Assembly (NCBI GenBank): GCA_024672315.1
Contig: GCA_024672315.1_4714.1
DNA from: a phage
Length of the DNA: 64,000 bases
Direction: 5' to 3' (one strand)
Of the stretch, positions 1 through 64,000 are shown one piece after another (within the stretch, counting starts at the first letter, position 1; the number at the start of each line of letters is the position of its first letter). The notes under the pieces are model-generated. The model saw nothing but the letters and a program-made list of their open reading frames with translations, made no database searches and had not been told where the DNA came from. Both the position numbers and the translations under genes were made by a program.

Positions 1-1856
1 TCACTACCGCTTACTAAACTCGAGCCGAGACGGATGGCAATTTTGTTTAGCGGTTTGATTGGATCGCTGTTGATTGTCTGGATAAAATGGATGGTGTAAC
101 TGCTCAATGTCTTAAGCAGCTGCAGCATTCCGTATTGAATATCCTTAAGACTGGTGACATCTTCCAAATCTTGACCGGTGGCCTTTGTGAAGATATCGAG
201 AGCCAGAATTCCCGCCTCTTCTTGACTGATTGCGTCAAGCTCCCAATCCATCGATAAGAACCATTCCTTGTAAAGCTGCCCAATACCGAAGTCGACACCA
301 ACATCCACGTAGAAGTTTTCAACGATTGCTTCAGCCATGCCTCGAGCTTGATAATGTTCCTGGAGCTGATACATGAACTGATGGCGACGCCAACCCTGGT
401 AAATCTCGGTAACGGCGCTCAGAAACTCTTCAGTACTGACGACCGCACGCAGCGTCACTTGCTTATCCAAACACCACCAGATCAGTTTATCGGGAATGAT
501 AGCAGGATCGGTAATGCTACGGAGATGGTCGAATGTCGGTAGCGTTAATACCCTGACGTGGTTAGCATGGATCTTAGGTACTTCAATCAGCGTCATGCCC
601 ATCGAATAGTTCAGCAAATACAAGAACAGCTTGTATGCATCTTTCATCGACATCGTCATGGTATCACCCGTCACCGGGTTGGTTGTTGTCAACCGTGACT
701 GATACATGCCTATCGCGCTAAGATGAATCCATTCGTTCAGTAGGAAATCATACTTAGGATACAGTTCACTGTCTGTAAGGTCTTCGGCTTCACTTTCCAA
801 CACCTTGGTCGTTAAGGTATTGTTGTCGTGCATCGACATCTTCTCTATCGTGCGGTTAAGCTCGGTATAATACTCCGCTTCGTTATCCCGCGCTAGAGGG
901 AACTGTTGTTGCATCACGGTAGTGACCTTACGTCTTACCGTGCCATTACCGACGATCTCTTGAAGGTTAAGCGGTTTACGCTCCATGTAAACTGTGGGTT
1001 TTAACGTCTGAGGTATCTCGGAAGCGTCTTGTTTGATCGAGAACGCACCGATTGGAATCCCACGATCGGTTAATACCTTTTGAATGAGCTTATCGTAGTT
1101 TTCCGTTCTGCCCATGTTTCTTTCAATGTAAGCGATGTTACGATAGAACCAGAGCATTTGGGATTCGGTCATGTATCGCTTGAATCGATCAAGACCTTGA
1201 TGGCTTGCCAGATAACTCCAGATATGGAAGCTATGGGCATAATGGGTATGACAGTTTTCCCAACGAATACCTTTTATCATCTCAGGTATTTGTGTGAATA
1301 GGATGGCGTATAGCGCAGGCCAATGAAGCATATCGACGCTCTCATATGCCGGATGTTCCCAGCGTCTGAAGTAATCGTCGATTTCTTGCTGTAAACGTGG
1401 AATAAGATTGGCCTCGCGCGACTCAACCTCTTGTGTATCGTACCAGAGAATCTCATGATTGCGTGCCGCAATTGCTTTCTCGATATCGATGGGGTTAAGG
1501 ATACCCAAGATCAGCATACGCTGTTCCGGATACCGCGCAATTAAACGATTGAAATAATCTCCACCATACGCGTATTCCCTTGCTGTCATGCGATGCCGTA
1601 ACATGTTTTCCTTGGTGAACTCGATCTCTTCGAGCGTATCCAGGGAATTTACGGTCATCATTGTCTGACAAGGATGATACTCGCCAGCGAGATTCATGTA
1701 GTATAACCACGTGCGTGGGTCGTCCCCGACGGTCATCTGGTAGACTTCGGAAACCTTGAGGTTTAACCGTTCTGCCGTGATGTCGCTTTTAATAATCAGG
1801 GTGTCCGTTAGACGCTGCACGCTTTCCGAATAAAGCTGATAGTCAGTGTTGGACAC
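1..1856 (-). CDS. hypothetical protein (partial; C-terminus lies beyond window start)
   Basis: Minus-strand frame is open from position 1 to an in-frame stop at 1986-1988 (checked codon by codon). Candidate start GTG at 1856 preceded by GGAGG with 7-nt spacer; alternative ATG at 1736. Missing from ORF track because its stop is outside the window. Translation is protein-like (e.g. ...ILNPIDIEKAIAARNHEILWYD...). Confidence 0.6.
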   Translation of the reverse strand, partial: MSNTDYQLYSESVQRLTDTLIIKSDITAERLNLKVSEVYQMTVGDDPRTWLYYMNLAGEYHPCQTMMTVNSLDTLEEIEFTKENMLRHRMTAREYAYGGDYFNRLIARYPEQRMLILGILNPIDIEKAIAARNHEILWYDTQEVESREANLIPRLQQEIDDYFRRWEHPAYESVDMLHWPALYAILFTQIPEMIKGIRWENCHTHYAHSFHIWSYLASHQGLDRFKRYMTESQMLWFYRNIAYIERNMGRTENYDKLIQKVLTDRGIPIGAFSIKQDASEIPQTLKPTVYMERKPLNLQEIVGNGTVRRKVTTVMQQQFPLARDNEAEYYTELNRTIEKMSMHDNNTLTTKVLESEAEDLTDSELYPKYDFLLNEWIHLSAIGMYQSRLTTTNPVTGDTMTMSMKDAYKLFLYLLNYSMGMTLIEVPKIHANHVRVLTLPTFDHLRSITDPAIIPDKLIWWCLDKQVTLRAVVSTEEFLSAVTEIYQGWRRHQFMYQLQEHYQARGMAEAIVENFYVDVGVDFGIGQLYKEWFLSMDWELDAISQEEAGILALDIFTKATGQDLEDVTSLKDIQYGMLQLLKTLSSYTIHFIQTINSDPIKPLNKIAIRLGSSLVSGS

Positions 1857-1883
1857 GATCGGTCCTCCAAGGAGCCAGTGTAA

Positions 1884-4793
1884 ATGAACGATATAAATAA
1901 AGGGCGCGTCGCCCTCGAACGTCAAATGAGTAATAATGACGTTGCGAAGGCACTCATGAACAAATTTGTCGCTCCTGCTCCGCAGTCACGTCTTTATAAT
2001 ACACGTGATGCGGAAGGAGCGAACGGTCGTTTCGGGTTAGTTGTTCCCGACCAAATGACGATGAACACGGTTACGCGTGCGACCGCGACAAACATCGAGG
2101 ATAATAAAAACATCCTCGAGTTGTTCCCTGAACTTAAACGCGTGATGCAGATCTATGTTGCCGCGTTGACGAACCCTAACGATCTTAAGACGGTCGAGAT
2201 GTTTATCGACAGCGAAGATTTCCCCGGCAGAGTCGCAGAAATCGTTCAGCCGATGATCGATACCATCGACACGCATTTTAAGAATATCTATAAAATAAAG
2301 ACGCTTATCCCTCGTATCATCGAAGACGTCTTCTTTATCAAGGGCAGTTATAACTTCGTTGTTCTGCCAGAAAGCACGCTCGACCGCGCCATTAATGGTA
2401 ACGGTCAACTGAAACTTGAAGAATACGGATTTAAAGACAACCATTTTGCAAGTTGGGGGCTTCTAGGTAACGACAGTCGCAAACGCCACGAAAATCAATT
2501 ACCTGCGACGGTTTCGATGGAAGATTATTTCTCAGGCGTTAATGAAACCATACCGTACGATCCTGTTGTTCGCATAGACAGCATTAAGTTTACCAATACC
2601 CTGCTTCGTGATAAGGACGGTAAATTCATTGAAGCGAAGATCGATATTCCGGATATGGTTACGGTTGTCGATAACCCAGACATCCTCCGCATGCCTATTC
2701 TACATCAACGTCGAGCAGCGACCGCGGTACAACGTGCGTTACGTGCGAACACGTTAGGTGGTAGTGGTTTGGTAACACTGTCAGGTGATCCGACCCTAAC
2801 CGCTAACCGACGTGAGCTGTCGCAAGAACAGGTTAACGAGATTTGGAATAAACTCAACATCCAGCGTCACACCAAGGTATCTCCCGTTTACGCGTTGGCA
2901 ACCCCAGATACACTCGATCGTCAAAGCGTTGGTCATCCTGGCGTGATGCACGTACCACCTGAGGCATTAGAACCCGTACATGCACCAGGTGATCCGGAGA
3001 ACCATATCGGGTATTTAGTTCAGTTGGATGAGTTTGGTTATCCGGTGCGTTTGGTTGAAGACGCAGCGTATTACAAGCAGTTGGAAGGTCGATTGTCGAA
3101 GATCACCGCGGATATCGCAGGTACGTCAAGCAACGGCATGGCGAGCGAGATGATCGGCGCAGCCAAGAACATGATCCAAGGTACGTCATGTAATCAGGTA
3201 GACATGTCGGCCTTCGTATCGTCGTACGAATCGCTGATGCAACGTTACATTGTTGAACGTATCGTTAACGGCTATCTTGGCAGTGCGGTGGAAATCGGCG
3301 CGACATCATCGTTCTATTTGTCTATGCTTGCTCGTAGTCTCGCTCACAAGCAGACCCGTGTTTTGTTTATTCCTCGAGAGATGGTGACTTACATCGCCTA
3401 TGAATACAACAAATACGGTATCGGTCGTTCGCTGCTTGAAAGTACGAAAATGATCTCGTCGCAACGAGCCATGCTCATGGTTCAAGAACTGATGGCGAAA
3501 ATCAAAAGTTCGTTGAACTATACGACGTTAAGCGTAATGCTTGAAGACACCGACAGAAACCCGGTCGATACCGTCGAACAAGCACTACATAGTTTCGCTC
3601 GTGTCTACCAGTCTGGTTTCCCGTTGGGTGAAACTAACCCGATGGATATCATCAATGCGTACGAACGAAGCTCGATTCGATTGAAGGTTGAGGGGAATAA
3701 CCCACGCTTCCCGAAATTGAATACAGACGTCAGCGTTGAGCAGCGCAACTATCAGTCTCCTGATAATGAGCTGATGGATCGTTACCGTCGTGACCATTTC
3801 ATGGGCTTGGGCGTTTCTCCGGAGATTATCGATACTTCCTACCAATCTGAATTCGCAGCTTCTGTGATTACAGCTAACGCGATGCAGGAGAAACAGTTCA
3901 CGGTTTGTCGTGAGGTGATCACGAATGGGTTATCGGACCACATCAAGAAATACACGGCATACAGTCCCGTGTTGTTGACGTCGTTACGAAACACGGTTCG
4001 TGCGAACATGTCTAAGCTCTCCCAGGCACAATTGAAGCAGCTTTTTGGTAGCGATTTCGAAAACGGTGTTATCCGTAACGTTAACGCCTATCAGGAGATT
4101 GACGACCAATCAGCAACAATGGATCTGGATTACACTAAACCAGAAGTCCAGGAAGTTATTGCCGATGCTTATGTGTCCATGTTCTTAAACAGCCTGCGTG
4201 TGCGTTTACCGGATAGCAATGCTCGTCGCCTTGAAGATCAGGTACGTGAATATAATCAGTACAAGGAAGCGATTACTGCGCAACTTGATGATTATTTAAC
4301 GCCTGATTACGTCATGGGTCTGGGTGGGGTTGATGAAACAACGCTGCAGATGATTCGTGCATGCATTATTGGTACCGCGATGCGTACGTGGGCAAAAGAG
4401 AACAACTTCAATCAGGAGCTAGCTGATCTCTTCAGTCTTGACGATAAGAAGAATGCCGTGCAAGATTGGAAACGTATGTCCATGGAACATATTGAAGTCA
4501 TGGGTAAATGCATGGGTGATTTTGCATTGTATATTCAGAATCTGACGAAGAAGATTGAAGAGAAGATGGGCGCTCAAGCACAGGATGGTAGCGTTTCATC
4601 TGACGGTTCTTGGTCATCCGATTCAAGTAGCGATACCGGTTCTTCTGATGACTTCGGTGGCGGTGACGATTTCGGGGATACCGATTTCGATACCGAAACG
4701 ATGGAGGAAACCTCAACAGAAGAAACAACCACATCTGAGGATACGACGACCGACACAACGTCAGAAGACGATACTTCAGGTGATATTGTCTAA
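1884..4793 (+). CDS. large hypothetical protein (969 aa) with acidic Ser/Asp/Thr-rich C-terminal tail; possible virion protein
   Basis: Long ORF, ATG with AAGGAG upstream; diverges from gene 1 with interleaved RBSs; C-terminal low-complexity tail SSDGSWSSDSSSDTGSSDDFGGGDDF...; no Walker A motif seen; stop followed by A13 run and GC-rich hairpin. Confidence 0.8.
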   Translation: MNDINKGRVALERQMSNNDVAKALMNKFVAPAPQSRLYNTRDAEGANGRFGLVVPDQMTMNTVTRATATNIEDNKNILELFPELKRVMQIYVAALTNPNDLKTVEMFIDSEDFPGRVAEIVQPMIDTIDTHFKNIYKIKTLIPRIIEDVFFIKGSYNFVVLPESTLDRAINGNGQLKLEEYGFKDNHFASWGLLGNDSRKRHENQLPATVSMEDYFSGVNETIPYDPVVRIDSIKFTNTLLRDKDGKFIEAKIDIPDMVTVVDNPDILRMPILHQRRAATAVQRALRANTLGGSGLVTLSGDPTLTANRRELSQEQVNEIWNKLNIQRHTKVSPVYALATPDTLDRQSVGHPGVMHVPPEALEPVHAPGDPENHIGYLVQLDEFGYPVRLVEDAAYYKQLEGRLSKITADIAGTSSNGMASEMIGAAKNMIQGTSCNQVDMSAFVSSYESLMQRYIVERIVNGYLGSAVEIGATSSFYLSMLARSLAHKQTRVLFIPREMVTYIAYEYNKYGIGRSLLESTKMISSQRAMLMVQELMAKIKSSLNYTTLSVMLEDTDRNPVDTVEQALHSFARVYQSGFPLGETNPMDIINAYERSSIRLKVEGNNPRFPKLNTDVSVEQRNYQSPDNELMDRYRRDHFMGLGVSPEIIDTSYQSEFAASVITANAMQEKQFTVCREVITNGLSDHIKKYTAYSPVLLTSLRNTVRANMSKLSQAQLKQLFGSDFENGVIRNVNAYQEIDDQSATMDLDYTKPEVQEVIADAYVSMFLNSLRVRLPDSNARRLEDQVREYNQYKEAITAQLDDYLTPDYVMGLGGVDETTLQMIRACIIGTAMRTWAKENNFNQELADLFSLDDKKNAVQDWKRMSMEHIEVMGKCMGDFALYIQNLTKKIEEKMGAQAQDGSVSSDGSWSSDSSSDTGSSDDFGGGDDFGDTDFDTETMEETSTEETTTSEDTTTDTTSEDDTSGDIV

Positions 4794-4827
4794 ACGGACG
4801 TAAAAAAAAAAAATAACACATAGTTAA

Positions 4828-4862
4828 CCTTCTCCCCAACCCGATGAGGGAAGGGGAGAAGG
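4828..4862. terminator. GC-rich stem-loop, repeat-family member (putative bidirectional terminator)
   Basis: Perfect 10-bp stem CCTTCTCCCC/GGGGAGAAGG between convergent genes; flanked by CATAG upstream and TATG downstream; A13 run at 4802-4814. Confidence 0.45.
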
Positions 4863-4879
4863 GCTATGCGCTATTTAAT

Positions 4880-5155
4880 TTATTTCGAGGTTAACCACGA
4901 TTCAATTGTGGTGAGTTTGCTTCTCAGTACGCGCCAACTAGGGTGTGGTGGGATCACAGCGCCATTGTCGATTACGGTTAGCTGAACCTGGTACTTCTGT
5001 TGCATACGTGCTACCGTGTCGCTTATCGAGAGGAAAAGCTGGTAACGTTCATATGCCGTCAGTTCACTGTCCTGTTGAACTGCGTTGGCTGCTAACGTAA
5101 TTTCGCGTAAGTCCTTTGCATCCACAGAGACGGTAATGAGTTTATATTGACTCAT
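4880..5155 (-). CDS. hypothetical protein (91 aa)
   Basis: ORF with AAGGA RBS 6 nt upstream of ATG; convergent with previous gene across hairpin 4828-4862. Confidence 0.6.
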   Translation of the reverse strand: MSQYKLITVSVDAKDLREITLAANAVQQDSELTAYERYQLFLSISDTVARMQQKYQVQLTVIDNGAVIPPHPSWRVLRSKLTTIESWLTSK

Positions 5156-5216
5156 ACGGTTTCCTTATCAACTAGGGTATTGCAAATACAATACCCGTCG
5201 TCGGACGATAAGTTAA

Positions 5217-7775
5217 TTACTGCTCATCACGTTCCAACAGATACTCGGAAGCGGTAATACCGTTTACCGTACGCACTGCTTTCAGACGAGTATCATCACT
5301 CAGAATCACGGTAACAGATTGCAGACCTTTTACTTTGGTTTCGAAGGTCTTGAACACCTGATCCAGCATACGAGCAATGCTTGGGTTGGTTGCAGCCGAT
5401 GCGTGAGTGTAACCGCTCTGGTTCAGCTTCAGAATCTTGGCGTTGGTCGGTACGCGAACAACAACATGCGGACGCATCGCGAATACGCTGTGATTGAACC
5501 AGTAAGCATCGTTGCTATCTTCGTCGGTAACGATGTCTGGATTAACACGCATATCCTCGATAGCCGCATCCGCCAAACGACGTTCGATTTCATCGGCGTC
5601 CAGAGAGCCATCTTTCTCCAGTTCTGCACGATACTCACTCATGGCGACCAGATGACGCTCACGATTCGCTGCAGATTTTTCGTGAGCGGCTTTCAGGTAG
5701 TCATGCATGTTGTACAGTTCAGCCATGGAAAGACGAATGTTCCATTGACCTTCGCCATCACGATTGCAGTAGAGACACTTCAGCATGTTGACCCAGGTGT
5801 AGTAGCAATTGGAGAATTCATCTTCAATGAACTTCTGGTCCATTTTAAGATCGTGAATCAGCCAACCGGACAGTTCTCCGATATCATCAACGAAGCTAGA
5901 GATGGTGGTTTCAGAGAAGTTCTTCGGTACGATACGTTTGATCAGCTTATTGACGTCTTTGGTCATGCTATCGTTCAGGAAATGCCAGATACGCAGAGGA
6001 ATGACATCTCGATACTGTTGCATGATCTGACGATAAGCTTTGATATCGTCGCTACGACCTTTATCAATAGACAACGCATCCAGGAATTCATGGATTGCAT
6101 CCAGCTCCTTGTCGGTATAGGTTCCCAGATAGGAATTGACCGTAGCCAGGAATGCTAATGCGTCGTTTTGGTTGACGTCGGTGTTGGTCTGCTGAATGAT
6201 TGCCACTGAAGCTTTGGTTTCAGCATCCTCAACGCTTGACGCTGCGATTGCGTCGGTGACGGTAAACAGTTTCATTTCGCGCTGCTCGCCGACAACGATT
6301 GGTTCGCGTTGAACCGGTTTGTTAAGGCTAACACGAACAACTTCTGCTTGCGCGATGCGATCCAGTTTTGCCATTTCCTGCTCTGCCATACGACGAGCGG
6401 TTGGATCTGATTCAAGTTCGATGTATTCCACTTCTTCCTCCGTGAGGGATGTAATGTCAACAATGGTTTCATGAAGAATTCCGTTTTCGTCGATACGTGC
6501 CCGACGAGCGAAGTGTCTGAAGTCATACAACGTCGGCCAACGACTATTAGGTGCAAAGTCTTTGGCTTTCAGACGCATCTGCATAAATTCTTCATGTTGA
6601 ACAACACGACCGTAACGCTTAGCATCTTCGGTCGCATCAATTGGATTAACGGTCTTTGTTACCGTAGCAGAACGAGCCGTACGAACGGGTTCCGGTTTCA
6701 CCTGCGCAGGTTCAGGTTGAACGGGTTTCTGCTGCCCAGCCTTAACATGCCATTCTGGCTCTTCGTACTGTTCAGCAAACTGTTCAGCCGCTGCAAAGAT
6801 ATCGTTGATACCACCAATATCTCCTTCAGGATTTGTCGAGTAAATCCGTGGTTGTGGTGCCTCGTAACGCGGCGCTGTAGCAGCAGGTGCATCATCAACG
6901 ATAGGATCGTCATCACCAACATCATACAAACGGTTGAACGCACAATCCTTCGAATCGATGTACGATGGCGCTTGTGGTTGAACAACCGTCGGCCGAGGTT
7001 GTGCGCCGTATCCTGGCGTTGTTGGAGCCATACCACGCATAACTGCCGGATTAGGCTGGTATTGCGGTTGCGGATAGGTTCCACCATACATGGCGTACGC
7101 TGGCTGTTGTGGTTGACCGTACCCGCCACTAACCATCGCGCTTGCTTGCGGGCCACGATAAGTCATCCCCATCTGCATCACCTGCTGCTTCAAACCACGT
7201 GACTTCTGCGCGATTTGTGCCAGGCTCCCGCTTTTATTCAGCTGCGTGTACTTATTCGCGGCTTCCGGGTTAATGCGTGATAATTCAATCGCGCGATAAT
7301 ATTCCGGGTACTGATTCGGTTCAAAGAGCCACGTTACAAGATGATACAGCGCAACTGTGCTCACGGCAGCAGAGACGATCTGGTCGTCGGACGCGTTCTG
7401 CGGCATCGGGTTGATGTAAGAGAACACGTTCCAACAACAGTCTTCAACAAGCGATTCCATCATCATATCGTTATTGGTATAACGTGCGACGAATTCGGTT
7501 TGTATTTTGTCTTGCTGAGCGAAGTCTTTCAGGACATTAAAGATAGCTTGACGGATTTTGACGATCGTTGCTTCTTGGGTGATGAAGTTATAGTTCTGCT
7601 GATATGAGGGTTGTTGGTATTGTGGTGGTTGATAGGCGTTATTCGGATATGCGCCGTACGGCGATTGCTGATACTGTTGCTGACGAACCTGTTCAGCCGC
7701 ATAATTAACCGTGCTCGTATAAGGGTTTTCGCTATAGCCCATTTGTTGATACATGTTGTTACTGCCATTATACAT
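5217..7775 (-). CDS. hypothetical protein (852 aa) with Q/Y/N/P/G-rich low-complexity N-terminal and internal regions
   Basis: Long ORF, AAGGAT RBS 8 nt upstream of ATG; N-terminus MYNGSNNMYQQMGYSENPY...QPPQYQQPSYQQNYNF and internal GGYGQPQQPAYAMYGGTYPQPQYQPNP segments. Confidence 0.8.
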   Translation of the reverse strand: MYNGSNNMYQQMGYSENPYTSTVNYAAEQVRQQQYQQSPYGAYPNNAYQPPQYQQPSYQQNYNFITQEATIVKIRQAIFNVLKDFAQQDKIQTEFVARYTNNDMMMESLVEDCCWNVFSYINPMPQNASDDQIVSAAVSTVALYHLVTWLFEPNQYPEYYRAIELSRINPEAANKYTQLNKSGSLAQIAQKSRGLKQQVMQMGMTYRGPQASAMVSGGYGQPQQPAYAMYGGTYPQPQYQPNPAVMRGMAPTTPGYGAQPRPTVVQPQAPSYIDSKDCAFNRLYDVGDDDPIVDDAPAATAPRYEAPQPRIYSTNPEGDIGGINDIFAAAEQFAEQYEEPEWHVKAGQQKPVQPEPAQVKPEPVRTARSATVTKTVNPIDATEDAKRYGRVVQHEEFMQMRLKAKDFAPNSRWPTLYDFRHFARRARIDENGILHETIVDITSLTEEEVEYIELESDPTARRMAEQEMAKLDRIAQAEVVRVSLNKPVQREPIVVGEQREMKLFTVTDAIAASSVEDAETKASVAIIQQTNTDVNQNDALAFLATVNSYLGTYTDKELDAIHEFLDALSIDKGRSDDIKAYRQIMQQYRDVIPLRIWHFLNDSMTKDVNKLIKRIVPKNFSETTISSFVDDIGELSGWLIHDLKMDQKFIEDEFSNCYYTWVNMLKCLYCNRDGEGQWNIRLSMAELYNMHDYLKAAHEKSAANRERHLVAMSEYRAELEKDGSLDADEIERRLADAAIEDMRVNPDIVTDEDSNDAYWFNHSVFAMRPHVVVRVPTNAKILKLNQSGYTHASAATNPSIARMLDQVFKTFETKVKGLQSVTVILSDDTRLKAVRTVNGITASEYLLERDEQ

Positions 7776-7809
7776 TTCTTACGATCCTTTTTATTTATTC
7801 GGTTATGTG

Positions 7810-9609
7810 TCAATCGATTATGTCGTGATCGTTAATTTCTACAATTTCTTCATCGAATCGACCGACGTCTTTCTTCAAGCCTGCATTGGTTGCTGCAACG
7901 TCATTTGCAATTTGTGGAGTAATGATTAACCGACCACGCTCGTCGATAGGTGCGTACATACTGAACTTCTGACGTCCGGTTGGTTCGGAGTGCGGAAGAT
8001 TCAGATAGCTTGCACAGAACGGGATGGAACCACTAACCAAACGACTCTCGTCAGCCAATGCAGCACCGCCTGCATTTTGGCTCTGGAGAACAACATGTGT
8101 GCTCACTTTGAACAGCATGCAATCACCAGGTGACTGAATCGATGTTGCCACTTTCTCACGTTTATCACGATTGCTCTGGATATTGAGAATCGCTTCCGTT
8201 GCAACTTGATTTCGCAACGCCTTCTGTACATCGCGATTGGTCATCTCTTTACGGTTGTTCTGTCGTTTACCACGTTCTGTGGTTTTAAGATGGAACCCCA
8301 GTTTAAAGATGCTCTTACGCACATCCTCCATGACATATTCCAACACCATCAGTTCCTTACCGAACATCGTCGTGGTATCAACACGACTCATTTCGATAGT
8401 AACATTATCAATCAGATACGCCATAAATTCGTAGAAGTCGTCGCAAGGAATATTTTCCTGTTTGAACTTCTTCTGTTGAATCTCGTCAACGTAAAGATCG
8501 AGACTGTCGATGTGGTGGTTTACATCACGCAACAAACGCGCATCCGCATTGTTGTTATTAAAGATAATCAAACCGAGTAATGTACGCCAATGGTCTGGCG
8601 CATTCGCGAACTCTTCAACCGGATAGTCTTCCGGAAAACGATCGTAATAACGGTCGATGAGATATAAGAACGCACCGACAAGGCCAAGAACAATACGTTC
8701 CGTGCCTCCACGTCTTACAGCGATTTGAATATCAGGATGTTTATAACGTACAGCGCTAGCGCTACGGCTTTTACCGCTTTTGCTGATACTAAAGCCTTTA
8801 GGAATAACCCCCATGGTGCGATAGATTACCCATTGGTCGCGCGGAAAATCACGTTCAGCAAGGTTCCGTCCGGTTACGGCTTCGACACCTGCAAAACGTC
8901 GGAAACACTCACCCACCCCGTACTTCGCAAAGAGATAGTGACCCAGTGTGGTTACGCTGGTGTGGTTGATGTTGTCACCGTTCACTTTACTTTGTTTGGT
9001 AAGATGATAGATTTGCGACCAGGGTAATGACAGGTAATGACGATAATCGATACCGGTCGGTGTATCATTGCTCAGGAACTGATACGGTGTACGTTTAACC
9101 GTGATTTTGTCACGCGGAAGCATGATGAACGCCATGTCTTTCGTGTAACTGATTACCGGGTCAGCGAGCACCGCACTGAGAATGAAGTTCGCACCACGTA
9201 GACGCATTTTACCACCCTGACCTACCGCGGGTAATAGGAGAGGGTGTCGGATAATGCAGTAGTCCTTTCCGGGTTCACGACGGTCACCTGATTCCATCGC
9301 GCCGTACCAGCGGAATTCTAGCATCACCATAAACACATCGGAAGGCGCAAGGTCGAAGGTCAGCTTACCGCTATCCTTCCCTTTGGTTTTCTTTCCTCCG
9401 CTTAAGTAGTGGAACTGTTCGCGGGCCATACAGCGACGCAGGCCATGATACACCAGATCCTTAGGTAAACTATCTTTGCTGTTCCGCCAAAGACGATCAA
9501 CATAGGACTCAACATCTTGCATCTTATCGACGACGATGTTGCGTGCTATCTTCTCGTTCATCTTCGGTGCAAGCTCAGCGACAGCTTTGCAGAATCTAGG
9601 ATCCATCAC
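7810..9609 (-). CDS. hypothetical protein (599 aa)
   Basis: Long ORF; strong AAGGAG RBS 6 nt upstream of ATG at 9609. Confidence 0.8.
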   Translation of the reverse strand: MMDPRFCKAVAELAPKMNEKIARNIVVDKMQDVESYVDRLWRNSKDSLPKDLVYHGLRRCMAREQFHYLSGGKKTKGKDSGKLTFDLAPSDVFMVMLEFRWYGAMESGDRREPGKDYCIIRHPLLLPAVGQGGKMRLRGANFILSAVLADPVISYTKDMAFIMLPRDKITVKRTPYQFLSNDTPTGIDYRHYLSLPWSQIYHLTKQSKVNGDNINHTSVTTLGHYLFAKYGVGECFRRFAGVEAVTGRNLAERDFPRDQWVIYRTMGVIPKGFSISKSGKSRSASAVRYKHPDIQIAVRRGGTERIVLGLVGAFLYLIDRYYDRFPEDYPVEEFANAPDHWRTLLGLIIFNNNNADARLLRDVNHHIDSLDLYVDEIQQKKFKQENIPCDDFYEFMAYLIDNVTIEMSRVDTTTMFGKELMVLEYVMEDVRKSIFKLGFHLKTTERGKRQNNRKEMTNRDVQKALRNQVATEAILNIQSNRDKREKVATSIQSPGDCMLFKVSTHVVLQSQNAGGAALADESRLVSGSIPFCASYLNLPHSEPTGRQKFSMYAPIDERGRLIITPQIANDVAATNAGLKKDVGRFDEEIVEINDHDIID

Positions 9610-9645
9610 ACACTCCTTTCAGAAAGTTGCTTAAGCAGATTAAAG

Positions 9646-11082
9646 TTACTTTTTCGATGACGCCTTCTCAAGAATCTTGAAAAAGGTCATACCTATACCG
9701 ACAACGGCCGCAGTTATACTCGCAGCGGCTTTCCAAACATCGACGTTACGTTGACGTCGCGCTTCTTCCGCTTCACGTTGTCTTTTTGCCTCTTCATCAC
9801 GTCGGCGTATCTCGGCAGCAAACTCGTCGTGCTTACGTTTGGATTCTTCGTCTCGACGACGAAGTTCAGCGACGAATTCTTCATGTTTGCGTTTAGCCTC
9901 GTCATCACGACGTTTTAAATCAGCTTGATAATCTTCGTGTATTTGTTTACGTAGATCATCTTGACGTTTCATTTCGGCTTGGTGTTGTTCCATCCTACGT
10001 TTTTGTTCGTCTTTAAGCTGATCGAGTTCGGCTTTATGTTGTTCATCGCGCAGCTTTGCGTCGGCGCGATGCGCCTCATGCATCTGCGCGATAACTGCCT
10101 TGTGTTCATCCGCCATACGTCGCATTTCAGCCATCACCCCTTTAAGGGTTTCTTCTGATGCCTTACGTTCGTAGCTACGCTGGTCGAAATCATTTTTGTA
10201 GGCTTCTTTTTGGATGGGGTCGCGCCAATGCAATGCCGATTCACGTGTCGGAAAAACATTGTACTTCCACATCTCTTTTTCCAAATCTTCGACCGGTACG
10301 AAGATGGAGTCATTATTCCCGAAGGTAACCAACATACCTGGCGCGCCTGCTCCATTCGTTGGTTTTATTTCGAACGCTTTCCCCAGCACGTTAACCCATA
10401 AGCTATACGGATTATGAAAGTCGGGTGGCGTCCAATGGATAGTGAGTTGCGTTCCGAGAATTCGGAAACCCTCTGTTTTTCCCGTCAAGCTCCGCGCGCA
10501 CGTTGCGATGTAGGGGTGATCAATCCCTTTCGTAACGTGGTCTGCGCTTTTGTATTCTCCTTTAACTTTTACGATTGCCACGTTGATTTGCGCGACATAA
10601 GCGGGTTGATTAAAGTTCAACGTGTTGAGGTCAATTTGACATATTTCATCCAGCGTATCGTACCAGTCTTGCTGGTCTAATAGGCGCGGCATTTTCTCGG
10701 TGTTAACAATACGACGGATATGCGGTTTCCTTATCGCGTAACCTGTGCCGTTTTTAACACGGAGTATATCCCGACGTCTACCCGCGTAGACGAAGTTTCT
10801 GAATGCACCATTCGCATTAGATACGTCATGGCTGTCAACTATTACAGGACTACGAAATTTTGAACGTCGTACGATCCTGAATGTATTGCCGTCCTCAACC
10901 CTACCAGGAATGTACTGGAACATATTGTCGGAGGTGATAACCAACACGGTATGGCCAGATTCATTAATACATGCCCATCCTAATTCCAGGTCATATAACG
11001 GTTCAGCATAACCGTCAATGCGATAAGCGTGCGTACCATCCCACGGTTCGAACGCCGTATCACATATTGGCATGGAGGGCAT
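9646..11082 (-). CDS. tail-anchored membrane protein with long E/R/K-rich charged helix (478 aa)
   Basis: ATG at 11082 preceded by GGAGG (6-nt spacer); ORF-track TTG start at 11088 rejected. C-terminal 130 aa of near-tandem charged repeats (ELRRRDEESKRKHDEF / EIRRRDEEAKRQ) followed by a hydrophobic segment AAASITAAVVGIGMTFFKIL and a basic tail. Confidence 0.75.
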   Translation of the reverse strand: MPSMPICDTAFEPWDGTHAYRIDGYAEPLYDLELGWACINESGHTVLVITSDNMFQYIPGRVEDGNTFRIVRRSKFRSPVIVDSHDVSNANGAFRNFVYAGRRRDILRVKNGTGYAIRKPHIRRIVNTEKMPRLLDQQDWYDTLDEICQIDLNTLNFNQPAYVAQINVAIVKVKGEYKSADHVTKGIDHPYIATCARSLTGKTEGFRILGTQLTIHWTPPDFHNPYSLWVNVLGKAFEIKPTNGAGAPGMLVTFGNNDSIFVPVEDLEKEMWKYNVFPTRESALHWRDPIQKEAYKNDFDQRSYERKASEETLKGVMAEMRRMADEHKAVIAQMHEAHRADAKLRDEQHKAELDQLKDEQKRRMEQHQAEMKRQDDLRKQIHEDYQADLKRRDDEAKRKHEEFVAELRRRDEESKRKHDEFAAEIRRRDEEAKRQREAEEARRQRNVDVWKAAASITAAVVGIGMTFFKILEKASSKK

Positions 11083-11231
11083 CGTCAACCTCCATCTGAT
11101 TGAAAACTATCACGCATAACGCATTTCCCTTTTCTTGTTCTTATCGAGCCGACAGCCGACGGTTTCAGTATCGTTCCTAGCGCGAGAACGACCTTACGTG
11201 TTGTCTATGCCTTATTCATCGCAGGCGTCTG

Positions 11232-11257
11232 TCACCTAGGTAATGTAAGCGTCAAAT
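11232..11257 (-). promoter_or_regulatory. conserved AT-rich motif (partial copy), candidate phage promoter
   Basis: TCACCTAGGTAATGTAAGCGTCAAA shares the TCACCTAGGTAATGTA core with the 17.7-kb and 57.4-kb copies; upstream of gene 9646-11082. Confidence 0.3.
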
Positions 11258-11290
11258 TTTTTCTATTCGCAACGATAAACGGCATAGAAA

Positions 11291-11320
11291 CCTCCCCCAA
11301 CCCTTACGGGCTGAGGGAGG
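11291..11320. terminator. GC-rich stem-loop, repeat-family member
   Basis: CCTCCCCCAACCC-TTAC-GGGCTGAGGGAGG (13-bp stem, 2 mismatches), about 100 nt downstream of the capsid-candidate stop; flanks GCATAGAA / TTATG. Confidence 0.4.
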
Positions 11321-11419
11321 CTGACTTATGTATCACGGTGCCGGATGAATGTCCGGTGCAATGAAACCATCCGCAACGTTGTCGTCAAGAATATCATCCA
11401 ACGAAGCAGCTACGGTAGT

Positions 11420-13642
11420 TCAGTTAGTCTGAACAGGCAGCTTGATGTTTTCAGTGTAGACCTTACGCAGGTTCACAACGTTAATCAGACCCAGCAGCGG
11501 GCAGTTGTTAACGAAGCGGCAGCGCGGCTGAACCATGGTTTCTTTAGAAACCTGACCGTTACGGGTAACCTGAGCAACAGATACCAGTTCCGGTACATAC
11601 AGGAACATACCGAAGGTCAGCGGATCCGGAGAACCCTGGATACCACGAGACAGGGTCACGAAGATCTTATCACGCAGCATGACGTTCGGGTTATCTACAA
11701 CCACGAAGTTGAAGCTTACACCAACGGTACGGAAATCACCATCGGTCTGCAGGAACTGCGGGATGTAGTTGTCAGTTGCTACTACGCAACGCGGTTTCTC
11801 ATCAGCGTTGGAAGACAGCAGCTGCAGAGCTGGCTGATAACCAGACTCGGAGTACATGCGGTATGCCATTTCACGAATCACGTTCATGATCGCAGCAGAC
11901 ACTTCAGCACGACGTTCTGCAGTGGTGGTACCCTGAACAGATTTCTCCAGGTCCAGATTGATTTCTTCGAACCACGGACGGATCAGGTAACGACCGAAAC
12001 CTTCGATCTGGATGTCGCCGAACTGACGGAAGCGAGAGGTCGCAACCGCTTTCAGTGCGTCTTTGTAGCTGAACAGTTTCTCAACCATCAGGTTGTCGAA
12101 ACGTGCGTTAGCAGCCTGGATCAGAACGTCCAGGTCAGCAGCGTTTTCTTCCCAATCCAGCGGACGAGGAATGGAGAACGGAGCCAGCAGGCCGATTGCG
12201 TAACGTTCTTGCTTCATGTTGAAGTCAAGGTGCTTACCGCGTTCACGACGGTTGCTGTTGTTACGACGGATACGCAGTTCGTAACCAACCAGTTTGAAGC
12301 TCAGGTCTTCAGCCAGCTGTTTGAACTCTTCGCTCTTACGCGGTTGTTCGATGTTGTCCTGATCAACCAGGCGATACAGTTCAGCGTTAGCGCCGTTAAC
12401 ACGCAGACCGGCTTTCTCTACGTTGGAAGAACCGTAAACTTCGATTGCCAGCTGAGCAGCGGATTTCGAATCGATGATGTCCTGCAGCGCTTCAGCTCGT
12501 GCACCTTTAACGTCAACGGTGTGCTCATCAACGAAGATGGAGTGGGTGTCGAACGCCAGGGTCATTTTGCGGAAGTCGCCTTCCAGGGATTTCTGGAAAC
12601 CGTTGGTGATCAGACCAGATACGTCGAACGGTACGTAAGAGGTTTTGCTGTGCTTGGTAGATTTGATTTCCACCAGGATTTTGGTCAGCGTGATCTGAGC
12701 ATCCAGCGCATCGGTGTTGTCGCTGTAACCGTTAGCCAGAATGCTATCGTCTTCAGCGATACCGATCATGTCGATCAGTTTATCAACAGCCAGGTAAGAC
12801 GTTTTATAAGTTACGCCTTTAATTTCGATGTCGCGCGGAGCAACGATAGTTTTGTCAACGAAGTACTGCGCGTTAGCATCGTCAGCACGATAGATCGGAT
12901 GCAGATCGGTCACGTCGTTGGACAGAACGTCGTTGTACATGAACGCATCCAGCAGCGGACGACGTACCCAATCAGCCGGAGTACCGTCAGCGTTACGGCG
13001 CAGGTGGTTGAACACCAGCGGACGACGGAAAGATACATCGTAACCGATCTGGTTCGGAGCCAGAACGATGGTGTTGTACAGTTCGTTACCCATGCGGCTC
13101 AGACGAGAAGCCTTCACGTTGAACACAACGGAGTACGGCATCATGTCACGCAGTTCTTTCTGGTCGTAGGACAGCTGAACCAGTTCTTCAGATTCGCAAC
13201 CGCAGGAATCAGCAGCCATCATGACGAAGTTAGAGCTGTCAACTTCACGGCCAGACGGAGTGGTGCTGATGTTCATGGAACGTGCTTGTTTAGCATATTC
13301 CACCGGGTTGCCATGAGCCAGCATGATCAGTGCTGCTGCACGAGCCTGCTGTGCGTTCATGGTGAACAGCTGTTCTTCAATACGCTGCTTCTCTTCCGGA
13401 GTGGTGGTTTCGAAGCCCAGCATGGACAGAACCGGTTCTTCTGCTTTACGGATGTCGCTGCTGAAGCTCTTAACATCCATTTCGTTAACCAGTTTGTCCA
13501 TGGATTTGAAATCAACCTTAGAAGCAGATTCCATAGACAGGAAGGTGTTCTCCAGACCTTTGTCTGCTGGTTTGCTACCATTAGCGGTCAGGAACTGGCG
13601 AGTGGCCGCGACCTGTTGGCTAAGAAGGGTTTTATCATTCAT
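11420..13642 (-). CDS. candidate major capsid protein (phiKZ-like, 740 aa)
   Basis: Strongest codon bias in the window (CTG/CGT/GGT/AAC/TTC-rich), implying very high expression; size matches the ~740-750 aa major capsid proteins of phiKZ-like phages (from memory); AAGGA RBS; embedded in head-protein context. Sequence identity to a capsid protein not verified. Confidence 0.55.
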   Translation of the reverse strand: MNDKTLLSQQVAATRQFLTANGSKPADKGLENTFLSMESASKVDFKSMDKLVNEMDVKSFSSDIRKAEEPVLSMLGFETTTPEEKQRIEEQLFTMNAQQARAAALIMLAHGNPVEYAKQARSMNISTTPSGREVDSSNFVMMAADSCGCESEELVQLSYDQKELRDMMPYSVVFNVKASRLSRMGNELYNTIVLAPNQIGYDVSFRRPLVFNHLRRNADGTPADWVRRPLLDAFMYNDVLSNDVTDLHPIYRADDANAQYFVDKTIVAPRDIEIKGVTYKTSYLAVDKLIDMIGIAEDDSILANGYSDNTDALDAQITLTKILVEIKSTKHSKTSYVPFDVSGLITNGFQKSLEGDFRKMTLAFDTHSIFVDEHTVDVKGARAEALQDIIDSKSAAQLAIEVYGSSNVEKAGLRVNGANAELYRLVDQDNIEQPRKSEEFKQLAEDLSFKLVGYELRIRRNNSNRRERGKHLDFNMKQERYAIGLLAPFSIPRPLDWEENAADLDVLIQAANARFDNLMVEKLFSYKDALKAVATSRFRQFGDIQIEGFGRYLIRPWFEEINLDLEKSVQGTTTAERRAEVSAAIMNVIREMAYRMYSESGYQPALQLLSSNADEKPRCVVATDNYIPQFLQTDGDFRTVGVSFNFVVVDNPNVMLRDKIFVTLSRGIQGSPDPLTFGMFLYVPELVSVAQVTRNGQVSKETMVQPRCRFVNNCPLLGLINVVNLRKVYTENIKLPVQTN

Positions 13643-13791
13643 TGAAAGTATCCTTTACAGAATTAACTTATATAAGTCGGTCGATAGACCATAGCGTACA
13701 CGCGTGCATGCGCCACTATAGTATCAGTAAACACTTACCGTTATTGAGGTCGTGATACAACACTAAAAATGCCGCATAACTTTTCCCTACG

Positions 13792-14412
13792 TCACAAACG
13801 ACGCAGGCGATAATGGATGGAACGATTGGTGCAATATGAACGGAACAGCGGCAATTGCGCAACTTCCGCAAGACTCATATTAATTCGCAGGTGTTCAATA
13901 ACGGCGCTGTAGTTATCAGCAATACGATCGCTCAATAACTCTTCTGCCAATAAAGGAAGACAATCGACAACAATCGCGATCACATCCTCATTAACATAAC
14001 GCACCCGAACACTCAACGGACGTTTGTCTGGGCTGTAAGTTGGATCCGCCAAACGACGTTCAATATCACGCGGATAGCTCGTCAGTAAATGGTAATAACC
14101 ATTGTCATAACGATTGATGTACTCACACAGCACATCAACATTCTTCTCTGGCGGCAAACCTGTTTCGTCATAGTGATACGCAAACATACCACCAAGCAAG
14201 TTGTTAAGATGAACCGCAGGGTTCGCTTGTTCGTGTTCTTTCGTGATGAAGAAAGGCACGTTCTGGGCTGCGAAATAAAAACCTACATCATTGGGCGATA
14301 GTATGCCGAAAAGACTTTTAGGGTCTAATAACACCTGTAAGTCATCACGCGCATTTCGAATAATCGCGTGTTCTACCCAATTCGGAACGACGAGATATCG
14401 GAGTTCCTTCAT
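13792..14412 (-). CDS. hypothetical protein (206 aa)
   Basis: ORF with AAGAGG RBS 8 nt upstream of ATG; diverges from plus-strand gene at 14452. Confidence 0.7.
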   Translation of the reverse strand: MKELRYLVVPNWVEHAIIRNARDDLQVLLDPKSLFGILSPNDVGFYFAAQNVPFFITKEHEQANPAVHLNNLLGGMFAYHYDETGLPPEKNVDVLCEYINRYDNGYYHLLTSYPRDIERRLADPTYSPDKRPLSVRVRYVNEDVIAIVVDCLPLLAEELLSDRIADNYSAVIEHLRINMSLAEVAQLPLFRSYCTNRSIHYRLRRL

Positions 14413-14451
14413 TATGATTACCTCTTTGCAAGTATCGAAAGGATTGAGTCG

Positions 14452-16062
14452 ATGGACCCAAAACAGATAGCCATTAAGATTATTACGTTACTGTTTCGTA
14501 ATGCACAATTGAACCATCCCGATCCCAGTACGATCGAACATGTTAAATCCGTCTTAGATAAAGTCGAACCCCCGAAAAACCATCTCGCTACAGACGTAGA
14601 TAGAGAGGTTTTCAGCAACCTGATGAACACCATTCATTGGATGCTGGAACAACCGTTATCGGAACCTTTCGATAAACAACAGTTGTTACAAAGGATACGT
14701 TTAGATTGCCTTGAACAAAGCAACCTTTACGAGATTCTTGCCGACGGACTGTACGATATCGAAGACGACGCTCATATCAGTAAGGTCTGTTCGCTCTATT
14801 ACAATGAATTACGTAATCTGATTACCCGTCGTCGTGTTTTCGAAACCTTTAAAAACACGTACATGGATATCAGTAACGGGCGACTTGGGGATAAAGAATT
14901 TTTCGATGCGATGGCGAATTTGAAATTATCGCTAGACAGTATCGAAATGGATACCGAAAATCCCGAAGAGATGTCGTGTATGATTGACGGCTTTATCGCT
15001 GACAGTGAAGACGATATCGAGAAAGTTGAACGTATGTTCGTCAAAGCGATGGAACGTAACAGTCCTGAAGGTGGGTTTGTAACCGGCTGGCAAGGCTTTA
15101 ATAAAATGTTGGGGTCGGTCGGCGTTTTACGTCGCGGTACCTTAGGACTGATTGGTGCAATGCAGCACCGGAACAAGTCAGGTGTGTTGTTAAAACTGTT
15201 CACGCATCTGGCACTGTACAATAAACCCCATTTCTTTTTTCCGGAGCGAGCAAAGAAAGCACTACTGATTCATTTGTCAACCGAAAACGAAGTGGAAGAA
15301 AACACGCTTCAAATATACAAGAACATGCGAGAACAGGAAACAGGCGAATATGTCGATATTCGTAAGATTGACCCTCGCGAGGCATCACGTTATGTGTTGA
15401 AGGTGTTCAATGATGCGGGTTTCTCTGTTTGTATGCGTCGTGTTGATGGGATGAGCTATAAACAACTCGCTAATCTCATCGACCATTTCGAACGCATGGG
15501 TTATGAAGTCATGGCGTTGTTCATTGACTATCTGAAAATGTTCTCATCGGAAGGGTTGGATAGAAATGGGCCGACCGGCGCATGGCTCCAAGAACTCTTT
15601 AACAAAGTACGTAACCTCTGCAGCGTTAAACGTATTTTAGGTATGACCGTACACCAGCTGTCATCCGATGCGAAGATGCGTGCGCGTGATGGCAACGATG
15701 AAGAGTTCGTTGACCAGGTCGCGGGTTTAAGTTACTGGGATGGTTGTAAAGGGATTGACCGTGAGATTGACCTTGAAGTGATTGTTGATATCGTTAAGGA
15801 ACCGGGCAAACGTCAAAGCTGGCAGGTCTTTGCGTTAGGGAAAGACCGTCAACCGGATAACGGTTCAACGAAACCTGAAGACAAACATTTCGCGATGCCA
15901 TTCCAAACCATCGGGATGCTTCCTGATGATTACGGTAAGAAAGCAGTATACTGCCGCAAGGTTGGCGGACAACCTGTCTCCGAGGGAGGTAAAGGTCCGT
16001 GGAACAAGTTCGATGAAAACGCAGCACCGAGTAATGAATTACAATTTGATTTAGAATTTTAA
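14452..16062 (+). CDS. hypothetical protein with degenerate P-loop NTPase-like motifs (possible DnaB-like helicase or terminase-type ATPase)
   Basis: ATG at 14452 with AAAGGA RBS (ORF-track start 14368 rejected). Motifs resembling DnaB helicase Walker B (ALFIDYLKMF vs DYLQLM) and H3 (HQLSS), with a degenerate Walker A-like GAMQHRNKSG. Assignment is weak. Confidence 0.35.
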   Translation: MDPKQIAIKIITLLFRNAQLNHPDPSTIEHVKSVLDKVEPPKNHLATDVDREVFSNLMNTIHWMLEQPLSEPFDKQQLLQRIRLDCLEQSNLYEILADGLYDIEDDAHISKVCSLYYNELRNLITRRRVFETFKNTYMDISNGRLGDKEFFDAMANLKLSLDSIEMDTENPEEMSCMIDGFIADSEDDIEKVERMFVKAMERNSPEGGFVTGWQGFNKMLGSVGVLRRGTLGLIGAMQHRNKSGVLLKLFTHLALYNKPHFFFPERAKKALLIHLSTENEVEENTLQIYKNMREQETGEYVDIRKIDPREASRYVLKVFNDAGFSVCMRRVDGMSYKQLANLIDHFERMGYEVMALFIDYLKMFSSEGLDRNGPTGAWLQELFNKVRNLCSVKRILGMTVHQLSSDAKMRARDGNDEEFVDQVAGLSYWDGCKGIDREIDLEVIVDIVKEPGKRQSWQVFALGKDRQPDNGSTKPEDKHFAMPFQTIGMLPDDYGKKAVYCRKVGGQPVSEGGKGPWNKFDENAAPSNELQFDLEF

Positions 16063-16090
16063 ACGCAAAAAAAAAAAAGATTGTGCGGTT

Positions 16091-16122
16091 CCCTCCTCCA
16101 ACCCGTAAGGGAAGGAGGAGGG
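16091..16122. terminator. GC-rich stem-loop, repeat-family member
   Basis: CCCTCCTCCAACCC-GTAA-GGGAAGGAGGAGGG between convergent genes; A12 run at 16067-16078; TTATG downstream. Confidence 0.45.
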
Positions 16123-16138
16123 GTTATGACCGCTTTGA

Positions 16139-16465
16139 TTAACTTATTGTCATGAATTCATTAGGTGAAAATTTCCAGCCGTTCTCAGTGAGAAGCGTGT
16201 TGAGTTTCGCTGCAACGATAAGCCATGCGTGCATGGCTGTTACGTCGTATTGGCGATTCACTCGACGTTGGTTTTCGATATTGATTTGCTCCTGTTCAGT
16301 GATGTTTGGATAAAGTGCGATAGCGCTGGGTTTACCCAATGCGCTAGTCATCACCGCCGTACATTCACTGATAATGTTGTTTAAGTGGTAGTTATACACC
16401 GTTCCACGCATGACGCGATGACGGCATTCGATAATAGCGTCGTAAATGATTTCTCGAGTAATCAT
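16139..16465 (-). CDS. hypothetical protein (108 aa)
   Basis: ORF in minus-strand run, 6 nt downstream of upstream gene stop; no clear RBS. Confidence 0.55.
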   Translation of the reverse strand: MITREIIYDAIIECRHRVMRGTVYNYHLNNIISECTAVMTSALGKPSAIALYPNITEQEQINIENQRRVNRQYDVTAMHAWLIVAAKLNTLLTENGWKFSPNEFMTIS

Positions 16466-16471
16466 GATAAT

Positions 16472-16873
16472 TTAAAACATACGGTCGTTTTTAGCACGGG
16501 CATCCATTACCAGATCGTAGATGCCTGCGGTTCGTAAGCACTCTTCGTAGTAACGATGTGTGCCTTCCTCAGCCATCCACGATAGCCCACGACTATCCGC
16601 AACAATAACCAGTTTGTTATTGTTGAACGCACACACCACACGGTAGGTCGCGTTGTTATTCGGATCGCGAGTGATAAGTTCGTAGACGCCGTTAACAGGT
16701 TTACTGAATTCACCATTTAACGGAACGAGTTCGGTAGTACCTTCAGCAAACGTTACGTTGATCGGTGATGGATCTTTAGCGATAACAGTATATTCCACAT
16801 TGTGTTCTTTACTGGTCATAATACCGAAGTAAGAACTGACAGGGGAACGCGGTACACTAAGAATATTAAACAT
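16472..16873 (-). CDS. hypothetical protein (133 aa)
   Basis: ORF with AAGAGG RBS upstream of ATG. Confidence 0.65.
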   Translation of the reverse strand: MFNILSVPRSPVSSYFGIMTSKEHNVEYTVIAKDPSPINVTFAEGTTELVPLNGEFSKPVNGVYELITRDPNNNATYRVVCAFNNNKLVIVADSRGLSWMAEEGTHRYYEECLRTAGIYDLVMDARAKNDRMF

Positions 16874-16942
16874 AAATGTTGTCCTCTTAATTGGATTTAG
16901 ATTGTTGAGTATGTGATTGGAAATGAAAACGTTGTTTCGGTT

Positions 16943-17512
16943 TTAGACGATGAGTGACCAGGTGGTAAGCACCCCGCTTGCGAATTCGAGCTTAAGACGT
17001 TTACCGATAAGTTGTTGCTGAATCATCTTCTCGGTGATACGTCGATCATGCTGAACCGCTTTATCAAACGCTTCTTTCGCTTCAGCTTGGTAGAAGTTCG
17101 TTTCTTCGTTTTCGTCGATCTCTTCGAGAGCATCGTCGTCGATGTCAGCAAGTTTCACTCGACCGTTTTCATCAGGTTGTTCTGCAGGTTCATTGTCATA
17201 CGGCGTGTCTTTTGTTGGTGCGACACGATGTTGCAACTCGACCTGTGTTAACATGATCTCCATCTCACCATCGATAGGAATGATTTCATCGGCGCTGCCG
17301 TTTTCGGTCAGCTCCCGACTTTCCAGTAATGTCGTCGTAACAGAGAACACCTCTTCAACAGGAACCTCATCATCGTCGATGGTGTTAACCGTGTTGCTGG
17401 TAACTTCAGCAACGACCATCAAATCAAATGCGTGAGGATCGCCTGGCATTTTGATTCCTGGAAGTTTGTTGAGGTACCAAGGATCAAGAATCATGATTTC
17501 TGGATTAAACAT
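16943..17512 (-). CDS. hypothetical acidic protein (189 aa)
   Basis: ORF with ATG; strongly acidic composition; preceded by 300-nt intergenic region carrying the conserved promoter-like motif and hairpin. Confidence 0.65.
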   Translation of the reverse strand: MFNPEIMILDPWYLNKLPGIKMPGDPHAFDLMVVAEVTSNTVNTIDDDEVPVEEVFSVTTTLLESRELTENGSADEIIPIDGEMEIMLTQVELQHRVAPTKDTPYDNEPAEQPDENGRVKLADIDDDALEEIDENEETNFYQAEAKEAFDKAVQHDRRITEKMIQQQLIGKRLKLEFASGVLTTWSLIV

Positions 17513-17708
17513 CGTATTTTTACCTTTCTATGTTAGGTGGATTGCGGATAGAAGAATCAATGCATAGATTGATCGTTCTATGTTAGAAATTATTGCTGAA
17601 CTGGTTATGGTTATAACGCGTGTTTTCGTATGCTGACGGGTCGCGTATTAATAAGGCCATGACTGTATCCTCGATTATTAAGAGAAATTTACAACGGTAA
17701 CAGTAACC

Positions 17709-17747
17709 GCTCTTATCACCTAGGTAATGTAGTCGTGAAATAAACTG
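17709..17747 (-). promoter_or_regulatory. conserved AT-rich motif, candidate phage promoter
   Basis: Plus-strand GCTCTTATCACCTAGGTAATGTAGTCGTGAAATAAACTG; minus-strand reading contains TACATTACC; near-identical copies at 57427-57508 and partly at 11232-11257, each between a GC-rich hairpin and a downstream minus-strand gene. Confidence 0.35.
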
Positions 17748-17775
17748 GAGTAACGAGAAATAAGACAGCATAGAA

Positions 17776-17807
17776 CCCTCTCCCTTCCCTGATGGGTTGG
17801 GAGAGGG
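17776..17807. terminator. GC-rich stem-loop, repeat-family member
   Basis: CCCTCTCCCTTCCC-TGAT-GGGTTGGGAGAGGG; flanks GCATAGAA / ATATA; adjacent to conserved promoter-like motif 17709-17747. Confidence 0.4.
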
Positions 17808-17813
17808 AATATA

Positions 17814-18446
17814 TCACCAATGATCGAAGGAACCGGGAGCGTTACGAACGATCTCAACTTGGAAGGTTATTGGTACTGATGGCAATGAAACATATTCGCG
17901 TTGCGATAGCAGGACGTTGTCTTCTCGCTCATCGATGCGAGCAGAACCCGTCAGAAATTGGAACATAGCGACTTGAAGCTCATCGGTGAAACGGAGGTAC
18001 TCACCGATGTGTGGTGTTGCATCATATCGAATAAGTACGTTACCAAACCGTCGTGCGATATTTGGAGTATCTGTGAACGAAACAGGGAAATCCAAAGTCA
18101 TTCCCATCGTTTCACCTGGCTTCATTTTCCGAATCGACGCAATTGGCACGTCGAAGATATTCCATTCTTCTTTCATCGTGTCTGGAAACACACCGCGATA
18201 CAAGATGGTTTTTTGATGACGATGAACGGGTTGTAAACGGTCAACCAATATTTTCAAAGGTTTAAGTTCTTCAGCCAATTCATAATCTGCTTGGATGTTC
18301 CACTTTGCCGCAAGTTCCATTAGGTTGGGATACGCGCTATATTTATTGACGATAGCCCAGTTAACATTACGCAAATCGATAGGAAGGAATTTGATAATTT
18401 CCTTGTTGAATATCCATTGGTTTAATTTCTTAATCTCCGAAAGCAT
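17814..18446 (-). CDS. hypothetical protein (about 210 aa)
   Basis: Start moved to ATG at 18446 (MLSEIKK...), 18 nt after the upstream gene stop; ORF-track start 18575 would overlap upstream gene by 113 nt. Confidence 0.6.
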   Translation of the reverse strand: MLSEIKKLNQWIFNKEIIKFLPIDLRNVNWAIVNKYSAYPNLMELAAKWNIQADYELAEELKPLKILVDRLQPVHRHQKTILYRGVFPDTMKEEWNIFDVPIASIRKMKPGETMGMTLDFPVSFTDTPNIARRFGNVLIRYDATPHIGEYLRFTDELQVAMFQFLTGSARIDEREDNVLLSQREYVSLPSVPITFQVEIVRNAPGSFDHW

Positions 18447-18462
18447 GATGTACTCACTACAG

Positions 18463-19830
18463 CTAAACGGTTGGGCGAATGGTGTTGTCTTTTTCTGGTG
18501 CAAGCCATAACGTGACCGTACCATGGCATGTCCACTGTGGTTCACGTACAGAAGAACCTGCCATCGTAACAGCACAATCGGTACGCATGATAACCCCGTA
18601 TGCTTCGCAGAGATTGTTATCCTGCATCCACACGACTTTAGCAGGCATGCCGGGATACAACAAATCCATGTTTGCGTATTCCCACACCAACTGCATTGTT
18701 CTACCGCGTAATCCAGCAGTATTACTTAATTCACGCCATCGGTTATCGGTTACGCGTCCCATCCCTTTCGCCACCTTCACGTTATCGCTACGTTCTTCAG
18801 TTACGTACTCGCTAACGTTTACAGTACGGCTGATTATCGTATCGCCCCCTTTTGATAATGTCATTCCCTGACTCATCTGACTTGCCGAAACAAAACGCCC
18901 ACCCGCATTACCTAACAACGAAGCCGCGTTATTGATGTCGCTTACCGACGCCCCTCTCGTACATGCAATTTCCACGTATTTGTCACGGTTGATCCAAGTC
19001 TTGTCCATGCCCGGAAACATATCGGCAGGATAGTTGTAAAAGATAGCCGTGCGCCGACCGTCAGAGAAACGGGTTTCGTCGTAGAGAGGATAAATATACA
19101 GATACGGAGATTGATAATAACAACCGACGTCCGCCGAATAAATACCGACCTGGTTCTGGATTTTGTCTACGAGATCCATTGCGTTGGTGCCGTGCGGAAG
19201 AATAAGCAACTTGAACAGGTTGTCGTTATTCGGTGCAACAATGTCTACACCCTGCATTTTGAATCCGGTGTCGGCTTCAACCGCAGAAAGTATCTTGCTG
19301 AATTCGAGTCGTAACACATCCAGCACTTTCGACCCGGTATAGTTTTCACCGGTTTCTGATTGCATGAAGCTTTCAAGAACAGGATCGAACAGTTGAAATT
19401 GAAGATCGACCATTTGTTCGTAGTCTTTCTTCGAAGAATCGGTTGCGGTACGTTCGTCGTTAGCAGACATACGACTGTCCACGGTTGTTAAACAAACCGC
19501 CCGATAGACGTAAGCTTGCGCAGCATCGTCTACGGTTTGGCGTTGTCCGCGCATCAGGCTGTACGCCTGCACGATGATGCGCATTTTAAGTTGTTGTTGG
19601 TACGGTAAGATGTATTTTCCGTAACTGCCTGGCGGGAACTTTACAGAGATATAAAGTTCATCTCCTGCATTACGTTCATAGTCTCGATACGTGTGGACTT
19701 GAGTCACTAAAGGAACAGACACCGTCATTGACGGCGTGATTAATTCCGCGGTGACTTTATACGCAACAGCAACTGCTTCCTGCGCAAATGTACCGATGTA
19801 CCGTCCTAACGGCGTCTGTTTGTAATCCAT
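18463..19830 (-). CDS. hypothetical structural-module protein (455 aa)
   Basis: Long ORF; start 2 nt after upstream stop; part of tightly coupled minus-strand operon 17814-23679. Confidence 0.8.
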   Translation of the reverse strand: MDYKQTPLGRYIGTFAQEAVAVAYKVTAELITPSMTVSVPLVTQVHTYRDYERNAGDELYISVKFPPGSYGKYILPYQQQLKMRIIVQAYSLMRGQRQTVDDAAQAYVYRAVCLTTVDSRMSANDERTATDSSKKDYEQMVDLQFQLFDPVLESFMQSETGENYTGSKVLDVLRLEFSKILSAVEADTGFKMQGVDIVAPNNDNLFKLLILPHGTNAMDLVDKIQNQVGIYSADVGCYYQSPYLYIYPLYDETRFSDGRRTAIFYNYPADMFPGMDKTWINRDKYVEIACTRGASVSDINNAASLLGNAGGRFVSASQMSQGMTLSKGGDTIISRTVNVSEYVTEERSDNVKVAKGMGRVTDNRWRELSNTAGLRGRTMQLVWEYANMDLLYPGMPAKVVWMQDNNLCEAYGVIMRTDCAVTMAGSSVREPQWTCHGTVTLWLAPEKDNTIRPTV

Positions 19831-19832
19831 GT

Positions 19833-20438
19833 TTAACGACCCCGTTGCTGTTGTTGAATGATGAATTCTTCGATCTTCGTACCACGGAATTCGCTGTGAC
19901 GAACCGCTTGCAGTTGCTCTTCAACGGTCGGGCCTGCATTGAGACCACCACGACGTGCGCGGTTGATGCCGATTTTACGACGCTGACCGATTTCACGTAA
20001 ACGTGAAGATAATCCGCTCATTTCGGTTGGGTCTTTAATGCGACCGCGTGCAACGTTCCACAGACCACCCATGAACTCTTCGAGGATACGGCTGGCTTCG
20101 AGAGACGGTACGCGCGCGTTAGGATCGTTTTCGAGATTGTATTTAACGTATTCCGTGTGTTCCAGAAGAAGCATGAACATCTTCATGGCGTTCACGTCAG
20201 GATTTGCAATACGCATAGGGACACCACGAGAATGTTTTTCAGCAGCCTGCGGTACCGTGAGCTGTGCGGGCACCTCTTCGTTCATGGCCATATCGTCGAT
20301 TTCTGCAACCCCTGAAGAGTAGACACCGCTGACCTCATTGGTGTAGTTATCCACCATGAATTTACGGGGAATCCAGAATTCGAATTTACGTTCAAATAGA
20401 CGTTTGGTTGGGGTATCTTTAACGTGTTGTAGACTCAT
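19833..20438 (-). CDS. hypothetical protein (201 aa)
   Basis: ORF overlapping upstream gene by 4 nt (translational coupling). Confidence 0.7.
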   Translation of the reverse strand: MSLQHVKDTPTKRLFERKFEFWIPRKFMVDNYTNEVSGVYSSGVAEIDDMAMNEEVPAQLTVPQAAEKHSRGVPMRIANPDVNAMKMFMLLLEHTEYVKYNLENDPNARVPSLEASRILEEFMGGLWNVARGRIKDPTEMSGLSSRLREIGQRRKIGINRARRGGLNAGPTVEEQLQAVRHSEFRGTKIEEFIIQQQQRGR

Positions 20439-21751
20439 GGTTCAATAGCTCCTGCTCGTAACAGCATGATAACGAACGGTGTGAAATAATAACGATCTAG
20501 CGGAGAAAGCAACGGTATTGCGTCAACCATCTGTTTCAGTGCTGGATGGCTGATCGCTTTCTCATCGACCATATCACGTACCATACTCTCAATAATCGTC
20601 ATTGGGGCTTGATTGCGGTAGAAAGCCTCTGTGAAAACATAGTACGGATCGTCCGCTACTGATGGAAACAGCGGAACGCCGTCATACTCCATCGATGTAA
20701 GGTTGGTCACCAACGGGTTTGTCGGTGGTGTGTTTTCAGGCACAGCCAACTCTTTACCGACGTCTTCACCGAGCGACATGGTCGCAGGCCACATACAGAA
20801 CCGCGCCCCGCTAAAACGAATCCCGCCTGCAGCCGGGTATTGATAGAAACGCTTCGTTGATAACAGTGTGAATTTTACTGTCAACCGTGCTTCGTCTTCC
20901 CGACGTCCGTCCATGACCCATTCAAAGACAGAAATCGCATTCGCTTCCTGGTTGTCGTCTACGTTAAGGCGTCCGAAGTTCCATGATGGCTTTCCTTCAA
21001 GCGATGACCATAATTTCGTAAACGCGTTAACACACCAGGGATCGTAGGTTGCCGCATCCTGACCAGGAACAAGTAGTGTGTTTAATTCACGGCTGTAAAA
21101 TTCGTGGTAATACGCGTGACAAAGTCCCAGTGCACGACGGAGATAATCATACTTACGATTGTATTTCTCCGTTGCCATCACGGGATGTTTTCCGTGCTTT
21201 AACTGGTCTTGGTCGTATAGCGTATCTTCAACGATTTTCGCTTCCAGTTCGATAAGCTGTTTTTCGTCAAGAATACGTTGGAAGGAAATATCGCATTCGT
21301 AAGCCGGTGCTAAGCTGATGTTCTTCGGCGTGATTCGGGTGATTGTGTACACCGCGATACGATGATCGAGACCGGAGATTAACAGCATGTTACCTAAAAG
21401 AGGAACCGATACCGCCGGAAGTATACATGTACCCTCGGATTGAAAACGTGCGGTACCGTTGTCGTACGACGGTGTCAATGACGACATTAACTTGATAGGG
21501 TAATGTCTGATGCGACGGTACTGCTGTTCAGCGATGTCGCGGTTAGCCTGAAAACTGCTTTGTTCATCGTCGCGACCGAGAATCTGTTCGTAATAATCGC
21601 ATTCTACGGAATAACCGGATGCGTAATTCACTAACCCGATTTGACTATTGTATTGCTCATCCACCACCGCAGAACGATAAACATCGTCGCGAGCCTTCGC
21701 GGGTTGTTGGGGGTTGATGATGGGTTTCGCGGGCTTCTTAGCGAGCGCCAT
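20435..21751 (-). CDS. hypothetical protein (438 aa)
   Basis: Long ORF; AGGAG RBS 9 nt upstream of ATG at 21751. Confidence 0.8.
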   Translation of the reverse strand: MALAKKPAKPIINPQQPAKARDDVYRSAVVDEQYNSQIGLVNYASGYSVECDYYEQILGRDDEQSSFQANRDIAEQQYRRIRHYPIKLMSSLTPSYDNGTARFQSEGTCILPAVSVPLLGNMLLISGLDHRIAVYTITRITPKNISLAPAYECDISFQRILDEKQLIELEAKIVEDTLYDQDQLKHGKHPVMATEKYNRKYDYLRRALGLCHAYYHEFYSRELNTLLVPGQDAATYDPWCVNAFTKLWSSLEGKPSWNFGRLNVDDNQEANAISVFEWVMDGRREDEARLTVKFTLLSTKRFYQYPAAGGIRFSGARFCMWPATMSLGEDVGKELAVPENTPPTNPLVTNLTSMEYDGVPLFPSVADDPYYVFTEAFYRNQAPMTIIESMVRDMVDEKAISHPALKQMVDAIPLLSPLDRYYFTPFVIMLLRAGAIEP

Positions 21752-23303
21752 AGCGTTTCACTCCTACGATGGTACCGACAAGAATTCTCGGTACGAATAA
21801 ACTACGATGTTTGAACCATGATGCGGTTGTTGGGATACGTTTGATGGCTTCGATAAGCCCGATTAGCGTATAGCACCCCCGACTGTTCTTCTTAGGCCAG
21901 TACTTTTTATCTAAACCTAATACCGCAAACAGTTCATCCACCAGATTGGGATAACAACACAACGCTTCAAGTGTTTCAACCTGTAACTGACTTAAATCTA
22001 ACAGTATCGCTAGACGAACATGGTAATCACTCCGTAAGTCTAACGGATCTTTCGCTTCAAGATCGCCAACGTCGGTTAATGCCCACGCGTCTCTTGCGTA
22101 GCGGTATTTGCCCTTCCAAACCTCAAGGAAAAAAGGAGACTGGTAATGGCATTTTGACCATTCCGGGTACTCACGGAACCACCGAACAAGATCGGGATGG
22201 AATTCACCTTCTTCGGCTAACGAGTCCAACGTCACCAACAGGTTAGGTTGTTCGGGATCGATAGCAAGCAGCGCGGTGAAAAGCGTGCTTGATGGAAGCT
22301 CGGTTTCCACGCTCGATGGAGGCAGCCATTCATCCAAATCGGGATACCGATACGCTTGAAGCGATGCACCTTGTTCCGGCAAGAACGAATCACGAAGAAT
22401 GTCCTGATACTGCACCACCATACCACCACGACGCGCACGGGATTTATCGCGCACCGAGAGGCTTGGTTTGTAAAGGTACTCTTCGGGGAGTATCTGTTGA
22501 TGTACTTGAACAGGATACCGTGCTACGATGTGTGTTGGTGTGTCGTACGTGTAACGGTAAGAGAAGGTTGCGTTGTACGAAGAACTGTTCTCGTTCTTCT
22601 CTGGCTTCGGAGCGTCGGTGAAATCAAATTGACCAGAGATCTCTTCTTGCATTTCCCTGATAACCAATTTAACGCTCTTACCGTCACCAGCAACTGTCGT
22701 CATGGTGGTTGCACGGTTGTCGAACCCGTCTCTAAGGTATTCGCTGAACTTATCCCCGTAACCTGCTATTGCTTCTCGGTGTGTGTGAATAACTTTTAAC
22801 AACATGAGAAACTGTGTTGGGATCGCATAGCTGTATTCAGCGCTAAGAAAGGCAGCGACATGCTGACTTGTCAGCAAACGTTTCATGTCATACCACCAAC
22901 GTTCGGCAGTGACCTGATCTTCGAACCGTTTGGTGATCTGCATGGTCGCAACCATCGTACTGTAAACAGGTACTAACGATACGCCAAGGTTACGGTCTTC
23001 GAATACTGGAAGACTGTTTCGTTTGTAAACGGTATCGTACATAGAGGCCTGTTCTTCAGGGACAATGTTAAGCTCAATTTGGATAAACCCGTCAGCAGGC
23101 CCTTTTACATCCTGATCAACAACTTGCGGTGGTTGCTCGTTCACAGCGCTCATTTTAGCGTGAAGCGCTTCCCCTCGAAAAAGAATGTTCTCCCGATTAT
23201 AATCCCACCCGCAAAGCTCGCTGATCTGCCGTAACACCGCGATTGCAACCGGACGTGTTACCGTCGCGTATACGTCATTGATTTTTCGATCAAGTTTAGG
23301 CAT
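21738..23303 (-). CDS. hypothetical protein (about 521 aa)
   Basis: Start moved to ATG at 23303 (MPKLDRK...) with GAGGA RBS; ORF-track start 23336 lacks an RBS. Confidence 0.75.
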   Translation of the reverse strand: MPKLDRKINDVYATVTRPVAIAVLRQISELCGWDYNRENILFRGEALHAKMSAVNEQPPQVVDQDVKGPADGFIQIELNIVPEEQASMYDTVYKRNSLPVFEDRNLGVSLVPVYSTMVATMQITKRFEDQVTAERWWYDMKRLLTSQHVAAFLSAEYSYAIPTQFLMLLKVIHTHREAIAGYGDKFSEYLRDGFDNRATTMTTVAGDGKSVKLVIREMQEEISGQFDFTDAPKPEKNENSSSYNATFSYRYTYDTPTHIVARYPVQVHQQILPEEYLYKPSLSVRDKSRARRGGMVVQYQDILRDSFLPEQGASLQAYRYPDLDEWLPPSSVETELPSSTLFTALLAIDPEQPNLLVTLDSLAEEGEFHPDLVRWFREYPEWSKCHYQSPFFLEVWKGKYRYARDAWALTDVGDLEAKDPLDLRSDYHVRLAILLDLSQLQVETLEALCCYPNLVDELFAVLGLDKKYWPKKNSRGCYTLIGLIEAIKRIPTTASWFKHRSLFVPRILVGTIVGVKRYGAR

Positions 23304-23679
23304 CGATGTCGTCCTCGTTAATTTCCTCACCTCCATGTTGTCGATATCCGGTATAATGAATCAGACTGCTCTGTAGAAGCTCTTTAACGAGCCCTAGACG
23401 CGTTTTATCTGTTTCATTGGACGTTTCCATTAATGTTTCTATTTCGTTGTTTAAAACAGCGTATAGCGCTTCTAACGGCAATCCTTGGATGATTGGTTTG
23501 ATGGTACCTTCCGGTAGTGCCGCAACAGGAATCTGCACGACGGTTTCATGTGCGGTATGTGGGTTAATACGGCAAATATACATACCGGGTACTGAATGTC
23601 GCGGGCACGCCGCTACCAAGCATGTCTGTTGCTGCGCACCGTTAAGTGCGAGTGAAAGAAATTTTGCTTCACGTGTCAT
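23296..23679 (-). CDS. hypothetical protein (127 aa)
   Basis: ORF with AGGA RBS 8 nt upstream of ATG; first gene after hairpin 23731-23752. Confidence 0.6.
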   Translation of the reverse strand: MTREAKFLSLALNGAQQQTCLVAACPRHSVPGMYICRINPHTAHETVVQIPVAALPEGTIKPIIQGLPLEALYAVLNNEIETLMETSNETDKTRLGLVKELLQSSLIHYTGYRQHGGEEINEDDIDA

Positions 23680-23730
23680 CGCAGATTCCTGTTTGAAAGA
23701 TAAGATATCACATGATGGTCGACAGCATAA

Positions 23731-23752
23731 AGCCCACCCCGAAGGGCGGGCT
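23731..23752. terminator. GC-rich stem-loop, repeat-family member
   Basis: AGCCCACCC-CGAA-GGGCGGGCT; flanks GCATAAA / TTTATGC are themselves inverted repeats. Confidence 0.4.
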
Positions 23753-23767
23753 GTTTATGCGTACGGA

Positions 23768-26700
23768 TTACTTGTAGGCACCGCAATGGGCTTTGATGAG
23801 GAAAAGCACCGCTTGCATCGGTTTATTGAACTGTTGCCATAACGTCAATGCCGGATGGAACAACCAATCTTCCAGGCCGAGAACAATACCGTAGTTAACG
23901 ACATTATTAACGTCGTTCTCAACGTTGAGTTCGCTGTCCAGGAATTTATCGATTGAACGCAGGGTCTGCATGGCATTGTCAGCAATAAGCCAAGCTTCAT
24001 GCGCTTCACGAGCCGCACGCAGCACTGCTTCCAGTTCGCTGATAGTGGCTACCGGTAATTCCTCACTGGTAAGGTCGTCAGATACCGTAAACTGGCGATT
24101 GATACCGGTGTAGATCCACTGCATCAGTTTCGCTGCTTCCTCGTTCGGGTTGTTACGCGTTGTCGCATAAGTCGCGCTCACCTTCACGATGTGTGTTTCA
24201 CCAAGATACGCCTTGGAACCAACACCTTTACGATCGCTGTCTTTCCACGGTTGTACGGTAGCGACCATGAGCTTATCCCATTTCTGAATAGGAATACGCT
24301 TCAGACCAACAACCGATCCGGCGGATGTTTCGGACTGGTTGCTCTTCCGCACGTCGCTGAGTTCACGATCGATAGCAACGATTAATTCACGCGTCATGTT
24401 ACCAAGCATTTTGATTTCACCCAACGCAGCGATGAGCTTCTTCACATCGGTAACAGGTTCACCACCGATGGTAAGATGACGGATGAAACGTTTCAGAATA
24501 ATCCGTTCTGCTGCTGGGTTACCGCGACGCGCTTTAGCCAATGCTTGCTGTGTTTCGGCGAACAGCTTATCCCATGGAGCCGTAGCGGCGGTATAGTAAC
24601 GGTGGTTGGTTTCAATCCAGTTACCGATACGGTTGACCGCGTTCTTAACGGTATCCATGAATCCTTCCATCGCAATTTCGGTAGCTTCGACGTTACCCTG
24701 GAAGTTATCAGGACCGATCTCACGTGCCGCGACCAGAATACCTTCCACCGCGCTCACCGCGTGGCGACCGATAGCTAGATTTCGCTGCGCTTCCTCAGCA
24801 CGCTCAACGAATTCCACCACAGCTGGATCGTCAACGATTTCCGCCTCGGCAATAGCACGTGTACCTGCATCGCCTTCCAGTGTTTCGATGGTGACAACAG
24901 GATCGTTTTCACCAGCAACATCCTGGTATTCTTCCTGTTTGAGATCGCCGTTATCAGCCGATGCGACAGCGGTGAGTATACGAACGGTAACATCGCCGAG
25001 TTCTTTTGAGGCAAACCCGTAAACAACGCATGCTGTTTTTGCGAAGTTCATCAGCGTGCGTGTGCGTTTAACGATGTAGCCGACATCGTAATCATTACCG
25101 CTCTTATCGATGTCACGGATTAACTGTTCAGCCGTTTCTTGAAGGATAGATACTGACTTCAAGAGATCGTCTTCAAACAGTTTCTTCGACACCTCAACCA
25201 ACATATCAGCATTGATGTTGGGTGGGGTTTTGTCGCCCTGCTGTTTCATCTCGCTTAATTCATCGCGGAACTTATTGATTCCATCTAAAGCGGCACTGGC
25301 GGTATGTCCGAACGCAGCCACGCCTGGCATTGTTGTTGCTGTCAGCATGTCCGCATCAGCGTTTGGACTTTCGCCTTCTTTAAGATCCTTCAGCTGGTCG
25401 AAGAACTTACGAGATGCTTCAGCGATACGTTTGCTGTCTTTAACTGCATTTACGATCTTATCGACGGATTTAGCGTCGTTTGCAAGCAGCGTATCGAGTT
25501 TGTTCCATTCGACATCGACTTTCGCTGCATCCTTAGTATCGCTTGGTGGAGGAAGCAGTTTTGTCACCGGGGTCGTGCGTTGTTCTTTGGTCAGCTTGTT
25601 GGCCTTCTCTTCGATTTTTTTCTTATTAACACCAAAGAGATTTTTCAAACGCGCCACGAGGGCTTTTAAGAACTTCGCGACCGCTTCGTAAACCGATTTC
25701 AGAATCTGTTTAAAGCGACCTGGCTGCTTTTCCCCGTCTTCCAGATTGAGATCGCTGTTCAGTGCGACATCAAGCTGTTTGTACGATTCCATGATGTATT
25801 CGTCTTTGATTTCAGGACGAATCTCGAAGCTTTCCATCGGACCTTCAGCCGGACGGAATTCCATTTTCAGTTCGCCTTGCAGGGTAGGGTCGACAATGGC
25901 GATAGCTTCACCCTGACCATCAGCGTTAAAGCGTTCAGCGTAACGAGTACGACGAACAATAACACTCTTATCCCCATCAAGACGACGTACCACCATGGTG
26001 CCAGGAATGTACGGTTGTTCTGTTTCAATGACGGTTACATCTGCCTCACCTTCACCGAGAATAACCGATGCGCGCTGTTCAACAACCGGAACATCTAATA
26101 CGCCACGGGCTTCCAGCTCTTGATGAATTTCGAACGACTCTTGTTTCAGATCTTCATCTTCTTCGTTTTCGTCGTCTTCATCATCGTCACCTTCGGTGTT
26201 TTCATCACCCTTGGTGGTTGTGTCGTCGGTGGCACCAGCGTCAGCGTCGGTGTTAGCAGGTTCTTCGGACGCAGGTTCGGTGGTGCTGTCCTCGGTGGGT
26301 GTTTCGTCAGTGTTATCGACATCAACATCACCTTGCAGTTCTGTTTCCTGAGCAACTGCTTCGGCTTTCTGCTCACCGGTATTACCGTCATTAGCGTCGA
26401 CAACAGGTTGTTCGTCAGCGACGGTATCTTCAACCTTTTCTACTTTCTCCACGACACGTTTAATCACGGTGACTTTGATGGGTTCTTCCGTTGTTTTGGT
26501 TTCTGGCGTCACCTCGGCTGCCGCAGCCGCTGTTTCAGCAACAGGTTCTGCTTTTTCCGGTTCGACGACATTACCTTTAACGCCTTCGGTGGTTTCTGCA
26601 GGTTGCGCTGCCTGTTCGATTTGCGCTGGATTGGTTGGATCGATGGCGTTAGCCGCATCCTGAATCTTGTTCTTCAGGTTGTCGCGGTCAGCGTTAACGG

Positions 26701-27154
26701 TCGGGTCGTTGGTCACTTTCGGTGCCGGTGTTTCGGTCGGTGCGTTTGCCGGATACGGGTTCTTCGGCTCTTCACCAGGTGCGGTCGGCACCGCGATCAG
26801 AACGAACGGTTGAACATCGTTACCATCTTCCATGGTCACGCCACCATTGCTCGGTGTGAAACGAATTCGCAAACTACCATCAATAGGACGGGTCACAATA
26901 ACAGCACGTACGACATCTTCACCGTTCTCATCCGTGCTACGAATCACACGAACGGCGTCATCAACAGTAGCCCCTTCCTCGAGCGTATCTGATTCGATCG
27001 TCGCTTCGATGCTGTCTGGCCGTGCCGCTGTAGGTAATGCGATCACTTGCTCTTCTTTATCAGTAGAAAGCGTTGCTTTGACTTCGATAGGTGTATCGCC
27101 GCTTTCCAGGTTAAGATGCGACTTACGCATCAGATCAGCTAACGATTTTTTCAT
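23768..27154 (-). CDS. large acidic protein (1128 aa), putative internal head/ejection protein paralog
   Basis: Long ORF; extensive acidic low-complexity region (...DDTTTKGDENTEGDDDEDDENEEDEDL...); many AxE/SxE motifs; contains the family's amphipathic helix (FKQILKSVYEAVAKFLKALVARLKNLF). Confidence 0.8.
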   Translation of the reverse strand: MKKSLADLMRKSHLNLESGDTPIEVKATLSTDKEEQVIALPTAARPDSIEATIESDTLEEGATVDDAVRVIRSTDENGEDVVRAVIVTRPIDGSLRIRFTPSNGGVTMEDGNDVQPFVLIAVPTAPGEEPKNPYPANAPTETPAPKVTNDPTVNADRDNLKNKIQDAANAIDPTNPAQIEQAAQPAETTEGVKGNVVEPEKAEPVAETAAAAAEVTPETKTTEEPIKVTVIKRVVEKVEKVEDTVADEQPVVDANDGNTGEQKAEAVAQETELQGDVDVDNTDETPTEDSTTEPASEEPANTDADAGATDDTTTKGDENTEGDDDEDDENEEDEDLKQESFEIHQELEARGVLDVPVVEQRASVILGEGEADVTVIETEQPYIPGTMVVRRLDGDKSVIVRRTRYAERFNADGQGEAIAIVDPTLQGELKMEFRPAEGPMESFEIRPEIKDEYIMESYKQLDVALNSDLNLEDGEKQPGRFKQILKSVYEAVAKFLKALVARLKNLFGVNKKKIEEKANKLTKEQRTTPVTKLLPPPSDTKDAAKVDVEWNKLDTLLANDAKSVDKIVNAVKDSKRIAEASRKFFDQLKDLKEGESPNADADMLTATTMPGVAAFGHTASAALDGINKFRDELSEMKQQGDKTPPNINADMLVEVSKKLFEDDLLKSVSILQETAEQLIRDIDKSGNDYDVGYIVKRTRTLMNFAKTACVVYGFASKELGDVTVRILTAVASADNGDLKQEEYQDVAGENDPVVTIETLEGDAGTRAIAEAEIVDDPAVVEFVERAEEAQRNLAIGRHAVSAVEGILVAAREIGPDNFQGNVEATEIAMEGFMDTVKNAVNRIGNWIETNHRYYTAATAPWDKLFAETQQALAKARRGNPAAERIILKRFIRHLTIGGEPVTDVKKLIAALGEIKMLGNMTRELIVAIDRELSDVRKSNQSETSAGSVVGLKRIPIQKWDKLMVATVQPWKDSDRKGVGSKAYLGETHIVKVSATYATTRNNPNEEAAKLMQWIYTGINRQFTVSDDLTSEELPVATISELEAVLRAAREAHEAWLIADNAMQTLRSIDKFLDSELNVENDVNNVVNYGIVLGLEDWLFHPALTLWQQFNKPMQAVLFLIKAHCGAYK

Positions 27155-27169
27155 AAAGCGTTATTCCTC

Positions 27170-28276
27170 TTAAAAGTAATATTTCAGCGCCTCGCGAGAG
27201 ACATCAAGCATAGCCGCTGTTGAATTCGTAAAGAACTCGGCATAGCCCACAAGCGGCACCTTGATCCACGCGGTATACGCTGTAAGGTATCGAGAAAGGG
27301 CTACCATAGCATCATCAGAAGCAGTAGTAACTGACAACTGACCTTGTTGACGATAAACGTCGTTAAGTTTTGCTTGTAGATTCCCTGCGATTTCGAGTAA
27401 CTCGTTGGCGTACTTTTTACGATGGTAACTAACCAGTAAATCAACACCCTTATTCACAGACTCGAGTAGCACACCAACTTGTTCTAATGATGGCATTGTA
27501 ACCACCATATCCCGTTCAACGGACGGTACATCCTGGACTTCAAACCGTGCGGATTGAATAGCAAGGGATTGTTGAATTGGACCAGAACCTGAGGTGGTAA
27601 CCTGATCGAGTCGTAGCGTACGGTTGCCCAGTAACGTTACGTTGACAAGTCTCGATTCGTTCAGCGTACCGTAGACTTTATGCAGTAACGTATACGCGTC
27701 ACGGTTAATCACATCGATTAATGCGGTATCCGTCTGTTTTAAGATAATGTCGAGCGCTCTATCTAACGTATTAGCGAACTGCTTGAAATCATCACGGAAC
27801 GACGAAGACAAGAGATATTCAGCGATTGCCAAATTCTGTTTGTATAACGTATTCCCAGTTGTGAAGTCGAATCCAAAACTGTTCCCATACCGTAGGTGCG
27901 GTGCCAGCGTTGACGAAGCTTCGAAGCTTTGCGCGATGGGTTTACGACCAACGGCTTTTGTGTAGTGACGGCGGATGTTGCTGAGTTCGAGCTGTAGTGC
28001 GCGACTACGATCGATAAACCGTGCGATAAACGCAGTAATGTTCCGCAACGTTGTCCAGATTGCATCGATGATAGCTTTGATGATTTTCATCGCAAGCTGA
28101 TCGTACGATTCCATCGTGAGGAGATCAGCACTTTCTGTGGTATAACTGGTTGCTGGAATACCGCCTGCTTGCTGATAAATAAGCTGGTGAATTTTTCGTT
28201 GCGTTGCTGTCTCTGGCACAGGTAATGTTTTTAACAAGCTTAACGCTTGAATCTGTCCATCATAGGTCTGCAGCAT
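27170..28276 (-). CDS. putative internal head protein paralog (about 368 aa)
   Basis: Start moved to ATG at 28276 with GAGGA RBS; shares the family helix motif (AMKIIKAIIDAIWTTLRNITAFIARFI). Confidence 0.7.
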   Translation of the reverse strand: MLQTYDGQIQALSLLKTLPVPETATQRKIHQLIYQQAGGIPATSYTTESADLLTMESYDQLAMKIIKAIIDAIWTTLRNITAFIARFIDRSRALQLELSNIRRHYTKAVGRKPIAQSFEASSTLAPHLRYGNSFGFDFTTGNTLYKQNLAIAEYLLSSSFRDDFKQFANTLDRALDIILKQTDTALIDVINRDAYTLLHKVYGTLNESRLVNVTLLGNRTLRLDQVTTSGSGPIQQSLAIQSARFEVQDVPSVERDMVVTMPSLEQVGVLLESVNKGVDLLVSYHRKKYANELLEIAGNLQAKLNDVYRQQGQLSVTTASDDAMVALSRYLTAYTAWIKVPLVGYAEFFTNSTAAMLDVSREALKYYF

Positions 28277-29561
28277 TGCTGGTTTCCTCAAGTTCGAGAT
28301 GCGCGTCAAGATAATCATTAAGACCATCGATGACGTCGCAGACAGTTAACAGGAATCGGGCAAAAGCAACCGCCTGGAAGCCGACGACGTTACGCGCGAT
28401 ACCCACGCGTTGAACGATAGCGGATGCTGCGGTATCGCTGTTATCCATCTGTTGTAGCAAACGCTCGTAAGGTTGAATCCATTCGTCCTGGTCGGCAAGG
28501 CTTGCTTCAAGACAACGTTTAAATTCCAACTGTCGTAGCGTAGACCATAACGTACTTAATGCGTTGATGATCGCGTTGGTTCCGTCGATAACATCGTTTA
28601 ACGGCAAGAAACGGAATCCGTCTTTTGCTGATTGGAAAGATACGGCTTCCCACACAACGCTGAACTGCGTTCCTGTTGCGTCTTCGATGTTGTGTAATTT
28701 AAGATAGGAAGCACCAACAGGTACGTCAACGACCAGATCGTCTGTTCCGGTAGGCGTTAACGGCTTCTCGCATAACGCATCGTTGATGACCTCGAGAATA
28801 TTCTCCCAACAGGCTTCGTTTTCTGCAGCGATACCTTCTTTGTTATCCACTGATGGTGCTTTTAGTAGCTGCATTAATAACGGATCGAGTTGACGATGCC
28901 ATGCTGCGAGGATTCCTGTGTTCGTTACGATGTTTTCTGCGGTTTGTCGTAAATCAGCAATACTGCTTACCGCGCCGCCTTTCGGATGAAGATATCGCCA
29001 GTTGTAGGGAAAGTTCTCCCAGAATGCATTATCTTCATCGACGTCGTATTCGGAAATAGTTTTCAGCGCAGCCGCTTTCTTTAATAACGGCTTCACCTGA
29101 CGAACGAATCGACGATAACAACGATTGCAGATATCGATCGCGTAACGGTATAACTCGTTCATGTAAAGCCATAACGCACGGGTTGCTTCTTTTGCGGTCT
29201 TGTCAAAACTTTCCATGTTCAAGCTCATCCCGCTGGAAGTTTCCTCTTCCAGACCCTCGATGATTTGGTTTGGGTCCATTCCCATTCCGGCTGCTGCGGT
29301 TGTTGCGATATGTTTGATCGTGCTGATATCGCGTTCTTCAACTTCAGCCATGTTTGGGACAATATCCAGCCGGAGTTTATTTAATGTTTGAAGGTGTTGT
29401 TCACCTTCTTTCATCGCCACGTTTGTTTCGTCGATTGAGTGAAACTGATTCTCAATATTACTGGCATCGAGAATATTGCCAGCGATACCGAACGATTCTA
29501 CAGGTTCATCATCAATCCCTTGAAACAACGATGTCATGGGTTGTTGTAACACGTTTTCCAT
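28260..29561 (-). CDS. putative internal head protein paralog (433 aa)
   Basis: AGGAG RBS 6 nt upstream of ATG; acidic N-terminus; family helix motif (KEATRALWLYMNELYRYAIDICNRCYRRF). Confidence 0.75.
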   Translation of the reverse strand: MENVLQQPMTSLFQGIDDEPVESFGIAGNILDASNIENQFHSIDETNVAMKEGEQHLQTLNKLRLDIVPNMAEVEERDISTIKHIATTAAAGMGMDPNQIIEGLEEETSSGMSLNMESFDKTAKEATRALWLYMNELYRYAIDICNRCYRRFVRQVKPLLKKAAALKTISEYDVDEDNAFWENFPYNWRYLHPKGGAVSSIADLRQTAENIVTNTGILAAWHRQLDPLLMQLLKAPSVDNKEGIAAENEACWENILEVINDALCEKPLTPTGTDDLVVDVPVGASYLKLHNIEDATGTQFSVVWEAVSFQSAKDGFRFLPLNDVIDGTNAIINALSTLWSTLRQLEFKRCLEASLADQDEWIQPYERLLQQMDNSDTAASAIVQRVGIARNVVGFQAVAFARFLLTVCDVIDGLNDYLDAHLELEETSNAADL

Positions 29562-29667
29562 TTGGGACTCCTACGTAGGAAAATCTTGGCGGGTGATCAT
29601 GTCCGCCATTTACCTTCTGAACCGTTGATTCAGAAGTCAAAAGATAACCGGATACCAACGCCATAAA

Positions 29668-29699
29668 CCTTCCTCCAACCCAACAGGGAAGGAGGAAGG
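29668..29699. terminator. GC-rich stem-loop, repeat-family member
   Basis: CCTTCCTCCAACCC-AACA-GGGAAGGAGGAAGG between tandem minus-strand paralog genes. Confidence 0.4.
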
Positions 29700-29709
29700 G
29701 ATATAGTGG

Positions 29710-30999
29710 TTATGCTTTTTCGGTTACAGCATCGAAGTATTTCGCTGCAGCAAATACAGCATCTGCATATTGACGGTTAGCAACACGGAGGATCTTAGCT
29801 GCTAATACTGCACTCAAGCGTGCCATTTCAGAAATGGCGCTTATATAAGGGCGAACGGTTTCACGATCTGCTTCCGGTAGATTGTCGAGCATACCGTCCC
29901 ATTTAGTTTTAATTTTCATACCGTTTAGTTTAGCAGTACGTTCGACAGTACTTGTTAAACTTTCTGTCTGGCGAAAATACGCGGGGTCAACGACACGAAA
30001 CGCGTTAAGATACGAAGTCAGTGCGGCTTTCAATTCGTCGTCGTTATTGAAAATGTTCGCGTTTTCGATACTACCGGTCGCGGTTTCTTCAACTTCGATC
30101 TGAATATTCTTCACGAGCGCGCAGGCCTTAATGGTATCTTTCTCAGCCATAAGGGCGTCAAGACCTTTAACAACATATCGTTTCCCACCGCTTTCTGGTA
30201 GTTTGAGTCCTTTTAACGCAGGCTTGATGGCGTAAATATAATCGTCCAGAATATCGGCAAGTGTCGTCAAATCGGTTAGTTTATTAACTTTCTTGTTAAT
30301 GTCGTCAGTTTGGAGTAGTAAAAAAGCGGATGCTTGTGTGGATGCCGCTAACTGCTCGATATGTTTACGAACCTCCAACGCGTTAACCATTTTTGCGTTA
30401 GGGAACATGCTAATCATATTCCCGGTCGGTTTATTTATTTGTTTGAGGTGACGCTCGCCTTTATTTACAGCGGTTGCAACATCAGTAATTTTTTTATACG
30501 CTACCGCAAGGTTTTTGAAAAGCAGCTGAATCAGCTTACATAACTGTTCAGCCATGTTCGCAATGATTACCCAAACTGCGTATAACGCTTGTGCTGCGCG
30601 TTCTTTAAAGCCTTCCAGCACAATAGCTTGCCCTTCCACCAAACGATCGTCAGCTTGGAACATGTCTTCATCAGACATCCCCAGGTTTGCTGCTGACGTC
30701 GAAGCAATCTGACGGATAAGGGCGACGTCGCTCGCACGTGCTTCCGGGATCGTAGGCGCGATCATGTATGCGGTATCTTCCAGCGTTGCTGAGGTACGCA
30801 CTGCAATTTCAGCCAGTTCGCTAGATTCATCGATCGTCTCGTCGGTGCGTCGAATCACCAACTCAACTTCGTCCTCTTCGATTTCTGCGTTGGGATCATT
30901 TTGCTCCGCTGGAATTGTCGCAAGAAGATCTTCGGCGCTCAGCAAAGCGAGTTCGAATGCGTTTTTATTGACGTTATCAAAAAGAGAGATGCGGGCCAT
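29710..30999 (-). CDS. putative internal head protein paralog (429 aa)
   Basis: AAGGA RBS; acidic AxE-rich N-terminus; family helix motif (AAQALYAVWVIIANMAEQLCKLIQLLFKNL). Confidence 0.75.
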   Translation of the reverse strand: MARISLFDNVNKNAFELALLSAEDLLATIPAEQNDPNAEIEEDEVELVIRRTDETIDESSELAEIAVRTSATLEDTAYMIAPTIPEARASDVALIRQIASTSAANLGMSDEDMFQADDRLVEGQAIVLEGFKERAAQALYAVWVIIANMAEQLCKLIQLLFKNLAVAYKKITDVATAVNKGERHLKQINKPTGNMISMFPNAKMVNALEVRKHIEQLAASTQASAFLLLQTDDINKKVNKLTDLTTLADILDDYIYAIKPALKGLKLPESGGKRYVVKGLDALMAEKDTIKACALVKNIQIEVEETATGSIENANIFNNDDELKAALTSYLNAFRVVDPAYFRQTESLTSTVERTAKLNGMKIKTKWDGMLDNLPEADRETVRPYISAISEMARLSAVLAAKILRVANRQYADAVFAAAKYFDAVTEKA

Positions 31000-31008
31000 G
31001 TTAGTTCC

Positions 31009-32349
31009 TTAACCTTTGGTATAAGCTTTAACGAGAGTGTTGATAAATGAAGTCAGTGCGCGAAGATACTGGTAAGCGAATTGGTTTTCAATACGGTTCT
31101 CTTTACCGCAAAGCAGAATCGCGCGCTTAACGAGCTTAGGATAGATCTCGATGTACGGTTGGTAGCTCGCATCAAAATTCTGCTCGTTGAAGCGTTTCAT
31201 GGTGATTTCCTGGATGCGCTCCATGGTGCGAATTTTATTGCGAGAGAACATCTCAGAGAAAGCACGTCCGCGTTTTGTTACCATCAACAGATCTTTCGCG
31301 AACGTCAGTTGTCGAACGCTACGCAAATCGTCAGGTGTCGGCAGGACGTACGTTTCTGGATCGCTATCCCATTCAACATCTTCAACGACAATATCCAAGT
31401 CGAGGTAACGTTTAACCACATCGATGATATTGTCTTTTGACGCATCGAATTCTTTCAAGAAGACCGCACCGTTGATGTAGCGGATACGTTTTCCGGAAAC
31501 CGTTGGGGTGATAACGTCAGTACCTTCCACGGAACCGCGATTTTCCAGTGTCGATTTGACGGCGTGCAAGAAAGACAGATAATCAACGGGAAGTTTTTCG
31601 ACCTTATCTAAATGGAAGTCGATGATGTTTAATCCTAACCCATCAATAACCGAATGACCATCCGATTTAAGGAACATCTGATTGAAGGTATCGATGTTGC
31701 TTTTCAGTGCGTCTACACCACCAACGTTGTTACGGTTAGGGAAAAGCGTCCGCCATTCTGGTTTAAACACAACCTCTTTATTTTCCTCGTATTTGCCTTT
31801 AGGCATTTGTTCGAGGTCTGCAACGGCTTTCTGAAAATTGCGTGTCTCGTCGTAAACAAGACGGGTAAGCTTCTCGAAGGCTGCTGCCAAGGTCAGGGCA
31901 ATATCAACAATGATATCCCAGATCTTTTTCATGGCTTTTACAACGGTGTCCTTAAACCCTTCAACAACCAAAGCTTCTCCAACCTCAACACGATCGGTTG
32001 GAGTCAGCAATGCTTCGGAGGGCAGACCCAGAGCAATCGATGCGGATTCTTGCATATTACGAACTAATGCAACGTCACTGTAGTTAGCCGATTCGATAGT
32101 CGGAGCAACATCAAAACTGATTTCCCGCAGTGCAGCAACAGCAGGGAAAGCACGATCAAGTGCATCTTCATGTTCGTCGATTGTCGCTAAACGTAATTCA
32201 ACGCCATCAGCATCGATGACTTCAGCGGTCGGCTCCACAGCAAGCGCCTCAGCAACAATAGGATCTTTTTCAAACGCCTCAAGGCTGATATCGCCTTGGG
32301 TCGCAAATAGCGGTATGTGTACCATGTGTTGTCTCCAGTAATGATTCAA
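31009..32349 (-). CDS. putative internal head protein paralog (446 aa)
   Basis: GGAGAC RBS; acidic AxE-rich N-terminus; family helix motif (VVKAMKKIWDIIVDIALTLAAAFEKL). Confidence 0.75.
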   Translation of the reverse strand: MNHYWRQHMVHIPLFATQGDISLEAFEKDPIVAEALAVEPTAEVIDADGVELRLATIDEHEDALDRAFPAVAALREISFDVAPTIESANYSDVALVRNMQESASIALGLPSEALLTPTDRVEVGEALVVEGFKDTVVKAMKKIWDIIVDIALTLAAAFEKLTRLVYDETRNFQKAVADLEQMPKGKYEENKEVVFKPEWRTLFPNRNNVGGVDALKSNIDTFNQMFLKSDGHSVIDGLGLNIIDFHLDKVEKLPVDYLSFLHAVKSTLENRGSVEGTDVITPTVSGKRIRYINGAVFLKEFDASKDNIIDVVKRYLDLDIVVEDVEWDSDPETYVLPTPDDLRSVRQLTFAKDLLMVTKRGRAFSEMFSRNKIRTMERIQEITMKRFNEQNFDASYQPYIEIYPKLVKRAILLCGKENRIENQFAYQYLRALTSFINTLVKAYTKG

Positions 32350-32373
32350 AAGATAAACCTGAGCGGCATAGAA

Positions 32374-32405
32374 CCCTCTCCCAACCCGTCAGGGAAGGGA
32401 GAGGG
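32374..32405. terminator. GC-rich stem-loop, repeat-family member
   Basis: CCCTCTCCCAACCC-GTCA-GGGAAGGGAGAGGG immediately after the highly expressed 32428-33750 gene; flanks GCATAGAA / AATATG. Confidence 0.45.
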
Positions 32406-32427
32406 AATATGTCAGTTTATTAACTGA

Positions 32428-33750
32428 TTACTGCTGTGCTGCGTCAGCCGGTTTCTCAGCCGCTTGGCCGCCGTACTCTTTCAGCATTTTAGCAACGCCA
32501 TCCAGGACAGCGTTACCTGCCTGAACACCGTATTTCATCAGACCAGTCTGCGGGTTCACGTAGCAGGAACGTGCGTCTTTCAGTGCAGACAGTACAGCTT
32601 GAACACGCTGTTTTTCCTGAGCGGAAACTTCGCCTTTCTTAGACAGATCGGCTTCCATATCGTCACCGAATTTAACAGCGTCTTTGAAGCCCTGGGATTT
32701 CTTACCGATGTTGCCTTTCAGCGCCAGCAGTTTGTCAGCCAGTACTTCAACACCGCTAACCGCACCAGCCAGCTGGTTCAGGGACAGGACGGTAGCTTCA
32801 ACTTCTTTTGCTTCGCCGGAGCGTTCCCAGGTTACTTTACCATCATTGGCTTTGAAACCCCAACCTGCCGGGCCAGCAACGTCAGCAATCGCCGGAGCGT
32901 TCAGTTTATCAGTGTATTCGGTGTGGGACTTAGATTTGACTAACTCAACGAATTTATCAGCACGATCGTCAGCAGCCTTCATTGCTTTCTCGAAGGTGTC
33001 AGCGATTTTGGTCGCGCCGGTAACCAGATCGTCGCCACCGATGTAGCCAGAAACGCCGCTACCCAGTTTAACTTTGGTATTTTTAGCAGCGCCTTTACGC
33101 TTGGCGATCATTTCTTTCAGTTTAGCAGCACGTGCTTTCAGTTTGGTTGCGCCGTCGAAGATACGATCCATGAACTTCACGAAGGTTTCCCAGGAAGTTT
33201 TCAGGAAGTTCTTGATGGTTGCCCACAGTTTCTGCCACCATTTTTGTTCTTCCAGGAAGATCATGTTGGTTGCATCGTAACGGGAAGCGGAACCACCGAA
33301 GCTTTCGAAGGACGGCATGGTTTCCGGCATTTTGAAACCGATAGTACCACACAGACGTTTCAGATTACGCATGTGTTCCTGAGCGGTTTGTGCAGACATA
33401 CCACCGTCTTTCAGGTAGCTTTCGGTTGCAACAACGGTTTCCGTCAGTTCATCCATGGCTTCGTCCATGGCTTCTGCGGTTTCGTCGTCTTTTGCAATTT
33501 CGATAACAACAGCATCAACCTGCTCGATATCACCACGAACTTCGATAGCCAGTTCGGTTTCAGCTGCGGTATCTTCAGCGATTTCAGCACGTTCGGTCAG
33601 TTCAGCTACAGCGTTTTCATCCGCTGCTGCAGCATCAGCTGCCGGTTCTGCTTCAACGGTTGCCGCTGCATCCGGATCGATCTCAGCAGCCAGTTGAACC
33701 AGCTGTGCGTTAGATGGATTTGCGACAAGACGATCAAAAATAGAAGGCAT
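32428..33750 (-). CDS. putative abundant head protein paralog (440 aa, Ala-rich)
   Basis: Strong codon bias (second only to the capsid candidate); AAAGGA RBS; very acidic Ala/Glu-rich N-terminus with many AxE/TxE motifs; family helix motif (WQKLWATIKNFLKTSWETFVKFMDRIF). Confidence 0.75.
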   Translation of the reverse strand: MPSIFDRLVANPSNAQLVQLAAEIDPDAAATVEAEPAADAAAADENAVAELTERAEIAEDTAAETELAIEVRGDIEQVDAVVIEIAKDDETAEAMDEAMDELTETVVATESYLKDGGMSAQTAQEHMRNLKRLCGTIGFKMPETMPSFESFGGSASRYDATNMIFLEEQKWWQKLWATIKNFLKTSWETFVKFMDRIFDGATKLKARAAKLKEMIAKRKGAAKNTKVKLGSGVSGYIGGDDLVTGATKIADTFEKAMKAADDRADKFVELVKSKSHTEYTDKLNAPAIADVAGPAGWGFKANDGKVTWERSGEAKEVEATVLSLNQLAGAVSGVEVLADKLLALKGNIGKKSQGFKDAVKFGDDMEADLSKKGEVSAQEKQRVQAVLSALKDARSCYVNPQTGLMKYGVQAGNAVLDGVAKMLKEYGGQAAEKPADAAQQ

Positions 33751-33814
33751 AATTTGTTTCCTTTACAATAAATTACACATTAGCTAATGTGGCTTAAGTG
33801 AACCGTCAGCTCAC

Positions 33815-34345
33815 TTAAAAGCCCTTAAAACCCGGTGCCATAGGTTGCCCAAACACCGCATTCAAAGTACATATGATGTCCTGGATGCCATTGTCCCAAT
33901 GGAGCCAAGTACGCACCATCTCTTCGTCTGACAACGTGATATAACTCATAAGTTTACCGCTGCTTTCCAGACGTTGGTGTGAACTTAGCGACTGGCGATC
34001 TGACCAGTTATCAATCAATTGACCAGCAATCTGAACGTTCGTGTCTCGTCTACCCGTGTGAATGAACCGCAGCATGTCACGGATAAACTCCAGACTGGTG
34101 AAGTTCAGATTTGGGTTATGGCTGTTCATTTCCACCCAATCGGTGATGGGGTACATCAAACGATAAAGGGTAGAAAGAACCTGACGCTCATATTTCCAGT
34201 CATCGAGAGGAGTACCATCGACCAGACGCTGATACAAACTAACAACGTCCCGATCGTAGTTCTCCTGGCGTTTTACACCGTTAACCGGGAATCCGAAGAA
34301 CCCGGTACCGTATAGCGTTAAAGGGACGTCACGAAGTGCACTCAT
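33815..34345 (-). CDS. hypothetical protein (176 aa)
   Basis: ORF overlapping the upstream gene by 4 nt (ATGA). Confidence 0.65.
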   Translation of the reverse strand: MSALRDVPLTLYGTGFFGFPVNGVKRQENYDRDVVSLYQRLVDGTPLDDWKYERQVLSTLYRLMYPITDWVEMNSHNPNLNFTSLEFIRDMLRFIHTGRRDTNVQIAGQLIDNWSDRQSLSSHQRLESSGKLMSYITLSDEEMVRTWLHWDNGIQDIICTLNAVFGQPMAPGFKGF

Positions 34346-35244
34346 ACAGCCGCCTCTTCTTTTCGTTTAATATCGTAACGAAGTTTCTTCAGTCGCTCTT
34401 CGTGATATTCGATCTGCTGCTGGATTTTTGGATCGTTGCCCGCATTCTGTTGCTTTTGCTTCAGCGACAAAATCCAATACTCCAACGCTTGGGCTTCTTC
34501 TTTGGCCGCTTGTAACGACGCTTCTTCACGTTCACTGCGCCAGATGCGATAACGATAAATAAGCGTGTTGGTCATTTGAGTGTCGGACCATGAGCCCATA
34601 CGCATCGGGTCAGTATTACCCGCGTTGTATAAGCCATTACCAACACCGTCTTCATCAGAAACCACAACATCCGGGATTTTATCCAACCCAGCAAGAATCT
34701 GTTGTTTCTGTCCACACAGCACCTCGGTGGCGATGGCGAAACCGTACATGTTGGCGGTCAGGTAAGCAATCTCGTTTTTGGTGAAGAACTCACCAAGTGC
34801 TTTATCACCACCCGGCATGCTTTCGCAGATGACCGTTGCACGAAGTAGCGTACGAGCGTAGCTAACGTAGAAGCCCAGGGATTCAACAAGACGTACCAGA
34901 GCGGCTTCTTTGAAACTTAGGCCGTCAGCAGCAACATCGATTTCCAGGTTTTTGTTAACACGTTTAACAATTTCTGGAATCAGGTCAACAGCATTGCGTA
35001 GCGCTAAGTGAACGTTTTCTACCCAGCTTCCAGAGCGAACGCGGGTTAAACGCTGGTGCAGATCCTTATCAGCAAGTTTCCATAAGGCGCTTTCTCCCTT
35101 TTGGAGAAGCGAAGCGGATGTCTCGTAGTAAGGAATCGCGGTGTTGTTGATTTCGTCACGGATTGATTCGAGTGCGTCAGCAACACCGGTGCGTTTAAAA
35201 AGCGGCTTCAAACCGCGAATGAATTCTTTAAAATCGATTGCCAT
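34342..35244 (-). CDS. hypothetical protein (300 aa)
   Basis: ORF with ATG at 35244; in head-module operon. Confidence 0.7.
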   Translation of the reverse strand: MAIDFKEFIRGLKPLFKRTGVADALESIRDEINNTAIPYYETSASLLQKGESALWKLADKDLHQRLTRVRSGSWVENVHLALRNAVDLIPEIVKRVNKNLEIDVAADGLSFKEAALVRLVESLGFYVSYARTLLRATVICESMPGGDKALGEFFTKNEIAYLTANMYGFAIATEVLCGQKQQILAGLDKIPDVVVSDEDGVGNGLYNAGNTDPMRMGSWSDTQMTNTLIYRYRIWRSEREEASLQAAKEEAQALEYWILSLKQKQQNAGNDPKIQQQIEYHEERLKKLRYDIKRKEEAAV

Positions 35245-35283
35245 GAGTGAGCACCTATGCTATTTCGAAACAGGTTGCATGTA

Positions 35284-36390
35284 TTAACGAATCTGTGGGA
35301 CGTTTCCGGTACGGAGCGCCTGGAGGATCGTCAGAAGATCGGAACCCGAGGTTGACGAACTGTTGGATTTTTCCAGTTGCTTGAAGCTTACGGTGGTCCC
35401 TTGATCCAAGCTGTGGAAATAGAAGGTCACCATCTCTTCAGCTTCGTCGATGATGATCAACTGCATTGCGAGGGCTTCAGCCATGACTTTCTGACGTGTG
35501 GTATAGTCAGATAAACGACGTCCGATCTTACGCTCGATGGCTTCCTGGTTAGCCTTAGAGATGATATAGGTGGAGGCAATGGCTCCAGAAGAAGGGATCT
35601 TTGTGCTCGCTGCAGCTTTTGCGGCATTGATGCGCGCAGCATTAACAGCCTTACGGATACCCTCTTTATCCATGCGTGAGATTCGTTTGTGTTCACGAAC
35701 CAGATCGCTAAGCAGGATCATATCGCTCCAGAAAGACAGCTCACCTGCCATCATGCGATGCCAACGTGCTCGCCAGGTGTTCTGTGGGCCGCCAATCGCT
35801 AAAATCGACGCAAGCACTTCCGCTGGAGAGCTTGCGATACGCATGCTGATATTCAGCGGCATTTTCATCGTTGCTTGACCATCGGTCAGCGTCACGGTTA
35901 AGAACTTGCCGGTGACCGCGTTCGCATCTTTGTTCAGCAATTCGATCGCTGCGTCGCTGGCTCCAACATCGATGCTATTTTTTTGTTTCCCCTGCAGGTT
36001 GAATCCTTTGTCATCAAGGAAAACAAGGCTTTTGCTATCCGCACTTTCCAGCGCTAATTTAACAGCCTTATCCGTCAGGTTAGCGTTACGGTTTGGATTC
36101 ACACGACCCAGCGTTTTATCGACACTGATATTACCCACCTGCATGATGGTATTCAACGCCAGTAAATAGAACCCGGTATACATGTTTTCAGCGGTGCGCA
36201 TGCAGTTGCCTAACGCATTGCGTGCGTCGCTATAATACAACTCACGTTCGAAGATCAACGGCGCGATAACGCGTGAAGGTTGTGAGAGTTCAACCAGCGA
36301 ACCTGGCTGGATAAGTTTATTAACTTCGTAGACTTTAGCGATACCGGACGCAACAACGTTAACAGCGTCGGCAATTTCTGATGCTACCAT
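35284..36390 (-). CDS. hypothetical protein (368 aa)
   Basis: AAGGA RBS 8 nt upstream of ATG at 36390; diverges from plus gene at 36425 with both RBSs inside a 34-nt spacer. Confidence 0.75.
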   Translation of the reverse strand: MVASEIADAVNVVASGIAKVYEVNKLIQPGSLVELSQPSRVIAPLIFERELYYSDARNALGNCMRTAENMYTGFYLLALNTIMQVGNISVDKTLGRVNPNRNANLTDKAVKLALESADSKSLVFLDDKGFNLQGKQKNSIDVGASDAAIELLNKDANAVTGKFLTVTLTDGQATMKMPLNISMRIASSPAEVLASILAIGGPQNTWRARWHRMMAGELSFWSDMILLSDLVREHKRISRMDKEGIRKAVNAARINAAKAAASTKIPSSGAIASTYIISKANQEAIERKIGRRLSDYTTRQKVMAEALAMQLIIIDEAEEMVTFYFHSLDQGTTVSFKQLEKSNSSSTSGSDLLTILQALRTGNVPQIR

Positions 36391-36424
36391 ATTGAAATCC
36401 TTATTTACAAATAAAGGAAAGAAA

Positions 36425-37630
36425 ATGTCTAATTACTACGACCAAGCTATTCAAACCATTCAGGAGAATAATGCGTCGTTAACACCCGAAGCTGTGGAGG
36501 CAGCGGGCAATGCGGTGTTATTCACTGATTCGGATTGGGCAATAGCGCGGAAGAATATTCGTACCAGTGTCGGTCAAGGGACATACGAGGACAGTATCGC
36601 CAGACGGTATCGGAATGTGTCACCTATTCCGGGTAACAGTCCGATTCCGATTAACCGCGATCATGCCGGTATTACCTTCTTCACACGACCTAATTTACAT
36701 CTTACCGACGCGAACTTAAAACGAGATCGACGTTTGTGGTCGTTACGTACGGATAATCCTAACAGTATTCAGGCTGTTGTCCGTGACTACTTGGACCCTG
36801 TGGGTGCCAGAAAGCGGAACCATCGAGGACGTGCCATCGTCGATGAGCGCAATCCATTCATAAGTATACTGACGGACAACCTAACGGATATCAGCGGTTT
36901 CAATGACATGGAAATGCAGGTTTACCAGGGTAAACCGGGATTACGTCAAGAAACCGTTGTGATGGCTGACGGTTCGGTGGATATGTTTCAACCCTATAAC
37001 CTGAACGCGACATTCAAGAACATCATGGGTAACCCTATCATGTTCCTTCATTATATTTGGTTGATTTACATCGCAGGCGTGCATAATGGTGAACTGACGC
37101 CAAGCCCTCAGGCCATCATCGACAATGAAATGGATTATTGGACAAGATGTTATCGCATCATCCTGGATCCAACTGGGATGTATGTTCGTTATATCTTCGC
37201 ACCGACCGCGATGTTTCCCGTCGGGTTACCGATCGGTAATATGGCTAACTACAGCATCGATAAACCCTTCACGCAGGATAACGAACGTATCACTATCCCA
37301 TACCAAGCGGTTGGTAACAACGCATTCGATGAAATTCTGAAGGATGAATTCAATCGCCTTGTCCTGATGTTCTATTACGGTGAGAACGATACCCGTACGT
37401 TCCTTGAAGATGAGGAGTTGGTACCTATCTCACCCTACGAGCGTCGAATCATGTCGTATCGTGTCGATATGTATCCATTTATTCATCCGTTGACCTCAGA
37501 GCTTCTTTGGTTCGTACCCGCTGATGATTACAACGAATTCTATCTGGATCTTGAACCATCGGCGTTACCACCGGATACGTTCAGTCGCGATCTTGTCCGA
37601 ACCACCATTCCGCAAAATTACGAGGGATAA
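36425..37630 (+). CDS. hypothetical protein (401 aa)
   Basis: ATG at 36425 with AAAGGA RBS (ORF-track TTG start 36392 rejected); stop 3 nt before next gene. Confidence 0.75.
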   Translation: MSNYYDQAIQTIQENNASLTPEAVEAAGNAVLFTDSDWAIARKNIRTSVGQGTYEDSIARRYRNVSPIPGNSPIPINRDHAGITFFTRPNLHLTDANLKRDRRLWSLRTDNPNSIQAVVRDYLDPVGARKRNHRGRAIVDERNPFISILTDNLTDISGFNDMEMQVYQGKPGLRQETVVMADGSVDMFQPYNLNATFKNIMGNPIMFLHYIWLIYIAGVHNGELTPSPQAIIDNEMDYWTRCYRIILDPTGMYVRYIFAPTAMFPVGLPIGNMANYSIDKPFTQDNERITIPYQAVGNNAFDEILKDEFNRLVLMFYYGENDTRTFLEDEELVPISPYERRIMSYRVDMYPFIHPLTSELLWFVPADDYNEFYLDLEPSALPPDTFSRDLVRTTIPQNYEG

Positions 37631-37633
37631 TAA

Positions 37634-40627
37634 ATGAGCGTAACCAACAAAGATCTTGCTGAACAGCTCAATCGCTATATGCTTTCACCTATTGAAATGC
37701 AGGCTGTTGCAAGCGATATGATCCGTTTGGCCTCTGATGGCGAGTTAACCCTGGTTGACCCCAGCTGTCCGTTTGTTTATCTGCTGGAGGTTGCAACGGC
37801 AACGGCTGCGAACCAGAACGCACGAGATGAGTCCCGTGTTCGCGAACTGTATCCGAAGCTTGCAACCAACTGGAGCCAGCTCTATCGTTGGATGTATGAT
37901 GAGTCGTACGTCGGACGTTTCGCAATGCCAGGTAAAACGGAAATCATTTATTCGTTAGGGTATCAGGAAATCCTCGATCGCGCTGTAGAAATTCCAAACA
38001 CCGCCACCTCCGATGATTTAAGCCGTTCTTACAGCCGTAAGTTAGTGATACCGCGTACGACGGCGTTTACGGTGGCCGGAATGGATTTCGGGTTGCATTA
38101 TCCCATCGAAATCCAGGTGCAAGCGCACGACCAGATCCGTGTCGTTTATAACACTGATAACATCAGCCCGCTGCAAACCTTGGAGAGTAACCAAGTTGAG
38201 TACGGGGTTGTTCGTGTAAAAGCGGGTAAAGTGTTGGTGATGCGTATCCCGCTGTTCCAGTTTAAAACGCTGGTAAAAGATGTGCCGTTTAACAGCGTTC
38301 ACGGGATGAACAGCAGCATTACCTTCGAAGATCAGTTTTACCATTGTCGTGCGTATATGTCGTCGGATAATGATACCTGGACGGAGATAGCGACAACACA
38401 CAGTCAGCAGATCTACGATCCGTTAACACCAACCATCGCGTTACAAGTGGAAGGGAACAAACTGAACTGGCGTGTTCCTGAAATTTATTTGTCTCAAGGC
38501 ACGATGGATAAAAGCACCATTCGGCTTGAGGTGTTGACGACGAAAGGGAAAATCAGTGTCGACCCGTCTGATTACGACGTGACCGATTGGAAAGATAACT
38601 ACATCGATTTGTCGCCAAAAGCCGAACAGAAATACAGTGCGCCGCTAAGCGCGTTCAACATTAAAGGGATTTATAGCGAAGGGGCATTGTCGGGTGGACG
38701 ATCTGCGTTAACGTTCGAGGAACAACGTGAACGCGTTATGGCAGGCGTGAACAAAACCAAGGTGCCAATCACAGGAACGCAGGTAGAGCTGGTACTTCAA
38801 GATGCGGGTTACGGGATGGTGACCACTATCGACAACGTAACCAATCGTTCGTTCCTGGCAACCCGAGATTTACCGCAATTGAGCGACAGCGTGCCGCAAG
38901 CCGGTTCGTTGATGGGGTCTTTCTATACGTCAGCCGCAGCATTGGTGAAAAGTAAGTTTGTCGCTGATAACGGTGATCGTATTACGATTAAACCGGATTG
39001 CTTGTATCGTGACAGTAACGGAAGCATCGCGCTGTTGTCAGACGATGAAATTGACCGTATTAATGCAGGCAACTCCGATGCGAAGTTGAACGCGGTAAAC
39101 AACGCCATGTTGTTTTACAGTCCGTTTCATTACGTATTAGACGCAACAAGCGATTTCGACATCCATGCTTATTACCTGGATGCCCCTAAGATCGGCACAC
39201 AAGCATTCCTCGACGCGAACGAGACAATCCCGTTAACCGCTATGGTGACCGGATACCGTCTGGATCGTATCGCTGAAGGATATCGTCTAAGCCTCATTGT
39301 AGAAGGTAACGACGCATGGAAGGCGCTCGACGATAAAAACGTGCATATCCAGCTGGGGTTCAATCCGCGGGGTGAGGGTGATTATGCGACGATGTTAGCA
39401 TCACCGACAACCGATGAACAAGGTCGTCGTTTGTTCACCTTCGATATCACCACGAATTATGATTTTACGCGAATCCTGGCCGATGATTCCACGGCGTATG
39501 AACCATATATCGCATTGACTTCGTTCTCGATGTATGAATCAACACCGCGGGATTATTGGGCATCGCTGCAGCAGTATTTGGAAATCTTCCATGTGGTGAC
39601 GGATTACGCACCGGAAGATGTCGACGGTATTTTACACAGTGCTTCCGATAATTACCTGGTTAAGAAACTCACGCTTCAAAATGGGTATTGTTTCTACCGT
39701 GAACGTCTCACCGCAACCTTTGGTTATGATCTGGACGGTCTTTGGATGCGCTCTCGTACGGTGGCCTCGGAGATTACGTATAAACGTTATACCGAGAACA
39801 TCCCGTGGGTGTATGATGAAGATATTCCAGCGACGGATGAGACCGGTTCGGTTATCATCGAGCAAGGTGATGATGGTACGTTGTCGGTTAAATATCTACA
39901 TCGTAAAGGTGACCCGAAATTAAACAGTGATGGAAGCCAAGCCTATCGTTATCTGAAAGGCGACATCATGAAAGATAATTACGGTAATCCGATCCCTGTC
40001 GATGAACGTGAAGTTCTGCGTAACCTGGACATGTTCTTTATTGATGCGTCGTATCTGCTAGCGAACGATACGGACGTGATTGACTATCGTAACACGATTC
40101 CTACTCAGCTTATTGAGTGGATTCAGAACGATATCAGCACGTTCAGGAATTTCTGTTATGAGGAAACAGAGATTTCACTGTATCCTAAGCAATCGCTGGG
40201 GTATGTGGATGTGATTGTGGAAAACGGATTGGAAACAACGCTTCCTGCTGCCTTATCGTTCAACGTGACGCTTTACTTACCAGCTAAGCAATACGCGGAT
40301 TTGGATCTACGTCAAGTCCTTCAAGCGATGGTATCGAAAGTCATCAACGAATGCTTAACGTCCCGTACGGTGGCTAAAGCAGAAATGATCGCGATGATTC
40401 GTGATGAGGGTGGTGATGACATCCTGAACGTTGAAATCGATGATTTTGGACCAGGTAAGAACCTCAGTGTTTATACCGCGAAGAACGATGGTGTTCGTTG
40501 TGCGGTGAAGAAAGAGCTTTATGTTAAAGCGGATGGTATCTTGTCCGTACGTGAAGCGATCGATGTAAGTTTTGTGAAACATGCACAAAGCAACAGTTCA
40601 GCGCTAGCGCAAGGCCTTCGTGTCTAA
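37634..40627 (+). CDS. large hypothetical protein (997 aa), probable virion protein
   Basis: Long ORF; GAGGGA RBS; followed by hairpin 40649-40680; no nucleotide-binding motifs recognised. Confidence 0.8.
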   Translation: MSVTNKDLAEQLNRYMLSPIEMQAVASDMIRLASDGELTLVDPSCPFVYLLEVATATAANQNARDESRVRELYPKLATNWSQLYRWMYDESYVGRFAMPGKTEIIYSLGYQEILDRAVEIPNTATSDDLSRSYSRKLVIPRTTAFTVAGMDFGLHYPIEIQVQAHDQIRVVYNTDNISPLQTLESNQVEYGVVRVKAGKVLVMRIPLFQFKTLVKDVPFNSVHGMNSSITFEDQFYHCRAYMSSDNDTWTEIATTHSQQIYDPLTPTIALQVEGNKLNWRVPEIYLSQGTMDKSTIRLEVLTTKGKISVDPSDYDVTDWKDNYIDLSPKAEQKYSAPLSAFNIKGIYSEGALSGGRSALTFEEQRERVMAGVNKTKVPITGTQVELVLQDAGYGMVTTIDNVTNRSFLATRDLPQLSDSVPQAGSLMGSFYTSAAALVKSKFVADNGDRITIKPDCLYRDSNGSIALLSDDEIDRINAGNSDAKLNAVNNAMLFYSPFHYVLDATSDFDIHAYYLDAPKIGTQAFLDANETIPLTAMVTGYRLDRIAEGYRLSLIVEGNDAWKALDDKNVHIQLGFNPRGEGDYATMLASPTTDEQGRRLFTFDITTNYDFTRILADDSTAYEPYIALTSFSMYESTPRDYWASLQQYLEIFHVVTDYAPEDVDGILHSASDNYLVKKLTLQNGYCFYRERLTATFGYDLDGLWMRSRTVASEITYKRYTENIPWVYDEDIPATDETGSVIIEQGDDGTLSVKYLHRKGDPKLNSDGSQAYRYLKGDIMKDNYGNPIPVDEREVLRNLDMFFIDASYLLANDTDVIDYRNTIPTQLIEWIQNDISTFRNFCYEETEISLYPKQSLGYVDVIVENGLETTLPAALSFNVTLYLPAKQYADLDLRQVLQAMVSKVINECLTSRTVAKAEMIAMIRDEGGDDILNVEIDDFGPGKNLSVYTAKNDGVRCAVKKELYVKADGILSVREAIDVSFVKHAQSNSSALAQGLRV

Positions 40628-40648
40628 AACAAAATAGCATGAGCATAA

Positions 40649-40680
40649 CCCTCCTCCAACCCAACAGGGAAGGAGGAGGG
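40649..40680. terminator. GC-rich stem-loop, repeat-family member
   Basis: CCCTCCTCCAACCC-AACA-GGGAAGGAGGAGGG between convergent genes; flanks GCATAA / AATATG. Confidence 0.45.
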
Positions 40681-40689
40681 AATATGCTG

Positions 40690-43476
40690 TTATCTTACGT
40701 TATTGCTATTCTGCTGTTCGCTGAACCAACCGTACACCTTGAGATCGGTACCGTATTTCAATGCGATATACGCATTCAATGCAGCACAGAACAAAGACAC
40801 GAATGCCCATATCAGCGAAGGATCAACATCTTCCGTTACCACCGGGAGAGTATTATCCGGTTCCCACGATGGAGAACTGTCCATGAACGTCGTGTACCAT
40901 TCCCGCCGTTGTTCTTCAGTGGTAAAGTCGCTATGAGGTTCCAACGCTTCTTTTGCCAGACGTCGATATTCGAACACATACGTTGCGAAAGCCGATGAGT
41001 TACCAGATTCGCCTTCATAGTTCGGATCCACCGCACAACAGAGTTCTGTGGAATCTAACAAAGCAATCGCTTGTGTGATGCTGTCGGCAGTGCCTGCACC
41101 ATAGAGCTCGATAGACCGCGAAAGCTTTTCACAGAACGTATTTAACGCGGCAGGATTGGACACCTGAAGGTCAAGGCCTAATGTCCACGGATAGTTACTG
41201 AACACGCCCGTAAACCGCGGCAGGACACCCAACAGATGTTGTCCGATTACAGCACGGTTATAAACAGCCCGGTTATAGACTTGAAACGCAGCCTCCAAGG
41301 CTTGGTTATAATGACGACGAAGTTCGTCACGCGAGTTGCGGAATCTGTTTGCCGCAAGACTCGTGGCTGCGACGCTACAAACATCGTAATTGGTGGACGA
41401 GAGCACAGTTTCGTTAAGATCGAACGATTCCTGTTTCAACGATCCGCTAACCGCTGCTGCTTCGCTGTTTGCTTTATCGACAACTGTACTCAAAGCGTTG
41501 ATGTAACGCTTAGCCCGGACTTCCAGCCATTGTGCGATACCGAGAACATCCACAGCGGCTTTAGCAAGGTCACGTGCGTTCACGATTTCGTTCTTCAATG
41601 CCCCTAAACCTTTATTCTCAGGCGAAGAGGCTTGTTGACGAATCATGCTGTTCAACATGGTAAGCAGATTATCCAACTCATGTCCACTGACCTTGTTACG
41701 TGCATCGGTAACTGGTCCTTGCAGGAATTTACGACAACCATCGTTGTATCGAATCAGTTTGTCCACATCGATAGATTCGTTCGTGGATTCCTTGAACTGA
41801 TCCTTCAATTCTTCACGGTAGTCATGGATTTCACTTGCGAGATTATCGATAGTGATACCATCGTGTCCAAGAAGAACTTTATTGAAGTTACCTTTCTCGA
41901 ATGCAAGAGCAAGACCTTCACGAATCTTAGCGAGTTTATCCTGATCGAGTTCGCGACCGTTCGATAGCTCTTTCACTTCCGAGCTGATTAGTGCCGCAAC
42001 GTTACCCAGATTGTCGGTAACGCCTTTGAATGTTCCCGACCAGATCGTTCCTGCTTCAGCATATTTCGCAATGGTCTGAATACCGACGGTGTGCAGCGAC
42101 GCTAAACGTTTCTTCGTGCCTTCGGTAAGCAGAGCGTCTTTAGCTCGCGTAAGCTGGCTGTTATTCGCTTCCGCCTGCTGAATCGCCGCTTTCGCACTTC
42201 CATTACGCCAGCTCTTAACCAGCCAATCGACCAAACGTTTTAGGATGTTGACGGTGTATTCCATCGTCCGCCGTAACGTTTCCCACGCGCTTTCTGCGGT
42301 ATAGATGCCGTACCCTTCCTGCACGAGATCGGTACGTGTGTATCCGTCGGCCGCTTCGATTTCTTCTTGCGTTTTATCCCAAAGCTCTTCGCTACGAACA
42401 GCAGTAGCGGTTTCAGATACCGACATAACAAGCTCAGCAACAGCTTCAGCGTAAGTCAGTACGGTACGCACACATTGCACTAACATGCGCTGGTAAACGA
42501 TACGTGCGTTTTGCAGACGTGCGATAACCGCTAAATAACCGATGTTATCAAGATTTTCATCGGTTTGAGCAGATTCAACGCGTTCTAACAGTTGTTTAAC
42601 TAGCGCCGCTGTTTCTGGGTAATCGTTCACGACGTCACGCATGATTCGTGATGCGAAAACCGCAGTACCTAAAACGGTGAGAAGTGTTTTACCGTCCCAT
42701 TCTTTCGGTGCCGCTACCGATTCAGCAGGGATGAGATTTCCCGCTTGGTCGAAGTACGGCATAAGGACATTGATATCAGTCGACGGAACAGCAGTAATTG
42801 CGTTGTACTCTTCATCCACGCCATCGTTGCCAGACGGTTGTAATGCGAGCGCTTGTTCGAGGATTTTGCGGTCAACAGCGTAAAGCGCCGACAGAGCCTG
42901 TGTTACCGCAACCAGATCAACGATCGGCGACCAGAGCTGTGCGAGCTTACCTTCGTATTTCTGTACAGCGATAGCAAGGTCTTCTTTTACGTCTGGATGA
43001 TCGATCAAACCACCCAATGTTTCATGGATGGCAGAAAAACGTTCAGAATGCGCTTGAGTCAATGCGGTAAAATCGTCAACGTACGACGCATTTTCTTCAA
43101 GACGCGTAAGTTCCTGCTCCAGAAGATCTTTTACTTGCGTGGCGGATGCGTTTCTCAACTGTTCCCCGATAATCGCGATGGCTTTATCGACAACACGGCA
43201 GGCTTCATTGAAACCGGTCGTTGAAGGTAACTCGGTCCATAATGCCAGCGGCTTACCTTCCATTGCGTCAGGAAGGGAATATGACAGCATTGCTAGTTGT
43301 TGACGTGATACCTGTTTGTCACGATGTAATGTTTCTTTCAACGCCAGAAGCTCATCAAGACCCACGCTGCTAGGGATCGTGGGATGTGATACGGCGTTGA
43401 TATTTCCTGTCAATGACTCAAGAACCAATAAACCATTTTCAGCGGAAGATAACCCTGCTTTAAGGTATTTGTTCAT
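40690..43476 (-). CDS. large hypothetical protein (928 aa) with C-terminal hydrophobic segment; possible head-protein family member
   Basis: Long ORF; GGAG RBS; helix motif similar to paralog family (AWETLRRTMEYTVNILKRLVDWLVKSW); hydrophobic segment LIWAFVSLFCAALNAYIAL near C-terminus. Confidence 0.8.
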   Translation of the reverse strand: MNKYLKAGLSSAENGLLVLESLTGNINAVSHPTIPSSVGLDELLALKETLHRDKQVSRQQLAMLSYSLPDAMEGKPLALWTELPSTTGFNEACRVVDKAIAIIGEQLRNASATQVKDLLEQELTRLEENASYVDDFTALTQAHSERFSAIHETLGGLIDHPDVKEDLAIAVQKYEGKLAQLWSPIVDLVAVTQALSALYAVDRKILEQALALQPSGNDGVDEEYNAITAVPSTDINVLMPYFDQAGNLIPAESVAAPKEWDGKTLLTVLGTAVFASRIMRDVVNDYPETAALVKQLLERVESAQTDENLDNIGYLAVIARLQNARIVYQRMLVQCVRTVLTYAEAVAELVMSVSETATAVRSEELWDKTQEEIEAADGYTRTDLVQEGYGIYTAESAWETLRRTMEYTVNILKRLVDWLVKSWRNGSAKAAIQQAEANNSQLTRAKDALLTEGTKKRLASLHTVGIQTIAKYAEAGTIWSGTFKGVTDNLGNVAALISSEVKELSNGRELDQDKLAKIREGLALAFEKGNFNKVLLGHDGITIDNLASEIHDYREELKDQFKESTNESIDVDKLIRYNDGCRKFLQGPVTDARNKVSGHELDNLLTMLNSMIRQQASSPENKGLGALKNEIVNARDLAKAAVDVLGIAQWLEVRAKRYINALSTVVDKANSEAAAVSGSLKQESFDLNETVLSSTNYDVCSVAATSLAANRFRNSRDELRRHYNQALEAAFQVYNRAVYNRAVIGQHLLGVLPRFTGVFSNYPWTLGLDLQVSNPAALNTFCEKLSRSIELYGAGTADSITQAIALLDSTELCCAVDPNYEGESGNSSAFATYVFEYRRLAKEALEPHSDFTTEEQRREWYTTFMDSSPSWEPDNTLPVVTEDVDPSLIWAFVSLFCAALNAYIALKYGTDLKVYGWFSEQQNSNNVR

Positions 43477-43491
43477 AAAACACTCCGTTGA

Positions 43492-43522
43492 CCTAGGTGG
43501 AGGCCAATAACCTCCACCTAGG
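43492..43522. terminator. 12-bp perfect palindrome with 7-nt loop (putative terminator or regulatory hairpin)
   Basis: CCTAGGTGGAGG-CCAATAA-CCTCCACCTAGG in the 80-nt gap between two large minus-strand genes, 16 nt upstream of the downstream start codon. Confidence 0.4.
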
Positions 43523-43557
43523 GTTGAACAACGCGTACGGTTATACGGTACGCACGA

Positions 43558-46350
43558 TTACGCTAATTTACCGAAACCGGCTTTCTGTAGTTTCTCGTTG
43601 ATCAGTTTTGCTTCAGCGAAAACATAATCACGATACGCAGTGACTAATCCATCCACCCGTGAACGCAAGGCTTCTTCGAAGCTATACCACGCAGCGATTT
43701 CACGAATCTGTGCGTTGATATAATCAACGGTTGAGCGAAGCTCGGTTGCGTTTTCTTGCGGGATGGCTTTCACCTGGCGAGCAACGTCATTTAAACGACG
43801 GAACTGTGTTTCGATTTCTTTAAACTTACTGTCGGCAAGTTTGCTGAATTCGTCACCGGAACGGGTAAATAACAGATAGCTGTTGCCGTCAAGTGCGGTT
43901 GCTAACTGCTGAAGTACGTTGGTGTCCGGATACACAGGAGTACCGCTTTGCAGTACTTTCTCACCGAATTCCGCGAAGTCCTTCGGCGGTAAGTGTGCAG
44001 ACGTTGTTAACTCGTTGAAACGGAAAGTCAGCGAATTATCATACAGCATCCGGTACGCTTCCATACCCTGTTTCATAGTACCGGCCAGGTTAGCCAGACG
44101 CGGAGCAATCTCGCCTTCTTTAGCGCGTTTCTGGTCTTCTAACGCCCCTTCGAGTTCTTTACACTGGTCGTTCAGATACACGATACGATCGGGACGCAGA
44201 CGACGCATCTCACGAAGAATAGTATCCAGCTTACCTTCCTGGAAATAACCTAACGTTAATGACGTACACGCTTGCTGAAGACGATCGAACACCGGTAAGG
44301 TCACCATCTCCTTACGGATACCATCAACAATCGCAGAAACAGCCGAAAGTTTCTGTTCGGTGGTTAATGGAACGTCAGAGACCGACTTGCTGGGCGCACC
44401 AACAACGTTACGCATTGCGTCGGTATCCTCGGTTTTATCAACCTCTTTACGAACATGCTCATCAGGAACATAAACGTTCGCGTTACGTTTCGCCTGCTTG
44501 ATGGCGTCGTTGGCCGCTTTTTCGGTGGCTGCTACGCTATCAGCACGTTTCTTCAAGAGTTCAATAATCCAGAGCAACAGACGACGAATCGCAGTATAGG
44601 CCGTCGTGATGATGACACCGATAACAGCCATCTTCATGATACCGAACGATTCCATGGTCGGCTCTAATGCCTGGTCTGGCATATACCGTTCACGCAGTTC
44701 CAGATAGATCTGCTCATCTGGTTTGCTGATCTCACCACGATGCGAAGTCCGATAGATGGCTTCGTCAATCTCAACAAGATCTTTGCGTGCCTGACGATCG
44801 GATTCTGTTAAGTAAGCACAACCGGATACATCATCTTCGAAGCTTAAGAATTTGAAGAAGTCGCTGACATCGATCTTGATCTTCTTCGTTTCATTGTCAA
44901 CGTTAATGAAATCCGTTTTACGAGACTGCTGTTGAATCTTAATATCCTTTATCGGTTTAAGCGCTTTGTCTTTTAATGCCTGCATGATCTGTTTCCAGCT
45001 GGCATCGCGTTCAAGAACAAGGAAATAGTTCTTGAGTTCGAATGCGCGATAGCGGGCAACAAGTTGTTCTACCTGGACATGAGCGAGTTGTACGTCCATC
45101 AGCCAACGCGACAGCGCAGAAACCAAACGGCTATACGCAAGCAGCGTCTGGTACGTCAGCTTCATGTGTTTCTCGTAGAGCTCGATGTCTCCGCCCTGGA
45201 TGTCGGCTGTCGGGTTCATTTCCTTCGTTGCTTTGAAGACTTGTTCGGCTTCATTCAGCATCTGCTCGAACTTGACTTCATTGAACGCGTTGAATGGTTC
45301 GGCCAGTTCGTTCATCCGATCGTGCAGTTCGCGAACCCAAGCTTCTTTGTGATTACGAATGACCGCATCAGCGTGGAGTTCGGTTTGATGTTTCTGTACC
45401 CATTCTTCAATGATATCCGCAGCTGCAACAACGCCCGTGTTGTCAGAAATCAATGGAATGACGTTAGAGAGCGTACCCGCACATGCTGGTGTTTTCCAAT
45501 GATCGTTAAGCGTGTTGCGGAACGTAATGATGTCCGTCATAGACGTAGTGATATCGAGGAACGTGTTACCGTTACGACTCATGCTTGTGATGTTTGTGGC
45601 AAACGTCTTTTGTTGTTCTACAACGAATGGAATCAACGCCATCAACCAATCAGCAATACATTTTGCTTTTTCTTTCAGGTTTTTGTCGGCGATTTCTTTG
45701 AGATTAATTGCGCCGCCGTAACCTGCAAGTTCGTTATACACATCGTTCAAGGTCATCTGCGCGTCAAGCATTTCTTTGAAACGCGGATAATCTTCCCCTA
45801 ACGCATCGATGATATCCTGGATAACGTCGTCGGTTGTAGCGATAAATTTCTTCGTGTCGACTTTAGATTTCCAGATTATTTTCACCGCTTCTTTCATAAC
45901 GGTGAACATGATCTGCCAAATACGCTTAATAAGTTCCCAGACTTTCTTCGCACCATCGACAAACAGTTTAGAGACCTTGGCAACGAATCCTTCCTGCACC
46001 AATTCAACGCCGTTACGTGATGGGATTTCCGTGAAGAAAGCATCCGGCAGTTGTTTCGGGAATGCGTCACCAAGACGCATACGTAGTTCCGGTACATCAG
46101 CACGAGAAATACCGCGTGTTACTAATTGTTCGTGAAGACGAACGTTTTCTTCACCGGCAGCCACGAATTCGTCAACATCGAAGGAGACCATTGTTTCCTG
46201 ATCTTCGGTGGTAACGACGCTTGAACCATCGCTGGTCTGGATGTCCTCGTCAGGGAACGCCATGAGCATACCGTGACGCATTTCAACCACTCCGTAATCG
46301 GTTGCTAAACCGAATTCGTTGTGATCGGGGGTAATAACTGGAATACTCAT
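43558..46350 (-). CDS. large hypothetical protein (930 aa) with paralog-family N-terminal region and internal hydrophobic segment
   Basis: AAGGAG RBS 7 nt upstream of ATG; N-terminal region alignable by eye with the 28-34 kb paralogs (AKKVWELIKRIWQIMFTVMKEAVKIIW); hydrophobic stretch MKMAVIGVIITTAYTAIRRLLLWIIELL. Confidence 0.8.
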   Translation of the reverse strand: MSIPVITPDHNEFGLATDYGVVEMRHGMLMAFPDEDIQTSDGSSVVTTEDQETMVSFDVDEFVAAGEENVRLHEQLVTRGISRADVPELRMRLGDAFPKQLPDAFFTEIPSRNGVELVQEGFVAKVSKLFVDGAKKVWELIKRIWQIMFTVMKEAVKIIWKSKVDTKKFIATTDDVIQDIIDALGEDYPRFKEMLDAQMTLNDVYNELAGYGGAINLKEIADKNLKEKAKCIADWLMALIPFVVEQQKTFATNITSMSRNGNTFLDITTSMTDIITFRNTLNDHWKTPACAGTLSNVIPLISDNTGVVAAADIIEEWVQKHQTELHADAVIRNHKEAWVRELHDRMNELAEPFNAFNEVKFEQMLNEAEQVFKATKEMNPTADIQGGDIELYEKHMKLTYQTLLAYSRLVSALSRWLMDVQLAHVQVEQLVARYRAFELKNYFLVLERDASWKQIMQALKDKALKPIKDIKIQQQSRKTDFINVDNETKKIKIDVSDFFKFLSFEDDVSGCAYLTESDRQARKDLVEIDEAIYRTSHRGEISKPDEQIYLELRERYMPDQALEPTMESFGIMKMAVIGVIITTAYTAIRRLLLWIIELLKKRADSVAATEKAANDAIKQAKRNANVYVPDEHVRKEVDKTEDTDAMRNVVGAPSKSVSDVPLTTEQKLSAVSAIVDGIRKEMVTLPVFDRLQQACTSLTLGYFQEGKLDTILREMRRLRPDRIVYLNDQCKELEGALEDQKRAKEGEIAPRLANLAGTMKQGMEAYRMLYDNSLTFRFNELTTSAHLPPKDFAEFGEKVLQSGTPVYPDTNVLQQLATALDGNSYLLFTRSGDEFSKLADSKFKEIETQFRRLNDVARQVKAIPQENATELRSTVDYINAQIREIAAWYSFEEALRSRVDGLVTAYRDYVFAEAKLINEKLQKAGFGKLA

Positions 46351-46787
46351 GCATTCTCTCCTTGCAGTGCGTTAGCGAAAGCTGTTGCAAGTTGTGCAAC
46401 CAGTTTCGGATCGACGCCTTCGATAACGTCAGGAAGCCCTGCGGTTTCTTGGTCACGAACAGCAGCTGCTAATAACAGCATGGTTTCAGGTGCGGTCGGC
46501 TCATGCACCATGCGGTAACGCAGGCACCAGAAGTAGCGAGCAACGTCTAACGCATCAGCCAGCCCAATAACCAGTACCTTGTTCAGCTTATCCAACCCTT
46601 CACGGATTTTAGGGAGATGCTCGCGAACGAAAATGCTATCTGCGGTCAGATCTTCTTTTTCAGCGAATACCGGCATGCTGTAACCAGCAATGTAACCTGC
46701 GGCAATACTTAATGCGCGGGTCTGTTGTTCGGCCGGGAAATCACGAACCAGGTCTTTCAGCTGAACGGCGAAATCAGAAATATTCAT
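46347..46787 (-). CDS. hypothetical protein (146 aa)
   Basis: AAAGGA RBS; overlaps downstream gene start by 4 nt. Confidence 0.65.
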   Translation of the reverse strand: MNISDFAVQLKDLVRDFPAEQQTRALSIAAGYIAGYSMPVFAEKEDLTADSIFVREHLPKIREGLDKLNKVLVIGLADALDVARYFWCLRYRMVHEPTAPETMLLLAAAVRDQETAGLPDVIEGVDPKLVAQLATAFANALQGENA

Positions 46788-46819
46788 GTTAAATTCCTTT
46801 ATAGTAAAAATAGAAGAGA

Positions 46820-48130
46820 TTAGGCGATAATGGAATCAAGAGTCGCTGCGGTTTTGAACAGATCGCTGTTCATTGTAGAAGAAAGGGCTTGCTGAATTTC
46901 TTCCTGTTTAACCGCCTTACGAACCCCAGGACGAAGGGCGATAGTCACCATTTGCATGAACGTACGGTTGTTGTTCATTTCTTTCAGTGTATCATCGATT
47001 GTTTTAATCGTGTCTAGCGTAGTTGAACGGATATCGTTAGGGAGATCGCGATCTTTCAGGCGTATAATCAGATCCTGTTTGATCTTACGGAATCGTTCCA
47101 TATCGTTATCGTAAATGTTGTATGTTGGATCTAACCAAACTGCAAGCGCCATAGCGGCAACAAATATTGCCATACCGAGAATATTAACCGAGGTGAAACT
47201 GATTGCAATCAGAATAGCCACGGCGGCATCTTTAATGAAGGAGAGCCAGAACATCGTTTTGGACTTCATGGAGTCTTTGCTATAAAGCCGATACATTTTA
47301 GCAAGCCCGCTAACGAGATACTCCCCACCACCATGACGCGTAGCGAACTGATCAGCCATGAATTCGGAAGCAACGTCGGTATATCGTCCAGCGTTATTTA
47401 CATTTCGTAATTGCATCGCTTTGTTAGATACGTAAACCGTGTACCAGACACTACCATCGTCTGAATCACTGATTTTATTTACGTCGACGTTGGTATCCAG
47501 CGTTTTGTTTAACGCTTTAGCCAGTTCGATACGTTTTACCTTATCGGTTGTCCCCAACAGTTCACGCTGCACGGTCATGATTGAGGCTTCGACACGAACC
47601 GTTTCCGACAATGTTTCGAGGAAAGTAAATGCGTGCCCGATTTCATGCAGCATTATGGCTGCTTTTTCTTCCGGAAGAAAGGGTTCTGTCGCTGTTAGCA
47701 GTTCATACGTGATGGCAGAACGAATCTTCAACTCTTCAAAGATACCGTAAACACGACCTTTTTCTAAATCGACGTAACCGACAGGCACATCTTTAATCTT
47801 CTTAAGGAGTGCGACACCATCAGCACCGCGCATCCATAACCGATGATAGTCTGCCAGGATCGTGTTGTTTGTCGAAATATCCGGCGGGTACACGTAGGCA
47901 TTCATCTGGCCCATTTTCACGTCGACCGAGAATTCGATGTTCAACCCCGTATAGCGTTTAACCATCTCGGTTAAATGTCCGTCCTTGAAAACGTTTAAAA
48001 CATCTTTTTTATCCAGTCCCTGTTTGCTTCTGAAGAACTCGGTCATTTCCTTGAACAAGGAACCATCCTGAAACTTGATGGCCTCCATCGTTAATTCGTC
48101 ATGACCATACACGCGTTGTAGTAATGACAT
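46820..48130 (-). CDS. membrane-associated M48-like zinc metallopeptidase (436 aa)
   Basis: HEXXH motif (MLHEIGHAF) followed about 80 aa later by an E-x-x-A-D motif (SEFMADQFA), the zinc-ligand arrangement of HtpX/Ste24-type M48 peptidases (from memory); long hydrophobic segment FWLSFIKDAAVAILIAISFTSVNILGMAIFVAAMALAVWL downstream. Confidence 0.6.
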   Translation of the reverse strand: MSLLQRVYGHDELTMEAIKFQDGSLFKEMTEFFRSKQGLDKKDVLNVFKDGHLTEMVKRYTGLNIEFSVDVKMGQMNAYVYPPDISTNNTILADYHRLWMRGADGVALLKKIKDVPVGYVDLEKGRVYGIFEELKIRSAITYELLTATEPFLPEEKAAIMLHEIGHAFTFLETLSETVRVEASIMTVQRELLGTTDKVKRIELAKALNKTLDTNVDVNKISDSDDGSVWYTVYVSNKAMQLRNVNNAGRYTDVASEFMADQFATRHGGGEYLVSGLAKMYRLYSKDSMKSKTMFWLSFIKDAAVAILIAISFTSVNILGMAIFVAAMALAVWLDPTYNIYDNDMERFRKIKQDLIIRLKDRDLPNDIRSTTLDTIKTIDDTLKEMNNNRTFMQMVTIALRPGVRKAVKQEEIQQALSSTMNSDLFKTAATLDSIIA

Positions 48131-48351
48131 TGTACACTCTCTAAATTTACGTAAATTTAAGGGCTAATGGATCGGCTGGCCGCACCAATCACAATGTGTC
48201 CGCTGCTATGCAACGGCATTCATAGAAATACCTTTTGACGGTAACATCACCGTTCATACCCCAAGCAATAAGAGTGGTCGGTTAAAAACAACAGAACGTG
48301 GGGATGATATAGAAAATCACCTTTTAACACTTATTACGAGTTTATCAAGCC

Positions 48352-49851
48352 ATGAGCGAACAAGAACGAAAACCTAAGAAGAAACTGCTCGGTATTCAAT
48401 GTCGACACATCAGTTATAACGAAGCGAACGATGGCAGCAAGAACGACCTCATGATCGCAAAAGAGATCATGTTCTTTGATGATAACACACAAGCGACGAA
48501 TCTTCGCTTCTTCGAGAATTACAAACGTCCGTTTTGGGTGACGGTAGAGAGTAAACGCAAGAACAAATATAAAAAGGAAAGCGAGAAGCTCTCGCACGTG
48601 CGTCGCTACGATGTCCGTCAAAGTGAACTGGTTGAAAAGATCAGTTCGGTGCTTTATAAAAGACGTGCTGATGATAACACCCGTCTACAGCAGCTTGCAC
48701 GGAGTCCATACCTCTATGGCACGGACGTTAGCGCCAGCTGTTATTTAAAAACTCAGTACAACACAAAATGGCCGGAATACGTCGATAAATTACCCGCTTC
48801 CATTGCCTGTTTCGATATCGAAACCGACGTTGTCCATGGACACGGTAAGATCGTCTGTATGTCTATTACAATGGGATACAATGCGATACTTTGCTATACC
48901 AAGGACTTCGTTGGTCATATTCCGAATGCCATTGAGAAAACCCATGAGAAGATTCGATATTACCTGGCCGAACGTCTGAACACCAAAGAAGATCCTCACG
49001 CGTTCGAAAAATATCAGTACGATGTGCGAATCGTAGAAAGTCCGGCACAAGCGGTCATCCAATGCATGCAGAAGGTTCACGAATGGCAGCCGGATTATCT
49101 CCTTGGCTGGAATATCGCGTTCGATATTCCGCGCATGCTCCAGGCACTGAACGAAGAAGGGTATCGTCCCGAGGATGTTTTCTCCGATCCTCGTGTACCA
49201 CCTAAATATCGCATTGCTCGCTGGGTACCACCGAAGACCGACAAGGTATCTGCTTCAGGGCGTAAAACCAACCTTACCCTTGAGCAAACCTGGCCGATGT
49301 TTTATACGATGGCTACGTATCAGGTTATGGATGCGATGTGTGGTTATAAGTTCGTTCGTTTAGGAAGACCGGATGAGGGACGCTATTCACTCGATGCGGT
49401 ATTAGAGCGAAATAAATGCCATACGAAATTAAAAGCAATTCCTGGTACAGAAGGGTTCACGGAGCTCGCCTGGCACGAAGAGATGCAAACGAACCATCAA
49501 ATCGACTACGGCGTATATAACCTTTGGGATAACCAGGGTATCGAGGCGTTGGACCAGAAAACAAAAGACTATTCGATGACCATCCCTATTCGTTTAGCGG
49601 CGTCGGATTTGAAAGATTTCAGTTCTAACCCTAAACGTATCTGCGATAAACTTTTCTTCGTTTATCTTAACCGTGGGGAAGTCATGGGATGCACCGCCGA
49701 CGACATGACCCAGGAAGAAGATAAGTGGGTTATCTCACGAACCGGACATATCGTCACATTGCCGTGCGATCTCATGGCGGACAACGGCATCCATCTCTTC
49801 TGGGATATGCCTAATTTAAGGAGCTATATTCGATTATTTGTTGCGGATTAA
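48352..49851 (+). CDS. family-B DNA polymerase N-terminal/3'-5' exonuclease domain protein (499 aa, no polymerase domain)
   Basis: Exo I-like motif CFDIETD, Exo II-like GWNIAFDIP and an Exo III-like Y-x3-D (YGVYNLWD) in canonical order and spacing; no polymerase A/B/C motifs before the stop; no clear SD upstream of ATG. Confidence 0.6.
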   Translation: MSEQERKPKKKLLGIQCRHISYNEANDGSKNDLMIAKEIMFFDDNTQATNLRFFENYKRPFWVTVESKRKNKYKKESEKLSHVRRYDVRQSELVEKISSVLYKRRADDNTRLQQLARSPYLYGTDVSASCYLKTQYNTKWPEYVDKLPASIACFDIETDVVHGHGKIVCMSITMGYNAILCYTKDFVGHIPNAIEKTHEKIRYYLAERLNTKEDPHAFEKYQYDVRIVESPAQAVIQCMQKVHEWQPDYLLGWNIAFDIPRMLQALNEEGYRPEDVFSDPRVPPKYRIARWVPPKTDKVSASGRKTNLTLEQTWPMFYTMATYQVMDAMCGYKFVRLGRPDEGRYSLDAVLERNKCHTKLKAIPGTEGFTELAWHEEMQTNHQIDYGVYNLWDNQGIEALDQKTKDYSMTIPIRLAASDLKDFSSNPKRICDKLFFVYLNRGEVMGCTADDMTQEEDKWVISRTGHIVTLPCDLMADNGIHLFWDMPNLRSYIRLFVAD

Positions 49852-49940
49852 CCTTCGTTCTGTAAAAGTTTACTTCATGTAAGAATTGTGTGCGGCATAA
49901 GAGAGGCCGATACATCTAGATATTACATGAGGTTTACGAG

Positions 49941-51131
49941 ATGGAAAAATCTATACATACTCAAACTGGAACTATTGACTATCGCGATTCAGCATATTTG
50001 CCGTACACAAATCATCGTTATCGTATATTTGAAGATGGCGAGTTGTACGACTATAAAGAAGATAGGGTCGTCCCTTACGAAGTTGTAGACGGTGTCCCTT
50101 ATGTTGAAATCGATTGGTATAGAGGCATTGGAAAATACGATCTCGGTATGATCATTCTCACCGTTCTTGAACGGGTTGCTTTACCAGATCACCTTTACGA
50201 TGAAATTGAATCGTTGTTTGTGGACGGAGATCCGACTAACTTTTCGTATAGCAATCACATCTACCGTTTCCGTAATGGGCCGTTAGAAGTTGAGGGATTC
50301 GAAGGTTATTGTTATATTCCGTTTGCATCTCGTTACGCGATAAATAAAGAAGGACATTGTATTAGTCTTCTTTCGTTGGATCCTATCACGTGGACGAAAA
50401 CGGTTCAGCAAGGCACACGTCTTGGCGGATACGCTTATCGTAAAGTGGTTCCTGATAGCGGGTTTACACCGCAGTTGTATCGTCACCGAGCTATCATGTT
50501 AGCGTTTACGAGATATGATGCTAACGTTGTGAACTTAACCGTAAATCATAAAAACGGAATTAAAGGTGACGATTGGTTTGACAACCTCGAATGGGCGACA
50601 TATGCCGAGAACAATCAACATGCTCGTATGGCAGGGTTGTGTATAGGTACGTCAAAACCTGTTTTGGTTTATGATTACCGTGCACGAATCGAACGTCGTT
50701 TTAATAGTATCGCAGAAGCGGAACGTGCTTATCCGTACGTACCGAAAGGACGTTTCAAATGGTGGGTAAACAATCCCCCGAAACGTATCCCAGAATGCGA
50801 TTTATACATCAAGTTTGCCACGGACAATACGCCTTGGCCAGAGTGGAAACTTGGAGAAGATCGTCGTGTCGAGGACACCGATGGTCGCGGTATTCTCGCT
50901 ATTAATAAAGAGACGAACGAACGACATGTGTTTCCATCAGTAACTGCTGCCGCAAATGCGTTAGGAATCTCCTGGATTACCGTAAGACGTCATTGCGATC
51001 GTCGTGCAGTACCTACGAAACAGCCTTGGTGTTTTCGTTATGCTGATGATATTGCCGCTATGCCCGATTTCGATGTTAGTAAATTAGTTCCTAAGAAGAA
51101 GCGTGTATTTAATGTTCCATTAGAACGATAA
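49941..51131 (+). CDS. HNH homing endonuclease (396 aa)
   Basis: HNH signature NHKNGIKGDDWFDNLEWATYAENNQHA (H-N-G ... N-L-E-W ... E-N-N-x-H pattern of HNH_3-type homing endonucleases); GAGG RBS; lies immediately upstream of group I intron core elements. Confidence 0.7.
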   Translation: MEKSIHTQTGTIDYRDSAYLPYTNHRYRIFEDGELYDYKEDRVVPYEVVDGVPYVEIDWYRGIGKYDLGMIILTVLERVALPDHLYDEIESLFVDGDPTNFSYSNHIYRFRNGPLEVEGFEGYCYIPFASRYAINKEGHCISLLSLDPITWTKTVQQGTRLGGYAYRKVVPDSGFTPQLYRHRAIMLAFTRYDANVVNLTVNHKNGIKGDDWFDNLEWATYAENNQHARMAGLCIGTSKPVLVYDYRARIERRFNSIAEAERAYPYVPKGRFKWWVNNPPKRIPECDLYIKFATDNTPWPEWKLGEDRRVEDTDGRGILAINKETNERHVFPSVTAAANALGISWITVRRHCDRRAVPTKQPWCFRYADDIAAMPDFDVSKLVPKKKRVFNVPLER

Positions 51132-51170
51132 CAGGTCCCCCTACTTGTAATGAGTGGGTGAACTCTCTTT

Positions 51171-51565
51171 AATTGCTGGAAACCTTTAATGCCCCTCCAC
51201 ACCACAACGCAATCCGAAAGGGTAAACGTGATGGTTGTCGAAAGACAGAAAAAAGTTGGAGGGGATTACCTATGTTGCAATAAAAGCCACCGCTTTCTTG
51301 GATAACGAAAGATGACGGTGGTACTAAGGGTAGAAGATAGAAATAAGGTAACCGTAGCAGCGAAGACCCTACGGACTGTCGTGACCGACTCGATGAGTTG
51401 GCGTGGTTAACACGGACAGGCTACGGGTAACGTTCAACGACCATCCGGTTGCGCGGAGTAGGAGAATTAGGATGTTCTCCGAAAAGGGAGAAGTCGGTCG
51501 AGGTGTTGTAGAAACACCGTTGGGTTTGCTAACGCGAATATAAGACAGGCTAAGATATGGTCTAT
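51171..51565 (+). ncRNA. putative group I intron catalytic core (P, R and S conserved elements)
   Basis: ORF-poor 0.8-kb region containing, in canonical order, a P-like element AATTGCTGGAAACC (51171-51184), R-like GTTCAACGACCA (51432-51443) and S-like AAGATATGGTC (51552-51562); R GACCA and S TGGTC can pair as P7 with a compensatory change relative to the canonical GACUA/UAGUC. Splice sites not determined. Confidence 0.5.
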
Positions 51566-51912
51566 TTTTCGTTGTGTTCATGTATAGAAATTACTGAACC
51601 ATCGTAAGAGCTCGATATATCTTCAAGCTATCCAAATGGGCAGATCCTGTTGAATCTATCCAGAGCATGTGTTTTTCGTGAGCTCTCGCGCATTGAGGGC
51701 GTCTCTGACTATCAATTCAGGAAGTTAGGTATCAACTTTATTACCGGAGGTAAAACGAACGCTGTAGACTTCTGTAGAATCGTTTATAAAGCACCGTCGA
51801 TGTTTGAACTTTTAGAACATTTCGATGCGACGCGCCCAAAAGAGGAAGCGCGGACCATCGAATGAATCAAGTATGTTGATCCTCGTTTAACAAAAAGAAA
51901 ACGCATGCGAAG

Positions 51913-51944
51913 CCCCTCCCCCTGGCGGAAGCCGGAGGGAGGGG
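51913..51944. terminator. GC-rich stem-loop, repeat-family member
   Basis: CCCCTCCCCCTGGC-GGAA-GCCGGAGGGAGGGG closing the plus-strand island and abutting the stop of the 51951 minus gene; TTTATG downstream. Confidence 0.4.
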
Positions 51945-51950
51945 TGAGGT

Positions 51951-52436
51951 TTATGCGCGTTCGTTGCCAACCGTTACTTTGTAGTCAGCGTCGGTTAAGA
52001 AAATAGACAGGAATCCATGTTCTTTGCAAATCTGACTAAGGATGTCAGCAATGATTTCGTTGATCATCGGTTTGTTTGCAAGGGCATAGATGTACCCGGG
52101 TGTAAAAGAAAGTGCATGATTGATCATAGGCTCATGAGAAGCCAAGATAAGGATCACGTGATGCTTCCCATCGTCGGTAACGACCGCTTGCGTAGACACG
52201 AAGAAATCAGTGAAGCAGCAGCGATCACAGGCTTTAGGTATATACAAATCACCCAGAGCTTCGTCGCGTGCTTTTATGTGTGTTTCAGGGGTGATGCTGC
52301 TAAGTTGATCTTCAGCGAGATCCAAGACATCCTCAATCGTTTTAAGAATAGCGTTGCGGAAATCCTCGCGGTAGAATGGGATGATATCACGATCGTTCAT
52401 GTAATCGCCGGATTCGATAGTAAAGTTGATGTTCAT
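51951..52436 (-). CDS. hypothetical protein (161 aa)
   Basis: AGGAG RBS 6 nt upstream of ATG; stop overlaps hairpin flank at 51951. Confidence 0.7.
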   Translation of the reverse strand: MNINFTIESGDYMNDRDIIPFYREDFRNAILKTIEDVLDLAEDQLSSITPETHIKARDEALGDLYIPKACDRCCFTDFFVSTQAVVTDDGKHHVILILASHEPMINHALSFTPGYIYALANKPMINEIIADILSQICKEHGFLSIFLTDADYKVTVGNERA

Positions 52437-52546
52437 TGAATGCTCCTAGTGGTTATGTCGATTGATTGACGTGTTAATTTATGTTTGATGAGGTATACTT
52501 GAAACTACAAATAAGGCTCTTGGCGTTGCTGTTATGGTTCAGTTCT

Positions 52547-52999
52547 TTATCCCTTGTTGGATTCGTCAATATACTTGGTGTCGTAAGACAAATGCTGAAT
52601 TAATTTTCTAGGTCTGATGAATATACGACATGTGATAAACACATCAGGATCGTATTGTTCCACGCAACGTCCGAAGGCTCGTTTTGCGGACTGACGCATC
52701 AAGGTTAATTCCTGATCGTTCATCTCATCATCAAATTCGATGTGTATCGTGATTTTATCGGGAAATAAATAGATAGAGTAGTCGCTACCGATATCACCGT
52801 CGTCAAAACGATAATCGTTGTGGTAATGGTGGAGTTTACCTTCGTGTATCGTCTGGTACCACCCGACGATACTATCAAGACCCATACCCAGGCGTCCGAA
52901 TGCCTGATTAATAATATCTTCGACGATGGATGCGGGTGTGGGACCATTGAATAGACGATCTAAGCGCTTTTTCATCGATTTGTCGGTTTTCATGTTCAT
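52547..52999 (-). CDS. hypothetical protein (150 aa)
   Basis: ORF with ATG and AGGA RBS. Confidence 0.65.
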   Translation of the reverse strand: MNMKTDKSMKKRLDRLFNGPTPASIVEDIINQAFGRLGMGLDSIVGWYQTIHEGKLHHYHNDYRFDDGDIGSDYSIYLFPDKITIHIEFDDEMNDQELTLMRQSAKRAFGRCVEQYDPDVFITCRIFIRPRKLIQHLSYDTKYIDESNKG

Positions 53000-53037
53000 T
53001 GTTTCTTTTCCTGTGTAGTCGGTATACAGCCCTTCCC

Positions 53038-53073
53038 CGGCCTTGATGGCTAGGGAAGGGGCTATGCTACGTT
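53038..53073. terminator. GC-rich stem-loop, repeat-family member
   Basis: AGCCCTTCCC...GGGAAGGGGCT with inner GCC/GGC stem; TATG downstream. Confidence 0.35.
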
Positions 53074-53074
53074 G

Positions 53075-53473
53075 TTATGCTTCGCAATCAGCTGAAGGCG
53101 TCGCGCCTTTCTTACCAGCGATACGCCAAATCCGACACGCTGGGTAATGGTTAACCTCTAGAGAGCAAGGAATGTTATATTTCTCTTCCAGCGCATAAAG
53201 ACATTTCGTTAGCTGCTCCAGCGCGTTCTCGTCGTGTCGTAACGCGTGGTGGCCTAATCGATGTTGGTCGTTCTTTATATACGCCTCGAAGAGAACATGT
53301 TGGCGATGTACGCTGACGTTTACAGCCTCGAGTATAGCTTGGTCGAGCATACGACTAAAGCACATCAACGAGTCAGATACGTTTTCTCGCTTAACCAGAT
53401 CGATCATGGTGGGAATATACGAATGGTCGATGTTATCGATGACCGCTTTAGCGACGGAATCAGCAACGTTCAT
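53075..53473 (-). CDS. small hypothetical protein, paralog pair member A (132 aa)
   Basis: Start moved to ATG at 53473 (MNVADSVAKAVIDNIDHS...) with AGGGA RBS, which aligns with the paralog N-terminus MSIVESIVKAVNDNIDHP; shared EEKYNIP-SLEVN motif. Confidence 0.7.
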   Translation of the reverse strand: MNVADSVAKAVIDNIDHSYIPTMIDLVKRENVSDSLMCFSRMLDQAILEAVNVSVHRQHVLFEAYIKNDQHRLGHHALRHDENALEQLTKCLYALEEKYNIPCSLEVNHYPACRIWRIAGKKGATPSADCEA

Positions 53474-53509
53474 CTTTTTAATCCCTAGTTTGTTATTGAT
53501 CACGTATAT

Positions 53510-53905
53510 TTACTCTTTGACGTCAGTTGTCGTTTCGACATGCTTCTCACTACTGACGTACCAGAGCAGGTACGTTGGGAAAAGATTGACCTCTAAGCTA
53601 AATGGGATATTGTATTTCTCTTCCATTTTACAGAGATGTTCTTTAAGTAAATTTCTCGCGTCTCTGTCACCACGAACAGAGTGCCAGTCTAGTTCTTTGT
53701 TCTCCTTTACCAGGACCTCTACGATGATACGTTGCTCGTGAACCTCGGTTTTCACAGTGAAAAGTAAATCGCTGCTATCAAAACGGGTAAAACGAATGTA
53801 TGAACCAGGTGTTTTTTCTTGTTTGATAATATCGATCATGGTAGAAATGCGCGGATGATCGATGTTGTCGTTAACAGCTTTAACGATGGATTCTACAATG
53901 CTCAT
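53510..53905 (-). CDS. small hypothetical protein, paralog pair member B (131 aa)
   Basis: AAGGAT RBS; paralog of 53075-53473. Confidence 0.7.
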   Translation of the reverse strand: MSIVESIVKAVNDNIDHPRISTMIDIIKQEKTPGSYIRFTRFDSSDLLFTVKTEVHEQRIIVEVLVKENKELDWHSVRGDRDARNLLKEHLCKMEEKYNIPFSLEVNLFPTYLLWYVSSEKHVETTTDVKE

Positions 53906-53938
53906 TTTTTTATCCTTAATGTTATCGATTTGTAAATA

Positions 53939-54706
53939 TTACTTATTTTTGCTTTCTTTATAGACAGTTGTTACCCACGATGGGAAAGCCGGATGGAAAC
54001 AGAGCGTGAACGTAACTGTCGTATCGTATTTAAACGCACAGTTCACTAACCGGGTATCGAACGTTTTCCTTAGACCATCATCATCGTTATCGATGACAGC
54101 CATATCTCTTAATATCCCAAGCACGTTAACGCCGTCGAGTGTCTGGGTTACAACAAGTCGTCGTAATGGCCCGCATGTATAGTTACGTACAAATCCTTTC
54201 TTCGGGTCCGATACCCTGTTTAACGCATCGTGATTTTTGATGAATTCATCGGCGATCCAATAGATTTGTTCCCTTGCTTTATCGGGATCGTATTCTGCTA
54301 ATAGTTCCTTCGTGTCGAACGTTATCACGTTATTATCATTCGATTCAGAAGGGAAACATAAAACTAAACGAACAGGGTATTCGTATTGATCTGTTCTTGT
54401 TTCGAAAGCATTAGCTAAACACGGCTTGTATGCCTTTGCGTCGACATTGTCCAAACATGGATGCAATAATGCGTGAATAACGGCACCATCGTCAGTTAAA
54501 CCGAATTCCAGAAATTGTACCCTATCAGTATCCGCTACGGTTTTCTGAAGATACGCTTTACCGTTTACGATATCGGTATCCCACATATCGTCGTTTAACG
54601 ATTCTTCAAACTTATCGAATATATGGTTTACGAGATTGACGAGTTCATCAATACGGCACTGTTGGTTGAATTCGATTAATCGCTGAACTTTATCTTTGAT
54701 AGACAT
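53939..54706 (-). CDS. hypothetical protein, probable member of tandem paralog array (255 aa)
   Basis: AAGGGG RBS; segment VDAKAYKPCLANAFETR...PVRLVLCF resembles VDAIRRLADVANNAFTKS...PITLTLKF of the next gene. Confidence 0.65.
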   Translation of the reverse strand: MSIKDKVQRLIEFNQQCRIDELVNLVNHIFDKFEESLNDDMWDTDIVNGKAYLQKTVADTDRVQFLEFGLTDDGAVIHALLHPCLDNVDAKAYKPCLANAFETRTDQYEYPVRLVLCFPSESNDNNVITFDTKELLAEYDPDKAREQIYWIADEFIKNHDALNRVSDPKKGFVRNYTCGPLRRLVVTQTLDGVNVLGILRDMAVIDNDDDGLRKTFDTRLVNCAFKYDTTVTFTLCFHPAFPSWVTTVYKESKNK

Positions 54707-54708
54707 GA

Positions 54709-55167
54709 TTACCCCTTAGCTCCTTCTTCGTCTGGAGAGTATTCCATCGTGTAGAATTCATAACCGTCGGAAAACTTGAGTGTTAATGTAATAGGGAAAT
54801 CGCACGGCATAGCTGATTTCGTAAATGCGTTATTAGCAACATCCGCCAACCGACGTATAGCATCAACCCCGCTGACGCTGAATGGTAGTTGTATGTTGAT
54901 AAGGATACGATGCTTGTAAACATAGAAAACAACGGTACTGTCAAGATAAACGCTATGAAACGGTATTGTTGGGATGCGTTCCACGATGGTAAAATACGTG
55001 CCGTCATTATCGCTATGTCCCATCGACCAAATATCGGATTTACGTAGATTTTGTTTGAGGGATTCGATACTTCGAGTGACGGTCTCAGCAACAGGCGTGA
55101 CGTAAGTGTCTCTATGCGAGTCGAAAAGTTCGTTGACGTTAGATTCGAATGAATACATTGTTGCCAT
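54709..55167 (-). CDS. small hypothetical protein, tandem paralog (152 aa)
   Basis: AAGAGG RBS; start overlaps upstream stop by 1 nt (TAATG); shares LPFSV-G motif with 55167-55628. Confidence 0.7.
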   Translation of the reverse strand: MATMYSFESNVNELFDSHRDTYVTPVAETVTRSIESLKQNLRKSDIWSMGHSDNDGTYFTIVERIPTIPFHSVYLDSTVVFYVYKHRILINIQLPFSVSGVDAIRRLADVANNAFTKSAMPCDFPITLTLKFSDGYEFYTMEYSPDEEGAKG

Positions 55168-55628
55168 TATTCTACCTCTTTCTTCATCTTCATCGGAACA
55201 GAGAGTGCTGTTATCTCTGTTCCATTATCCGGTTCATACTCCAATGTAACGAGATTGCAGCCATCCGATAATTCATAATCGATCGCTAGGGGGAACGAGA
55301 TACCGTGCGACTTTATGCATTTACCAAATGTCTCGTTGGCTGTATACATTAGAAGTTGCTTTGCGGCAAGCCCGTTTACGCTGAAAGGTAATTGTGCTGT
55401 CGCAGCGATACGATTATTGTAAACTCTGATATCGGTGATATCTACAATCGTAGCATTGCCGTGTTGTGTTGTTGGAACGGATAGGTTGTAGAAGTAAGGT
55501 TCGGAGTCGGAATCGGACTCATTAAATAATTCCCAGCATCCGTCCTCCTGCAATCTTACCTCGAGTATTTCAAAGCTTTTAATTATCGATTCTACCAGCT
55601 GCTCACCGTAAGAATCCCACGTCGTCAT
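55167..55628 (-). CDS. small hypothetical protein, tandem paralog (153 aa)
   Basis: ATG with AAGGTG upstream; paralog of 54709-55167 (AQLPFSVNGLAAKQLLMYTANETFGKC vs IQLPFSVSGVDAIRRLADVANNAFTKS). Confidence 0.7.
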   Translation of the reverse strand: MTTWDSYGEQLVESIIKSFEILEVRLQEDGCWELFNESDSDSEPYFYNLSVPTTQHGNATIVDITDIRVYNNRIAATAQLPFSVNGLAAKQLLMYTANETFGKCIKSHGISFPLAIDYELSDGCNLVTLEYEPDNGTEITALSVPMKMKKEVE

Positions 55629-55699
55629 TTTTTAACACCTTCGACACCTTTTAACCGATACGTGTCCCACCTAACAAGGGACACGATATCGTCGATTAA

Positions 55700-56194
55700 T
55701 TACTCTTCTGTGTTTTCATTGTCAGGATCGTAGTGGAATTCGAACAGCCCTGAACCGTCGTGTCCGTTGATTGTTAGTATAACTGGCATATCGAATCCTC
55801 GGACGCGCGAATGAAAACACTGTGCTAATTTTAGTTTGGCGTATGCCGCTATTTCATTGACGGCAATACACGACTCACCTGTTATACTCAGTATAACGTC
55901 GATACTAACAATGTTGTCGTGCAACGCAAAACGCCAGCGATCGATACGATTATTATCTTTAGCAGCTGTCTCGTTTACGAGATAGACTTTATCGTCAACC
56001 GACAAAGCAGGTCTCCAGCAACTGTTGTTCCTTAAATTCGCCTCGAATCGCAGCATCGTTGTGTCGATAATATCCCAACATGCAACTAGTACGGTATTGG
56101 GCACTAAATTGAGAAGAGCTGATACCCTATCCTTTATTTTAAGTGCTTCCGCAGGACGCCCGCAAATACCATGCATTTCAACTTTCTTATCCAT
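55700..56194 (-). CDS. small hypothetical protein, tandem paralog (164 aa)
   Basis: Start moved to ATG at 56194 with AGAGGTG RBS (ORF-track GTG start 56200 rejected); C-terminal region similar to neighbouring paralogs. Confidence 0.65.
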   Translation of the reverse strand: MDKKVEMHGICGRPAEALKIKDRVSALLNLVPNTVLVACWDIIDTTMLRFEANLRNNSCWRPALSVDDKVYLVNETAAKDNNRIDRWRFALHDNIVSIDVILSITGESCIAVNEIAAYAKLKLAQCFHSRVRGFDMPVILTINGHDGSGLFEFHYDPDNENTEE

Positions 56195-56237
56195 ATTCAC
56201 CTCTTTTTTAATCTAAATGTTAGTTGGGATAGGGCGA

Positions 56238-56840
56238 TCACATGCTTTCTAACATATCGATGATCATGGAACCCATACCGAAACTCGGTCTCTCGCCGAT
56301 GTACTCAGCAAGCTGACGATGAACGTCTTTTGGATTTCCTTCTTCACCATCAGCATCGATGTAGACCGAAAAAGAAAATGAATCGGAATCCACACTGATA
56401 ACCAGACGGCGTTCATTGCGTTCCTTAAGTGTATCGACAATAGCTGCTTTCAGTATTGCGATCGCATTCATCGCGTGCATGATATCTCCATCGGGTTTCG
56501 GCAGATCGATCTTTTCTTTCAGGTCGATATTGATGTTGGTTACAATTGGGTTGAGGTCGACCTTGACATAATCGTTGGGATACATGCGAATAATCGCACG
56601 ATCGATATCTGAACCGTAAAAGTCAACACGTGGCTTTAACACCTCTTTGTTTGGATCCATGTTTTCATCCATCCCTGCCTGCAAGAAACGTTCGACGTTA
56701 TCCAGTTCACGATAGACTGACGCTTCGATTTCTTTCAGATAGTTGGCTGCGGTTTCATGTTCTTTACGTAGCTCGTCTTTAAGGAGCTGTACTGTGGTTT
56801 CACTGGAACGAATGCTGTTCGCGAATTGGGTAATTGACAT
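56238..56840 (-). CDS. hypothetical protein (200 aa)
   Basis: Start moved to ATG at 56840 with AAGGA RBS 7 nt upstream (ORF-track TTG start 56870 rejected). Confidence 0.65.
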   Translation of the reverse strand: MSITQFANSIRSSETTVQLLKDELRKEHETAANYLKEIEASVYRELDNVERFLQAGMDENMDPNKEVLKPRVDFYGSDIDRAIIRMYPNDYVKVDLNPIVTNINIDLKEKIDLPKPDGDIMHAMNAIAILKAAIVDTLKERNERRLVISVDSDSFSFSVYIDADGEEGNPKDVHRQLAEYIGERPSFGMGSMIIDMLESM

Positions 56841-56897
56841 ATCGAATTCCTTAAATTCTCTTGGGTTCAATTAATGATGAAAAGCTGTAAAAAAAGA

Positions 56898-56915
56898 GGT
56901 GGGGCGAACCCCACC
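56898..56915 (-). terminator. intrinsic (rho-independent) terminator
   Basis: 7-bp GC stem GGTGGGG-CGAA-CCCCACC followed on the minus strand by a T7 run 3 nt after the stem; 25 nt downstream of the 56941 gene stop. Confidence 0.6.
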
Positions 56916-56940
56916 AAAACGTCAGACACACGCAGGAAAA

Positions 56941-57366
56941 TTAATTCAGTGATGCATATAAGGCATAACGACTGTAGATCTCAACCGCCGGTCCGTTATG
57001 TGTTAACAGACCGTCTCGGCCGTAATACTGGAAAAATGAATAACGTTTGTCGAAGTGATAAACAAAAGCAATGTCTTTGCCGTCAAAACCCATGACGCGC
57101 GGCCTGTTTTTATCTAGCAACGCTTTGACTTTTAACAGTGTTGCCGCACGCGCTTTAACGTTAGGGATTAATCCATCACAATCGATATAAACCGTGTAAC
57201 CTGTTTCAGATGTTGCGACGGTTGTATTGCGATTGACGCGAAAGATTTTTGTTTTGTACGTATCATCTTCAAGAATTGGGTTTTGTTTTTCGTATTTTCG
57301 TTTACGTAGAAATTCTACAACGGTGATATAGTTAGCGGTAATATGCCCGGTTATAGCTTGTAACAT
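56941..57366 (-). CDS. hypothetical protein (141 aa)
   Basis: AAGGAT RBS; followed by canonical intrinsic terminator on the minus strand. Confidence 0.7.
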   Translation of the reverse strand: MLQAITGHITANYITVVEFLRKRKYEKQNPILEDDTYKTKIFRVNRNTTVATSETGYTVYIDCDGLIPNVKARAATLLKVKALLDKNRPRVMGFDGKDIAFVYHFDKRYSFFQYYGRDGLLTHNGPAVEIYSRYALYASLN

Positions 57367-57426
57367 CTTGACATCCTTTTATATTGGATTGATTGCAATT
57401 GTCTTAAATAGATGATAAGATATTTT

Positions 57427-57508
57427 GCTCTTATCACTAAGGTAATGCTTACGCGTCGCGTTCATGATGCATGGCATCATGAAGGTAATATAGTCGTGAA
57501 ATAAACTG
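57427..57508 (-). promoter_or_regulatory. conserved AT-rich motif (split copy), candidate phage promoter
   Basis: Same motif as 17709-17747, split by a 33-nt insertion carrying two small palindromes (ACGCGTCGCGT; TCATGATGC-ATG-GCATCATGA); minus-strand reading contains exact TATATTAC. Confidence 0.35.
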
Positions 57509-57540
57509 CGTTAACACGAAATAAAAACAGCATAGAAACC

Positions 57541-57584
57541 TCCTCCCCCATCCTTCAAGAGGACGGTGGGAAGAGGGAGAGATT
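57541..57584. terminator. GC-rich stem-loop, degenerate repeat-family member
   Basis: CCTCCTCCCCCA...GGTGGGAAGAGG imperfect hairpin; flank GCATAGAA upstream; adjacent to conserved promoter-like motif. Confidence 0.3.
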
Positions 57585-57984
57585 AAATGTCGTGGACGGC
57601 AACGCCGTTTAACCAACAATACAGCTTAACGCGACAGGAATACCGCTTCGTTGCAGCAACCATTTCATCGCGTAAACGCTGGTAGATTTCATCCTGGTGT
57701 TCACGATCAATGGGGTAATCAGCCCAACATTCGATCATGACGTCACCATTCGTCAGAATCGTCGTACGCATCCTGTCCTGGATACGGCGGTCTTTCCCGG
57801 CATTAGGGAAATACATTCCTTCGGTACGAATAAGGTCGCCGCAGGGCATGACTAACCATTCGTTCGTTTTGCCGGTATTCTTATAATCCATTACGGCTTG
57901 CATTGCGGTGTCAACGCTAAAAGAAACATAATTCCAAACGGATGTCCAACGATAGATTGCGGGTTGTTCGAGTGTTTCGTTCAT
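57583..57984 (-). CDS. hypothetical protein (133 aa)
   Basis: ORF with ATG and AGGA-like RBS. Confidence 0.65.
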   Translation of the reverse strand: MNETLEQPAIYRWTSVWNYVSFSVDTAMQAVMDYKNTGKTNEWLVMPCGDLIRTEGMYFPNAGKDRRIQDRMRTTILTNGDVMIECWADYPIDREHQDEIYQRLRDEMVAATKRYSCRVKLYCWLNGVAVHDI

Positions 57985-58038
57985 GGAGTGCTTTTCCTAT
58001 TTTTATTTTCTGCACAGGATAAATTCAACGGCATAAAG

Positions 58039-58070
58039 CCCTTCCCTGCCCTTATATGGGGCGGGAAGAG
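58039..58070. terminator. GC-rich stem-loop, repeat-family member (imperfect)
   Basis: CCCTTCCCTGCCC...GGGGCGGGAAGAG with flanks GCATAAAG / TTTATGACC. Confidence 0.3.
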
Positions 58071-58197
58071 TTTATGACCGCAATGAGAATCTCTCACGAC
58101 AAGCTCACGACGATTATCGCATCACCCCGCGAGTGAGGGAGATCAGGATCACCTCCTACGTCGTAACGACAGCAATCCCGTTACGTCGCTTTAGACG

Positions 58198-58824
58198 TTA
58201 TGCAAAGCGACGCATGTAACCTGCCAGATAGTTACGCGTATCGAAGTAGGCAATTTCAGGAATTGCGATATTAAGGTCGATAGCGCGGATTTCAACTTGG
58301 CGACGGCTTTCATCATAGATCGCATCCATCAGACGCAGTACTGTCAGGAAAGCCATGCGGGTATGGTAGTCCAGCGGCATGTTGTCGATACCGCGATACA
58401 GATAACGGTTTGCATTAAATGCCCCTTCGCTGTTATCTTTCCAGATCTTCAGAATATCAGCAAAGGCGGTGCGGAAAACCTCAGGATTATCCACATCCAG
58501 TAACGCACGGAAAGCAGACATTAAAGACCGCTGATGACGGATCAACGACTGCGGTGTTTGCGGCATGGTCGGACCCATTTCTTCCGCGTATTTCTGGAAC
58601 GGGGCAACCAGGGTTGCGGCACGAGAAGCCACGATAGAAACAGCTGGCGATTCTTTCGCCGCTGGTTTCGCAGGCTTTTCTTCAACAACGGTTTCCTTCT
58701 TCTCAACAGCGACCGTTTCCGGCTGTGCTACAACATCACTAACCGGAGCATCTGCAACGGTGGTTTCTACCGCAGTAATCTCCTCGTCCATTTTTGCAGA
58801 ACGTTGGTCTTTATTCTTGCTCAT
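58198..58824 (-). CDS. hypothetical protein (208 aa)
   Basis: AAGGA RBS 7 nt upstream of ATG; stop lies inside a hairpin (58184-58212). Confidence 0.7.
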   Translation of the reverse strand: MSKNKDQRSAKMDEEITAVETTVADAPVSDVVAQPETVAVEKKETVVEEKPAKPAAKESPAVSIVASRAATLVAPFQKYAEEMGPTMPQTPQSLIRHQRSLMSAFRALLDVDNPEVFRTAFADILKIWKDNSEGAFNANRYLYRGIDNMPLDYHTRMAFLTVLRLMDAIYDESRRQVEIRAIDLNIAIPEIAYFDTRNYLAGYMRRFA

Positions 58825-58849
58825 GTTTATTTCCTTTTGTTTAACAAGG

Positions 58850-60151
58850 TTAACTAATATAAAGTTCAGGATCGTAAGGCGCTAACGATACACTGGCGTT
58901 ATGCATTGCTTTCATCATAGTGTTCATGAAAACGTTGTTTACACCGGTGATCTCTGCCCCGATCGCATCTGGGGTTGGAGCCATCGCGTTACCGCAACAG
59001 GTAGCACAGTATTCCAATGGGCCTGCTTTACAACGTTGAGGATCACGTAACTTGATGGTTTGTCCTTCCAAGGAAGCGAGTAATTCAGCATCGATAAGTT
59101 TAAGAGCCGCGCCGTCGATCATGTAACGGCCGACAAGCAGCTTATCTTTGATGTGGTCGCGGTTTACCGTGAAAAGAATATGCTCGTGGGTACCGCAGTC
59201 GTCCATCGTGATTTTAAGGTTCTGTGTCGCACGTTGTGATTCTTTCGCCGTCTGTCCAGCTAAAGCGGTCAACGCACCACGTGAGAACGAACCGGCACGT
59301 GCACTGTTGTTGTACTCCGCCCAATGGTCGACACGCATCCCTTCGGCCAGGCTGTGTGTGATAACGTTACGTTTACCGGGGTCAACGAAGTCGGCTTCAA
59401 CCCCCATCATGATGTGCGTTTTCTTTCGAGTATTACCGAAACTCTTGCCTGGGTTAATATAGAACCCTTCCGACTCATCGCCCTTAAAGGATTCCTTATC
59501 CATTTTGGTTAGCGTGGCTTCGAGTTTGATCAGTTCTTCAGGCGTGAACTTACCTTCCTCTTGTAAGCGCGCCAACTCTTTATCACGATAGGCAATAATA
59601 TCATCATCGACCGTTAACGCTTTATCACTCATTGACGGGACAATTAAACGGTTGATAGCGGTTAATGCGCTGATATTGTTGGTGAATTTCTTCACTTCGC
59701 TTGCGTACAACGGACCAATAGGACGTTCATTAGGATCGGGTATTCCCTCTTCGGGATCGTCCGCTACGCGTGGCGCAATCAGTGACTCCAGTGTGCCGCT
59801 GGTCAACCGTCCTGCCTGATATTCAATCTGAATACCGAAAGCATCATAAAGGACGTACATATTGAACAACGCTTCACCGAAGGTTGTGGTGGTTGTGTTC
59901 TTAACCGACGGTAAATCGCCAGGTGCGAGCTCCAACGGCTCCCAGAAACTCAACAAGGGTTTTGTTGGCTCGGTTTCCCATTGGTGTTCTTCACCGTCGA
60001 TGGTAACCGTAACGACGTTACCTTGACGACGTAATTTAGGCTGATACTTCTCAGCGCCGCCTTCCGTAAAAGCAAATGCGTCGTTAATCCATTCAAGATA
60101 TCGGTAGTGCCCTTCACGCATCGCGTAAAGGAAATATTCACGAGGTGTCAT
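58850..60151 (-). CDS. hypothetical protein (433 aa) with C-terminal cysteine cluster
   Basis: AAGGAG RBS 7 nt upstream of ATG; C-terminal cluster CKAGPLEYCATCCGN. Confidence 0.75.
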   Translation of the reverse strand: MTPREYFLYAMREGHYRYLEWINDAFAFTEGGAEKYQPKLRRQGNVVTVTIDGEEHQWETEPTKPLLSFWEPLELAPGDLPSVKNTTTTTFGEALFNMYVLYDAFGIQIEYQAGRLTSGTLESLIAPRVADDPEEGIPDPNERPIGPLYASEVKKFTNNISALTAINRLIVPSMSDKALTVDDDIIAYRDKELARLQEEGKFTPEELIKLEATLTKMDKESFKGDESEGFYINPGKSFGNTRKKTHIMMGVEADFVDPGKRNVITHSLAEGMRVDHWAEYNNSARAGSFSRGALTALAGQTAKESQRATQNLKITMDDCGTHEHILFTVNRDHIKDKLLVGRYMIDGAALKLIDAELLASLEGQTIKLRDPQRCKAGPLEYCATCCGNAMAPTPDAIGAEITGVNNVFMNTMMKAMHNASVSLAPYDPELYIS

Positions 60152-60164
60152 GTAACAACTCCTT

Positions 60165-61037
60165 TTAAACCCGGGTCAGGTCACCGTGACGTGAAACGAA
60201 CTCTGATAACGCTCGGGTTGCTTCTTTGGATTCTTCAGCCATCGGGAAGTTTGCGGTAATAAGTTCTCGTAAGACAGGGACGAGTTCGTTATCTTCGAGA
60301 TCGGAAGCTAAAGCGAATGCGATCAGTTCTTGGGTGTATGCATACGGTTGCTGACGTAATGTAGTAAGCTGATCCCGACACTGCGCCATCAGCAGGTCCA
60401 GTGGAACCGCTATCGTACCCCCTTCATCAATATACTGGCTGAACACCGGTGGGAACGCATCACTGATGACACGAATACGTCGACGGATGCGATCAGGAAT
60501 CTGGATGTTTTCCTCGTCGACTACGTTCTCGCTGTCTTTCTCCAGCTTCTTGGTCAGCACCTGCTGAATGCGTGGAAGCAAGCTTGAATGCACGAAACTG
60601 ATTAATGGGGTTACATTCGCAGCATCGACGCCGTAAATGTGTCGCGTACATTCTGCTAACGCTTCAGCTGCGGTGTAGTCTTCATCTTCAACGATAGCGA
60701 GTAGAAAAGCGGTATCGTCGTGTGTTTCCAGGTCTAATAACGTAGACGCCAGCGCGTGAAGATATTTCAGGCTATCCAGAGATAGTTGCCCTTCGTTAAT
60801 TCGGATCCCGAAGGCAAGCAATTGTTGTTTATAAAGTTCGATACATCCGTTTGTTAAAATGATATCTAATTCGTTTAAATCGTATTGTTCCCCAGCACCC
60901 GACAACATCGTACTGCAGAACGTTTCCAGTTGTTCACATTTAAAATCTTGGTATAAACGATGCATGCAGTGCTGTAACAGCGTACGCCTTGTTTCAGGGA
61001 TCTTACCTTCTAACAAAGCCAAGACGGAATCAATCAT
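60165..61037 (-). CDS. hypothetical protein (about 290 aa)
   Basis: Start moved to ATG at 61037 with GGAG RBS (ORF-track GTG start 61043 rejected). Confidence 0.7.
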   Translation of the reverse strand: MIDSVLALLEGKIPETRRTLLQHCMHRLYQDFKCEQLETFCSTMLSGAGEQYDLNELDIILTNGCIELYKQQLLAFGIRINEGQLSLDSLKYLHALASTLLDLETHDDTAFLLAIVEDEDYTAAEALAECTRHIYGVDAANVTPLISFVHSSLLPRIQQVLTKKLEKDSENVVDEENIQIPDRIRRRIRVISDAFPPVFSQYIDEGGTIAVPLDLLMAQCRDQLTTLRQQPYAYTQELIAFALASDLEDNELVPVLRELITANFPMAEESKEATRALSEFVSRHGDLTRV

Positions 61038-61133
61038 ATCCACTCCGATGCGGTAAATGTCTACTAGCTCTCATAATCTATTGAAGAAACTACCGGCTTA
61101 CGCCAACTTAGATTAATCAGGAGTAACCATCCC

Positions 61134-61607
61134 ATGCCAGTTTCATCCAAACCAAGAAAAAAATCCGTAGGAAACCCTAAAGCTCAGGAAACAACAGCAA
61201 TTCGTTGGGACGAGTTACGCGAACCTATCGAAAACTGCGAATTGTTATTAGGCACCCTGGGTGCGGCTATTTACCAAGCGACGCAGCCCTGTCGTTTACG
61301 ATTAACCCAAAACAAACGTGATGAGTTCGTTGCGTTATCAACAAGTACGAATAAAGATCTGACCGAACTTCAAACCGAGTTGACGACGATCAAGAACTCC
61401 ATCACACCGATGTACGGTAAAGAAGTTGATGAACAAAGTATTCTGTTACAGTACAACTACGGGATGTCGTTAATGAACATCCTGGAACGCGCATCCGATA
61501 TTCTGCGTCCTGACGTTGCACGCCTGAGCCAACTGCGTGTTGAAGGGATGGAGAACCAGATCCGATTCGCTAACAGTGTTAAATCTCAAGGAGCCACCGA
61601 AGCATGA
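61134..61607 (+). CDS. hypothetical protein (157 aa)
   Basis: ATG with AGGAG upstream; stop overlaps next start (ATGA). Confidence 0.7.
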   Translation: MPVSSKPRKKSVGNPKAQETTAIRWDELREPIENCELLLGTLGAAIYQATQPCRLRLTQNKRDEFVALSTSTNKDLTELQTELTTIKNSITPMYGKEVDEQSILLQYNYGMSLMNILERASDILRPDVARLSQLRVEGMENQIRFANSVKSQGATEA

Positions 61608-63289
61608 GCGAACAAGAAAAAGAAGTCGTGACGAATCAGGAAGCCGTTGAGCGTTCAGAGTCGTCCGCTGAAACAACGATTCCGGCAAGTTCCGATCCTG
61701 TTGGTTCCGCACAGCAGGAAAGTAAAGACGAAGTAAACACTACTAAAGAAGATGTAGTGGCTCCAGAAGCAACCCGTGAAGAAGAACCGTCACATCCGCC
61801 GTTGGTCGATTTCTCGAAGGCAACGATACGTTTCCAATGCGAAGACATTCGTCCTAAGAGTCCGAAGAAAACAAAACGCCAGCCGCTGGTGTTACCGCTG
61901 TATTCTCCGCGTGTACAGACAACGTATTACCGGGAATACATCAACGAAGCAATGGATACCGTACAAGCCATTGTCGCTCAACGCGGTAAACCGACAGACG
62001 AACAGTTTGATAAATTCAGTAAAGCGGTGGTGCAATCGGTTGCTGATGGTCAATACCATCCGCGTGGTCCAGCTCACGATCGCGCGTTGGAACGTAAGGG
62101 CAGTCAGTGGACTAACGTACCCGTAGACTCATCGGGTGTTGGTCGCGTTATTCCAGGCATTCCGCAACCGAACCATATTCCTGATGATGTCGAAGCGCCG
62201 CTGACAGGAACCGATGCGATCTATTTTGCTATCCGTAATACGAAATCAGGCGCACCTGCGGTAATGCCGTTATGGCATAGCGGTATTAAGCTGCAGTTCA
62301 ATCCGCCGTCAAATGAACGTGTTGCTATTATGCACGAACGTATTGCACGCGATAAAATCCTGGGTGGACGTGATAGCACCGGTTTCCTGTTTTCGGCAAC
62401 CTCGATTATCACCATGAAGCATGCTATCGAATTAGCATTAGAATGCTGTTACATGGCCAACGTACCGAACCTGGATATCCAGCGTTTGAAAGACATTATT
62501 CCGGTTACCGATGTTCCGGCGTTGTTGTTGAACGTGCTGGTAACCATGTACCCGTACGGATATCCTTACGTACAGACCTGCTATCAGAATCCAGAAACCT
62601 GCGACTATCGTGTCGAAGATACCGTAAGCTTTGCGAAACTCTATCAAGTTGACAACAGCGCAATTACCAAACGTATGCGACAGATCATGACCGAAGGTCC
62701 GGTCATGACCGATGAACTTTTGCGTGAGTATGCAAACGAGCTGGGTGAAACGAACTCCCGTACGCTGGATCTGTCCGACAACGGTTCTGTTATCATTGAA
62801 CTCGAAGTACCGAAGATCTCACGACAAATCGCCATGGGTGAACGTTGGTTAAGCGATACGCTGGAAGATCTGCGTGATATTCTATCGCGTCCGTCAATGA
62901 CCGAAGAAGAACGTGATCGTGTTATTCGTGAACGTCAGTTCTATAGCTGGATGCGTCAGTATGATGCGTGGATCAAATCTATGCATGTATCGGTAAACGG
63001 TACTATGCGTCGTGTAAGCGATGCAGATACGGCAACGGTATTAGCGCAGCTGTCTCGTGACAGCGACCTTCGTGAACGTTATATCGATGGGTTGATGCAA
63101 TTCATCGGTGATTCGACGATTGCGCTCGCAGCAATGCCTGCCTGGAAATGTCCGAAATGTAATGCCGATATTGCTGACAATCTGCGTGACCAGAAATACT
63201 ACGATCTGATTGCTTTGGATGTACCCCAGCTTTTTTTTACCCTAAACTCCGTCCAATCTCTTCAGGAGGGGATGGACGCGGTATTCTAA
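61604..63289 (+). CDS. hypothetical protein (561 aa); possibly continues by frameshift into 63352-63711
   Basis: AAGGAG RBS; translationally coupled to upstream gene; T8 tract at 63231-63238 lies in a 100-nt region where this frame and the -1 frame are both open. Confidence 0.75.
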   Translation: MSEQEKEVVTNQEAVERSESSAETTIPASSDPVGSAQQESKDEVNTTKEDVVAPEATREEEPSHPPLVDFSKATIRFQCEDIRPKSPKKTKRQPLVLPLYSPRVQTTYYREYINEAMDTVQAIVAQRGKPTDEQFDKFSKAVVQSVADGQYHPRGPAHDRALERKGSQWTNVPVDSSGVGRVIPGIPQPNHIPDDVEAPLTGTDAIYFAIRNTKSGAPAVMPLWHSGIKLQFNPPSNERVAIMHERIARDKILGGRDSTGFLFSATSIITMKHAIELALECCYMANVPNLDIQRLKDIIPVTDVPALLLNVLVTMYPYGYPYVQTCYQNPETCDYRVEDTVSFAKLYQVDNSAITKRMRQIMTEGPVMTDELLREYANELGETNSRTLDLSDNGSVIIELEVPKISRQIAMGERWLSDTLEDLRDILSRPSMTEEERDRVIRERQFYSWMRQYDAWIKSMHVSVNGTMRRVSDADTATVLAQLSRDSDLRERYIDGLMQFIGDSTIALAAMPAWKCPKCNADIADNLRDQKYYDLIALDVPQLFFTLNSVQSLQEGMDAVF

Positions 63290-63351
63290 TCGATCCGCGA
63301 TACGGGTTACACGACGGACAACTTGTTCGTAATGATGAAAAAATCTGGGAA

Positions 63352-63711
63352 TTGCTGTTAGCGCGTAAAGGCGACGGTGGCATGAAACTGAACATCGAAA
63401 TGGGTATTGCGTACGACACCATGTTTGGCTTGTACGACCGTGTTAACGAATGGACACCGTTGAAATGGGTTGCTCAGCATCCCGCTGAAGATCCCTGGGA
63501 CAGATTAGGGATTAAACCCTTAATCGAGGATTATGTTCGATTCGGTATTAAAGAGTTCATGACGCTGGATGCGTTTTTAAAAGCACCGTATCCTTACGCG
63601 CAAACGGTACTCAAAATCGCACAAGACGAACTGCGGAAACGTAGTGCGGTACTGGACGACGATGAGGACAAGTTACGACGAGAAGAAGAACGTTTACGAA
63701 ACGGAAAATAA
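63352..63711 (+). CDS. hypothetical ORF (119 aa); possibly the C-terminal part of a frameshifted fusion with 61604-63289
   Basis: Frame open from 63190 to 63711 with no ATG or RBS near the ORF-track TTG start; overlaps the end of the preceding ORF in the -1 frame. Confidence 0.45.
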   Translation: MLLARKGDGGMKLNIEMGIAYDTMFGLYDRVNEWTPLKWVAQHPAEDPWDRLGIKPLIEDYVRFGIKEFMTLDAFLKAPYPYAQTVLKIAQDELRKRSAVLDDDEDKLRREEERLRNGK

Positions 63712-63712
63712 A

Positions 63713-64000
63713 ATGGCGAGATTTACCAGTTTGATTGGGTTGGATATTTGGGAAACACCGGCTGACGTTCGGGTTATTCCTGTTAACACCGTCGGTGTGA
63801 TGGGACGTGGTCTTGCTAAGCAGGCAGCCGATCGTGTGCCCGGTCTTCTTGAAGCGTACCGTAAGCAATGTCAAGATGGGTTTAAGGTGGGCGAAGTCGT
63901 GTCATATCAGCATGGCGAGAACGATCAGCTCACCTACGTGTTGTTTCCATCAAAATCGGATTGGCGCGAAAAAACACGACGTGAGTATATCGTTAATGGT
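63713..64000 (+). CDS. macro-domain protein, TARG1/DarG-like (partial; continues beyond window end)
   Basis: N-terminus ...ADVRVIPVNTVGVMGRGLAKQAADRVPGL... matches the x-V-M-G-x-G-[IL]-A glycine-rich ADP-ribose-binding motif of TARG1/DarG-type macrodomains (from memory); ATG 1 nt after the upstream stop. Confidence 0.5.
   Translation, partial: MARFTSLIGLDIWETPADVRVIPVNTVGVMGRGLAKQAADRVPGLLEAYRKQCQDGFKVGEVVSYQHGENDQLTYVLFPSKSDWREKTRREYIVNG

What the first reader, a model, noticed from the sequence alone, without database searches (positions are those of the whole stretch)
4828..58070. Family of at least 12 GC-rich extended palindromes with conserved TATG-containing flanks at gene boundaries
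Seen: near-identical hairpins of the type CCCTCTCCC-AA-CCC-loop-GGG-AA-GGGAGAGGG at 4828-4862, 11291-11320, 16091-16122, 17776-17807, 23731-23752, 29668-29699, 32374-32405, 40649-40680, 51913-51944, 53038-53073, 57541-57584 and 58039-58070. All lie in intergenic gaps, never inside genes. Most are flanked by GCATAGAA or GCATAAA on one side and (A/T)TATG on the other, so a TATG follows the hairpin on both strands. Only a minority are followed by a U-run. Inference: a phage-specific bidirectional terminator or terminator-promoter element. A conserved TATG at late-promoter start sites has been reported for phiKZ (from memory, not verified here).
Basis: partly seen in the sequence, partly recalled or inferred. 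Interest (0 to 1): 0.6.

Follow-up and report, generated by a model that had tools for sequence, protein, structure and literature searches.

The report
Jumbo-phage terminator hairpins with TATG tail
These repeated GC-rich hairpins are most likely the transcription stop signals of a Goslar-like nucleus-forming jumbo phage, the same hairpin-plus-TTATG design already mapped experimentally in phage phiKZ, so the finding is real and useful for annotation but not a new kind of element.

Summary
The window is about 95% identical to E. coli jumbo phage Goslar. All 12 hairpins exist, and 12 of the 13 strongest hairpins lie in the 6% of the window that is intergenic. They occupy 4 of 4 convergent, 0 of 5 divergent and 9 of 45 tandem gene junctions, usually 4-35 nt after a stop codon.

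Evidence that the RNA hairpin is under selection in the sense direction:
- Stems covary, and G.U pairs and UUCG loops favour the sense strand.
- In the sense direction the stem is followed after 1-4 nt by TATG-C-Y-G-T.
- Hairpin plus tail equals the conserved phiKZ terminator motif mapped by ONT-cappable-seq (61 terminators). One window copy matches that consensus directly, and the element follows the major head gene in phiKZ, PhiPA3, Ea35-70 and Goslar.

Best reading: phiKZ-type intrinsic terminators for the phage's own RNA polymerases, bidirectional between convergent genes. TATGCYG almost never occurs without a hairpin, and it persists where no gene follows. In Xoo-sp14 and RP12, however, it is separated from the hairpin by a T-run. 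The Goslar clade has its own two-tier hairpin form. This is a new member of a known kind, of moderate interest.

The parts
4819..4868 (.). Element 1. Two-tier hairpin 4828-4862 (CCTTCTCCCC-AA-CCC-GATGA-GGG-AA-GGGGAGAAGG). TATG at 4865-4868 (+) and 4822-4819 (-). Sits at the convergent junction gp036(+)/gp037(-).
   Evidence: identical in Goslar
11279..11330 (-). Element 2. Hairpin 11291-11320, 99 nt after the major head gene stop. Sense (-) tail TTTC-TATGCCGT at 11286-11279. Three G.U pairs form only in the sense RNA.
   Evidence: (Goslar orthologue: -29.2 sense vs -18.5 antisense); syntenic with the phiKZ gp120 terminator
16091..16128 (.). Element 3. Two-tier hairpin 16091-16122 at the convergent junction helicase(+)/gp044(-). 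TATG at 16125-16128 (+). On the - strand it is followed by a distal T12 run (A12 at 16067-16078).
17765..17807 (-). Element 4. Two-tier hairpin 17776-17807, with its central part flipped relative to Goslar. Sense tail TTC-TATGCTGT at 17772-17765. It lies 6 nt after the stop of a window-specific inserted gene (17814-18446).
23722..23759 (-). Element 5. Hairpin 23731-23752 with a UUCG loop in the sense RNA. Sense tail T-TATGCTGT. Positions 23722-23750(-) match the published phiKZ terminator consensus.
   Evidence: 3 mismatches, 0 expected by chance; annotated 'putative transcriptional terminator' in the Goslar record
29658..29699 (-). Element 6. Two-tier hairpin 29668-29699. Sense tail TT-TATGGCGT. 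It lies 10 nt after the upstream stop.
   Evidence: loop AACA vs GTAA in Goslar
32363..32411 (-). Element 7. Two-tier hairpin 32374-32405. Sense tail TTC-TATGCCGC. Antisense TATG at 32408-32411.
40644..40690 (.). Element 8. Two-tier hairpin 40649-40680 at the convergent junction gp063(+)/gp064(-). Tails AA-TATGCTGT (+) and T-TATG (-).
43492..43522 (-). It has no adjacent TATG tail.
   Evidence: two compensatory double substitutions relative to the Goslar orthologue
51913..51955 (.). Element 9. Hairpin 51913-51944 at the convergent junction between the unannotated DNA-polymerase downstream exon (stop codon 51863-51865, +) and gp070(-). TATG at 51952-51955 (+).
53028..53066 (-). Element 10. Hairpin 53028-53064, 10 nt after the stop of a window-specific inserted gene block (53075-54706). 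The sense tail is degraded (TATA-C; Goslar has TATG-T). Antisense TATG at 53063-53066.
57527..57578 (-). Element 11. Long imperfect hairpin at about 57539-57578, 4 nt after the gp076 stop. Sense tail TTTC-TATGCTGT followed by a T-run.
58028..58076 (-). Element 12. Hairpin 58039-58070. Sense tail CTT-TATGCCGT at 58035-58028. Antisense TATG at 58073-58076.
7810..9606 (-). gp039, a full-length homologue of phiKZ GP123. GP123 is the nvRNAP beta-like subunit whose pocket reads non-template TATG in phiKZ. This is the candidate trans-acting reader of the tail.
   Evidence: E = 4e-57, 24% identity. Mapped through that alignment, 7 of the 14 pocket residues listed in PMC12809450 section 2.5 are identical and 2 are aromatic swaps.

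Best explanation
The family is the Goslar-lineage version of the sequence-conserved intrinsic terminator of phiKZ-like (chimallivirus) jumbo phages.

Proposed mechanism: when the phage's own multisubunit RNA polymerases transcribe the element, the RNA folds into a very stable hairpin with a C-rich 5' arm and a G-rich 3' arm. The hairpin is followed by a short, weakly pairing U-U-(N)-U-A-U-G stretch in place of a long U-tract. Transcription ends around the G of TATG, which lies 5-7 nt past the stem.

Because the element and its flanks are palindromic (GCATA-AA-hairpin-TT-TATGC), one copy can stop transcription from both sides. That is how it is used at all four convergent gene junctions of the window. 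Between co-directional genes it closes one transcription unit before the next.

Shown here: structure, placement, directionality, covariation, and identity of design with phiKZ. Inferred: that RNA 3' ends actually form here in this phage, and which polymerase responds.
For: 1. Placement.
- Window: hairpins occupy 4/4 convergent, 0/5 divergent and 9/45 tandem junctions, and lie 4-35 nt after the upstream stop in 7 of 9 tandem cases.
- Goslar: 15 of 16 convergent gaps >20 nt have one, against 3 of 20 divergent gaps. 28 of 29 hairpins at or below -26 kcal/mol are intergenic in a genome that is 92.9% coding.

2. RNA-level, sense-directed selection.
- Sense RNA is more stable than antisense in 26 hairpins against 9 (Wilcoxon p = 0.006).
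- G.U pairs number 37 in sense against 18 in antisense.
- UNCG tetraloops number 8 in sense against 0 in antisense.

3. Structure conserved by compensation.
- 97.6% of cells are paired, 5 of 12 pairs change on both sides, and 0 of 500 shuffles reach the observed score.
- Orthologues differ in loops but not in stems. Hairpin 43492 has two compensatory double changes.

4. Tail.
- TATG follows the hairpin in 23/36 tandem cases in sense against 9/36 in antisense, and in 23/30 directions at convergent sites. The logo is TT-TATG-C-Y-G-T.
- 24 of 27 intergenic TATGCYG sites abut a hairpin.

5. Same element in phiKZ, where 61 such terminators were mapped by ONT-cappable-seq with the motif BCCYCCCCHWWDGGGRRGGBYTTATKYYGT (PMC10914365).
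- The consensus hits window 23722-23750(-), with 0 hits expected by chance.
- phiKZ carries CATAG-GCCCTCCC-TTCG-GGGAGGGC-TTTATGTTGT after its major head gene, and it has the same palindromic flanks.
- Ea35-70 and PhiPA3 show the same arrangement.
- In 201phi2-1 the related motif terminates in vivo, and elongated stems are stronger (PMC11512511).

6. Canonical hairpin+T-run terminators and sigma70 promoters are not enriched in the window, as expected for host-RNAP-independent transcription.
Against: No transcript-end data exist for Goslar or this phage, so the assignment rests on analogy with phiKZ and 201phi2-1 and on sequence statistics.

Most copies lack the U-tract that defines a classical intrinsic terminator.

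The stem sequence and the A.A (U.U in sense RNA) internal loop are more conserved than a purely structural signal requires. That could mean an additional sequence-specific partner, or recent copying between sites.

ONT 3' ends in phiKZ cannot by themselves distinguish termination from processing.

Almost all tandem contexts are on one strand, so 'sense' and 'minus strand' are confounded. Base composition would, however, bias the G.U result the opposite way (G+T is slightly higher on the + strand).
Confidence: 0.78

Rival explanations
1. Composite terminator-promoter. The hairpin terminates, and the TATG(CYGT) tail is a working nvRNAP late-type promoter whose G is the +1 of the next transcription unit. 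Each late unit would then be insulated and restarted at the same spot. This adds to the best explanation and does not exclude it.
For: - TATG with G = +1 is necessary for phiKZ late transcription (PMC4666361), and it is read by GP123 (PMC12809450).
- The window encodes the GP123 homologue, with half of the pocket residues retained.
- The CYG extension is better conserved in tandem contexts (C 15, Y 20, G 18 of 23) than at convergent sites (G 7 of 23).
- In the GC-rich phages Xoo-sp14 and RP12 a normal hairpin+T-run comes first and TATGCCGTC follows 10-16 nt later, so the tail behaves as a separable module.
- 18 of 19 TATGCYG sites that point at a downstream gene start follow a hairpin.
Against: - The tail is present in 23 of 30 directions at convergent junctions, where it would only drive antisense RNA.
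- TATGCYG is almost never found without a hairpin, even in promoter-only divergent gaps (1 case).
- TATG shows no clear sense bias in hairpin-free tandem gaps (23 vs 18).
- phiKZ P119L and the TATGs upstream of the window's major head gene have no hairpin.
- The phiKZ late-promoter logo has no conservation after TATG.
- A GC-rich duplex occupying -4 to -35 would be an odd place to melt.
Confidence: 0.3
2. RNA 3'-end protection or processing element. The hairpins mainly stabilise mRNA 3' ends against exonucleases, or mark endonucleolytic cleavage at the A/U-rich tail, and do not release the polymerase.
For: - Same placement and the same sense-strand RNA selection as for termination.
- Lack of a U-tract.
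- 3'-end sequencing in phiKZ does not separate the two processes (PMC10914365).
Against: - 201phi2-1 terminators carrying the related motif reduced downstream reporter expression in vivo in a terminator trap (PMC11512511).
- Near-universal presence at convergent junctions is what is expected if polymerase collision and antisense read-through must be prevented.
Confidence: 0.12
3. Recombination or mobile cassette boundaries, like T4-type PeSLs. The repeated near-identical palindromes exist chiefly because they mediate gene-cassette exchange, or spread by copying.
For: - Both large indels between the window and Goslar abut a family hairpin (17813-18463 and 53084-54722).
- The hairpin next to insertion 1 has its centre flipped.
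- Two window loci (29668, 40649) carry the loop AACA where their Goslar orthologues have GTAA, and the same AACA copy exists as a paralogue at Goslar 15778. This suggests exchange between copies.
- PeSLs are a precedent (PMC4122927).
Against: - All 13 hairpins are at orthologous positions in Goslar.
- There are no terminal repeats or target duplications.
- Whole-gene indels must fall at junctions, and 13 of 54 junctions carry a hairpin, so two of two has about a 6% chance (my arithmetic).
- Directionality, G.U bias and UUCG loops are not explained by a DNA-level role.
This is likely a side effect of being a dispersed repeat, not the primary function.
Confidence: 0.1
4. DNA-level site: a cruciform or dimeric-protein binding site for replication, packaging or organisation of DNA in the phage nucleus.
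For: - Perfect dyad symmetry extending into the flanks (GCATA...TATGC).
- Invariant unpaired AA/AA and CCC/GGG core.
Against: - Strand-asymmetric features that double-stranded DNA cannot sense: G.U vs C.A, UNCG loops and the sense-biased tail.
- Strict association with gene 3' ends, and absence from divergent gaps.
Confidence: 0.04

Closest known systems
phiKZ conserved intrinsic terminator motif (Putzeys et al. 2024, PMC10914365; 61 terminators, BCCYCCCCHWWDGGGRRGGBYTTATKYYGT)
   Same: - C-rich 5' arm, short loop (often UUCG) and G-rich 3' arm.
- The stem is followed at once by (Y)TT-ATG-YY-GT.
- Located after gene ends, including after the major head gene.
- Palindromic CATAA...TTATG flanks are also visible in the phiKZ sequence.
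- One window copy matches the consensus outright.
   Different: - Seven window copies (18 in Goslar) are longer two-tier hairpins: a 9-bp outer stem, an invariant 2x2 A.A internal loop, then CCC/GGG.
- Position +1 after TATG is mostly C (TATGCYGT) rather than K-Y-Y.
- There is no transcript mapping in this phage.
201phi2-1 terminator motifs A/B (PMC11512511)
   Same: It has a conserved-sequence terminator resembling the phiKZ motif. Co-occurring motifs give elongated stems, which were the strongest terminators in vivo. This parallels the elongated two-tier and flank-extended hairpins here.
   Different: The motif sequences of 201phi2-1 could not be inspected because its supplements are not held. 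The host and lineage differ.
Bacterial bidirectional Rho-independent terminators (A-tract, hairpin, U-tract; general knowledge)
   Same: They have a dyad-symmetric hairpin with mutually complementary flanks, and are used between convergent genes to stop both polymerases.
   Different: The flanks here are CATA-A / T-TATG rather than A- and U-tracts, and the tool's canonical scan does not pick them up. The stem sequence itself is conserved. The element is presumably read by phage-encoded split-subunit RNAPs.
phiKZ late promoter core TATG (+1 = G) read by nvRNAP subunit GP123 (PMC4666361, PMC12809450)
   Same: The same tetranucleotide is present, and a GP123 homologue is encoded in the window.
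   Different: The tail is tied to a hairpin, extends to CYGT, and occurs where no gene follows. Validated late promoters such as P119L have no hairpin and no downstream conservation.
PeSL composite terminator/promoter motifs of T4-like phages (PMC2839356, PMC4122927)
   Same: They are a dispersed intergenic stem-loop plus start-signal module at gene boundaries. Indels between close relatives abut them.
   Different: The sequence is unrelated. PeSLs carry a sigma70-type early promoter for host RNAP and sit in hyperplastic early regions, whereas these elements sit mainly among structural genes of a host-RNAP-independent phage.

Membership tests
phiKZ-type sequence-conserved terminator | Hairpin with a C-rich 5' arm and a G-rich 3' arm (CCYCCCC-loop-GGGRRGG) | tested here: met
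   All 12 elements have a pyrimidine/C-rich 5' arm and a G-rich 3' arm. The consensus hits 23722-23750(-) with 3 mismatches and 0 expected by chance.
phiKZ-type sequence-conserved terminator | Tail YTTATKYYGT immediately 3' of the stem, in the sense of the terminated gene | tested here: met
The sense tail is TT-TATG-C-Y-G-T. It occurs in 23/36 tandem cases in sense vs 9/36 in antisense, and in 23/30 directions at convergent sites. 24 of 27 intergenic TATGCYG sites abut a hairpin. The spacer is 1-4 nt in most.
phiKZ-type sequence-conserved terminator | Located downstream of genes, mostly intergenic, and at convergent gene pairs | tested here: met
   Window: 4/4 convergent, 0/5 divergent, 9/45 tandem junctions. 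Goslar: 15 of 16 convergent gaps.
phiKZ-type sequence-conserved terminator | Host genome is a phiKZ-like phage with its own multisubunit RNAPs | tested here: met
   The window is 95% identical to Goslar. RNAP beta-like subunits are annotated. gp039 is a GP123 homologue, E = 4e-57.
phiKZ-type sequence-conserved terminator | Transcript 3' ends map to the element | not testable with these tools
   No transcript-end mapping of Goslar turned up in the paper searches.
Canonical Rho-independent terminator | GC-rich RNA stem-loop selected on the transcribed strand | tested here: met
   Sense is more stable in 26 vs 9, with G.U 37 vs 18. UNCG loops are 8 vs 0. Covariation supports the helix.
Canonical Rho-independent terminator | U-tract (at least 5 T in the 8 nt right after the stem) | tested here: not met
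   None of the family hairpins in 28-44 kb is returned by the hairpin+T-run scan, whose count equals the shuffles. Tails are TT(C)TATG. T-runs occur only distally in a few copies (4803-4813, 16067-16078, after 57527).
phiKZ late (nvRNAP) promoter | TATG with G as the start site | tested here: inconclusive
   The motif is present in all 12 elements, but start sites cannot be mapped here.
phiKZ late (nvRNAP) promoter | Lies upstream of a gene it would transcribe, independently of other signals | tested here: not met
   It is present in 23/30 directions at convergent junctions with no gene downstream. It is almost never hairpin-free. There is no clear sense bias in hairpin-free gaps.
phiKZ late (nvRNAP) promoter | A cognate TATG-reading pocket in the beta-like subunit | tested here: inconclusive
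   From a pairwise alignment only, 7 of 14 listed contact residues are identical (including the Phe stacking on G+1) and 2 are aromatic swaps. Tyr399, Asn398 and Ser402 are not conserved.
PeSL-like recombination cassette | Indels between close relatives are bounded by the repeat | tested here: inconclusive
   2 of 2 large indels abut a hairpin, but n = 2, and whole-gene indels must fall at junctions.
PeSL-like recombination cassette | Adjacent sigma70-type early promoter | tested here: not met
   There is no sigma70-like enrichment: 16 found vs 21.3 in shuffles.
REP/MITE-like mobile palindrome | Insertion polymorphism, terminal repeats or target duplications | tested here: not met
   All 13 hairpins are at orthologous sites in Goslar. 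No such ends were seen.

The most novel reading that the evidence does not exclude
The TATG tail is read during elongation by the same pocket of the nvRNAP beta-like subunit (the GP123 homologue, gp039 in this window) that reads TATG at late promoters.

The G of TATG lies 5-7 nt past the stem. When the hairpin forms, the active site is therefore at or just past that G, and the non-template TATG is where the pocket expects it. Sequence-specific capture would pause the enzyme and replace the missing U-tract. After RNA release, it would leave an already open complex able to restart at the same G.

This would be a termination-reinitiation switch conserved across chimalliviruses. It would explain three things: why these terminators have a conserved sequence, why the spacing is fixed, and why TATG alone is 'necessary but not sufficient' as a promoter.
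Probability: 0.15. Interest if true: 0.75.

Novelty: new member of a known kind. Interest (0 to 1): 0.36.

Why it matters
It gives a sequence-based transcription-unit map for Goslar-type phages, for which I found no transcript-end mapping. Only one of the window's twelve elements is annotated as a terminator in the Goslar record.

It shows that the hairpin-plus-TTATG(YYGT) terminator grammar first seen in Pseudomonas phage phiKZ extends to a very distant E. coli chimallivirus (major head protein 25% identical), and that the tail TATGCCGT(C) recurs in Erwinia, Xanthomonas and Ralstonia phages.

It also turns a standing puzzle into a simple in vitro experiment. The puzzle is how a polymerase whose only known specific contact is TATG chooses where to start and stop. 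The experiment is to mutate the tail behind a terminator hairpin and measure both release and re-initiation.

Practically, the elements are ready-made insulators for engineering nucleus-forming phages.

Tried and rejected
- My first mismatch-penalised hairpin finder missed most members because of the conserved A.A internal loop. I replaced it with energy scans.
- Rfam at gathering thresholds found nothing in the window.
- The supplementary TSS/TTS tables of the phiKZ and 201phi2-1 papers are not held, and Ceyssens et al. 2014 could not be fetched. The decisive check of whether phiKZ TSSs coincide with terminator tails therefore could not be done.
- A scan of 2.9 million viral contigs for the exact two-tier core returned only Goslar-clade genomes plus one locus shared by three contigs. 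Those three contigs proved to be Firmicute phage-like DNA with no Goslar proteins. I treat that as a look-alike GC-rich terminator, not a relative.
- I considered that the G-rich 3' arm plus ATG is a ribosome-binding site for a mini-ORF, and rejected it as the main role. The downstream frames are not conserved, and the tail occurs in both orientations.
- I considered ChmC, the chimallivirus RNA-binding protein, as a hairpin reader. Its eCLIP peaks are near start codons, and no motif was found (PMC11077065).
- Pfam gave no hits for the four window-specific inserted genes.

Full report
**What the window is.** A 15-kb piece of the window matches Escherichia phage vB_EcoM_Goslar at 95% identity and matches nothing else in the phage collection. 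Whole-window alignment gives five collinear blocks at 90-98% identity. Goslar is a 237-kb nucleus-forming phiKZ-like jumbo phage (a chimallivirus). Its record annotates several RNA polymerase beta-like subunits, the nuclear shell protein and PhuZ tubulin. I mapped genes in the window by homology to the Goslar proteins and added the ORFs of two window-specific insertions.

**Checking the observation.** All twelve hairpins are in the sequence.
- A motif-blind scan of folding energy in 44-nt windows on both strands finds 13 hairpins at or below -24 kcal/mol. Twelve of them lie in the 6.2% of the window that is not coding.
- The same scan of the whole Goslar genome (92.9% coding) puts 49 of 61 hairpins at or below -22, and 28 of 29 at or below -26, in intergenic DNA.
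Goslar has 18 of these.
- The other five are different C-rich/G-rich hairpins with the same flanks.
- Two coordinate pairs need trimming (53028-53064 and 57539-57578).
- One more strong intergenic hairpin (43492-43522) was missed.
- TATG lies within about 7 nt of the stem on each strand in 9 of 12 elements, and on at least one strand in all 12.

**Where the elements sit.** In the window they occupy all 4 convergent gene junctions, none of the 5 divergent junctions and 9 of 45 tandem junctions. In tandem junctions they lie 4-35 nt after the upstream stop codon in 7 of 9 cases. In Goslar, 15 of 16 convergent gaps longer than 20 nt contain one, against 3 of 20 divergent gaps. That is the distribution expected of signals that end transcription, not of signals that start it.

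**Selection acts on the RNA, in the sense direction.**
- For 36 Goslar hairpins between co-directional genes, the sense RNA is more stable than the antisense RNA in 26 cases against 9 (Wilcoxon p = 0.006). It contains 37 G.U pairs against 18. Base composition would bias the other way.
- Among 21 four-base loops in those contexts, 8 read UNCG (7 UUCG) in sense and none in antisense.
- In the two-tier subfamily, 97.6% of cells are paired and 5 of 12 pairs change on both sides. No shuffle out of 500 reaches the observed covariation, and slid registers collapse to 51-70% pairing.
- Between the window and Goslar, stems are identical or change by compensation (two double changes at 43492), while loops change freely.

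**The flank is one composite signal with the hairpin.**
- Oriented in the sense of the upstream gene, the stem is followed by (Y)TT, then TATG, then C (15/23), Y (20/23), G (18/23) and T.
- The tail is directional in tandem contexts: 23/36 in sense against 9/36 in antisense (chi-square about 11 by my arithmetic).
- It is present in 23 of 30 directions at convergent junctions, and absent from the few hairpins in divergent gaps (0/6).
- Of 27 intergenic TATGCYG sites in Goslar, 24 are immediately preceded by a hairpin at or below -14 kcal/mol. Only one hairpin-free copy faces a gene start.
- 30% of intergenic TATGs have such a hairpin, against 3.8% of coding TATGs. The G of TATG lies mostly 5-7 nt beyond the last paired base.

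**Comparison with what is known.**
- In phiKZ, ONT-cappable-seq mapped terminators. 61 of them share the motif BCCYCCCCHWWDGGGRRGGBYTTATKYYGT, which the authors describe as a stem-loop followed by TTAT (PMC10914365).
- 201phi2-1 has a closely similar motif A (n = 59). Elongated stems from co-occurring motifs were the strongest terminators in a reporter assay (PMC11512511).
- The published consensus hits the window once, at 23722-23750 on the sense strand, with none expected in shuffles.
- Reading phiKZ itself, the gap after the major head gene contains CATAG-GCCCTCCC-TTCG-GGGAGGGC-TTTATG-TTGT. Many other phiKZ elements show the same palindromic CATAA...TTATG flanks.
- The window has its element 2 in the equivalent place, after its own major head gene.
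- I looked at the same gap in eight more chimalliviruses:
  - Ea35-70 and PhiPA3 have the hairpin abutting TATGCCGT.
  - Xoo-sp14 and RP12 (58-62% GC) have a hairpin with a normal T-run, then TATGCCGTC 10-16 nt further on.
  - SPFM4, PCH45, CR5 and Yong XC31 have a hairpin plus T-run only.
- The window's canonical terminator and sigma70-promoter counts equal the shuffles, which fits transcription by phage polymerases.

**Terminator, promoter or both.** The phiKZ late promoter core is TATG with G as +1, necessary but not sufficient (PMC4666361). A 2026 structure shows the non-template TATG held in a pocket of the beta-like subunit GP123 (PMC12809450). The window encodes the GP123 homologue, gp039 (E = 4e-57). 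Through that pairwise alignment, 7 of the 14 listed pocket residues are identical, including the Phe that stacks on G+1, and 2 are aromatic swaps.

Evidence against a simple promoter reading:
- The tail is kept where no gene follows.
- It is almost never found without a hairpin.
- TATG has no clear sense bias in hairpin-free gaps (23 vs 18).
- Validated P119L, and the TATGs upstream of the window's major head gene, have no hairpin.
- phiKZ late promoters show no conservation after TATG, whereas the tail does.

Evidence in favour of a separable second function:
- The Xoo-sp14 and RP12 arrangement.
- The better conservation of CYG in tandem contexts than at convergent sites.

I therefore rate termination at 0.78 and an added promoter role at 0.3.

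**A more novel reading that is not excluded.** The geometry places the G of TATG about where an intrinsic terminator would release RNA (the 7-9 nt rule is general knowledge). The same GP123-type pocket could capture TATG during elongation and pause the enzyme in place of a U-tract. It could then leave an open complex that restarts at that G. Nothing here tests this. I give it 0.15.

**Lineage-specific features and evolution.**
- The exact two-tier core occurs only in Goslar-clade contigs among 2.9 million viral contigs. The one exception is a look-alike locus in Firmicute phage-like DNA.
- The AA/AA internal loop and the CCC/GGG core are nearly invariant, while the outer stem occurs in several co-varying versions.
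- Two window loci carry loop AACA where Goslar has GTAA, and the same AACA copy exists elsewhere in Goslar. The hairpin at 17776 has its centre flipped.
- Both large indels relative to Goslar abut a hairpin.
- This recalls the PeSL terminator/promoter cassettes of T4-like phages (PMC4122927). With two events, however, it is only suggestive.

**Verdict.** This is a real, non-random and functionally coherent family. It is best explained as phiKZ-type terminators, bidirectional at convergent junctions, in a Goslar-like phage. It is a new member of a known kind, with a lineage-specific two-tier form and an unresolved but testable relation between the TATG tail and the polymerase's TATG-reading pocket.

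Noticed in passing
window 51067-51585 (+) and 51608-51865 (+): The 820-nt 'gene-free' gap after the HNH/NUMOD endonuclease ORF (49941-51131) contains a full-length group I intron match (RF00028, 43.7 bits, below the gathering score of 50, E = 1.3e-9). An open frame follows, ending at TGA 51863-51865. Its 78-aa product is homologous to the C-terminal part of the DNA polymerase of about 229 other jumbo phages. In Goslar (82967-83200) the stretch is unannotated. The DNA polymerase gene gp068 therefore appears to be interrupted by an endonuclease-carrying intron with an unannotated downstream exon.
   Followed up: partly
window 57480-57505 (-), core TATATTAC at 57492-57485; Goslar 2567, 113797, 142800, 160791, 166069, 172978, 201944, 226695 (all -): There is a conserved AT-rich motif, TTTCACGGC-TATATTAC-YTANGTGA, 39-131 nt upstream of minus-strand genes. 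Eight of the ten Goslar copies are intergenic, including one upstream of the nuclear shell (chimallin) gene. It fits the description of jumbo-phage early (virion RNAP) promoters as a conserved motif of about 10 nt (PMC7598289). In the window it is adjacent to the inverted repeat TTCATGATGC/GCATCATGAA (57461-57483). TATATTAC also follows the major-head terminator in phiKZ, PhiPA3 and Yong XC31.
   Followed up: partly
window 17813-18463 and 53084-54722: The window has two insertions relative to Goslar: one 210-aa gene (17814-18446, -) and a block of three genes (53075-54706, -). None of the four has a Pfam match. Each block lies immediately upstream (in the sense direction) of a family hairpin.
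   Followed up: partly
window 17776-17807, 29682-29685, 40663-40666: The centre of hairpin 17776 (TT-CCC-TGAT-GGG-TT) is inverted relative to its Goslar orthologue (AA-CCC-GTAA-GGG-AA). The loops of 29668 and 40649 are both AACA where Goslar has GTAA, and this matches a paralogous Goslar copy at 15778. This suggests flipping and copy-to-copy exchange among the repeats.
   Followed up: partly
window 17583-17771 (-), Goslar gp047: The annotated 62-aa ORF starts at the ATG of the terminator tail (TATGCTGTC), with the G-rich hairpin arm as its apparent Shine-Dalgarno sequence. It is only 90% identical between the two phages, while its neighbours are 97-100% identical. It may not be a real gene. 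Two other Goslar genes (at 117667 and 166925) also start at a tail ATG.
   Followed up: no
Goslar genome-wide: TATG is about twice as frequent on the sense strand of genes (3.3 per kb) as on their antisense strand (1.6 per kb), and is densest in intergenic DNA (3.4-7.7 per kb per strand, depending on gap type and strand). Whether this reflects codon usage or avoidance of antisense starts or stops was not examined.
   Followed up: no
window 4803-4813 and 16067-16078: A11 and A12 runs lie between the stop of a + strand gene and the hairpin at two convergent junctions. For minus-strand transcripts they form a long U-run after the tail. Similar runs flank several convergent-site hairpins in Goslar (36838, 146605, 200229).
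   Followed up: no
Goslar 237279-237292 and 27-40; Xoo-sp14 and PhiPA3 major-head downstream gaps: The 12-mer TATGCCGTCAAG (followed by an A-run in Goslar and Xoo-sp14) recurs after terminator hairpins in three very distant chimalliviruses. In Goslar it lies at both ends of the linear record. This is longer conservation than the TATG core and is unexplained.
   Followed up: no
window 56903-56925 (-): There is one classical-looking intrinsic terminator (GGTGGGG-UUCG-CCCCACC followed by UCUUUUUUU in the sense RNA) between gp074 and gp075. Both terminator styles therefore coexist in this phage.
   Followed up: no

What the first reader, a model, noticed from the sequence alone, without database searches (positions are those of the whole stretch)
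5217..7775. Prion-like Q/Y/N/P/G-rich low-complexity regions in an 852-aa protein
Seen: the N-terminal 60 residues and an internal segment of about 90 residues are dominated by Q, Y, P, N and G (for example QPPQYQQPSYQQNYNF and GGYGQPQQPAYAMYGGTYPQPQYQPNP), flanking otherwise ordinary sequence. Inference: such composition is typical of self-associating or condensate-forming proteins and is unusual for a phage protein.
Basis: inference. Interest (0 to 1): 0.45.

Follow-up and report, generated by a model that had tools for sequence, protein, structure and literature searches.

The report
Disordered tyrosine-rich arms of phage JADA
The glutamine/tyrosine/proline-rich stretches are real, but they belong to a very diverged copy of JADA, an essential early protein of nucleus-forming jumbo phages that has a known floppy linker, and whether these conserved "sticky" arms make it cluster remains untested.

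Summary
ORF 5217-7775 (-) encodes 852 aa with two almost uncharged Q/Y/P/N/G-rich regions (aa 1-63 and about 198-272). It is the clear compositional outlier among the window's 51 long ORFs.

The window is a Goslar-like nucleus-forming jumbo phage, and the gene is Goslar gp38. I identify it as a highly diverged ortholog of JADA (Pa36 gp316 / phiKZ gp124, PDB 9RP3). Four lines support this:
- Sequence: a profile without phiKZ-like sequences hits only 9RP3 among all PDB sequences (E 3.5e-8).
- Profiles: subfamily profile-profile matches have 91-96% probability.
- Synteny: it lies directly downstream of the non-virion RNA polymerase subunit.

JADA is published as early, essential, located at the early-infection vesicle, dimeric through its C-domain, and carrying a long disordered linker. 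Its molecular function is unknown.

The internal low-complexity region is that linker. The N-terminal one is an added tail. Both are under purifying selection (dN/dS 0.10-0.18). Tyr and Gln are nearly invariant, and tyrosines in the tail are evenly spaced. Similar uncharged regions recur in many orthologs but not all.

Self-association is plausible but untested. Verdict: a new member of a known family, of moderate interest.

The parts
5217..7775 (-). Complete CDS, 852 aa plus stop. Ortholog of Goslar_00038 (gp38) and a diverged member of the JADA / phiKZ gp124 family.
   Evidence: ORF. It is 97.1% nt and 98.8% aa identical to Goslar MK327938 37235-39793, annotated 'hypothetical protein'. Family assignment rests.
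7785..7789 (-). Shine-Dalgarno-like AAGGA, 9 nt upstream of the ATG at 7775. It sits in the 34-nt gap after the RNA polymerase subunit gene.
   Evidence: Sequence read. The N-terminal Met and the following residues are conserved in relatives, and LCR1 has dN/dS 0.18, so the tail is translated.
7587..7775 (-). LCR1, aa 1-63: an N-terminal, nearly uncharged Q/Y/N/P tail with 12 evenly spaced tyrosines. It is 13 aa longer in relatives P0003 and P0004 and much shorter (about 28 aa, N/G/Q-rich) in P0005.
   Evidence: Composition. Tyrosine gap variance is 4.07 against a shuffle mean of 16.6 (p=0.003), and 10 of 12 Tyr are invariant. Indels appear. AF2 pLDDT is 24-32.
7185..7586 (-). N-terminal helical domain, aa 64-197.
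   Evidence: AF2 predicts helices 58-203 with pLDDT 50-63, the best-scoring part of the N-terminal half of the full-length model. It is not detectably homologous to the N-domains of other JADA subfamilies (hhalign probabilities below 1%), although those are related to each other.
6960..7184 (-). LCR2, aa 198-272: a nearly uncharged P/Q/G/Y/M-rich linker containing VMQMGM and GGYGQPQQP.
   Evidence: dN/dS is 0.105 and all 8 Tyr are invariant in the Goslar clade. AF2 leaves it as coil with pLDDT 20-23. It corresponds in position to JADA's disordered linker at residues 170-270.
6636..6959 (-). aa 273-380: the Pro/Ala/acidic continuation of the disordered region, including the conserved YDVGDDDP motif and one short predicted helix (aa 324-334). 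Where the JADA-like C-domain starts within this stretch is uncertain.
   Evidence: 30 charged residues in 108 aa. AF2 leaves it as coil with pLDDT 20-28. dN/dS is 0.129. The hhalign match to Xoo-sp14 starts at aa 323.
5220..6635 (-). C-terminal alpha/beta domain, aa 381-852, homologous to the dimer-forming, Avs5-sensed C-domain of JADA.
   Evidence: - Sequence: profile A5 against all PDB sequences gives a single hit, 9rp3_A, at E 3.5e-8.
- Profiles: hhalign to the phiKZ, Xoo-sp14, RAY and Kodama groups gives 91-96% probability.
- Conserved motifs are visible in alignment A3.
5541..5738 (-). A long helical insertion of about 65 aa (aa ~680-745), present in the Goslar clade and absent from the other JADA subfamilies.
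   Evidence: It forms a gap block in alignment A3 at columns about 415-500. AF2 predicts one long helix with the highest pLDDT of either model, 79-84.
7810..9609 (-). Upstream neighbour, 599 aa: a non-virion RNA polymerase beta-type subunit, homolog of phiKZ gp123. This is the conserved anchor of JADA's genomic position.
   Evidence: phrog_2943 'polymerase' at E 7e-120. tblastn hits 235 jumbo-phage records, including phiKZ gp123.
4880..5155 (-). Downstream 91-aa ORF of unknown function. It is kept at the same position in relatives (91 aa in L098, 110 aa in L005, Goslar_00037).
   Evidence: There is no Pfam or PHROG assignment.

Best explanation
[quoted passage not shown] This part is shown here, and I put it at about 0.9.

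**What follows from the published work on JADA (inferred, not tested here).**
- It should be made early, probably co-transcribed with the adjacent non-virion RNA polymerase subunit.
- It should dimerise through its C-terminal domain.
- It should accumulate at the early-phage-infection vesicle, where the phage nucleus is born, and serve early gene expression in a way not yet understood.

**The two low-complexity regions.** They are intrinsically disordered arms. LCR2 plus the acidic/Pro stretch is the tether between the N-domain and the dimeric C-domain. LCR1 is an extra N-terminal tail.

**Proposed mechanism (inferred, about 0.35).** The arms are almost uncharged, carry conserved tyrosines embedded in Q/P/N/G spacers, and are under purifying selection. 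I therefore propose they act as sticker-and-spacer modules. One dimer would display four such arms, giving multivalent weak contacts with itself or with partner proteins. These contacts would help concentrate JADA into the foci seen at the infection site, in the manner of FUS-type low-complexity domains and of the N/G-rich tail of ChmC.
For: **Identity**
- The window is 97% identical to phage Goslar, and the gene is Goslar_00038.
- A C-domain profile built from the Goslar group plus Xoo-sp14, without phiKZ-like sequences, finds one sequence among 177,635 PDB sequences: 9rp3_A, Gp316/JADA, at E 3.5e-8.
- phiKZ gp124 matches 9rp3_A over all 721 residues of both at 1666 bits. The paper itself names phiKZ_124 as the JADA ortholog.
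- hhalign of the Goslar group against the phiKZ/Noxifer, Xoo-sp14, RAY and Kodama groups gives 96%, 96%, 93% and 91% probability, and all alignments are collinear.
- The significant Foldseek hits in BFVD are uncharacterised 640-870-aa proteins. Those that carry names are from jumbo phages, and they include the RSF1 and RP12 positional orthologs.
- The gene lies directly downstream of, and in the same direction as, the phiKZ gp123-type RNA polymerase subunit. The same holds in all 17 other chimallivirus loci examined. The JADA paper reports this position as invariant.

**Published biology of JADA**
- It is early, abundant at 10 min, essential, forms EPI-vesicle foci, and has a C-terminal homodimer, a disordered linker at 170-270 and no density for the N-terminal part.
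- An antisense oligomer against PHIKZ124 reduced plaques and ChmA and strongly perturbed phage transcription at 30 min (PMC12571901).

**The arms**
- Composition and outlier status.
- AF2 leaves them as coil with pLDDT 20-32, while the adjacent N-domain reaches 50-63 in the same model and the C-domain, modelled separately, up to 84.
- dN/dS is 0.18 and 0.105 at dS of about 0.7-0.9.
- Q is invariant at 23 of 24 positions and Y at 18 of 20, and the tyrosines in LCR1 are evenly spaced (p=0.003).
- Uncharged Q/P/G/M plus aromatic regions recur at the same two positions in the RAY/Agricanvirus, SA002, SNUABM37, Proteus phage 10 and phiKZ orthologs and in the Vibrio and JM-2012 analogs, with no sequence conservation between them.
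- Precedent in the same phage family: the low-complexity tail of ChmC drives condensates.
Against: - Nothing here tests self-association. The JADA foci could be driven wholly by the folded domains.
- Both AF2 models are of low confidence (mean pLDDT 38 and 57). The fold match rests on local similarity, with TM-scores of about 0.2, and low pLDDT is only weak evidence of disorder.
- The orthologs in RSF1, SPLA10, Ea277G, Kodama, KpSz_1 and Xoo-sp14 have no such composition, so any condensate role is clade-specific or dispensable.
- Tyrosine spacing in LCR2 is not more even than chance (p=0.45). Enrichment of invariance at aromatic positions is not significant (Fisher p=0.16).
- The Q+N count is below the classical prion-domain threshold.
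- The N-domain of the Goslar clade could not be linked to the JADA N-domain.
- Only one of the two PHIKZ124 antisense oligomers gave a plaque phenotype. An oligomer at the ribosome-binding site just after gp123 could also affect the polymerase gene.
Confidence: 0.5

Rival explanations
1. Passive tether. The low-complexity regions are only entropic spacers that keep the N-domain and the dimeric C-domain flexibly connected. Their Q/Y/P/G composition is a tolerated by-product with no interaction role.
For: The internal region corresponds to JADA's disordered linker, which gave no cryo-EM density. Six orthologs have linkers of ordinary or charged composition. Linker sequence is not conserved between subfamilies. 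Tyrosine spacing in LCR2 is not distinguishable from random.
Against: A neutral spacer should evolve faster than the folded domains, but dN/dS is 0.105 in LCR2 and 0.18 in LCR1, against 0.098-0.17 in the domains. Tyr and Gln are almost invariant. LCR1 is a terminal tail and links nothing, and its tyrosines are spaced more evenly than chance. Charge-depleted, aromatic- or Met-bearing composition arose or was kept in several distant lineages.
Confidence: 0.3
2. Host-SSB linker mimicry. In the Goslar clade the internal region imitates the disordered linker of enterobacterial single-stranded-DNA-binding protein. This would let JADA join SSB assemblies or compete for proteins that read the SSB linker.
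For: - Real SSB tails fetched from 80 gammaproteobacterial genomes carry ...MQMLGGR...GGWGQPQQPQ...DFDDDIPF. The phage segment has VMQMGM...GGYGQPQQPA...DVGDDDPIV in the same order.
- Local alignment scores are 62-71 against a shuffle mean of about 35 (sd 6.5). Only 1-16 of 5000 shuffles reach the observed score.
- z-scores are 3.4-5.2 against Enterobacterales and Vibrio SSB, 0.1-0.9 against a Pseudomonas SSB, and 2.0-2.6 against a FUS control.
- G[YWF]GQPQQP arises in 1.5e-5 of shuffles of the region. [WYF]GQPQQ is present in 68 of 80 SSBs.
- phiKZ gp124 was reported to co-purify with host DnaX or FtsZ complexes (Van den Bossche 2014, as cited in PMC11849849). From my own knowledge, the DnaX complex binds SSB.
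Against: - SSB was chosen after seeing the sequence, so the p-values are optimistic.
- There is no DNA similarity to E. coli and no relative was found in bacterial genomes.
- The other subfamilies do not resemble their own hosts' SSB tails: RAY against Erwinia z 0.7, Proteus phage 10 against Proteus z -0.1.
- The acidic motif is internal. From my own knowledge, SSB-tip recognition uses the free C-terminal carboxylate.
Confidence: 0.1
3. True prion or amyloid domain. The regions switch to a self-propagating aggregated state that has a regulatory role.
For: Only the compositional resemblance to prion-like domains.
Against: Q+N is 26 per 80 aa, below the 30/80 criterion. From my own knowledge, high proline content (6 of 63 and 13 of 68 residues) disfavours amyloid, and evenly spaced aromatics are typical of liquid-like rather than amyloid-prone domains. 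A lytic infection lasting tens of minutes has no obvious use for a heritable switch.
Confidence: 0.03

Closest known systems
[quoted passage not shown]
   Same: Both have a homologous C-terminal domain by sequence profile and by fold. Both have the architecture N-domain, long disordered linker, C-domain. Both sit immediately downstream of the non-virion RNA polymerase subunit gene, and both are restricted to chimalliviruses.
   Different: - Pairwise sequence identity is at noise level: tblastn and phmmer do not connect them.
- This protein is 131 aa longer.
- It has an extra 63-aa Tyr/Gln-rich N-terminal tail.
- Its linker is Tyr-rich, whereas phiKZ's is Gly/Met-rich.
- It has an extra helix of about 65 aa in the C-domain.
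- Its N-domain has no detectable similarity to the JADA N-domain.
- Dimerisation, localisation, essentiality and Avs5 activation are untested for this protein.
ChmC (PhiPA3 gp61 / phiKZ gp67 / Goslar gp176), an RNA-binding protein associated with the phage nuclear shell
   Same: It is a chimallivirus protein whose disordered low-complexity tail, about 40 aa and N/G-rich, drives condensate formation in vitro and puncta in cells (PMC11077065). It is the nearest working precedent in the same phage family.
   Different: There is no homology. ChmC has a Whirly fold, its tail is N/G-rich followed by an acidic cluster, and condensation needs RNA. The regions here are Q/Y/P-rich, and no nucleic-acid binding is shown.
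FUS/EWS/TAF15-type (S/Y/G/Q) low-complexity domains of eukaryotes (compared from my own knowledge)
   Same: Both are nearly uncharged, with tyrosines every 4-8 residues in Q/G/S/P/N spacers. The aromatic spacing in LCR1 is even.
   Different: There is no evolutionary relation. The regions are much shorter (63 and about 70 aa, against about 165 or more) and richer in proline.
Intrinsically disordered linker of gammaproteobacterial SSB
   Same: Both have G/Q/P-rich uncharged composition and share the motif G-aromatic-GQPQQP, preceded by MQM and followed at a distance by an acidic DDD(I/P) motif.
   Different: There is no OB fold. The acidic motif is internal rather than C-terminal. The similarity is confined to the Goslar clade, and there is no DNA-level similarity to the host.

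Membership tests
JADA / phiKZ gp124 family | C-terminal domain homologous in sequence to the JADA C-domain | tested here: met
   Profile A5 (Goslar clade plus Xoo-sp14) against all PDB sequences gives one hit, 9rp3_A, at E 3.5e-8, over JADA residues 369-599. hhalign against the phiKZ/Noxifer profile gives 96% probability at E 4e-9.
JADA / phiKZ gp124 family | C-terminal domain with the fold solved in 9RP3, which has no other structural relatives | tested here: met
JADA / phiKZ gp124 family | Gene immediately downstream of, and co-directional with, a non-virion RNA polymerase subunit gene | tested here: met
   There is a 34-nt gap after the phiKZ gp123 homolog at 7810-9609 (-). The arrangement is the same in phiKZ, RP12, RAY-like and 14 other loci.
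JADA / phiKZ gp124 family | N-domain and C-domain joined by a long disordered region | tested here: met
   Helical region at aa 58-203, coil at 204-380 with pLDDT 20-28, then an alpha/beta C-domain.
JADA / phiKZ gp124 family | N-terminal domain homologous to JADA residues 1-170 | tested here: inconclusive
   hhalign of the Goslar-clade N-domain against every other subfamily gives probabilities below 1%, while the other subfamilies link to each other at 72-97%. The profiles are very shallow (2-4 sequences), so this is either strong divergence or a domain replacement.
JADA / phiKZ gp124 family | Encoded by a nucleus-forming (Chimalliviridae) jumbo phage | tested here: met
   The finding's gene is 97.1% nt identical over its whole length to Escherichia phage Goslar. 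The neighbouring genes correspond to the phiKZ-type major capsid and portal-like block of the Goslar record.
JADA / phiKZ gp124 family | Early expression, essentiality, homodimer, EPI-vesicle localisation, activation of Avs5 | not testable with these tools
   These are known only for Pa36 and phiKZ (PMC12931631; PMC12571901). No data on Goslar gp38 were found.
Prion-like / Q/N-rich domain | At least 30 Q+N in an 80-residue window (classical criterion, quoted from my own knowledge) | tested here: not met
   The maximum is 26 per 80, at aa 1-80.
Prion-like / Q/N-rich domain | Positive call by the PLAAC hidden Markov model | not tested
   PLAAC and its parameter table are not available in this environment.
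Sticker-and-spacer prion-like low-complexity domain (works-like comparison) | Low charge with aromatic residues spaced more evenly than chance | tested here: met
   The charged fraction is 0.048 in LCR1 and 0.044 in LCR2. LCR1 tyrosine gap variance is 4.07 against a shuffle mean of 16.6 (p 0.003), and relative P0003 gives the same result. LCR2 is not significant (p 0.45).
Sticker-and-spacer prion-like low-complexity domain (works-like comparison) | Self-association or phase separation of the isolated region | not testable with these tools
   This needs purified protein or live-cell imaging.
SSB (as a source or model of the linker) | OB-fold DNA-binding domain and a C-terminal ...DDDIPF tip | tested here: not met
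   There is no Pfam or NCBIfam hit of any kind. The acidic motif DVGDDDPIV is internal, at aa 285-293. Only the linker motif G[YW]GQPQQP is shared.

The most novel reading that the evidence does not exclude
JADA's molecular role may be that of a scaffold. The C-domain dimer would display four conserved, uncharged Tyr/Gln/Pro arms that nucleate a small condensate on the early-infection vesicle. That condensate would gather newly made early proteins, such as the non-virion RNA polymerase encoded next door and nucleus-shell components, at the place where the phage nucleus is born.

In the Goslar clade the linker may additionally copy the host SSB linker motif (GG[YW]GQPQQP) and so plug into host SSB assemblies. 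Under this reading the low-complexity arms, not only the folded domain, would be functionally central to an essential step whose mechanism is currently unknown.
Probability: 0.15. Interest if true: 0.7.

Novelty: new member of a known kind. Interest (0 to 1): 0.4.

Why it matters
JADA was named in 2026 as an essential, early, abundant chimallivirus protein and as the trigger of the Avs5 immune sensor. Its authors state that its molecular function is unknown. This analysis adds three things.

- **A model-system ortholog.** The E. coli model phage Goslar has a JADA ortholog, gp38. It is still annotated 'hypothetical' and is invisible to BLAST or single-sequence HMMER. This makes JADA accessible in the best-imaged chimallivirus system.
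- **A hidden core gene.** The family behaves like a core gene of the phage family. A positional ortholog or analog exists in every genome examined. Yet the ASO-screen table (PMC12571901) lists PHIKZ124 under 'non-core genome', and PHROGs splits the family over at least five families.
- **Constrained disordered parts.** The disordered regions are selectively constrained and their composition recurs across distant lineages. This gives concrete, cheap experiments (Tyr-to-Ser mutants, arm deletions) on how JADA concentrates at the infection vesicle.

If the arms turn out to be inert, the finding is simply a correct annotation.

Tried and rejected
- **Word-indexed protein search, whole protein.** It returned only four 80-99% identical relatives, because the low-complexity words filled the candidate list.
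- **Word-indexed protein search, other queries.** The RAY-type C-domain returned nothing, not even itself. The 15-sequence family profile returned three proteins.
- **Exhaustive HMMER of aa 380-852 against 1.84 billion representatives.** It gave one real new relative (P0005, 39% identity) and one spurious eukaryotic repeat protein (P0006).
- **tblastn of the protein against 50,697 phage records.** Only Goslar matched.
- **Family libraries.** Pfam gave only a sub-threshold Cas9_C_2 match (18.4 bits against a cut-off of 27), rejected as chance. PHROGs and NCBIfam gave nothing for this protein.
- **Full-length Goslar-clade profile against PDB sequences.** No hit. Xoo-sp14 was needed as a bridge.
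- **Structure prediction.** The full-length AF2 model was too poor to use (pLDDT 38). The afdb50 fold library was unavailable.
- **Repeats and signals.** There is no DNA tandem repeat under the low-complexity regions. The promoter and terminator scan was uninformative, at or below shuffle expectation.
- **Host origin of the linker.** A scan of bacterial genomes with the linker peptide found no relative. blastn of the linker DNA against 5,426 E. coli genomes found no match. Recent capture from the host is therefore rejected.
- **Literature.** Searches for Goslar gp38, gp038 and QBO63831 found nothing on this protein.
- **FG-nucleoporin-like transport role at the phage nuclear shell.** I considered it and set it aside. 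Nothing places JADA at the shell, and published localisation is at the early vesicle.
- **Inhibition of host DnaX or FtsZ.** I considered it and set it aside. It rests on a second-hand citation of one pull-down study.


Full report
**1. The observation**

The ORF is exactly as described: 5217-7775 on the minus strand, ATG start, 852 aa. An AAGGA ribosome-binding site lies 9 nt upstream of the ATG, and the preceding gene ends 34 nt away.

In 40-aa windows the Q+N+Y+P+G fraction is 0.57-0.70 over aa 1-80 and 0.65-0.68 over aa 201-260. Elsewhere in the protein it is 0.07-0.40.
- LCR1 (aa 1-63) holds Q14 Y12 N9 P6 and 3 charged residues.
- LCR2 (aa 205-272) holds P13 Q10 G9 Y8 and 3 charged residues.
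- A Pro/Ala/acidic stretch follows, up to about aa 380.

Of the 51 ORFs of at least 150 aa in the window, this one has by far the most extreme 60-aa window, 0.70 against 0.42 for the next. No shuffle of the protein out of 5000 reaches 0.70. No DNA tandem repeat underlies the regions. The highest Q+N count is 26 per 80 aa, short of the classical 30/80 criterion.

**2. Whose gene it is**

The gene is 97.1% identical in DNA to Escherichia phage vB_EcoM_Goslar, a nucleus-forming jumbo phage. It corresponds to Goslar_00038, annotated 'hypothetical protein'.

The upstream neighbour (7810-9609, minus strand) is a non-virion RNA polymerase subunit, a homolog of phiKZ gp123. Further upstream in Goslar lies the major capsid gene. 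Downstream are a 91-aa ORF and, on the other strand, a 969-aa portal-like virion protein.

Ordinary searches treat the protein as an orphan:
- four 80-99% identical relatives in a 5.8-billion-protein index;
- only Goslar by tblastn in 50,697 phage records;
- no Pfam, PHROG, NCBIfam or PDB sequence match;
- one further real relative in an exhaustive HMMER pass over 1.84 billion representatives: P0005, 774 aa, 39% identical in the C-terminal half. It comes from a contig with the same gene order.

**3. Synteny gives the family**

I fetched 17 other chimallivirus loci. They cover phages of Pseudomonas, Ralstonia, Erwinia, Xanthomonas, Salmonella, Proteus, Serratia/Klebsiella and Vibrio, a sea-squirt-associated phage, and a metagenomic contig. 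In every one, a 650-890-aa hypothetical gene sits directly after the gp123-type polymerase subunit in the same orientation. In phiKZ this gene is gp124.

Pairwise BLAST links most of these proteins into one network through collinear matches in the C-terminal half. P0005 hits the Xoo-sp14 gene by tblastn at E 2e-6.

Profile-profile comparison of the Goslar clade with other groups, all collinear:

| Compared group | Probability | E-value |
|---|---|---|
| phiKZ/Noxifer | 96% | 4e-9 |
| Xoo-sp14 | 96% | 3e-9 |
| RAY/Agricanvirus | 93% | 4e-7 |
| Kodama | 91% | 9e-7 |

A 15-sequence alignment shows shared motifs. One Asn in a T..VN helix motif is the only invariant column. The alignment also shows a helical insertion of about 65 aa that is peculiar to the Goslar clade.

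**4. The family is JADA**

An AlphaFold2 model of aa 380-852 built with 7 sequences had mean pLDDT 57. Three searches with it, or with family profiles, converge:
- Foldseek against the PDB gave 9rp3_A/B as the only hits with E <= 0.001.
- A sequence profile built only from the Goslar clade plus Xoo-sp14 hit exactly one of 177,635 PDB sequences, 9rp3_A, at E 3.5e-8.

phiKZ gp124 matches 9rp3_A over all 721 residues of both.

Foldseek against predicted viral structures gave as its significant hits only uncharacterised 640-870-aa proteins. The named ones are from jumbo phages, including RSF1 and RP12. A 768-aa entry with the length of the JM-2012 analog scored at probability 0.75, and a Vibrio phage entry at E 4e-3.

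The paper behind 9RP3 is Muralidharan et al., Mol Cell 2026 (PMC12931631). It reports the following about JADA:
- It is specific to Chimalliviridae.
- It is early, abundant at 10 min and essential.
- It forms foci at early-infection (EPI) vesicles.
[quoted passage not shown] The C-domain forms the cryo-EM homodimer and is sufficient to trigger the Sir2-STAND sensor Avs5.
- Its molecular function 'remains to be elucidated', possibly in early transcription.

Independent functional data come from an antisense screen. Knock-down of PHIKZ124 lowered plaques (+) and ChmA (++) and strongly perturbed phage transcription at 30 min (PMC12571901). Only one of the two oligomers scored. The Churi ortholog was detected at 15 min as a non-structural protein. 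phiKZ gp124 has also been cited as co-purifying with host DnaX or FtsZ complexes (PMC11849849).

I found no sign that Goslar gp38 has been named as a JADA ortholog. I could not see the paper's figure listing its homologs.

One membership feature stays open. The helical N-domain of the Goslar clade shows no profile similarity to the other N-domains, which are related to one another.

**5. What the low-complexity regions are**

By position, LCR2 plus the acidic/Pro stretch is JADA's disordered linker. LCR1 is an additional N-terminal tail. AlphaFold leaves both as coil at pLDDT 20-32. In the same model the adjacent N-domain reaches 50-63, and the C-domain, modelled separately, reaches 84.

They are not free-running filler. 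I compared the gene with that of P0004 (80% aa identity, dS about 0.7-0.9):

| Region | dN/dS |
|---|---|
| LCR1 | 0.18 |
| LCR2 | 0.105 |
| Acidic/Pro stretch | 0.129 |
| N-domain | 0.169 |
| C-domain | 0.098 |

Within the Goslar clade, Gln (23/24) and Tyr (18/20) are the most invariant residue types in the two regions. The excess for aromatics over other residues is not significant (p 0.16). The 12 tyrosines of LCR1 are spaced far more evenly than chance (gap variance 4.07 against 16.6, p 0.003), and P0003 gives the same result. LCR2 shows no such evenness (p 0.45).

Across the family, uncharged Q/P/G/M-rich regions carrying Tyr, Phe or Met recur at the same two places, the N-terminus and about aa 160-260. 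They occur in the RAY-type, SA002, SNUABM37, Proteus phage 10 and phiKZ orthologs and in the Vibrio and JM-2012 analogs, with no sequence conservation between them. They are absent from RSF1, SPLA10, Ea277G, Kodama, KpSz_1 and Xoo-sp14. Composition, not sequence, is what is kept, and only in part of the family.

**6. Most likely mechanism**

Shown here: identity as a JADA ortholog, and arms that look disordered by composition and low pLDDT (formal disorder prediction not run), are charge-poor, Tyr/Gln-conserved and selectively constrained.

Inferred from the orthologs: early expression, C-domain dimer, accumulation at the EPI vesicle, and a role in early gene expression.

Inferred from composition, with FUS-type domains (my own knowledge) and ChmC's condensate-forming tail as analogies: a dimer exposing four sticker-and-spacer arms could make multivalent weak contacts that help concentrate the protein into foci. 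I put this last step at about 0.35.

The main rival, at about 0.3, is that the arms are only flexible tethers. The six arm-less orthologs favour this view. The selective constraint, and the fact that LCR1 links nothing, argue against it.

**7. A lead seen on the way**

The Goslar-clade linker resembles the disordered linker of gammaproteobacterial SSB. The phage has VMQMGM, then GGYGQPQQPA, then DVGDDDPIV. SSB has ...MQMLGGR, then GGWGQPQQPQ, then DFDDDIPF.

I tested this against real SSB tails fetched from 80 genomes:
- Local alignment scores are 62-71 against a shuffle mean of about 35 (sd 6.5). Only 1-16 of 5000 shuffles reach them.
- The 8-residue motif arises in 1.5e-5 of shuffles.
- [WYF]GQPQQ is present in 68 of 80 SSBs.

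The signal is weak as evidence. SSB was chosen after the fact. Other JADA subfamilies do not resemble their own hosts' SSB. There is no DNA similarity to E. coli. The acidic motif is internal. I keep it as a rival at about 0.1.

**8. Comparison, novelty, verdict**

The protein is a new and very divergent member of a known family, JADA. Its internal low-complexity region is that family's known disordered linker.

The composition and its conservation fit a self-associating module, and the ortholog forms foci, but nothing demonstrates condensation. Prion-like composition is not rare among phage proteins: PLAAC gave 5040 candidates in 370,617 proteins (PMC5694896).

What is new is modest but useful:
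- an annotation for Goslar gp38;
- evidence that JADA behaves like a hidden core gene, although the ASO-screen table lists PHIKZ124 under 'non-core genome' and PHROGs fragments the family;
- testable features of its disordered arms.

Interest is 0.4.

Noticed in passing
window 1884-4793 (+), last ~70 codons (about 4580-4790): The 969-aa portal-like virion protein (phrog_3004) ends in a strongly acidic Ser/Thr/Asp/Glu-rich low-complexity tail (...SSDGSWSSDSSSDTGSSDDFGGGDDFGDTDFDTETMEETSTEETTTSEDTTTDTTSEDDTSGDIV). This is a second, different kind of low-complexity region next to the finding.
   Followed up: no
window 6960-7184 (-), aa 198-300; SSB loci L018-L097: The linker carries VMQMGM...GGYGQPQQP...DVGDDDPIV. 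This parallels the conserved ...MQMLGGR...GGWGQPQQP...DFDDDIPF of gammaproteobacterial SSB tails. Alignment scores exceed nearly all composition-preserving shuffles (1-16 of 5000 reach them). The resemblance is limited to the Goslar clade, and there is no DNA similarity to E. coli.
   Followed up: partly
window 5541-5738 (-), aa ~680-745: The Goslar clade (window, P0003-P0005) has a long helical insertion of about 65 aa in the JADA-type C-domain that all other subfamilies lack. It is the most confidently predicted element in both AF2 models (pLDDT 79-84).
   Followed up: partly
family level: L002-L017; PHROGs 15010, 11639, 35635, 36323, 13213: The gene after the gp123-type polymerase subunit exists in every chimallivirus locus fetched. 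Yet the ASO-screen table (PMC12571901) lists PHIKZ124 under 'non-core genome', and PHROGs splits the family into at least five unlinked families. It looks like a hidden core gene that evolves too fast for clustering pipelines.
   Followed up: partly
L012:5162-7546 (Salmonella phage SPLA10 ortholog), N-terminus: This ortholog has an Arg/Asp-rich N-terminal low-complexity tail (MARYTNDRNRSRGRDDRDDRRRGRDRRDDRD...) where the Goslar clade has a Gln/Tyr-rich one. The N-terminal tail is a variable module whose chemistry differs radically between lineages.
   Followed up: no
window 4880-5155 (-); L098:5643-5918; L005:12406-12738: A small ORF (91 aa here and in L098, 110 aa in L005) is kept between the JADA-type gene and the portal-like gene in the Goslar-related genomes. 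It has no family assignment.
   Followed up: no
window 7164-7586 (-), aa 64-204: The N-terminal helical domain of the Goslar clade shows no profile similarity to the N-domains of other JADA subfamilies, which are related to each other. It is also the least conserved folded part within the clade (75-77% identity to P0003/P0004, against 85-99% for the C-domain). This suggests either domain replacement or very fast evolution.
   Followed up: partly
P0001: A 99%-identical protein stands for 496 member sequences and comes from a 238-kb ENA contig. Goslar-like phages with this gene have therefore been sampled repeatedly in public data, although only Goslar itself is in the phage record collection searched.
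   Followed up: no

What the first reader, a model, noticed from the sequence alone, without database searches (positions are those of the whole stretch)
9646..11082. Tail-anchored protein with an E/R/K-rich charged helix built from near-tandem repeats
Seen: the C-terminal 130 residues consist of highly charged near-tandem repeats (ELRRRDEESKRKHDEFAA, EIRRRDEEAKRQREAEEA), visible also as DNA repeats around 9760-9900, followed by a single hydrophobic segment and a basic tail. Inference: a stable single alpha-helix spacer ending in a C-terminal membrane anchor; the gene sits directly downstream of the capsid candidate.
Basis: partly seen in the sequence, partly recalled or inferred. Interest (0 to 1): 0.45.

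Follow-up and report, generated by a model that had tools for sequence, protein, structure and literature searches.

The report
Tail-anchored core protein of nucleus-forming phages
The gene encodes a predicted membrane-anchored protein on a long, stiff, charged helical stalk, and it is the E. coli-phage version of one of 21 genes found only in "nucleus-forming" jumbo phages, which makes it a concrete candidate for linking cell membranes to the phage nucleus.

Summary
ORF 9646-11082 (minus strand, 478 aa) lies directly downstream of a PhiKZ-type major capsid gene in a Goslar-like E. coli jumbo phage and is the homolog of Goslar gp040. Residues ~300-446 form one long predicted helix. It is built from about seven 18-residue units (z = 13.7 against shuffles) with strong ER/K-type salt-bridge patterning. 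It ends in a 17-residue uncharged segment and a basic tail. The DNA-level repeat is weak.

The protein is not an orphan. It is the Goslar-clade member of Chimalliviridae core gene cg35 (phiKZ gp122, PhiPA3 gp138, RAY gp001), one of 21 genes unique to chimallin-encoding phages and annotated as hypothetical. The C-terminal hydrophobic anchor is present in all 57 full-length database relatives and in 8 of the 10 other phage lineages checked. It degenerates to an amphipathic helix in phiKZ and PhiPA3.

Published data show four things. The protein is absent from Goslar virions. The PhiPA3 ortholog co-purifies with ChmA and ChmB. phiKZ gp122 knockdown perturbs phage transcription. No transposon insertions are tolerated in phiKZ gp122.

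Best reading: an early-expressed, tail-anchored stalk protein that tethers a membrane to the nuclear shell. The architecture is well supported; the function is inferred.

The parts
9646..11082 (-). CDS of the 478-aa protein (stop codon included). It is the homolog of Goslar gp040 and of Chimalliviridae core gene cg35.
   Evidence: ORF list and sequence. The surrounding 3-kb stretch (window 9000-12000) is 98.7% identical in DNA to Goslar and its gp040. Prichard 2023 Table S3 gives cg35 = Goslar gp040 = phiKZ gp122 = RAY gp001*.
11089..11093 (-). Ribosome-binding site GGAGG, 6 nt upstream of the ATG at 11082.
   Evidence: Read directly from the sequence.
10198..11082 (-). Beta-rich N-terminal domain (residues 1-295). 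This is the family-defining domain and has no known fold match.
9745..10197 (-). Long charged helix (residues 296-446, about 22 nm if fully helical). This is the ER/K-type stalk.
   Evidence: AF2 models a single helix 289-475 with pLDDT above 90 for 350-430. Charge-pair statistics and the 3.62-residue hydrophobic period are.
9760..10137 (-). About seven 18-residue (five-turn) repeat units, residues 316-441. The three best-conserved are residues 388-441 (window 9760-9921).
   Evidence: Periodicity peaks at 18, 36 and 54. z = 13.7 against shuffles, with the unit register. Close relatives differ by indels of 18 and 11 residues here.
9730..9759 (-). Juxtamembrane motif RRQRNVDVWK (residues 442-451). 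It corresponds to the family motif R-K-D/N-S/T-x-E/D-x-W/L-K.
   Evidence: C-terminal comparison of 15 family members and alignment A3.
9679..9729 (-). Predicted tail anchor AAASITAAVVGIGMTFF (residues 452-468): 17 uncharged residues, rich in Gly and Ala.
   Evidence: Kyte-Doolittle 1.76-1.82. Hessa sum +1.1 kcal/mol, against at least +9.6 elsewhere in the protein. The anchor-plus-tail region is 97-100% identical to the two close relatives compared by region (P0003, P0004), and the anchor 15-mer is identical in all but one of the 13 Goslar-clade sequences. An equivalent segment is present in all 57 full-length homologs.
9649..9678 (-). Basic C-terminal tail KILEKASSKK (residues 469-478).
   Evidence: Family tails are KKK, KKQ, RKKE or KGLFSN.
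11291..11320 (-). Perfect 15-bp GC-rich hairpin between the capsid gene and this gene, followed by UUUCUAUG. It is terminator-like, and the TATG matches the phiKZ late-promoter core.
   Evidence: RNA fold gives -29.7 kcal/mol, z = -5.9, with 0 of 200 shuffles as stable. The same element recurs at three other sites in the window and in phiKZ. The TATG consensus is from PMC7618050.
11232..11256 (-). Promoter-like motif TTTGACGCT-TACATTAC-CTAG-GTGA, about 150 nt upstream of the ATG.
   Evidence: An identical 15-mer occurs at 17716-17730. TAYATTAC lies in the same intergenic spacer in the Goslar record (L001), which mirrors the window, and in six further phages held as eight loci: L002-L004 (one phage), L005, L006, L010, L012 and L013. 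It matches the published phiKZ (TATATTAC) and 201phi2-1 promoter motifs in PMC7058600 Table 2.
7810..9609 (-). Downstream neighbour, 39 nt away with no terminator found: an nvRNAP beta-type subunit (Goslar gp039, phiKZ gp123). It is probably co-transcribed with the finding ORF.
   Evidence: phrog_2943 'polymerase', E = 7e-120. Annotation. The terminator scan found nothing on the minus strand. Synteny holds in all 15 loci.
11420..13642 (-). Upstream neighbour: the PhiKZ-type major capsid protein (Goslar gp041).
   Evidence: PF25620, E = 5.3e-217.

Best explanation
The ORF is the Goslar-clade ortholog of Chimalliviridae signature core gene cg35 (phiKZ gp122, PhiPA3 gp138, 201phi2-1 gp202, RAY gp001).

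Architecture, supported by computation. A cytoplasmic, beta-rich N-terminal domain of about 295 residues sits on a rigid, highly charged alpha-helical stalk. In this clade the stalk has been expanded to about 150 residues (roughly 22 nm) by duplication of an 18-residue, five-turn unit. The stalk ends in a short Gly/Ala-rich C-terminal transmembrane helix with a basic tail. This is a tail-anchored protein with the N-terminus in the cytoplasm.

Expression, inferred. The gene is insulated from the capsid gene by a strong hairpin. It has its own phiKZ-type TAYATTAC promoter motif and is contiguous with an nvRNAP subunit gene. It is therefore probably made early, together with the nvRNAP.

Function, inferred. 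The protein inserts post-translationally into a cytoplasm-facing membrane, either the early-phage-infection (EPI) vesicle or the inner membrane. It then holds its N-domain at a set distance from that membrane to engage the chimallin shell or ChmB. In this way it tethers or hands over between the lipid compartment and the protein nucleus. Loss would stall the switch to nucleus- and nvRNAP-dependent gene expression.
For: Identity:
- hhalign of the N-domain against phiKZ gp122-type proteins gives Prob 94.7%, E = 6.4e-8.
- PHROG links are transitive: P0016 matches phrog_7727 at 1.5e-7, and Xoo-sp14_122 links phrog_7727 to phrog_15024, the phiKZ gp122 family.
- An exhaustive phmmer search finds two 31%-identical relatives with the same architecture and the same synteny.
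- BFVD fold hits are all uncharacterized jumbo-phage or uncultured-myovirus proteins, and they include the RP12 and Eowyn positional orthologs and a 345-aa 201phi2-1 protein of matching size.
- Prichard 2023 Table S3 independently lists cg35 = Goslar gp040 = phiKZ gp122 = RAY gp001*, with the asterisk marking genes unique to chimallin-encoding phages.

Architecture:
- AF2 models a continuous helix 289-475.
- Salt-bridge pairing is 0.56 against 0.29 +/- 0.035 per residue.
- The 18-residue period has z = 13.7.
- Indels among relatives that are at least 83% identical are 18 and 11 residues, which is 5.0 and 3.06 helical turns, so the helical phase is kept.
- The anchor is present in 57 of 57 full-length homologs and in Goslar-like, RP12, Xoo-sp14, PCH45, SPN3US-like, Eowyn, Vibrio, RSF1 and Phobos lineages.
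- Among the close relatives compared by region (P0003, P0004), the anchor and the membrane-proximal helix are the most conserved parts (90-100%) and the distal stalk the least (65-67%).

Biology, from the literature:
- gp040 is absent from the Goslar virion LC-MS/MS table, which does list gp037, gp038, gp039 and gp041.
- The PhiPA3 ortholog YP_009217217.1 was found by ChmA miniTurboID and in ChmA-GFP and GFP-ChmB pulldowns (PMC10643120).
- There are no transposon insertions in PHIKZ120-124, against thousands of reads in PHIKZ125 and PHIKZ126 (PMC12676376 supplement).

Expression: the hairpin and promoter-like cassette.
Against: - The anchor is marginal. It has 17 uncharged residues and a dG sum slightly above zero, and both flanks are basic, so topology is not dictated by charge. 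No dedicated TM predictor or experiment was available.
- In phiKZ and PhiPA3, the only members with experimental data, the C-terminal helix carries D, E and K (dG sum +5.3 and +6.1). It cannot be a classical TM segment. Either the membrane link was lost there or it is not the conserved function.
- The PhiPA3 pulldown evidence is thin: one peptide in ChmA-GFP and a normalized area of 1e-5 in TurboID.
- The phiKZ knockdown and transposon phenotypes may be polar on the adjacent nvRNAP gene gp123. The non-core gp121 also shows zero insertions.
- The phiKZ gp122 knockdown was not reported to cluster with the ChmA, nvRNAP and PicA knockdowns.
- The assignment of TAYATTAC to the early class rests on my recollection of Ceyssens 2014. 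The paper I could read calls it only a 'predicted promoter'.
- A fixed tether to the cell membrane seems at odds with the rotating Goslar nucleus.
Confidence: 0.42

Rival explanations
1. Membrane platform for procapsid assembly or capsid handling. The tail anchor places the protein in the inner membrane. The N-domain binds portal, MCP or ChmB, so that proheads initiate at the membrane or are handed to the shell. It would act as a non-virion assembly factor, functionally like T4 gp40/gp20 membrane-initiated prohead assembly.
For: - The gene lies immediately downstream of the MCP and of the gp042-type vertex protein in every lineage.
- Absence from virions fits a chaperone.
- The PhiPA3 ortholog was recovered with GFP-ChmB, which pulls down capsid proteins and binds portal.
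- Capsids of Pseudomonas chimalliviruses are reported to assemble on the membrane (PMC10299810 introduction).
- A TATG late-promoter core follows the hairpin.
Against: - A strong hairpin separates the gene from the MCP, and it is contiguous with an nvRNAP gene instead.
- The phiKZ knockdown phenotype is transcriptional at 30 min. That is not expected for a head-assembly factor unless it is a polar effect.
- The family is restricted to nucleus-forming phages, whereas membrane-initiated head assembly is general.
Confidence: 0.2
2. Not a membrane protein. The C-terminal hydrophobic or amphipathic helix is a protein-protein element for oligomerization or for insertion into the chimallin lattice. 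The protein would be a soluble, shell-associated fibre that projects its N-domain from the nuclear surface.
For: - The phiKZ and PhiPA3 C-termini are amphipathic and charged, not TM-like.
- The Gly/Ala-rich small-xxx-small pattern favours helix-helix packing.
- The anchor's dG is marginal.
- The stalk has a significant 3.62-residue hydrophobic stripe, compatible with a straight bundle.
- The PhiPA3 ortholog is shell-proximal by TurboID and pulldown.
Against: - In 57 of 57 database homologs and 8 of the 10 other phage lineages checked, the segment is a fully uncharged 13-20-mer at the extreme C-terminus, flanked by Lys or Arg. This is the standard tail-anchor layout.
- Sub-threshold Pfam matches of these C-termini are all to TM regions: CD99L2, LiaI-LiaF TM1 and SLATT.
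Confidence: 0.2
3. Accessory factor of the non-virion RNA polymerase, for example in assembly, import licensing or regulation. It would be co-expressed with subunit gp039/gp123, and the membrane-like tail would be incidental.
For: - Adjacency to the nvRNAP beta-type subunit is invariant, with a 10-39 nt gap.
- Knockdown of phiKZ gp122, and of gp124 on the other side of gp123, strongly alters phage transcription.
- There are no transposon insertions in the 121-124 block.
Against: - The phenotypes could simply be polar on gp123.
- The purified phiKZ nvRNAP described in PMC7618050 consists of beta/beta'-like subunits plus gp68, without gp122.
- A conserved C-terminal anchor is hard to reconcile with a factor that acts inside the nucleus.
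- The knockdown profile was not reported to cluster with the nvRNAP knockdowns.
Confidence: 0.1

Closest known systems
Chimalliviridae core gene cg35: phiKZ gp122, PhiPA3 gp138 (YP_009217217.1), 201phi2-1 gp202, RAY gp001 (PHROGs 15024, 7727 and 7286; function unknown)
   Same: Homologous N-domain. Identical position between the major capsid gene and the nvRNAP beta-type subunit gene. The same layout of N-domain, helix and C-terminal hydrophobic helix. Listed as orthologs by Prichard 2023.
   Different: The Goslar clade has a stalk 2-3 times longer (147 residues against 46-86). The stalk is of ER/K type, with 0.56 salt pairs per residue against 0.17-0.30, and is built from 18-residue repeats. 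phiKZ and PhiPA3 have a charged amphipathic C-terminus instead of an uncharged anchor. Sequence identity of the N-domain to phiKZ gp122 is only about 16%.
E. coli C-tail-anchored inner-membrane proteins ElaB, YqjD and YgaM (DUF883) (recalled from my own knowledge)
   Same: A helical cytoplasmic part is followed by a Trp/Pro-flanked, Gly/Ala-rich short C-terminal TM helix that ends in two or three basic residues. This shows that such anchors insert in the phage's host.
   Different: No detectable homology: Pfam scans of the whole proteins and of the C-terminal 59-70 residues give no DUF883 hit even at E <= 10. The host proteins are about 100 residues, lack the beta-rich N-domain and bind ribosomes.
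ER/K single alpha-helix (SAH) domains, e.g. myosin VI/X and caldesmon (own knowledge)
   Same: Net-neutral, E/R/K-dominated helix with dense i/i+4 opposite-charge pairs and few large hydrophobic residues. The presumed role is a rigid spacer.
   Different: DEKR content is 54%, with additional Q, A and H. There is a strict 18-residue repeat and a significant 3.62-residue hydrophobic stripe, so a straight dimer or bundle is possible. The monomeric state is untested.
Eukaryotic tail-anchored rod-like tethers (golgin-84, giantin, CASP; KASH-type nuclear-envelope linkers) (own knowledge; functional analogy only)
   Same: A C-terminal tail anchor, a long rigid helical rod and an N-terminal capture domain held tens of nanometres from the membrane.
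   Different: Unrelated in sequence and in origin. These tethers use coiled coils rather than an ER/K helix. No capture activity has been shown here.
T4 gp40/gp20 membrane-initiated prohead assembly (own knowledge; analogy for the rival explanation)
   Same: A non-virion membrane protein encoded among the head genes.
   Different: No homology was sought or found. The transcriptional knockdown phenotype of the phiKZ ortholog does not fit.

Membership tests
Chimalliviridae core gene cg35 (phiKZ gp122 family; phrog_15024 / 7727 / 7286) | Sequence homology of the N-terminal domain | tested here: met
   hhalign gives Prob 94.7%, E = 6.4e-8 over 219 columns. Transitive HMM links run through P0015 and P0016. 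The direct PHROG hit of the window protein is only E = 0.17. Foldseek against BFVD gives 28 hits at E <= 1e-3, all uncharacterized jumbo-phage or uncultured-myovirus proteins. Prichard 2023 Table S3 agrees.
Chimalliviridae core gene cg35 (phiKZ gp122 family; phrog_15024 / 7727 / 7286) | Conserved position: DnaB(-) | gp119-like | MCP | (small ORF) | cg35 | nvRNAP beta-type subunit | gp124-like | tested here: met
   The same order is found in the window and Goslar, two metagenomic relatives, phiKZ, PhiPA3, Xoo-sp14, PCH45, RP12, SPFM4, Eowyn, Vibrio Yong XC31, RSF1 and Phobos.
Chimalliviridae core gene cg35 (phiKZ gp122 family; phrog_15024 / 7727 / 7286) | Restricted to chimallin-encoding phages | tested here: met
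   The exhaustive phmmer search of 1.84 billion representatives found only 3 clusters. All homologs with context lie next to a PhiKZ_MCP gene. Table S3 marks the gene with the 'unique' asterisk.
Tail-anchored (C-tail-anchored) membrane proteins | A single hydrophobic segment within about 30 residues of the C-terminus, with no signal peptide and no other TM segment | tested here: met
   The uncharged 17-mer spans residues 452-468 and is followed by 10 residues. The best 19-mer elsewhere has a dG sum of +9.6. The N-terminus MPSMPICDTAFEPWDG is not hydrophobic.
Tail-anchored (C-tail-anchored) membrane proteins | The segment is long and hydrophobic enough to span a bilayer | tested here: inconclusive
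   Kyte-Doolittle 1.76-1.82 is just above the usual 1.6 cut-off. The Hessa sum is +1.1 kcal/mol for 15 residues (family range -1.7 to +1.95; phiKZ and PhiPA3 +5.3 and +6.1). Only 17 residues are uncharged. No TMHMM- or DeepTMHMM-type tool was available.
Tail-anchored (C-tail-anchored) membrane proteins | Post-translational insertion and integral membrane localisation | not testable with these tools
   Needs fractionation, carbonate extraction and microscopy with and without residues 447-478.
ER/K single alpha-helix (SAH) domains | E/K/R-dominated sequence with enriched i/i+3 and i/i+4 opposite-charge pairs | tested here: met
   DEKR 54%, net charge 0, 0.56 pairs per residue against 0.29 +/- 0.035 in 2000 shuffles.
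ER/K single alpha-helix (SAH) domains | No hydrophobic seam, so no coiled-coil or bundle interface | tested here: inconclusive
   Large hydrophobic residues make up only 16%, but they show a significant 3.62-residue periodicity (0 of 500 shuffles). The period is not a 3.5-residue heptad.
ER/K single alpha-helix (SAH) domains | Monomeric, thermally stable isolated helix in solution | not testable with these tools
   Needs CD, AUC and SAXS on residues 296-446. The AF2 monomer helix cannot discriminate.
ElaB/YqjD/YgaM (DUF883) tail-anchored ribosome-binding proteins | Match to the Pfam DUF883 N- or C-terminal models | tested here: not met
   No DUF883 hit for seven whole family proteins at E <= 1, nor for six C-terminal fragments at E <= 10.
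Virion structural, scaffold or decoration protein of the capsid module | Presence in purified virions | tested here: not met
   Goslar virion LC-MS/MS Table S4 lists gp037, gp038, gp039 and gp041 but not gp040. The protein sheet is complete down to its 'Sum' row. A scaffold that leaves the head would also be absent, so only a structural role is excluded.

The most novel reading that the evidence does not exclude
cg35 is the first phage-encoded membrane component of the nucleus-forming pathway. It is a tail-anchored tether that new phage transcripts install in the EPI-vesicle (or inner) membrane. Its N-domain captures or nucleates the chimallin/ChmB shell at a distance set by the stalk, and so couples the lipid compartment to the protein nucleus for genome hand-off. 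Stalk length, changed in whole helical-turn quanta of 18 and 11 residues, would act as a molecular ruler tuned per host or phage.
Probability: 0.25. Interest if true: 0.85.

Novelty: new variant of a known kind. Interest (0 to 1): 0.6.

Why it matters
How the injected genome of a nucleus-forming phage passes from the lipid-bound early infection vesicle to the protein-bound nucleus is an open question. So is what, if anything, connects membranes to the chimallin shell. The 2025 Annual Review I searched contains no instance of the terms 'transmembrane', 'membrane protein' or 'membrane-anchored'.

Of the 21 genes unique to this phage family, most still have no function. This analysis gives one of them a concrete and easily testable architecture: tail anchor, rigid stalk and capture domain. 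It also connects three scattered published observations about its orthologs: shell and ChmB co-purification, a transcriptional knockdown phenotype, and intolerance of transposon insertions.

If the membrane link is real, it gives a direct handle on vesicle-to-nucleus transfer. Possible experiments are anchor deletion, stalk-length swaps and knockdown followed by cryo-ET. If it is not real, the family still offers a natural series of stalk lengths and anchor types for studying how the shell is decorated.

Tried and rejected
DNA-level repeat.
- Tandem Repeats Finder at minimum score 30 found nothing.
- The repeat finder returned only short chance-level pairs.
- The repeat is therefore a protein-level feature from old duplications.

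Direct annotation of the window protein.
- Pfam and PHROGs gave no hit at default thresholds.
- tblastn of the N-domain against 50,697 phage records at E <= 10 found only Goslar.
- The full-length word-indexed search returned only relatives at least 83% identical, probably because charged words saturated the candidate list.
- Homology was obtained only through the exhaustive phmmer search, positional orthologs and profile-profile comparison.

Structure.
- The N-domain was modelled poorly with a 10-sequence MSA (pLDDT below 50) and only moderately with 29 sequences (pLDDT 55).
- The profile search of PDB sequences found nothing.

Other rejected ideas.
- Homology of the anchor to ElaB/DUF883: no Pfam support.
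- Sigma-70 promoters: none in 9400-11600, as expected for a phage that uses its own RNA polymerases.
- Heptad coiled coil: the hydrophobic period is 3.62, not 3.5, and no family member shows a significant heptad signal.
- Virion or decoration protein: rejected because the protein is absent from the Goslar virion proteome.
- Lysis protein (holin or spanin type): the only hint is a weak phrog_790 hit at E = 0.56 on P0016, and the gene lies in the conserved head/nvRNAP block. Not pursued.

Literature searches with no useful result.
- 'Goslar' with 'gp40'.
- 'Goslar', 'chimallivir' and 'transmembrane'.
- 'tail-anchored' with 'chimallin'.
- 'EPI vesicle' with 'transmembrane' returned only unrelated defence papers.
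- The EPI-vesicle constituents preprint does not mention gp122.
- 'gp122' in two Churi papers refers to a different PhiPA3 gene, the gp014 homolog.

Tool quirk. The tools print the string 'gp138' as 'xxxxx'. I resolved the identity through accession YP_009217217.1.
Full report
WHAT IS THERE

The stretch around the finding (window 9000-12000) is 98.7% identical in DNA to Escherichia phage vB_EcoM_Goslar, a nucleus-forming jumbo phage. The finding corresponds to the homolog of Goslar gp040, annotated 'hypothetical protein'. The ORF runs 9646-11082 on the minus strand. The ATG at 11082 has a GGAGG 6 nt upstream.

The gene upstream on the same strand (11420-13642) is a PhiKZ-type major capsid protein (PF25620, E = 5e-217). 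The gene 39 nt downstream (7810-9609) is an nvRNAP beta-type subunit (phrog_2943, E = 7e-120).

CHECK OF THE OBSERVATION

Residues 301-445 are dominated by R, E, A, K, D and Q.

- Self-comparison shows sharp peaks at offsets 18, 36 and 54 and nowhere else.
- Against 2000 composition-preserving shuffles, taking the best offset each time, the offset-18 score is 13.7 standard deviations out.
- In register there are about seven 18-residue units (residues 316-441). The last three are the most alike, sharing 9-12 of 18 residues.
- At DNA level the same three units are only 56-63% identical. Neither TRF nor the repeat finder picks them up. The repeat is therefore old and maintained at protein level.
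- The only hydrophobic stretch in the protein is AAASITAAVVGIGMTFF (residues 452-468), followed by KILEKASSKK.

HELIX AND ANCHOR

AlphaFold2 models residues 289-475 as one continuous helix, with pLDDT above 90 for roughly residues 350-430.

The stalk (residues 300-446):
- It has net charge 0.
- It has 0.56 opposite-charge i/i+3 and i/i+4 pairs per residue, against 0.29 +/- 0.035 when shuffled.
- Only 16% of its residues are large hydrophobics.
- These are the hallmarks of ER/K-type single alpha helices.
- The few large hydrophobic residues nevertheless line up with a 3.62-residue period (0 of 500 shuffles). That period matches the 18-residue, five-turn repeat rather than a heptad. A straight dimer or bundle is therefore not excluded.

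The C-terminal segment:
- Its summed Hessa insertion free energy is +1.1 kcal/mol over 15 residues, against at least +9.6 for any 19-mer elsewhere.
- It is marginal but typical of tail anchors. There is no N-terminal signal-like sequence.
- I could not run a dedicated TM predictor.

IT IS NOT AN ORPHAN

The direct approaches failed:
- The window protein gave no Pfam or PHROG hit.
- The word-indexed search found only near-identical relatives.
- tblastn against phage genomes found only Goslar.

An exhaustive phmmer search with the N-domain found two metagenomic proteins at 31% identity. Both have a charged helix, a terminal hydrophobic segment and a basic tail. Both sit between a PhiKZ_MCP gene and a gene of about 600 aa.

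I then read the gene at the same position, immediately upstream of the nvRNAP subunit gene, in ten other chimalliviruses. These were phiKZ (gp122), PhiPA3, Xoo-sp14, PCH45, RP12, an SPN3US-like phage, Eowyn, Vibrio phage Yong XC31, RSF1 and Phobos.

- Profile-profile comparison of the Goslar-clade alignment with the RP12, Xoo-sp14, PCH45 and phiKZ proteins gives Prob 94.7%, E = 6.4e-8 over 219 N-domain columns.
- PHROG HMMs link the groups transitively.
- A Foldseek search of BFVD with the N-domain model returns 28 hits at E <= 1e-3. All are uncharacterized proteins of jumbo phages or uncultured myoviruses. They include a 345-aa 201phi2-1 protein (B3FJ64) and the RP12 and Eowyn positional orthologs.
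- Independently, Prichard et al. 2023 list cg35 = Goslar gp040 = phiKZ gp122 = RAY gp001*. It is described as 'hypothetical', and the asterisk marks the genes unique to chimallin-encoding phages (PMC10299810 Table S3).

HOW CONSERVED IS THE ARCHITECTURE

- All 57 full-length database homologs end in an uncharged 15-mer with a dG sum below 2.5, followed by a short basic tail.
- Among the 15 family sequences compared (11 lineages), every one has a terminal uncharged 13-20-mer except phiKZ and PhiPA3. In those two the last helix carries D, E and K, with dG sums of +5.3 and +6.1.
- A juxtamembrane motif recurs: R-K-D/N-S/T-x-E/D-x-W/L-K-x-I/L-P. In the window protein it reads RQRNVDVWK.
- The stalk varies widely in length, from 46 to 147 residues. 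Only the Goslar clade and its two 31% relatives have ER/K character.
- Between the window protein and two close relatives compared by region (P0003, P0004), the distal stalk is the most variable region (65-67% identity). The N-domain is 91-98% identical and the anchor region 97-100%.
- Length variants of 460, 478, 489 and 507 aa differ by indels of 18 and 11 residues. These equal 5.0 and 3.06 helical turns. The azimuthal phase between head domain and anchor is therefore preserved while the length changes by 2.7 or 1.65 nm. That is what one expects of a rigid spacer.

N-DOMAIN

- With a 29-sequence alignment, AF2 gives a beta-rich model of moderate confidence (pLDDT 55, strand core 70-83).
- The family profile hits no PDB sequence.
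- The fold and activity of the head domain remain unknown.

EXPRESSION CONTEXT

Between the capsid gene and this gene lies a perfect 15-bp GC hairpin (-29.7 kcal/mol, z = -5.9). It is followed by UUUCUAUG and, about 35 nt later, by TTTGACGCT-TACATTAC-CTAG-GTGA.

- The same cassette recurs at three other minus-strand sites in the window.
- phiKZ has the same layout between gp120 and gp121, with its canonical TATATTAC.
- TAYATTAC occurs in this particular spacer in the Goslar record (L001), which mirrors the window, and in six further phages held as eight loci (L002-L004 are one phage).
- PMC7058600 tabulates TATATTAC (phiKZ) and TTTRARR_BTATATTACDWHDGTG (201phi2-1) as the predicted promoter of these phages.
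- PMC7618050 gives (-3)TATG(+1) as the nvRNAP late-promoter core.
- That TATATTAC is the early, vRNAP-dependent class is my recollection of Ceyssens et al. 2014, not something I could check here.
- No terminator was found between this gene and the nvRNAP subunit gene.

I infer that the gene is transcriptionally insulated from the capsid gene and co-expressed with the nvRNAP subunit, probably early.

WHAT THE LITERATURE SAYS ABOUT ORTHOLOGS

- gp040 is absent from the Goslar virion LC-MS/MS table, which lists gp037, gp038, gp039 and gp041 (bioRxiv 10.64898/2026.04.21.720040, Table S4).
- The PhiPA3 ortholog (YP_009217217.1, printed as 'xxxxx' by the tools) was detected by ChmA miniTurboID and in ChmA-GFP and GFP-ChmB pulldowns. 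It was noted as conserved but of unknown role. The signal was weak (PMC10643120).
- In the phiKZ antisense screen both oligomers against PHIKZ122 scored '+'. [quoted passage not shown]
- In phiKZ transposon mutagenesis, PHIKZ120-124 carry no insertions, while PHIKZ125 and PHIKZ126 carry thousands of reads (PMC12676376 supplement).
- The last two results could be polar on the nvRNAP gene gp123.
- I found no paper describing a membrane anchor or single alpha helix for this family, and no occurrence of the terms 'transmembrane', 'membrane protein' or 'membrane-anchored' in the 2025 review.

MECHANISM

Supported by computation: a tail-anchored layout with a rigid charged stalk and an N-terminal domain of unknown fold; membership of a chimallivirus-specific core family; and non-virion status.

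Inferred: early expression; insertion into a cytoplasm-facing membrane; and engagement of the chimallin/ChmB shell by the head domain at a stalk-defined distance.

I favour a membrane-to-shell tether or hand-over factor acting around the EPI-vesicle-to-nucleus transition. I put about 0.75 on the architecture and about 0.3 on this function, for 0.42 overall.

The rivals are:
- a membrane platform for procapsid assembly or docking (0.2);
- a soluble shell-associated fibre whose C-terminal helix is a protein-protein element, which the phiKZ and PhiPA3 amphipathic tails suggest (0.2);
- an nvRNAP accessory factor (0.1).

VERDICT

The implied link to the capsid is probably only positional.

The family itself is known (cg35), so this is not a new gene. 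The tail-anchor-plus-ER/K-stalk reading of a nucleus-phage signature gene was not found in any paper I could search. The Goslar-clade repeat expansion is a distinct variant. I rate interest at 0.6. It is a specific, cheap-to-test lead on an open question, but it rests on prediction and on indirect data from orthologs.

Noticed in passing
window ~11232-11320, ~17716-17800, ~32330-32400, ~57434-57560 (all minus strand); L006 7840-7908: A regulatory cassette recurs at four sites. It has a GC hairpin (CCCTCyCCC...GGGrGAGG), then (G/T)TTCTATGCyG, then about 30 nt later TTTnACGnyTAyATTACCTAGGTGA. phiKZ has the same layout after its capsid gene. It looks like a terminator combined with the TATG late-promoter core and the TAYATTAC promoter motif of phiKZ-like phages.
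   Followed up: partly
window 17583-17771 (-): The 62-aa ORF annotated in Goslar as gp047 starts at the ATG inside the conserved TTCTATGC element. It also contains the TACATTACCTAGGTGA motif. It may be a regulatory region rather than a gene.
   Followed up: no
window 5217-7775 (-): The 852-aa neighbour two genes downstream is the homolog of Goslar gp038 and the positional equivalent of phiKZ gp124. It has Q/Y/P-rich low-complexity stretches at residues ~1-70 and ~210-300. Goslar virion MS estimates about 25 copies per virion. phiKZ gp124 knockdown also strongly perturbed phage transcription, and the gene tolerates no transposon insertions.
   Followed up: partly
window 11345-13645 (+): A 766-aa ORF lies antisense to the whole major capsid gene. 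It is a shadow ORF with odd, V/F/R-rich composition, almost certainly not a gene.
   Followed up: no
P0004, P0007, P0012, P0013 (homologs): Close homologs are deposited as proteins of Salmonella enterica and E. coli O157 isolates, some on contigs of about 244 kb. This suggests complete Goslar-like phage genomes riding along in bacterial isolate assemblies, either as a carrier state or as contamination.
   Followed up: no
L006 7952-8404; L010 7288-7821; L011 6831-7529; L013 6777-7136; L008 8235-10209: Several lineages carry one or more extra, non-conserved ORFs between the capsid gene and the cg35 gene (for example phiKZ gp121). The Goslar clade, RP12, Xoo-sp14, Eowyn, RSF1 and Phobos have none. 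phiKZ gp121 overlaps gp122 by 44 nt and also shows zero transposon insertions.
   Followed up: no
tool outputs: The literal string 'gp138' is replaced by 'xxxxx' in every tool output. This affects the PhiPA3 ortholog's gene name and an unrelated locus tag (AVT69_gp138). I resolved the identity through accession YP_009217217.1.
   Followed up: yes
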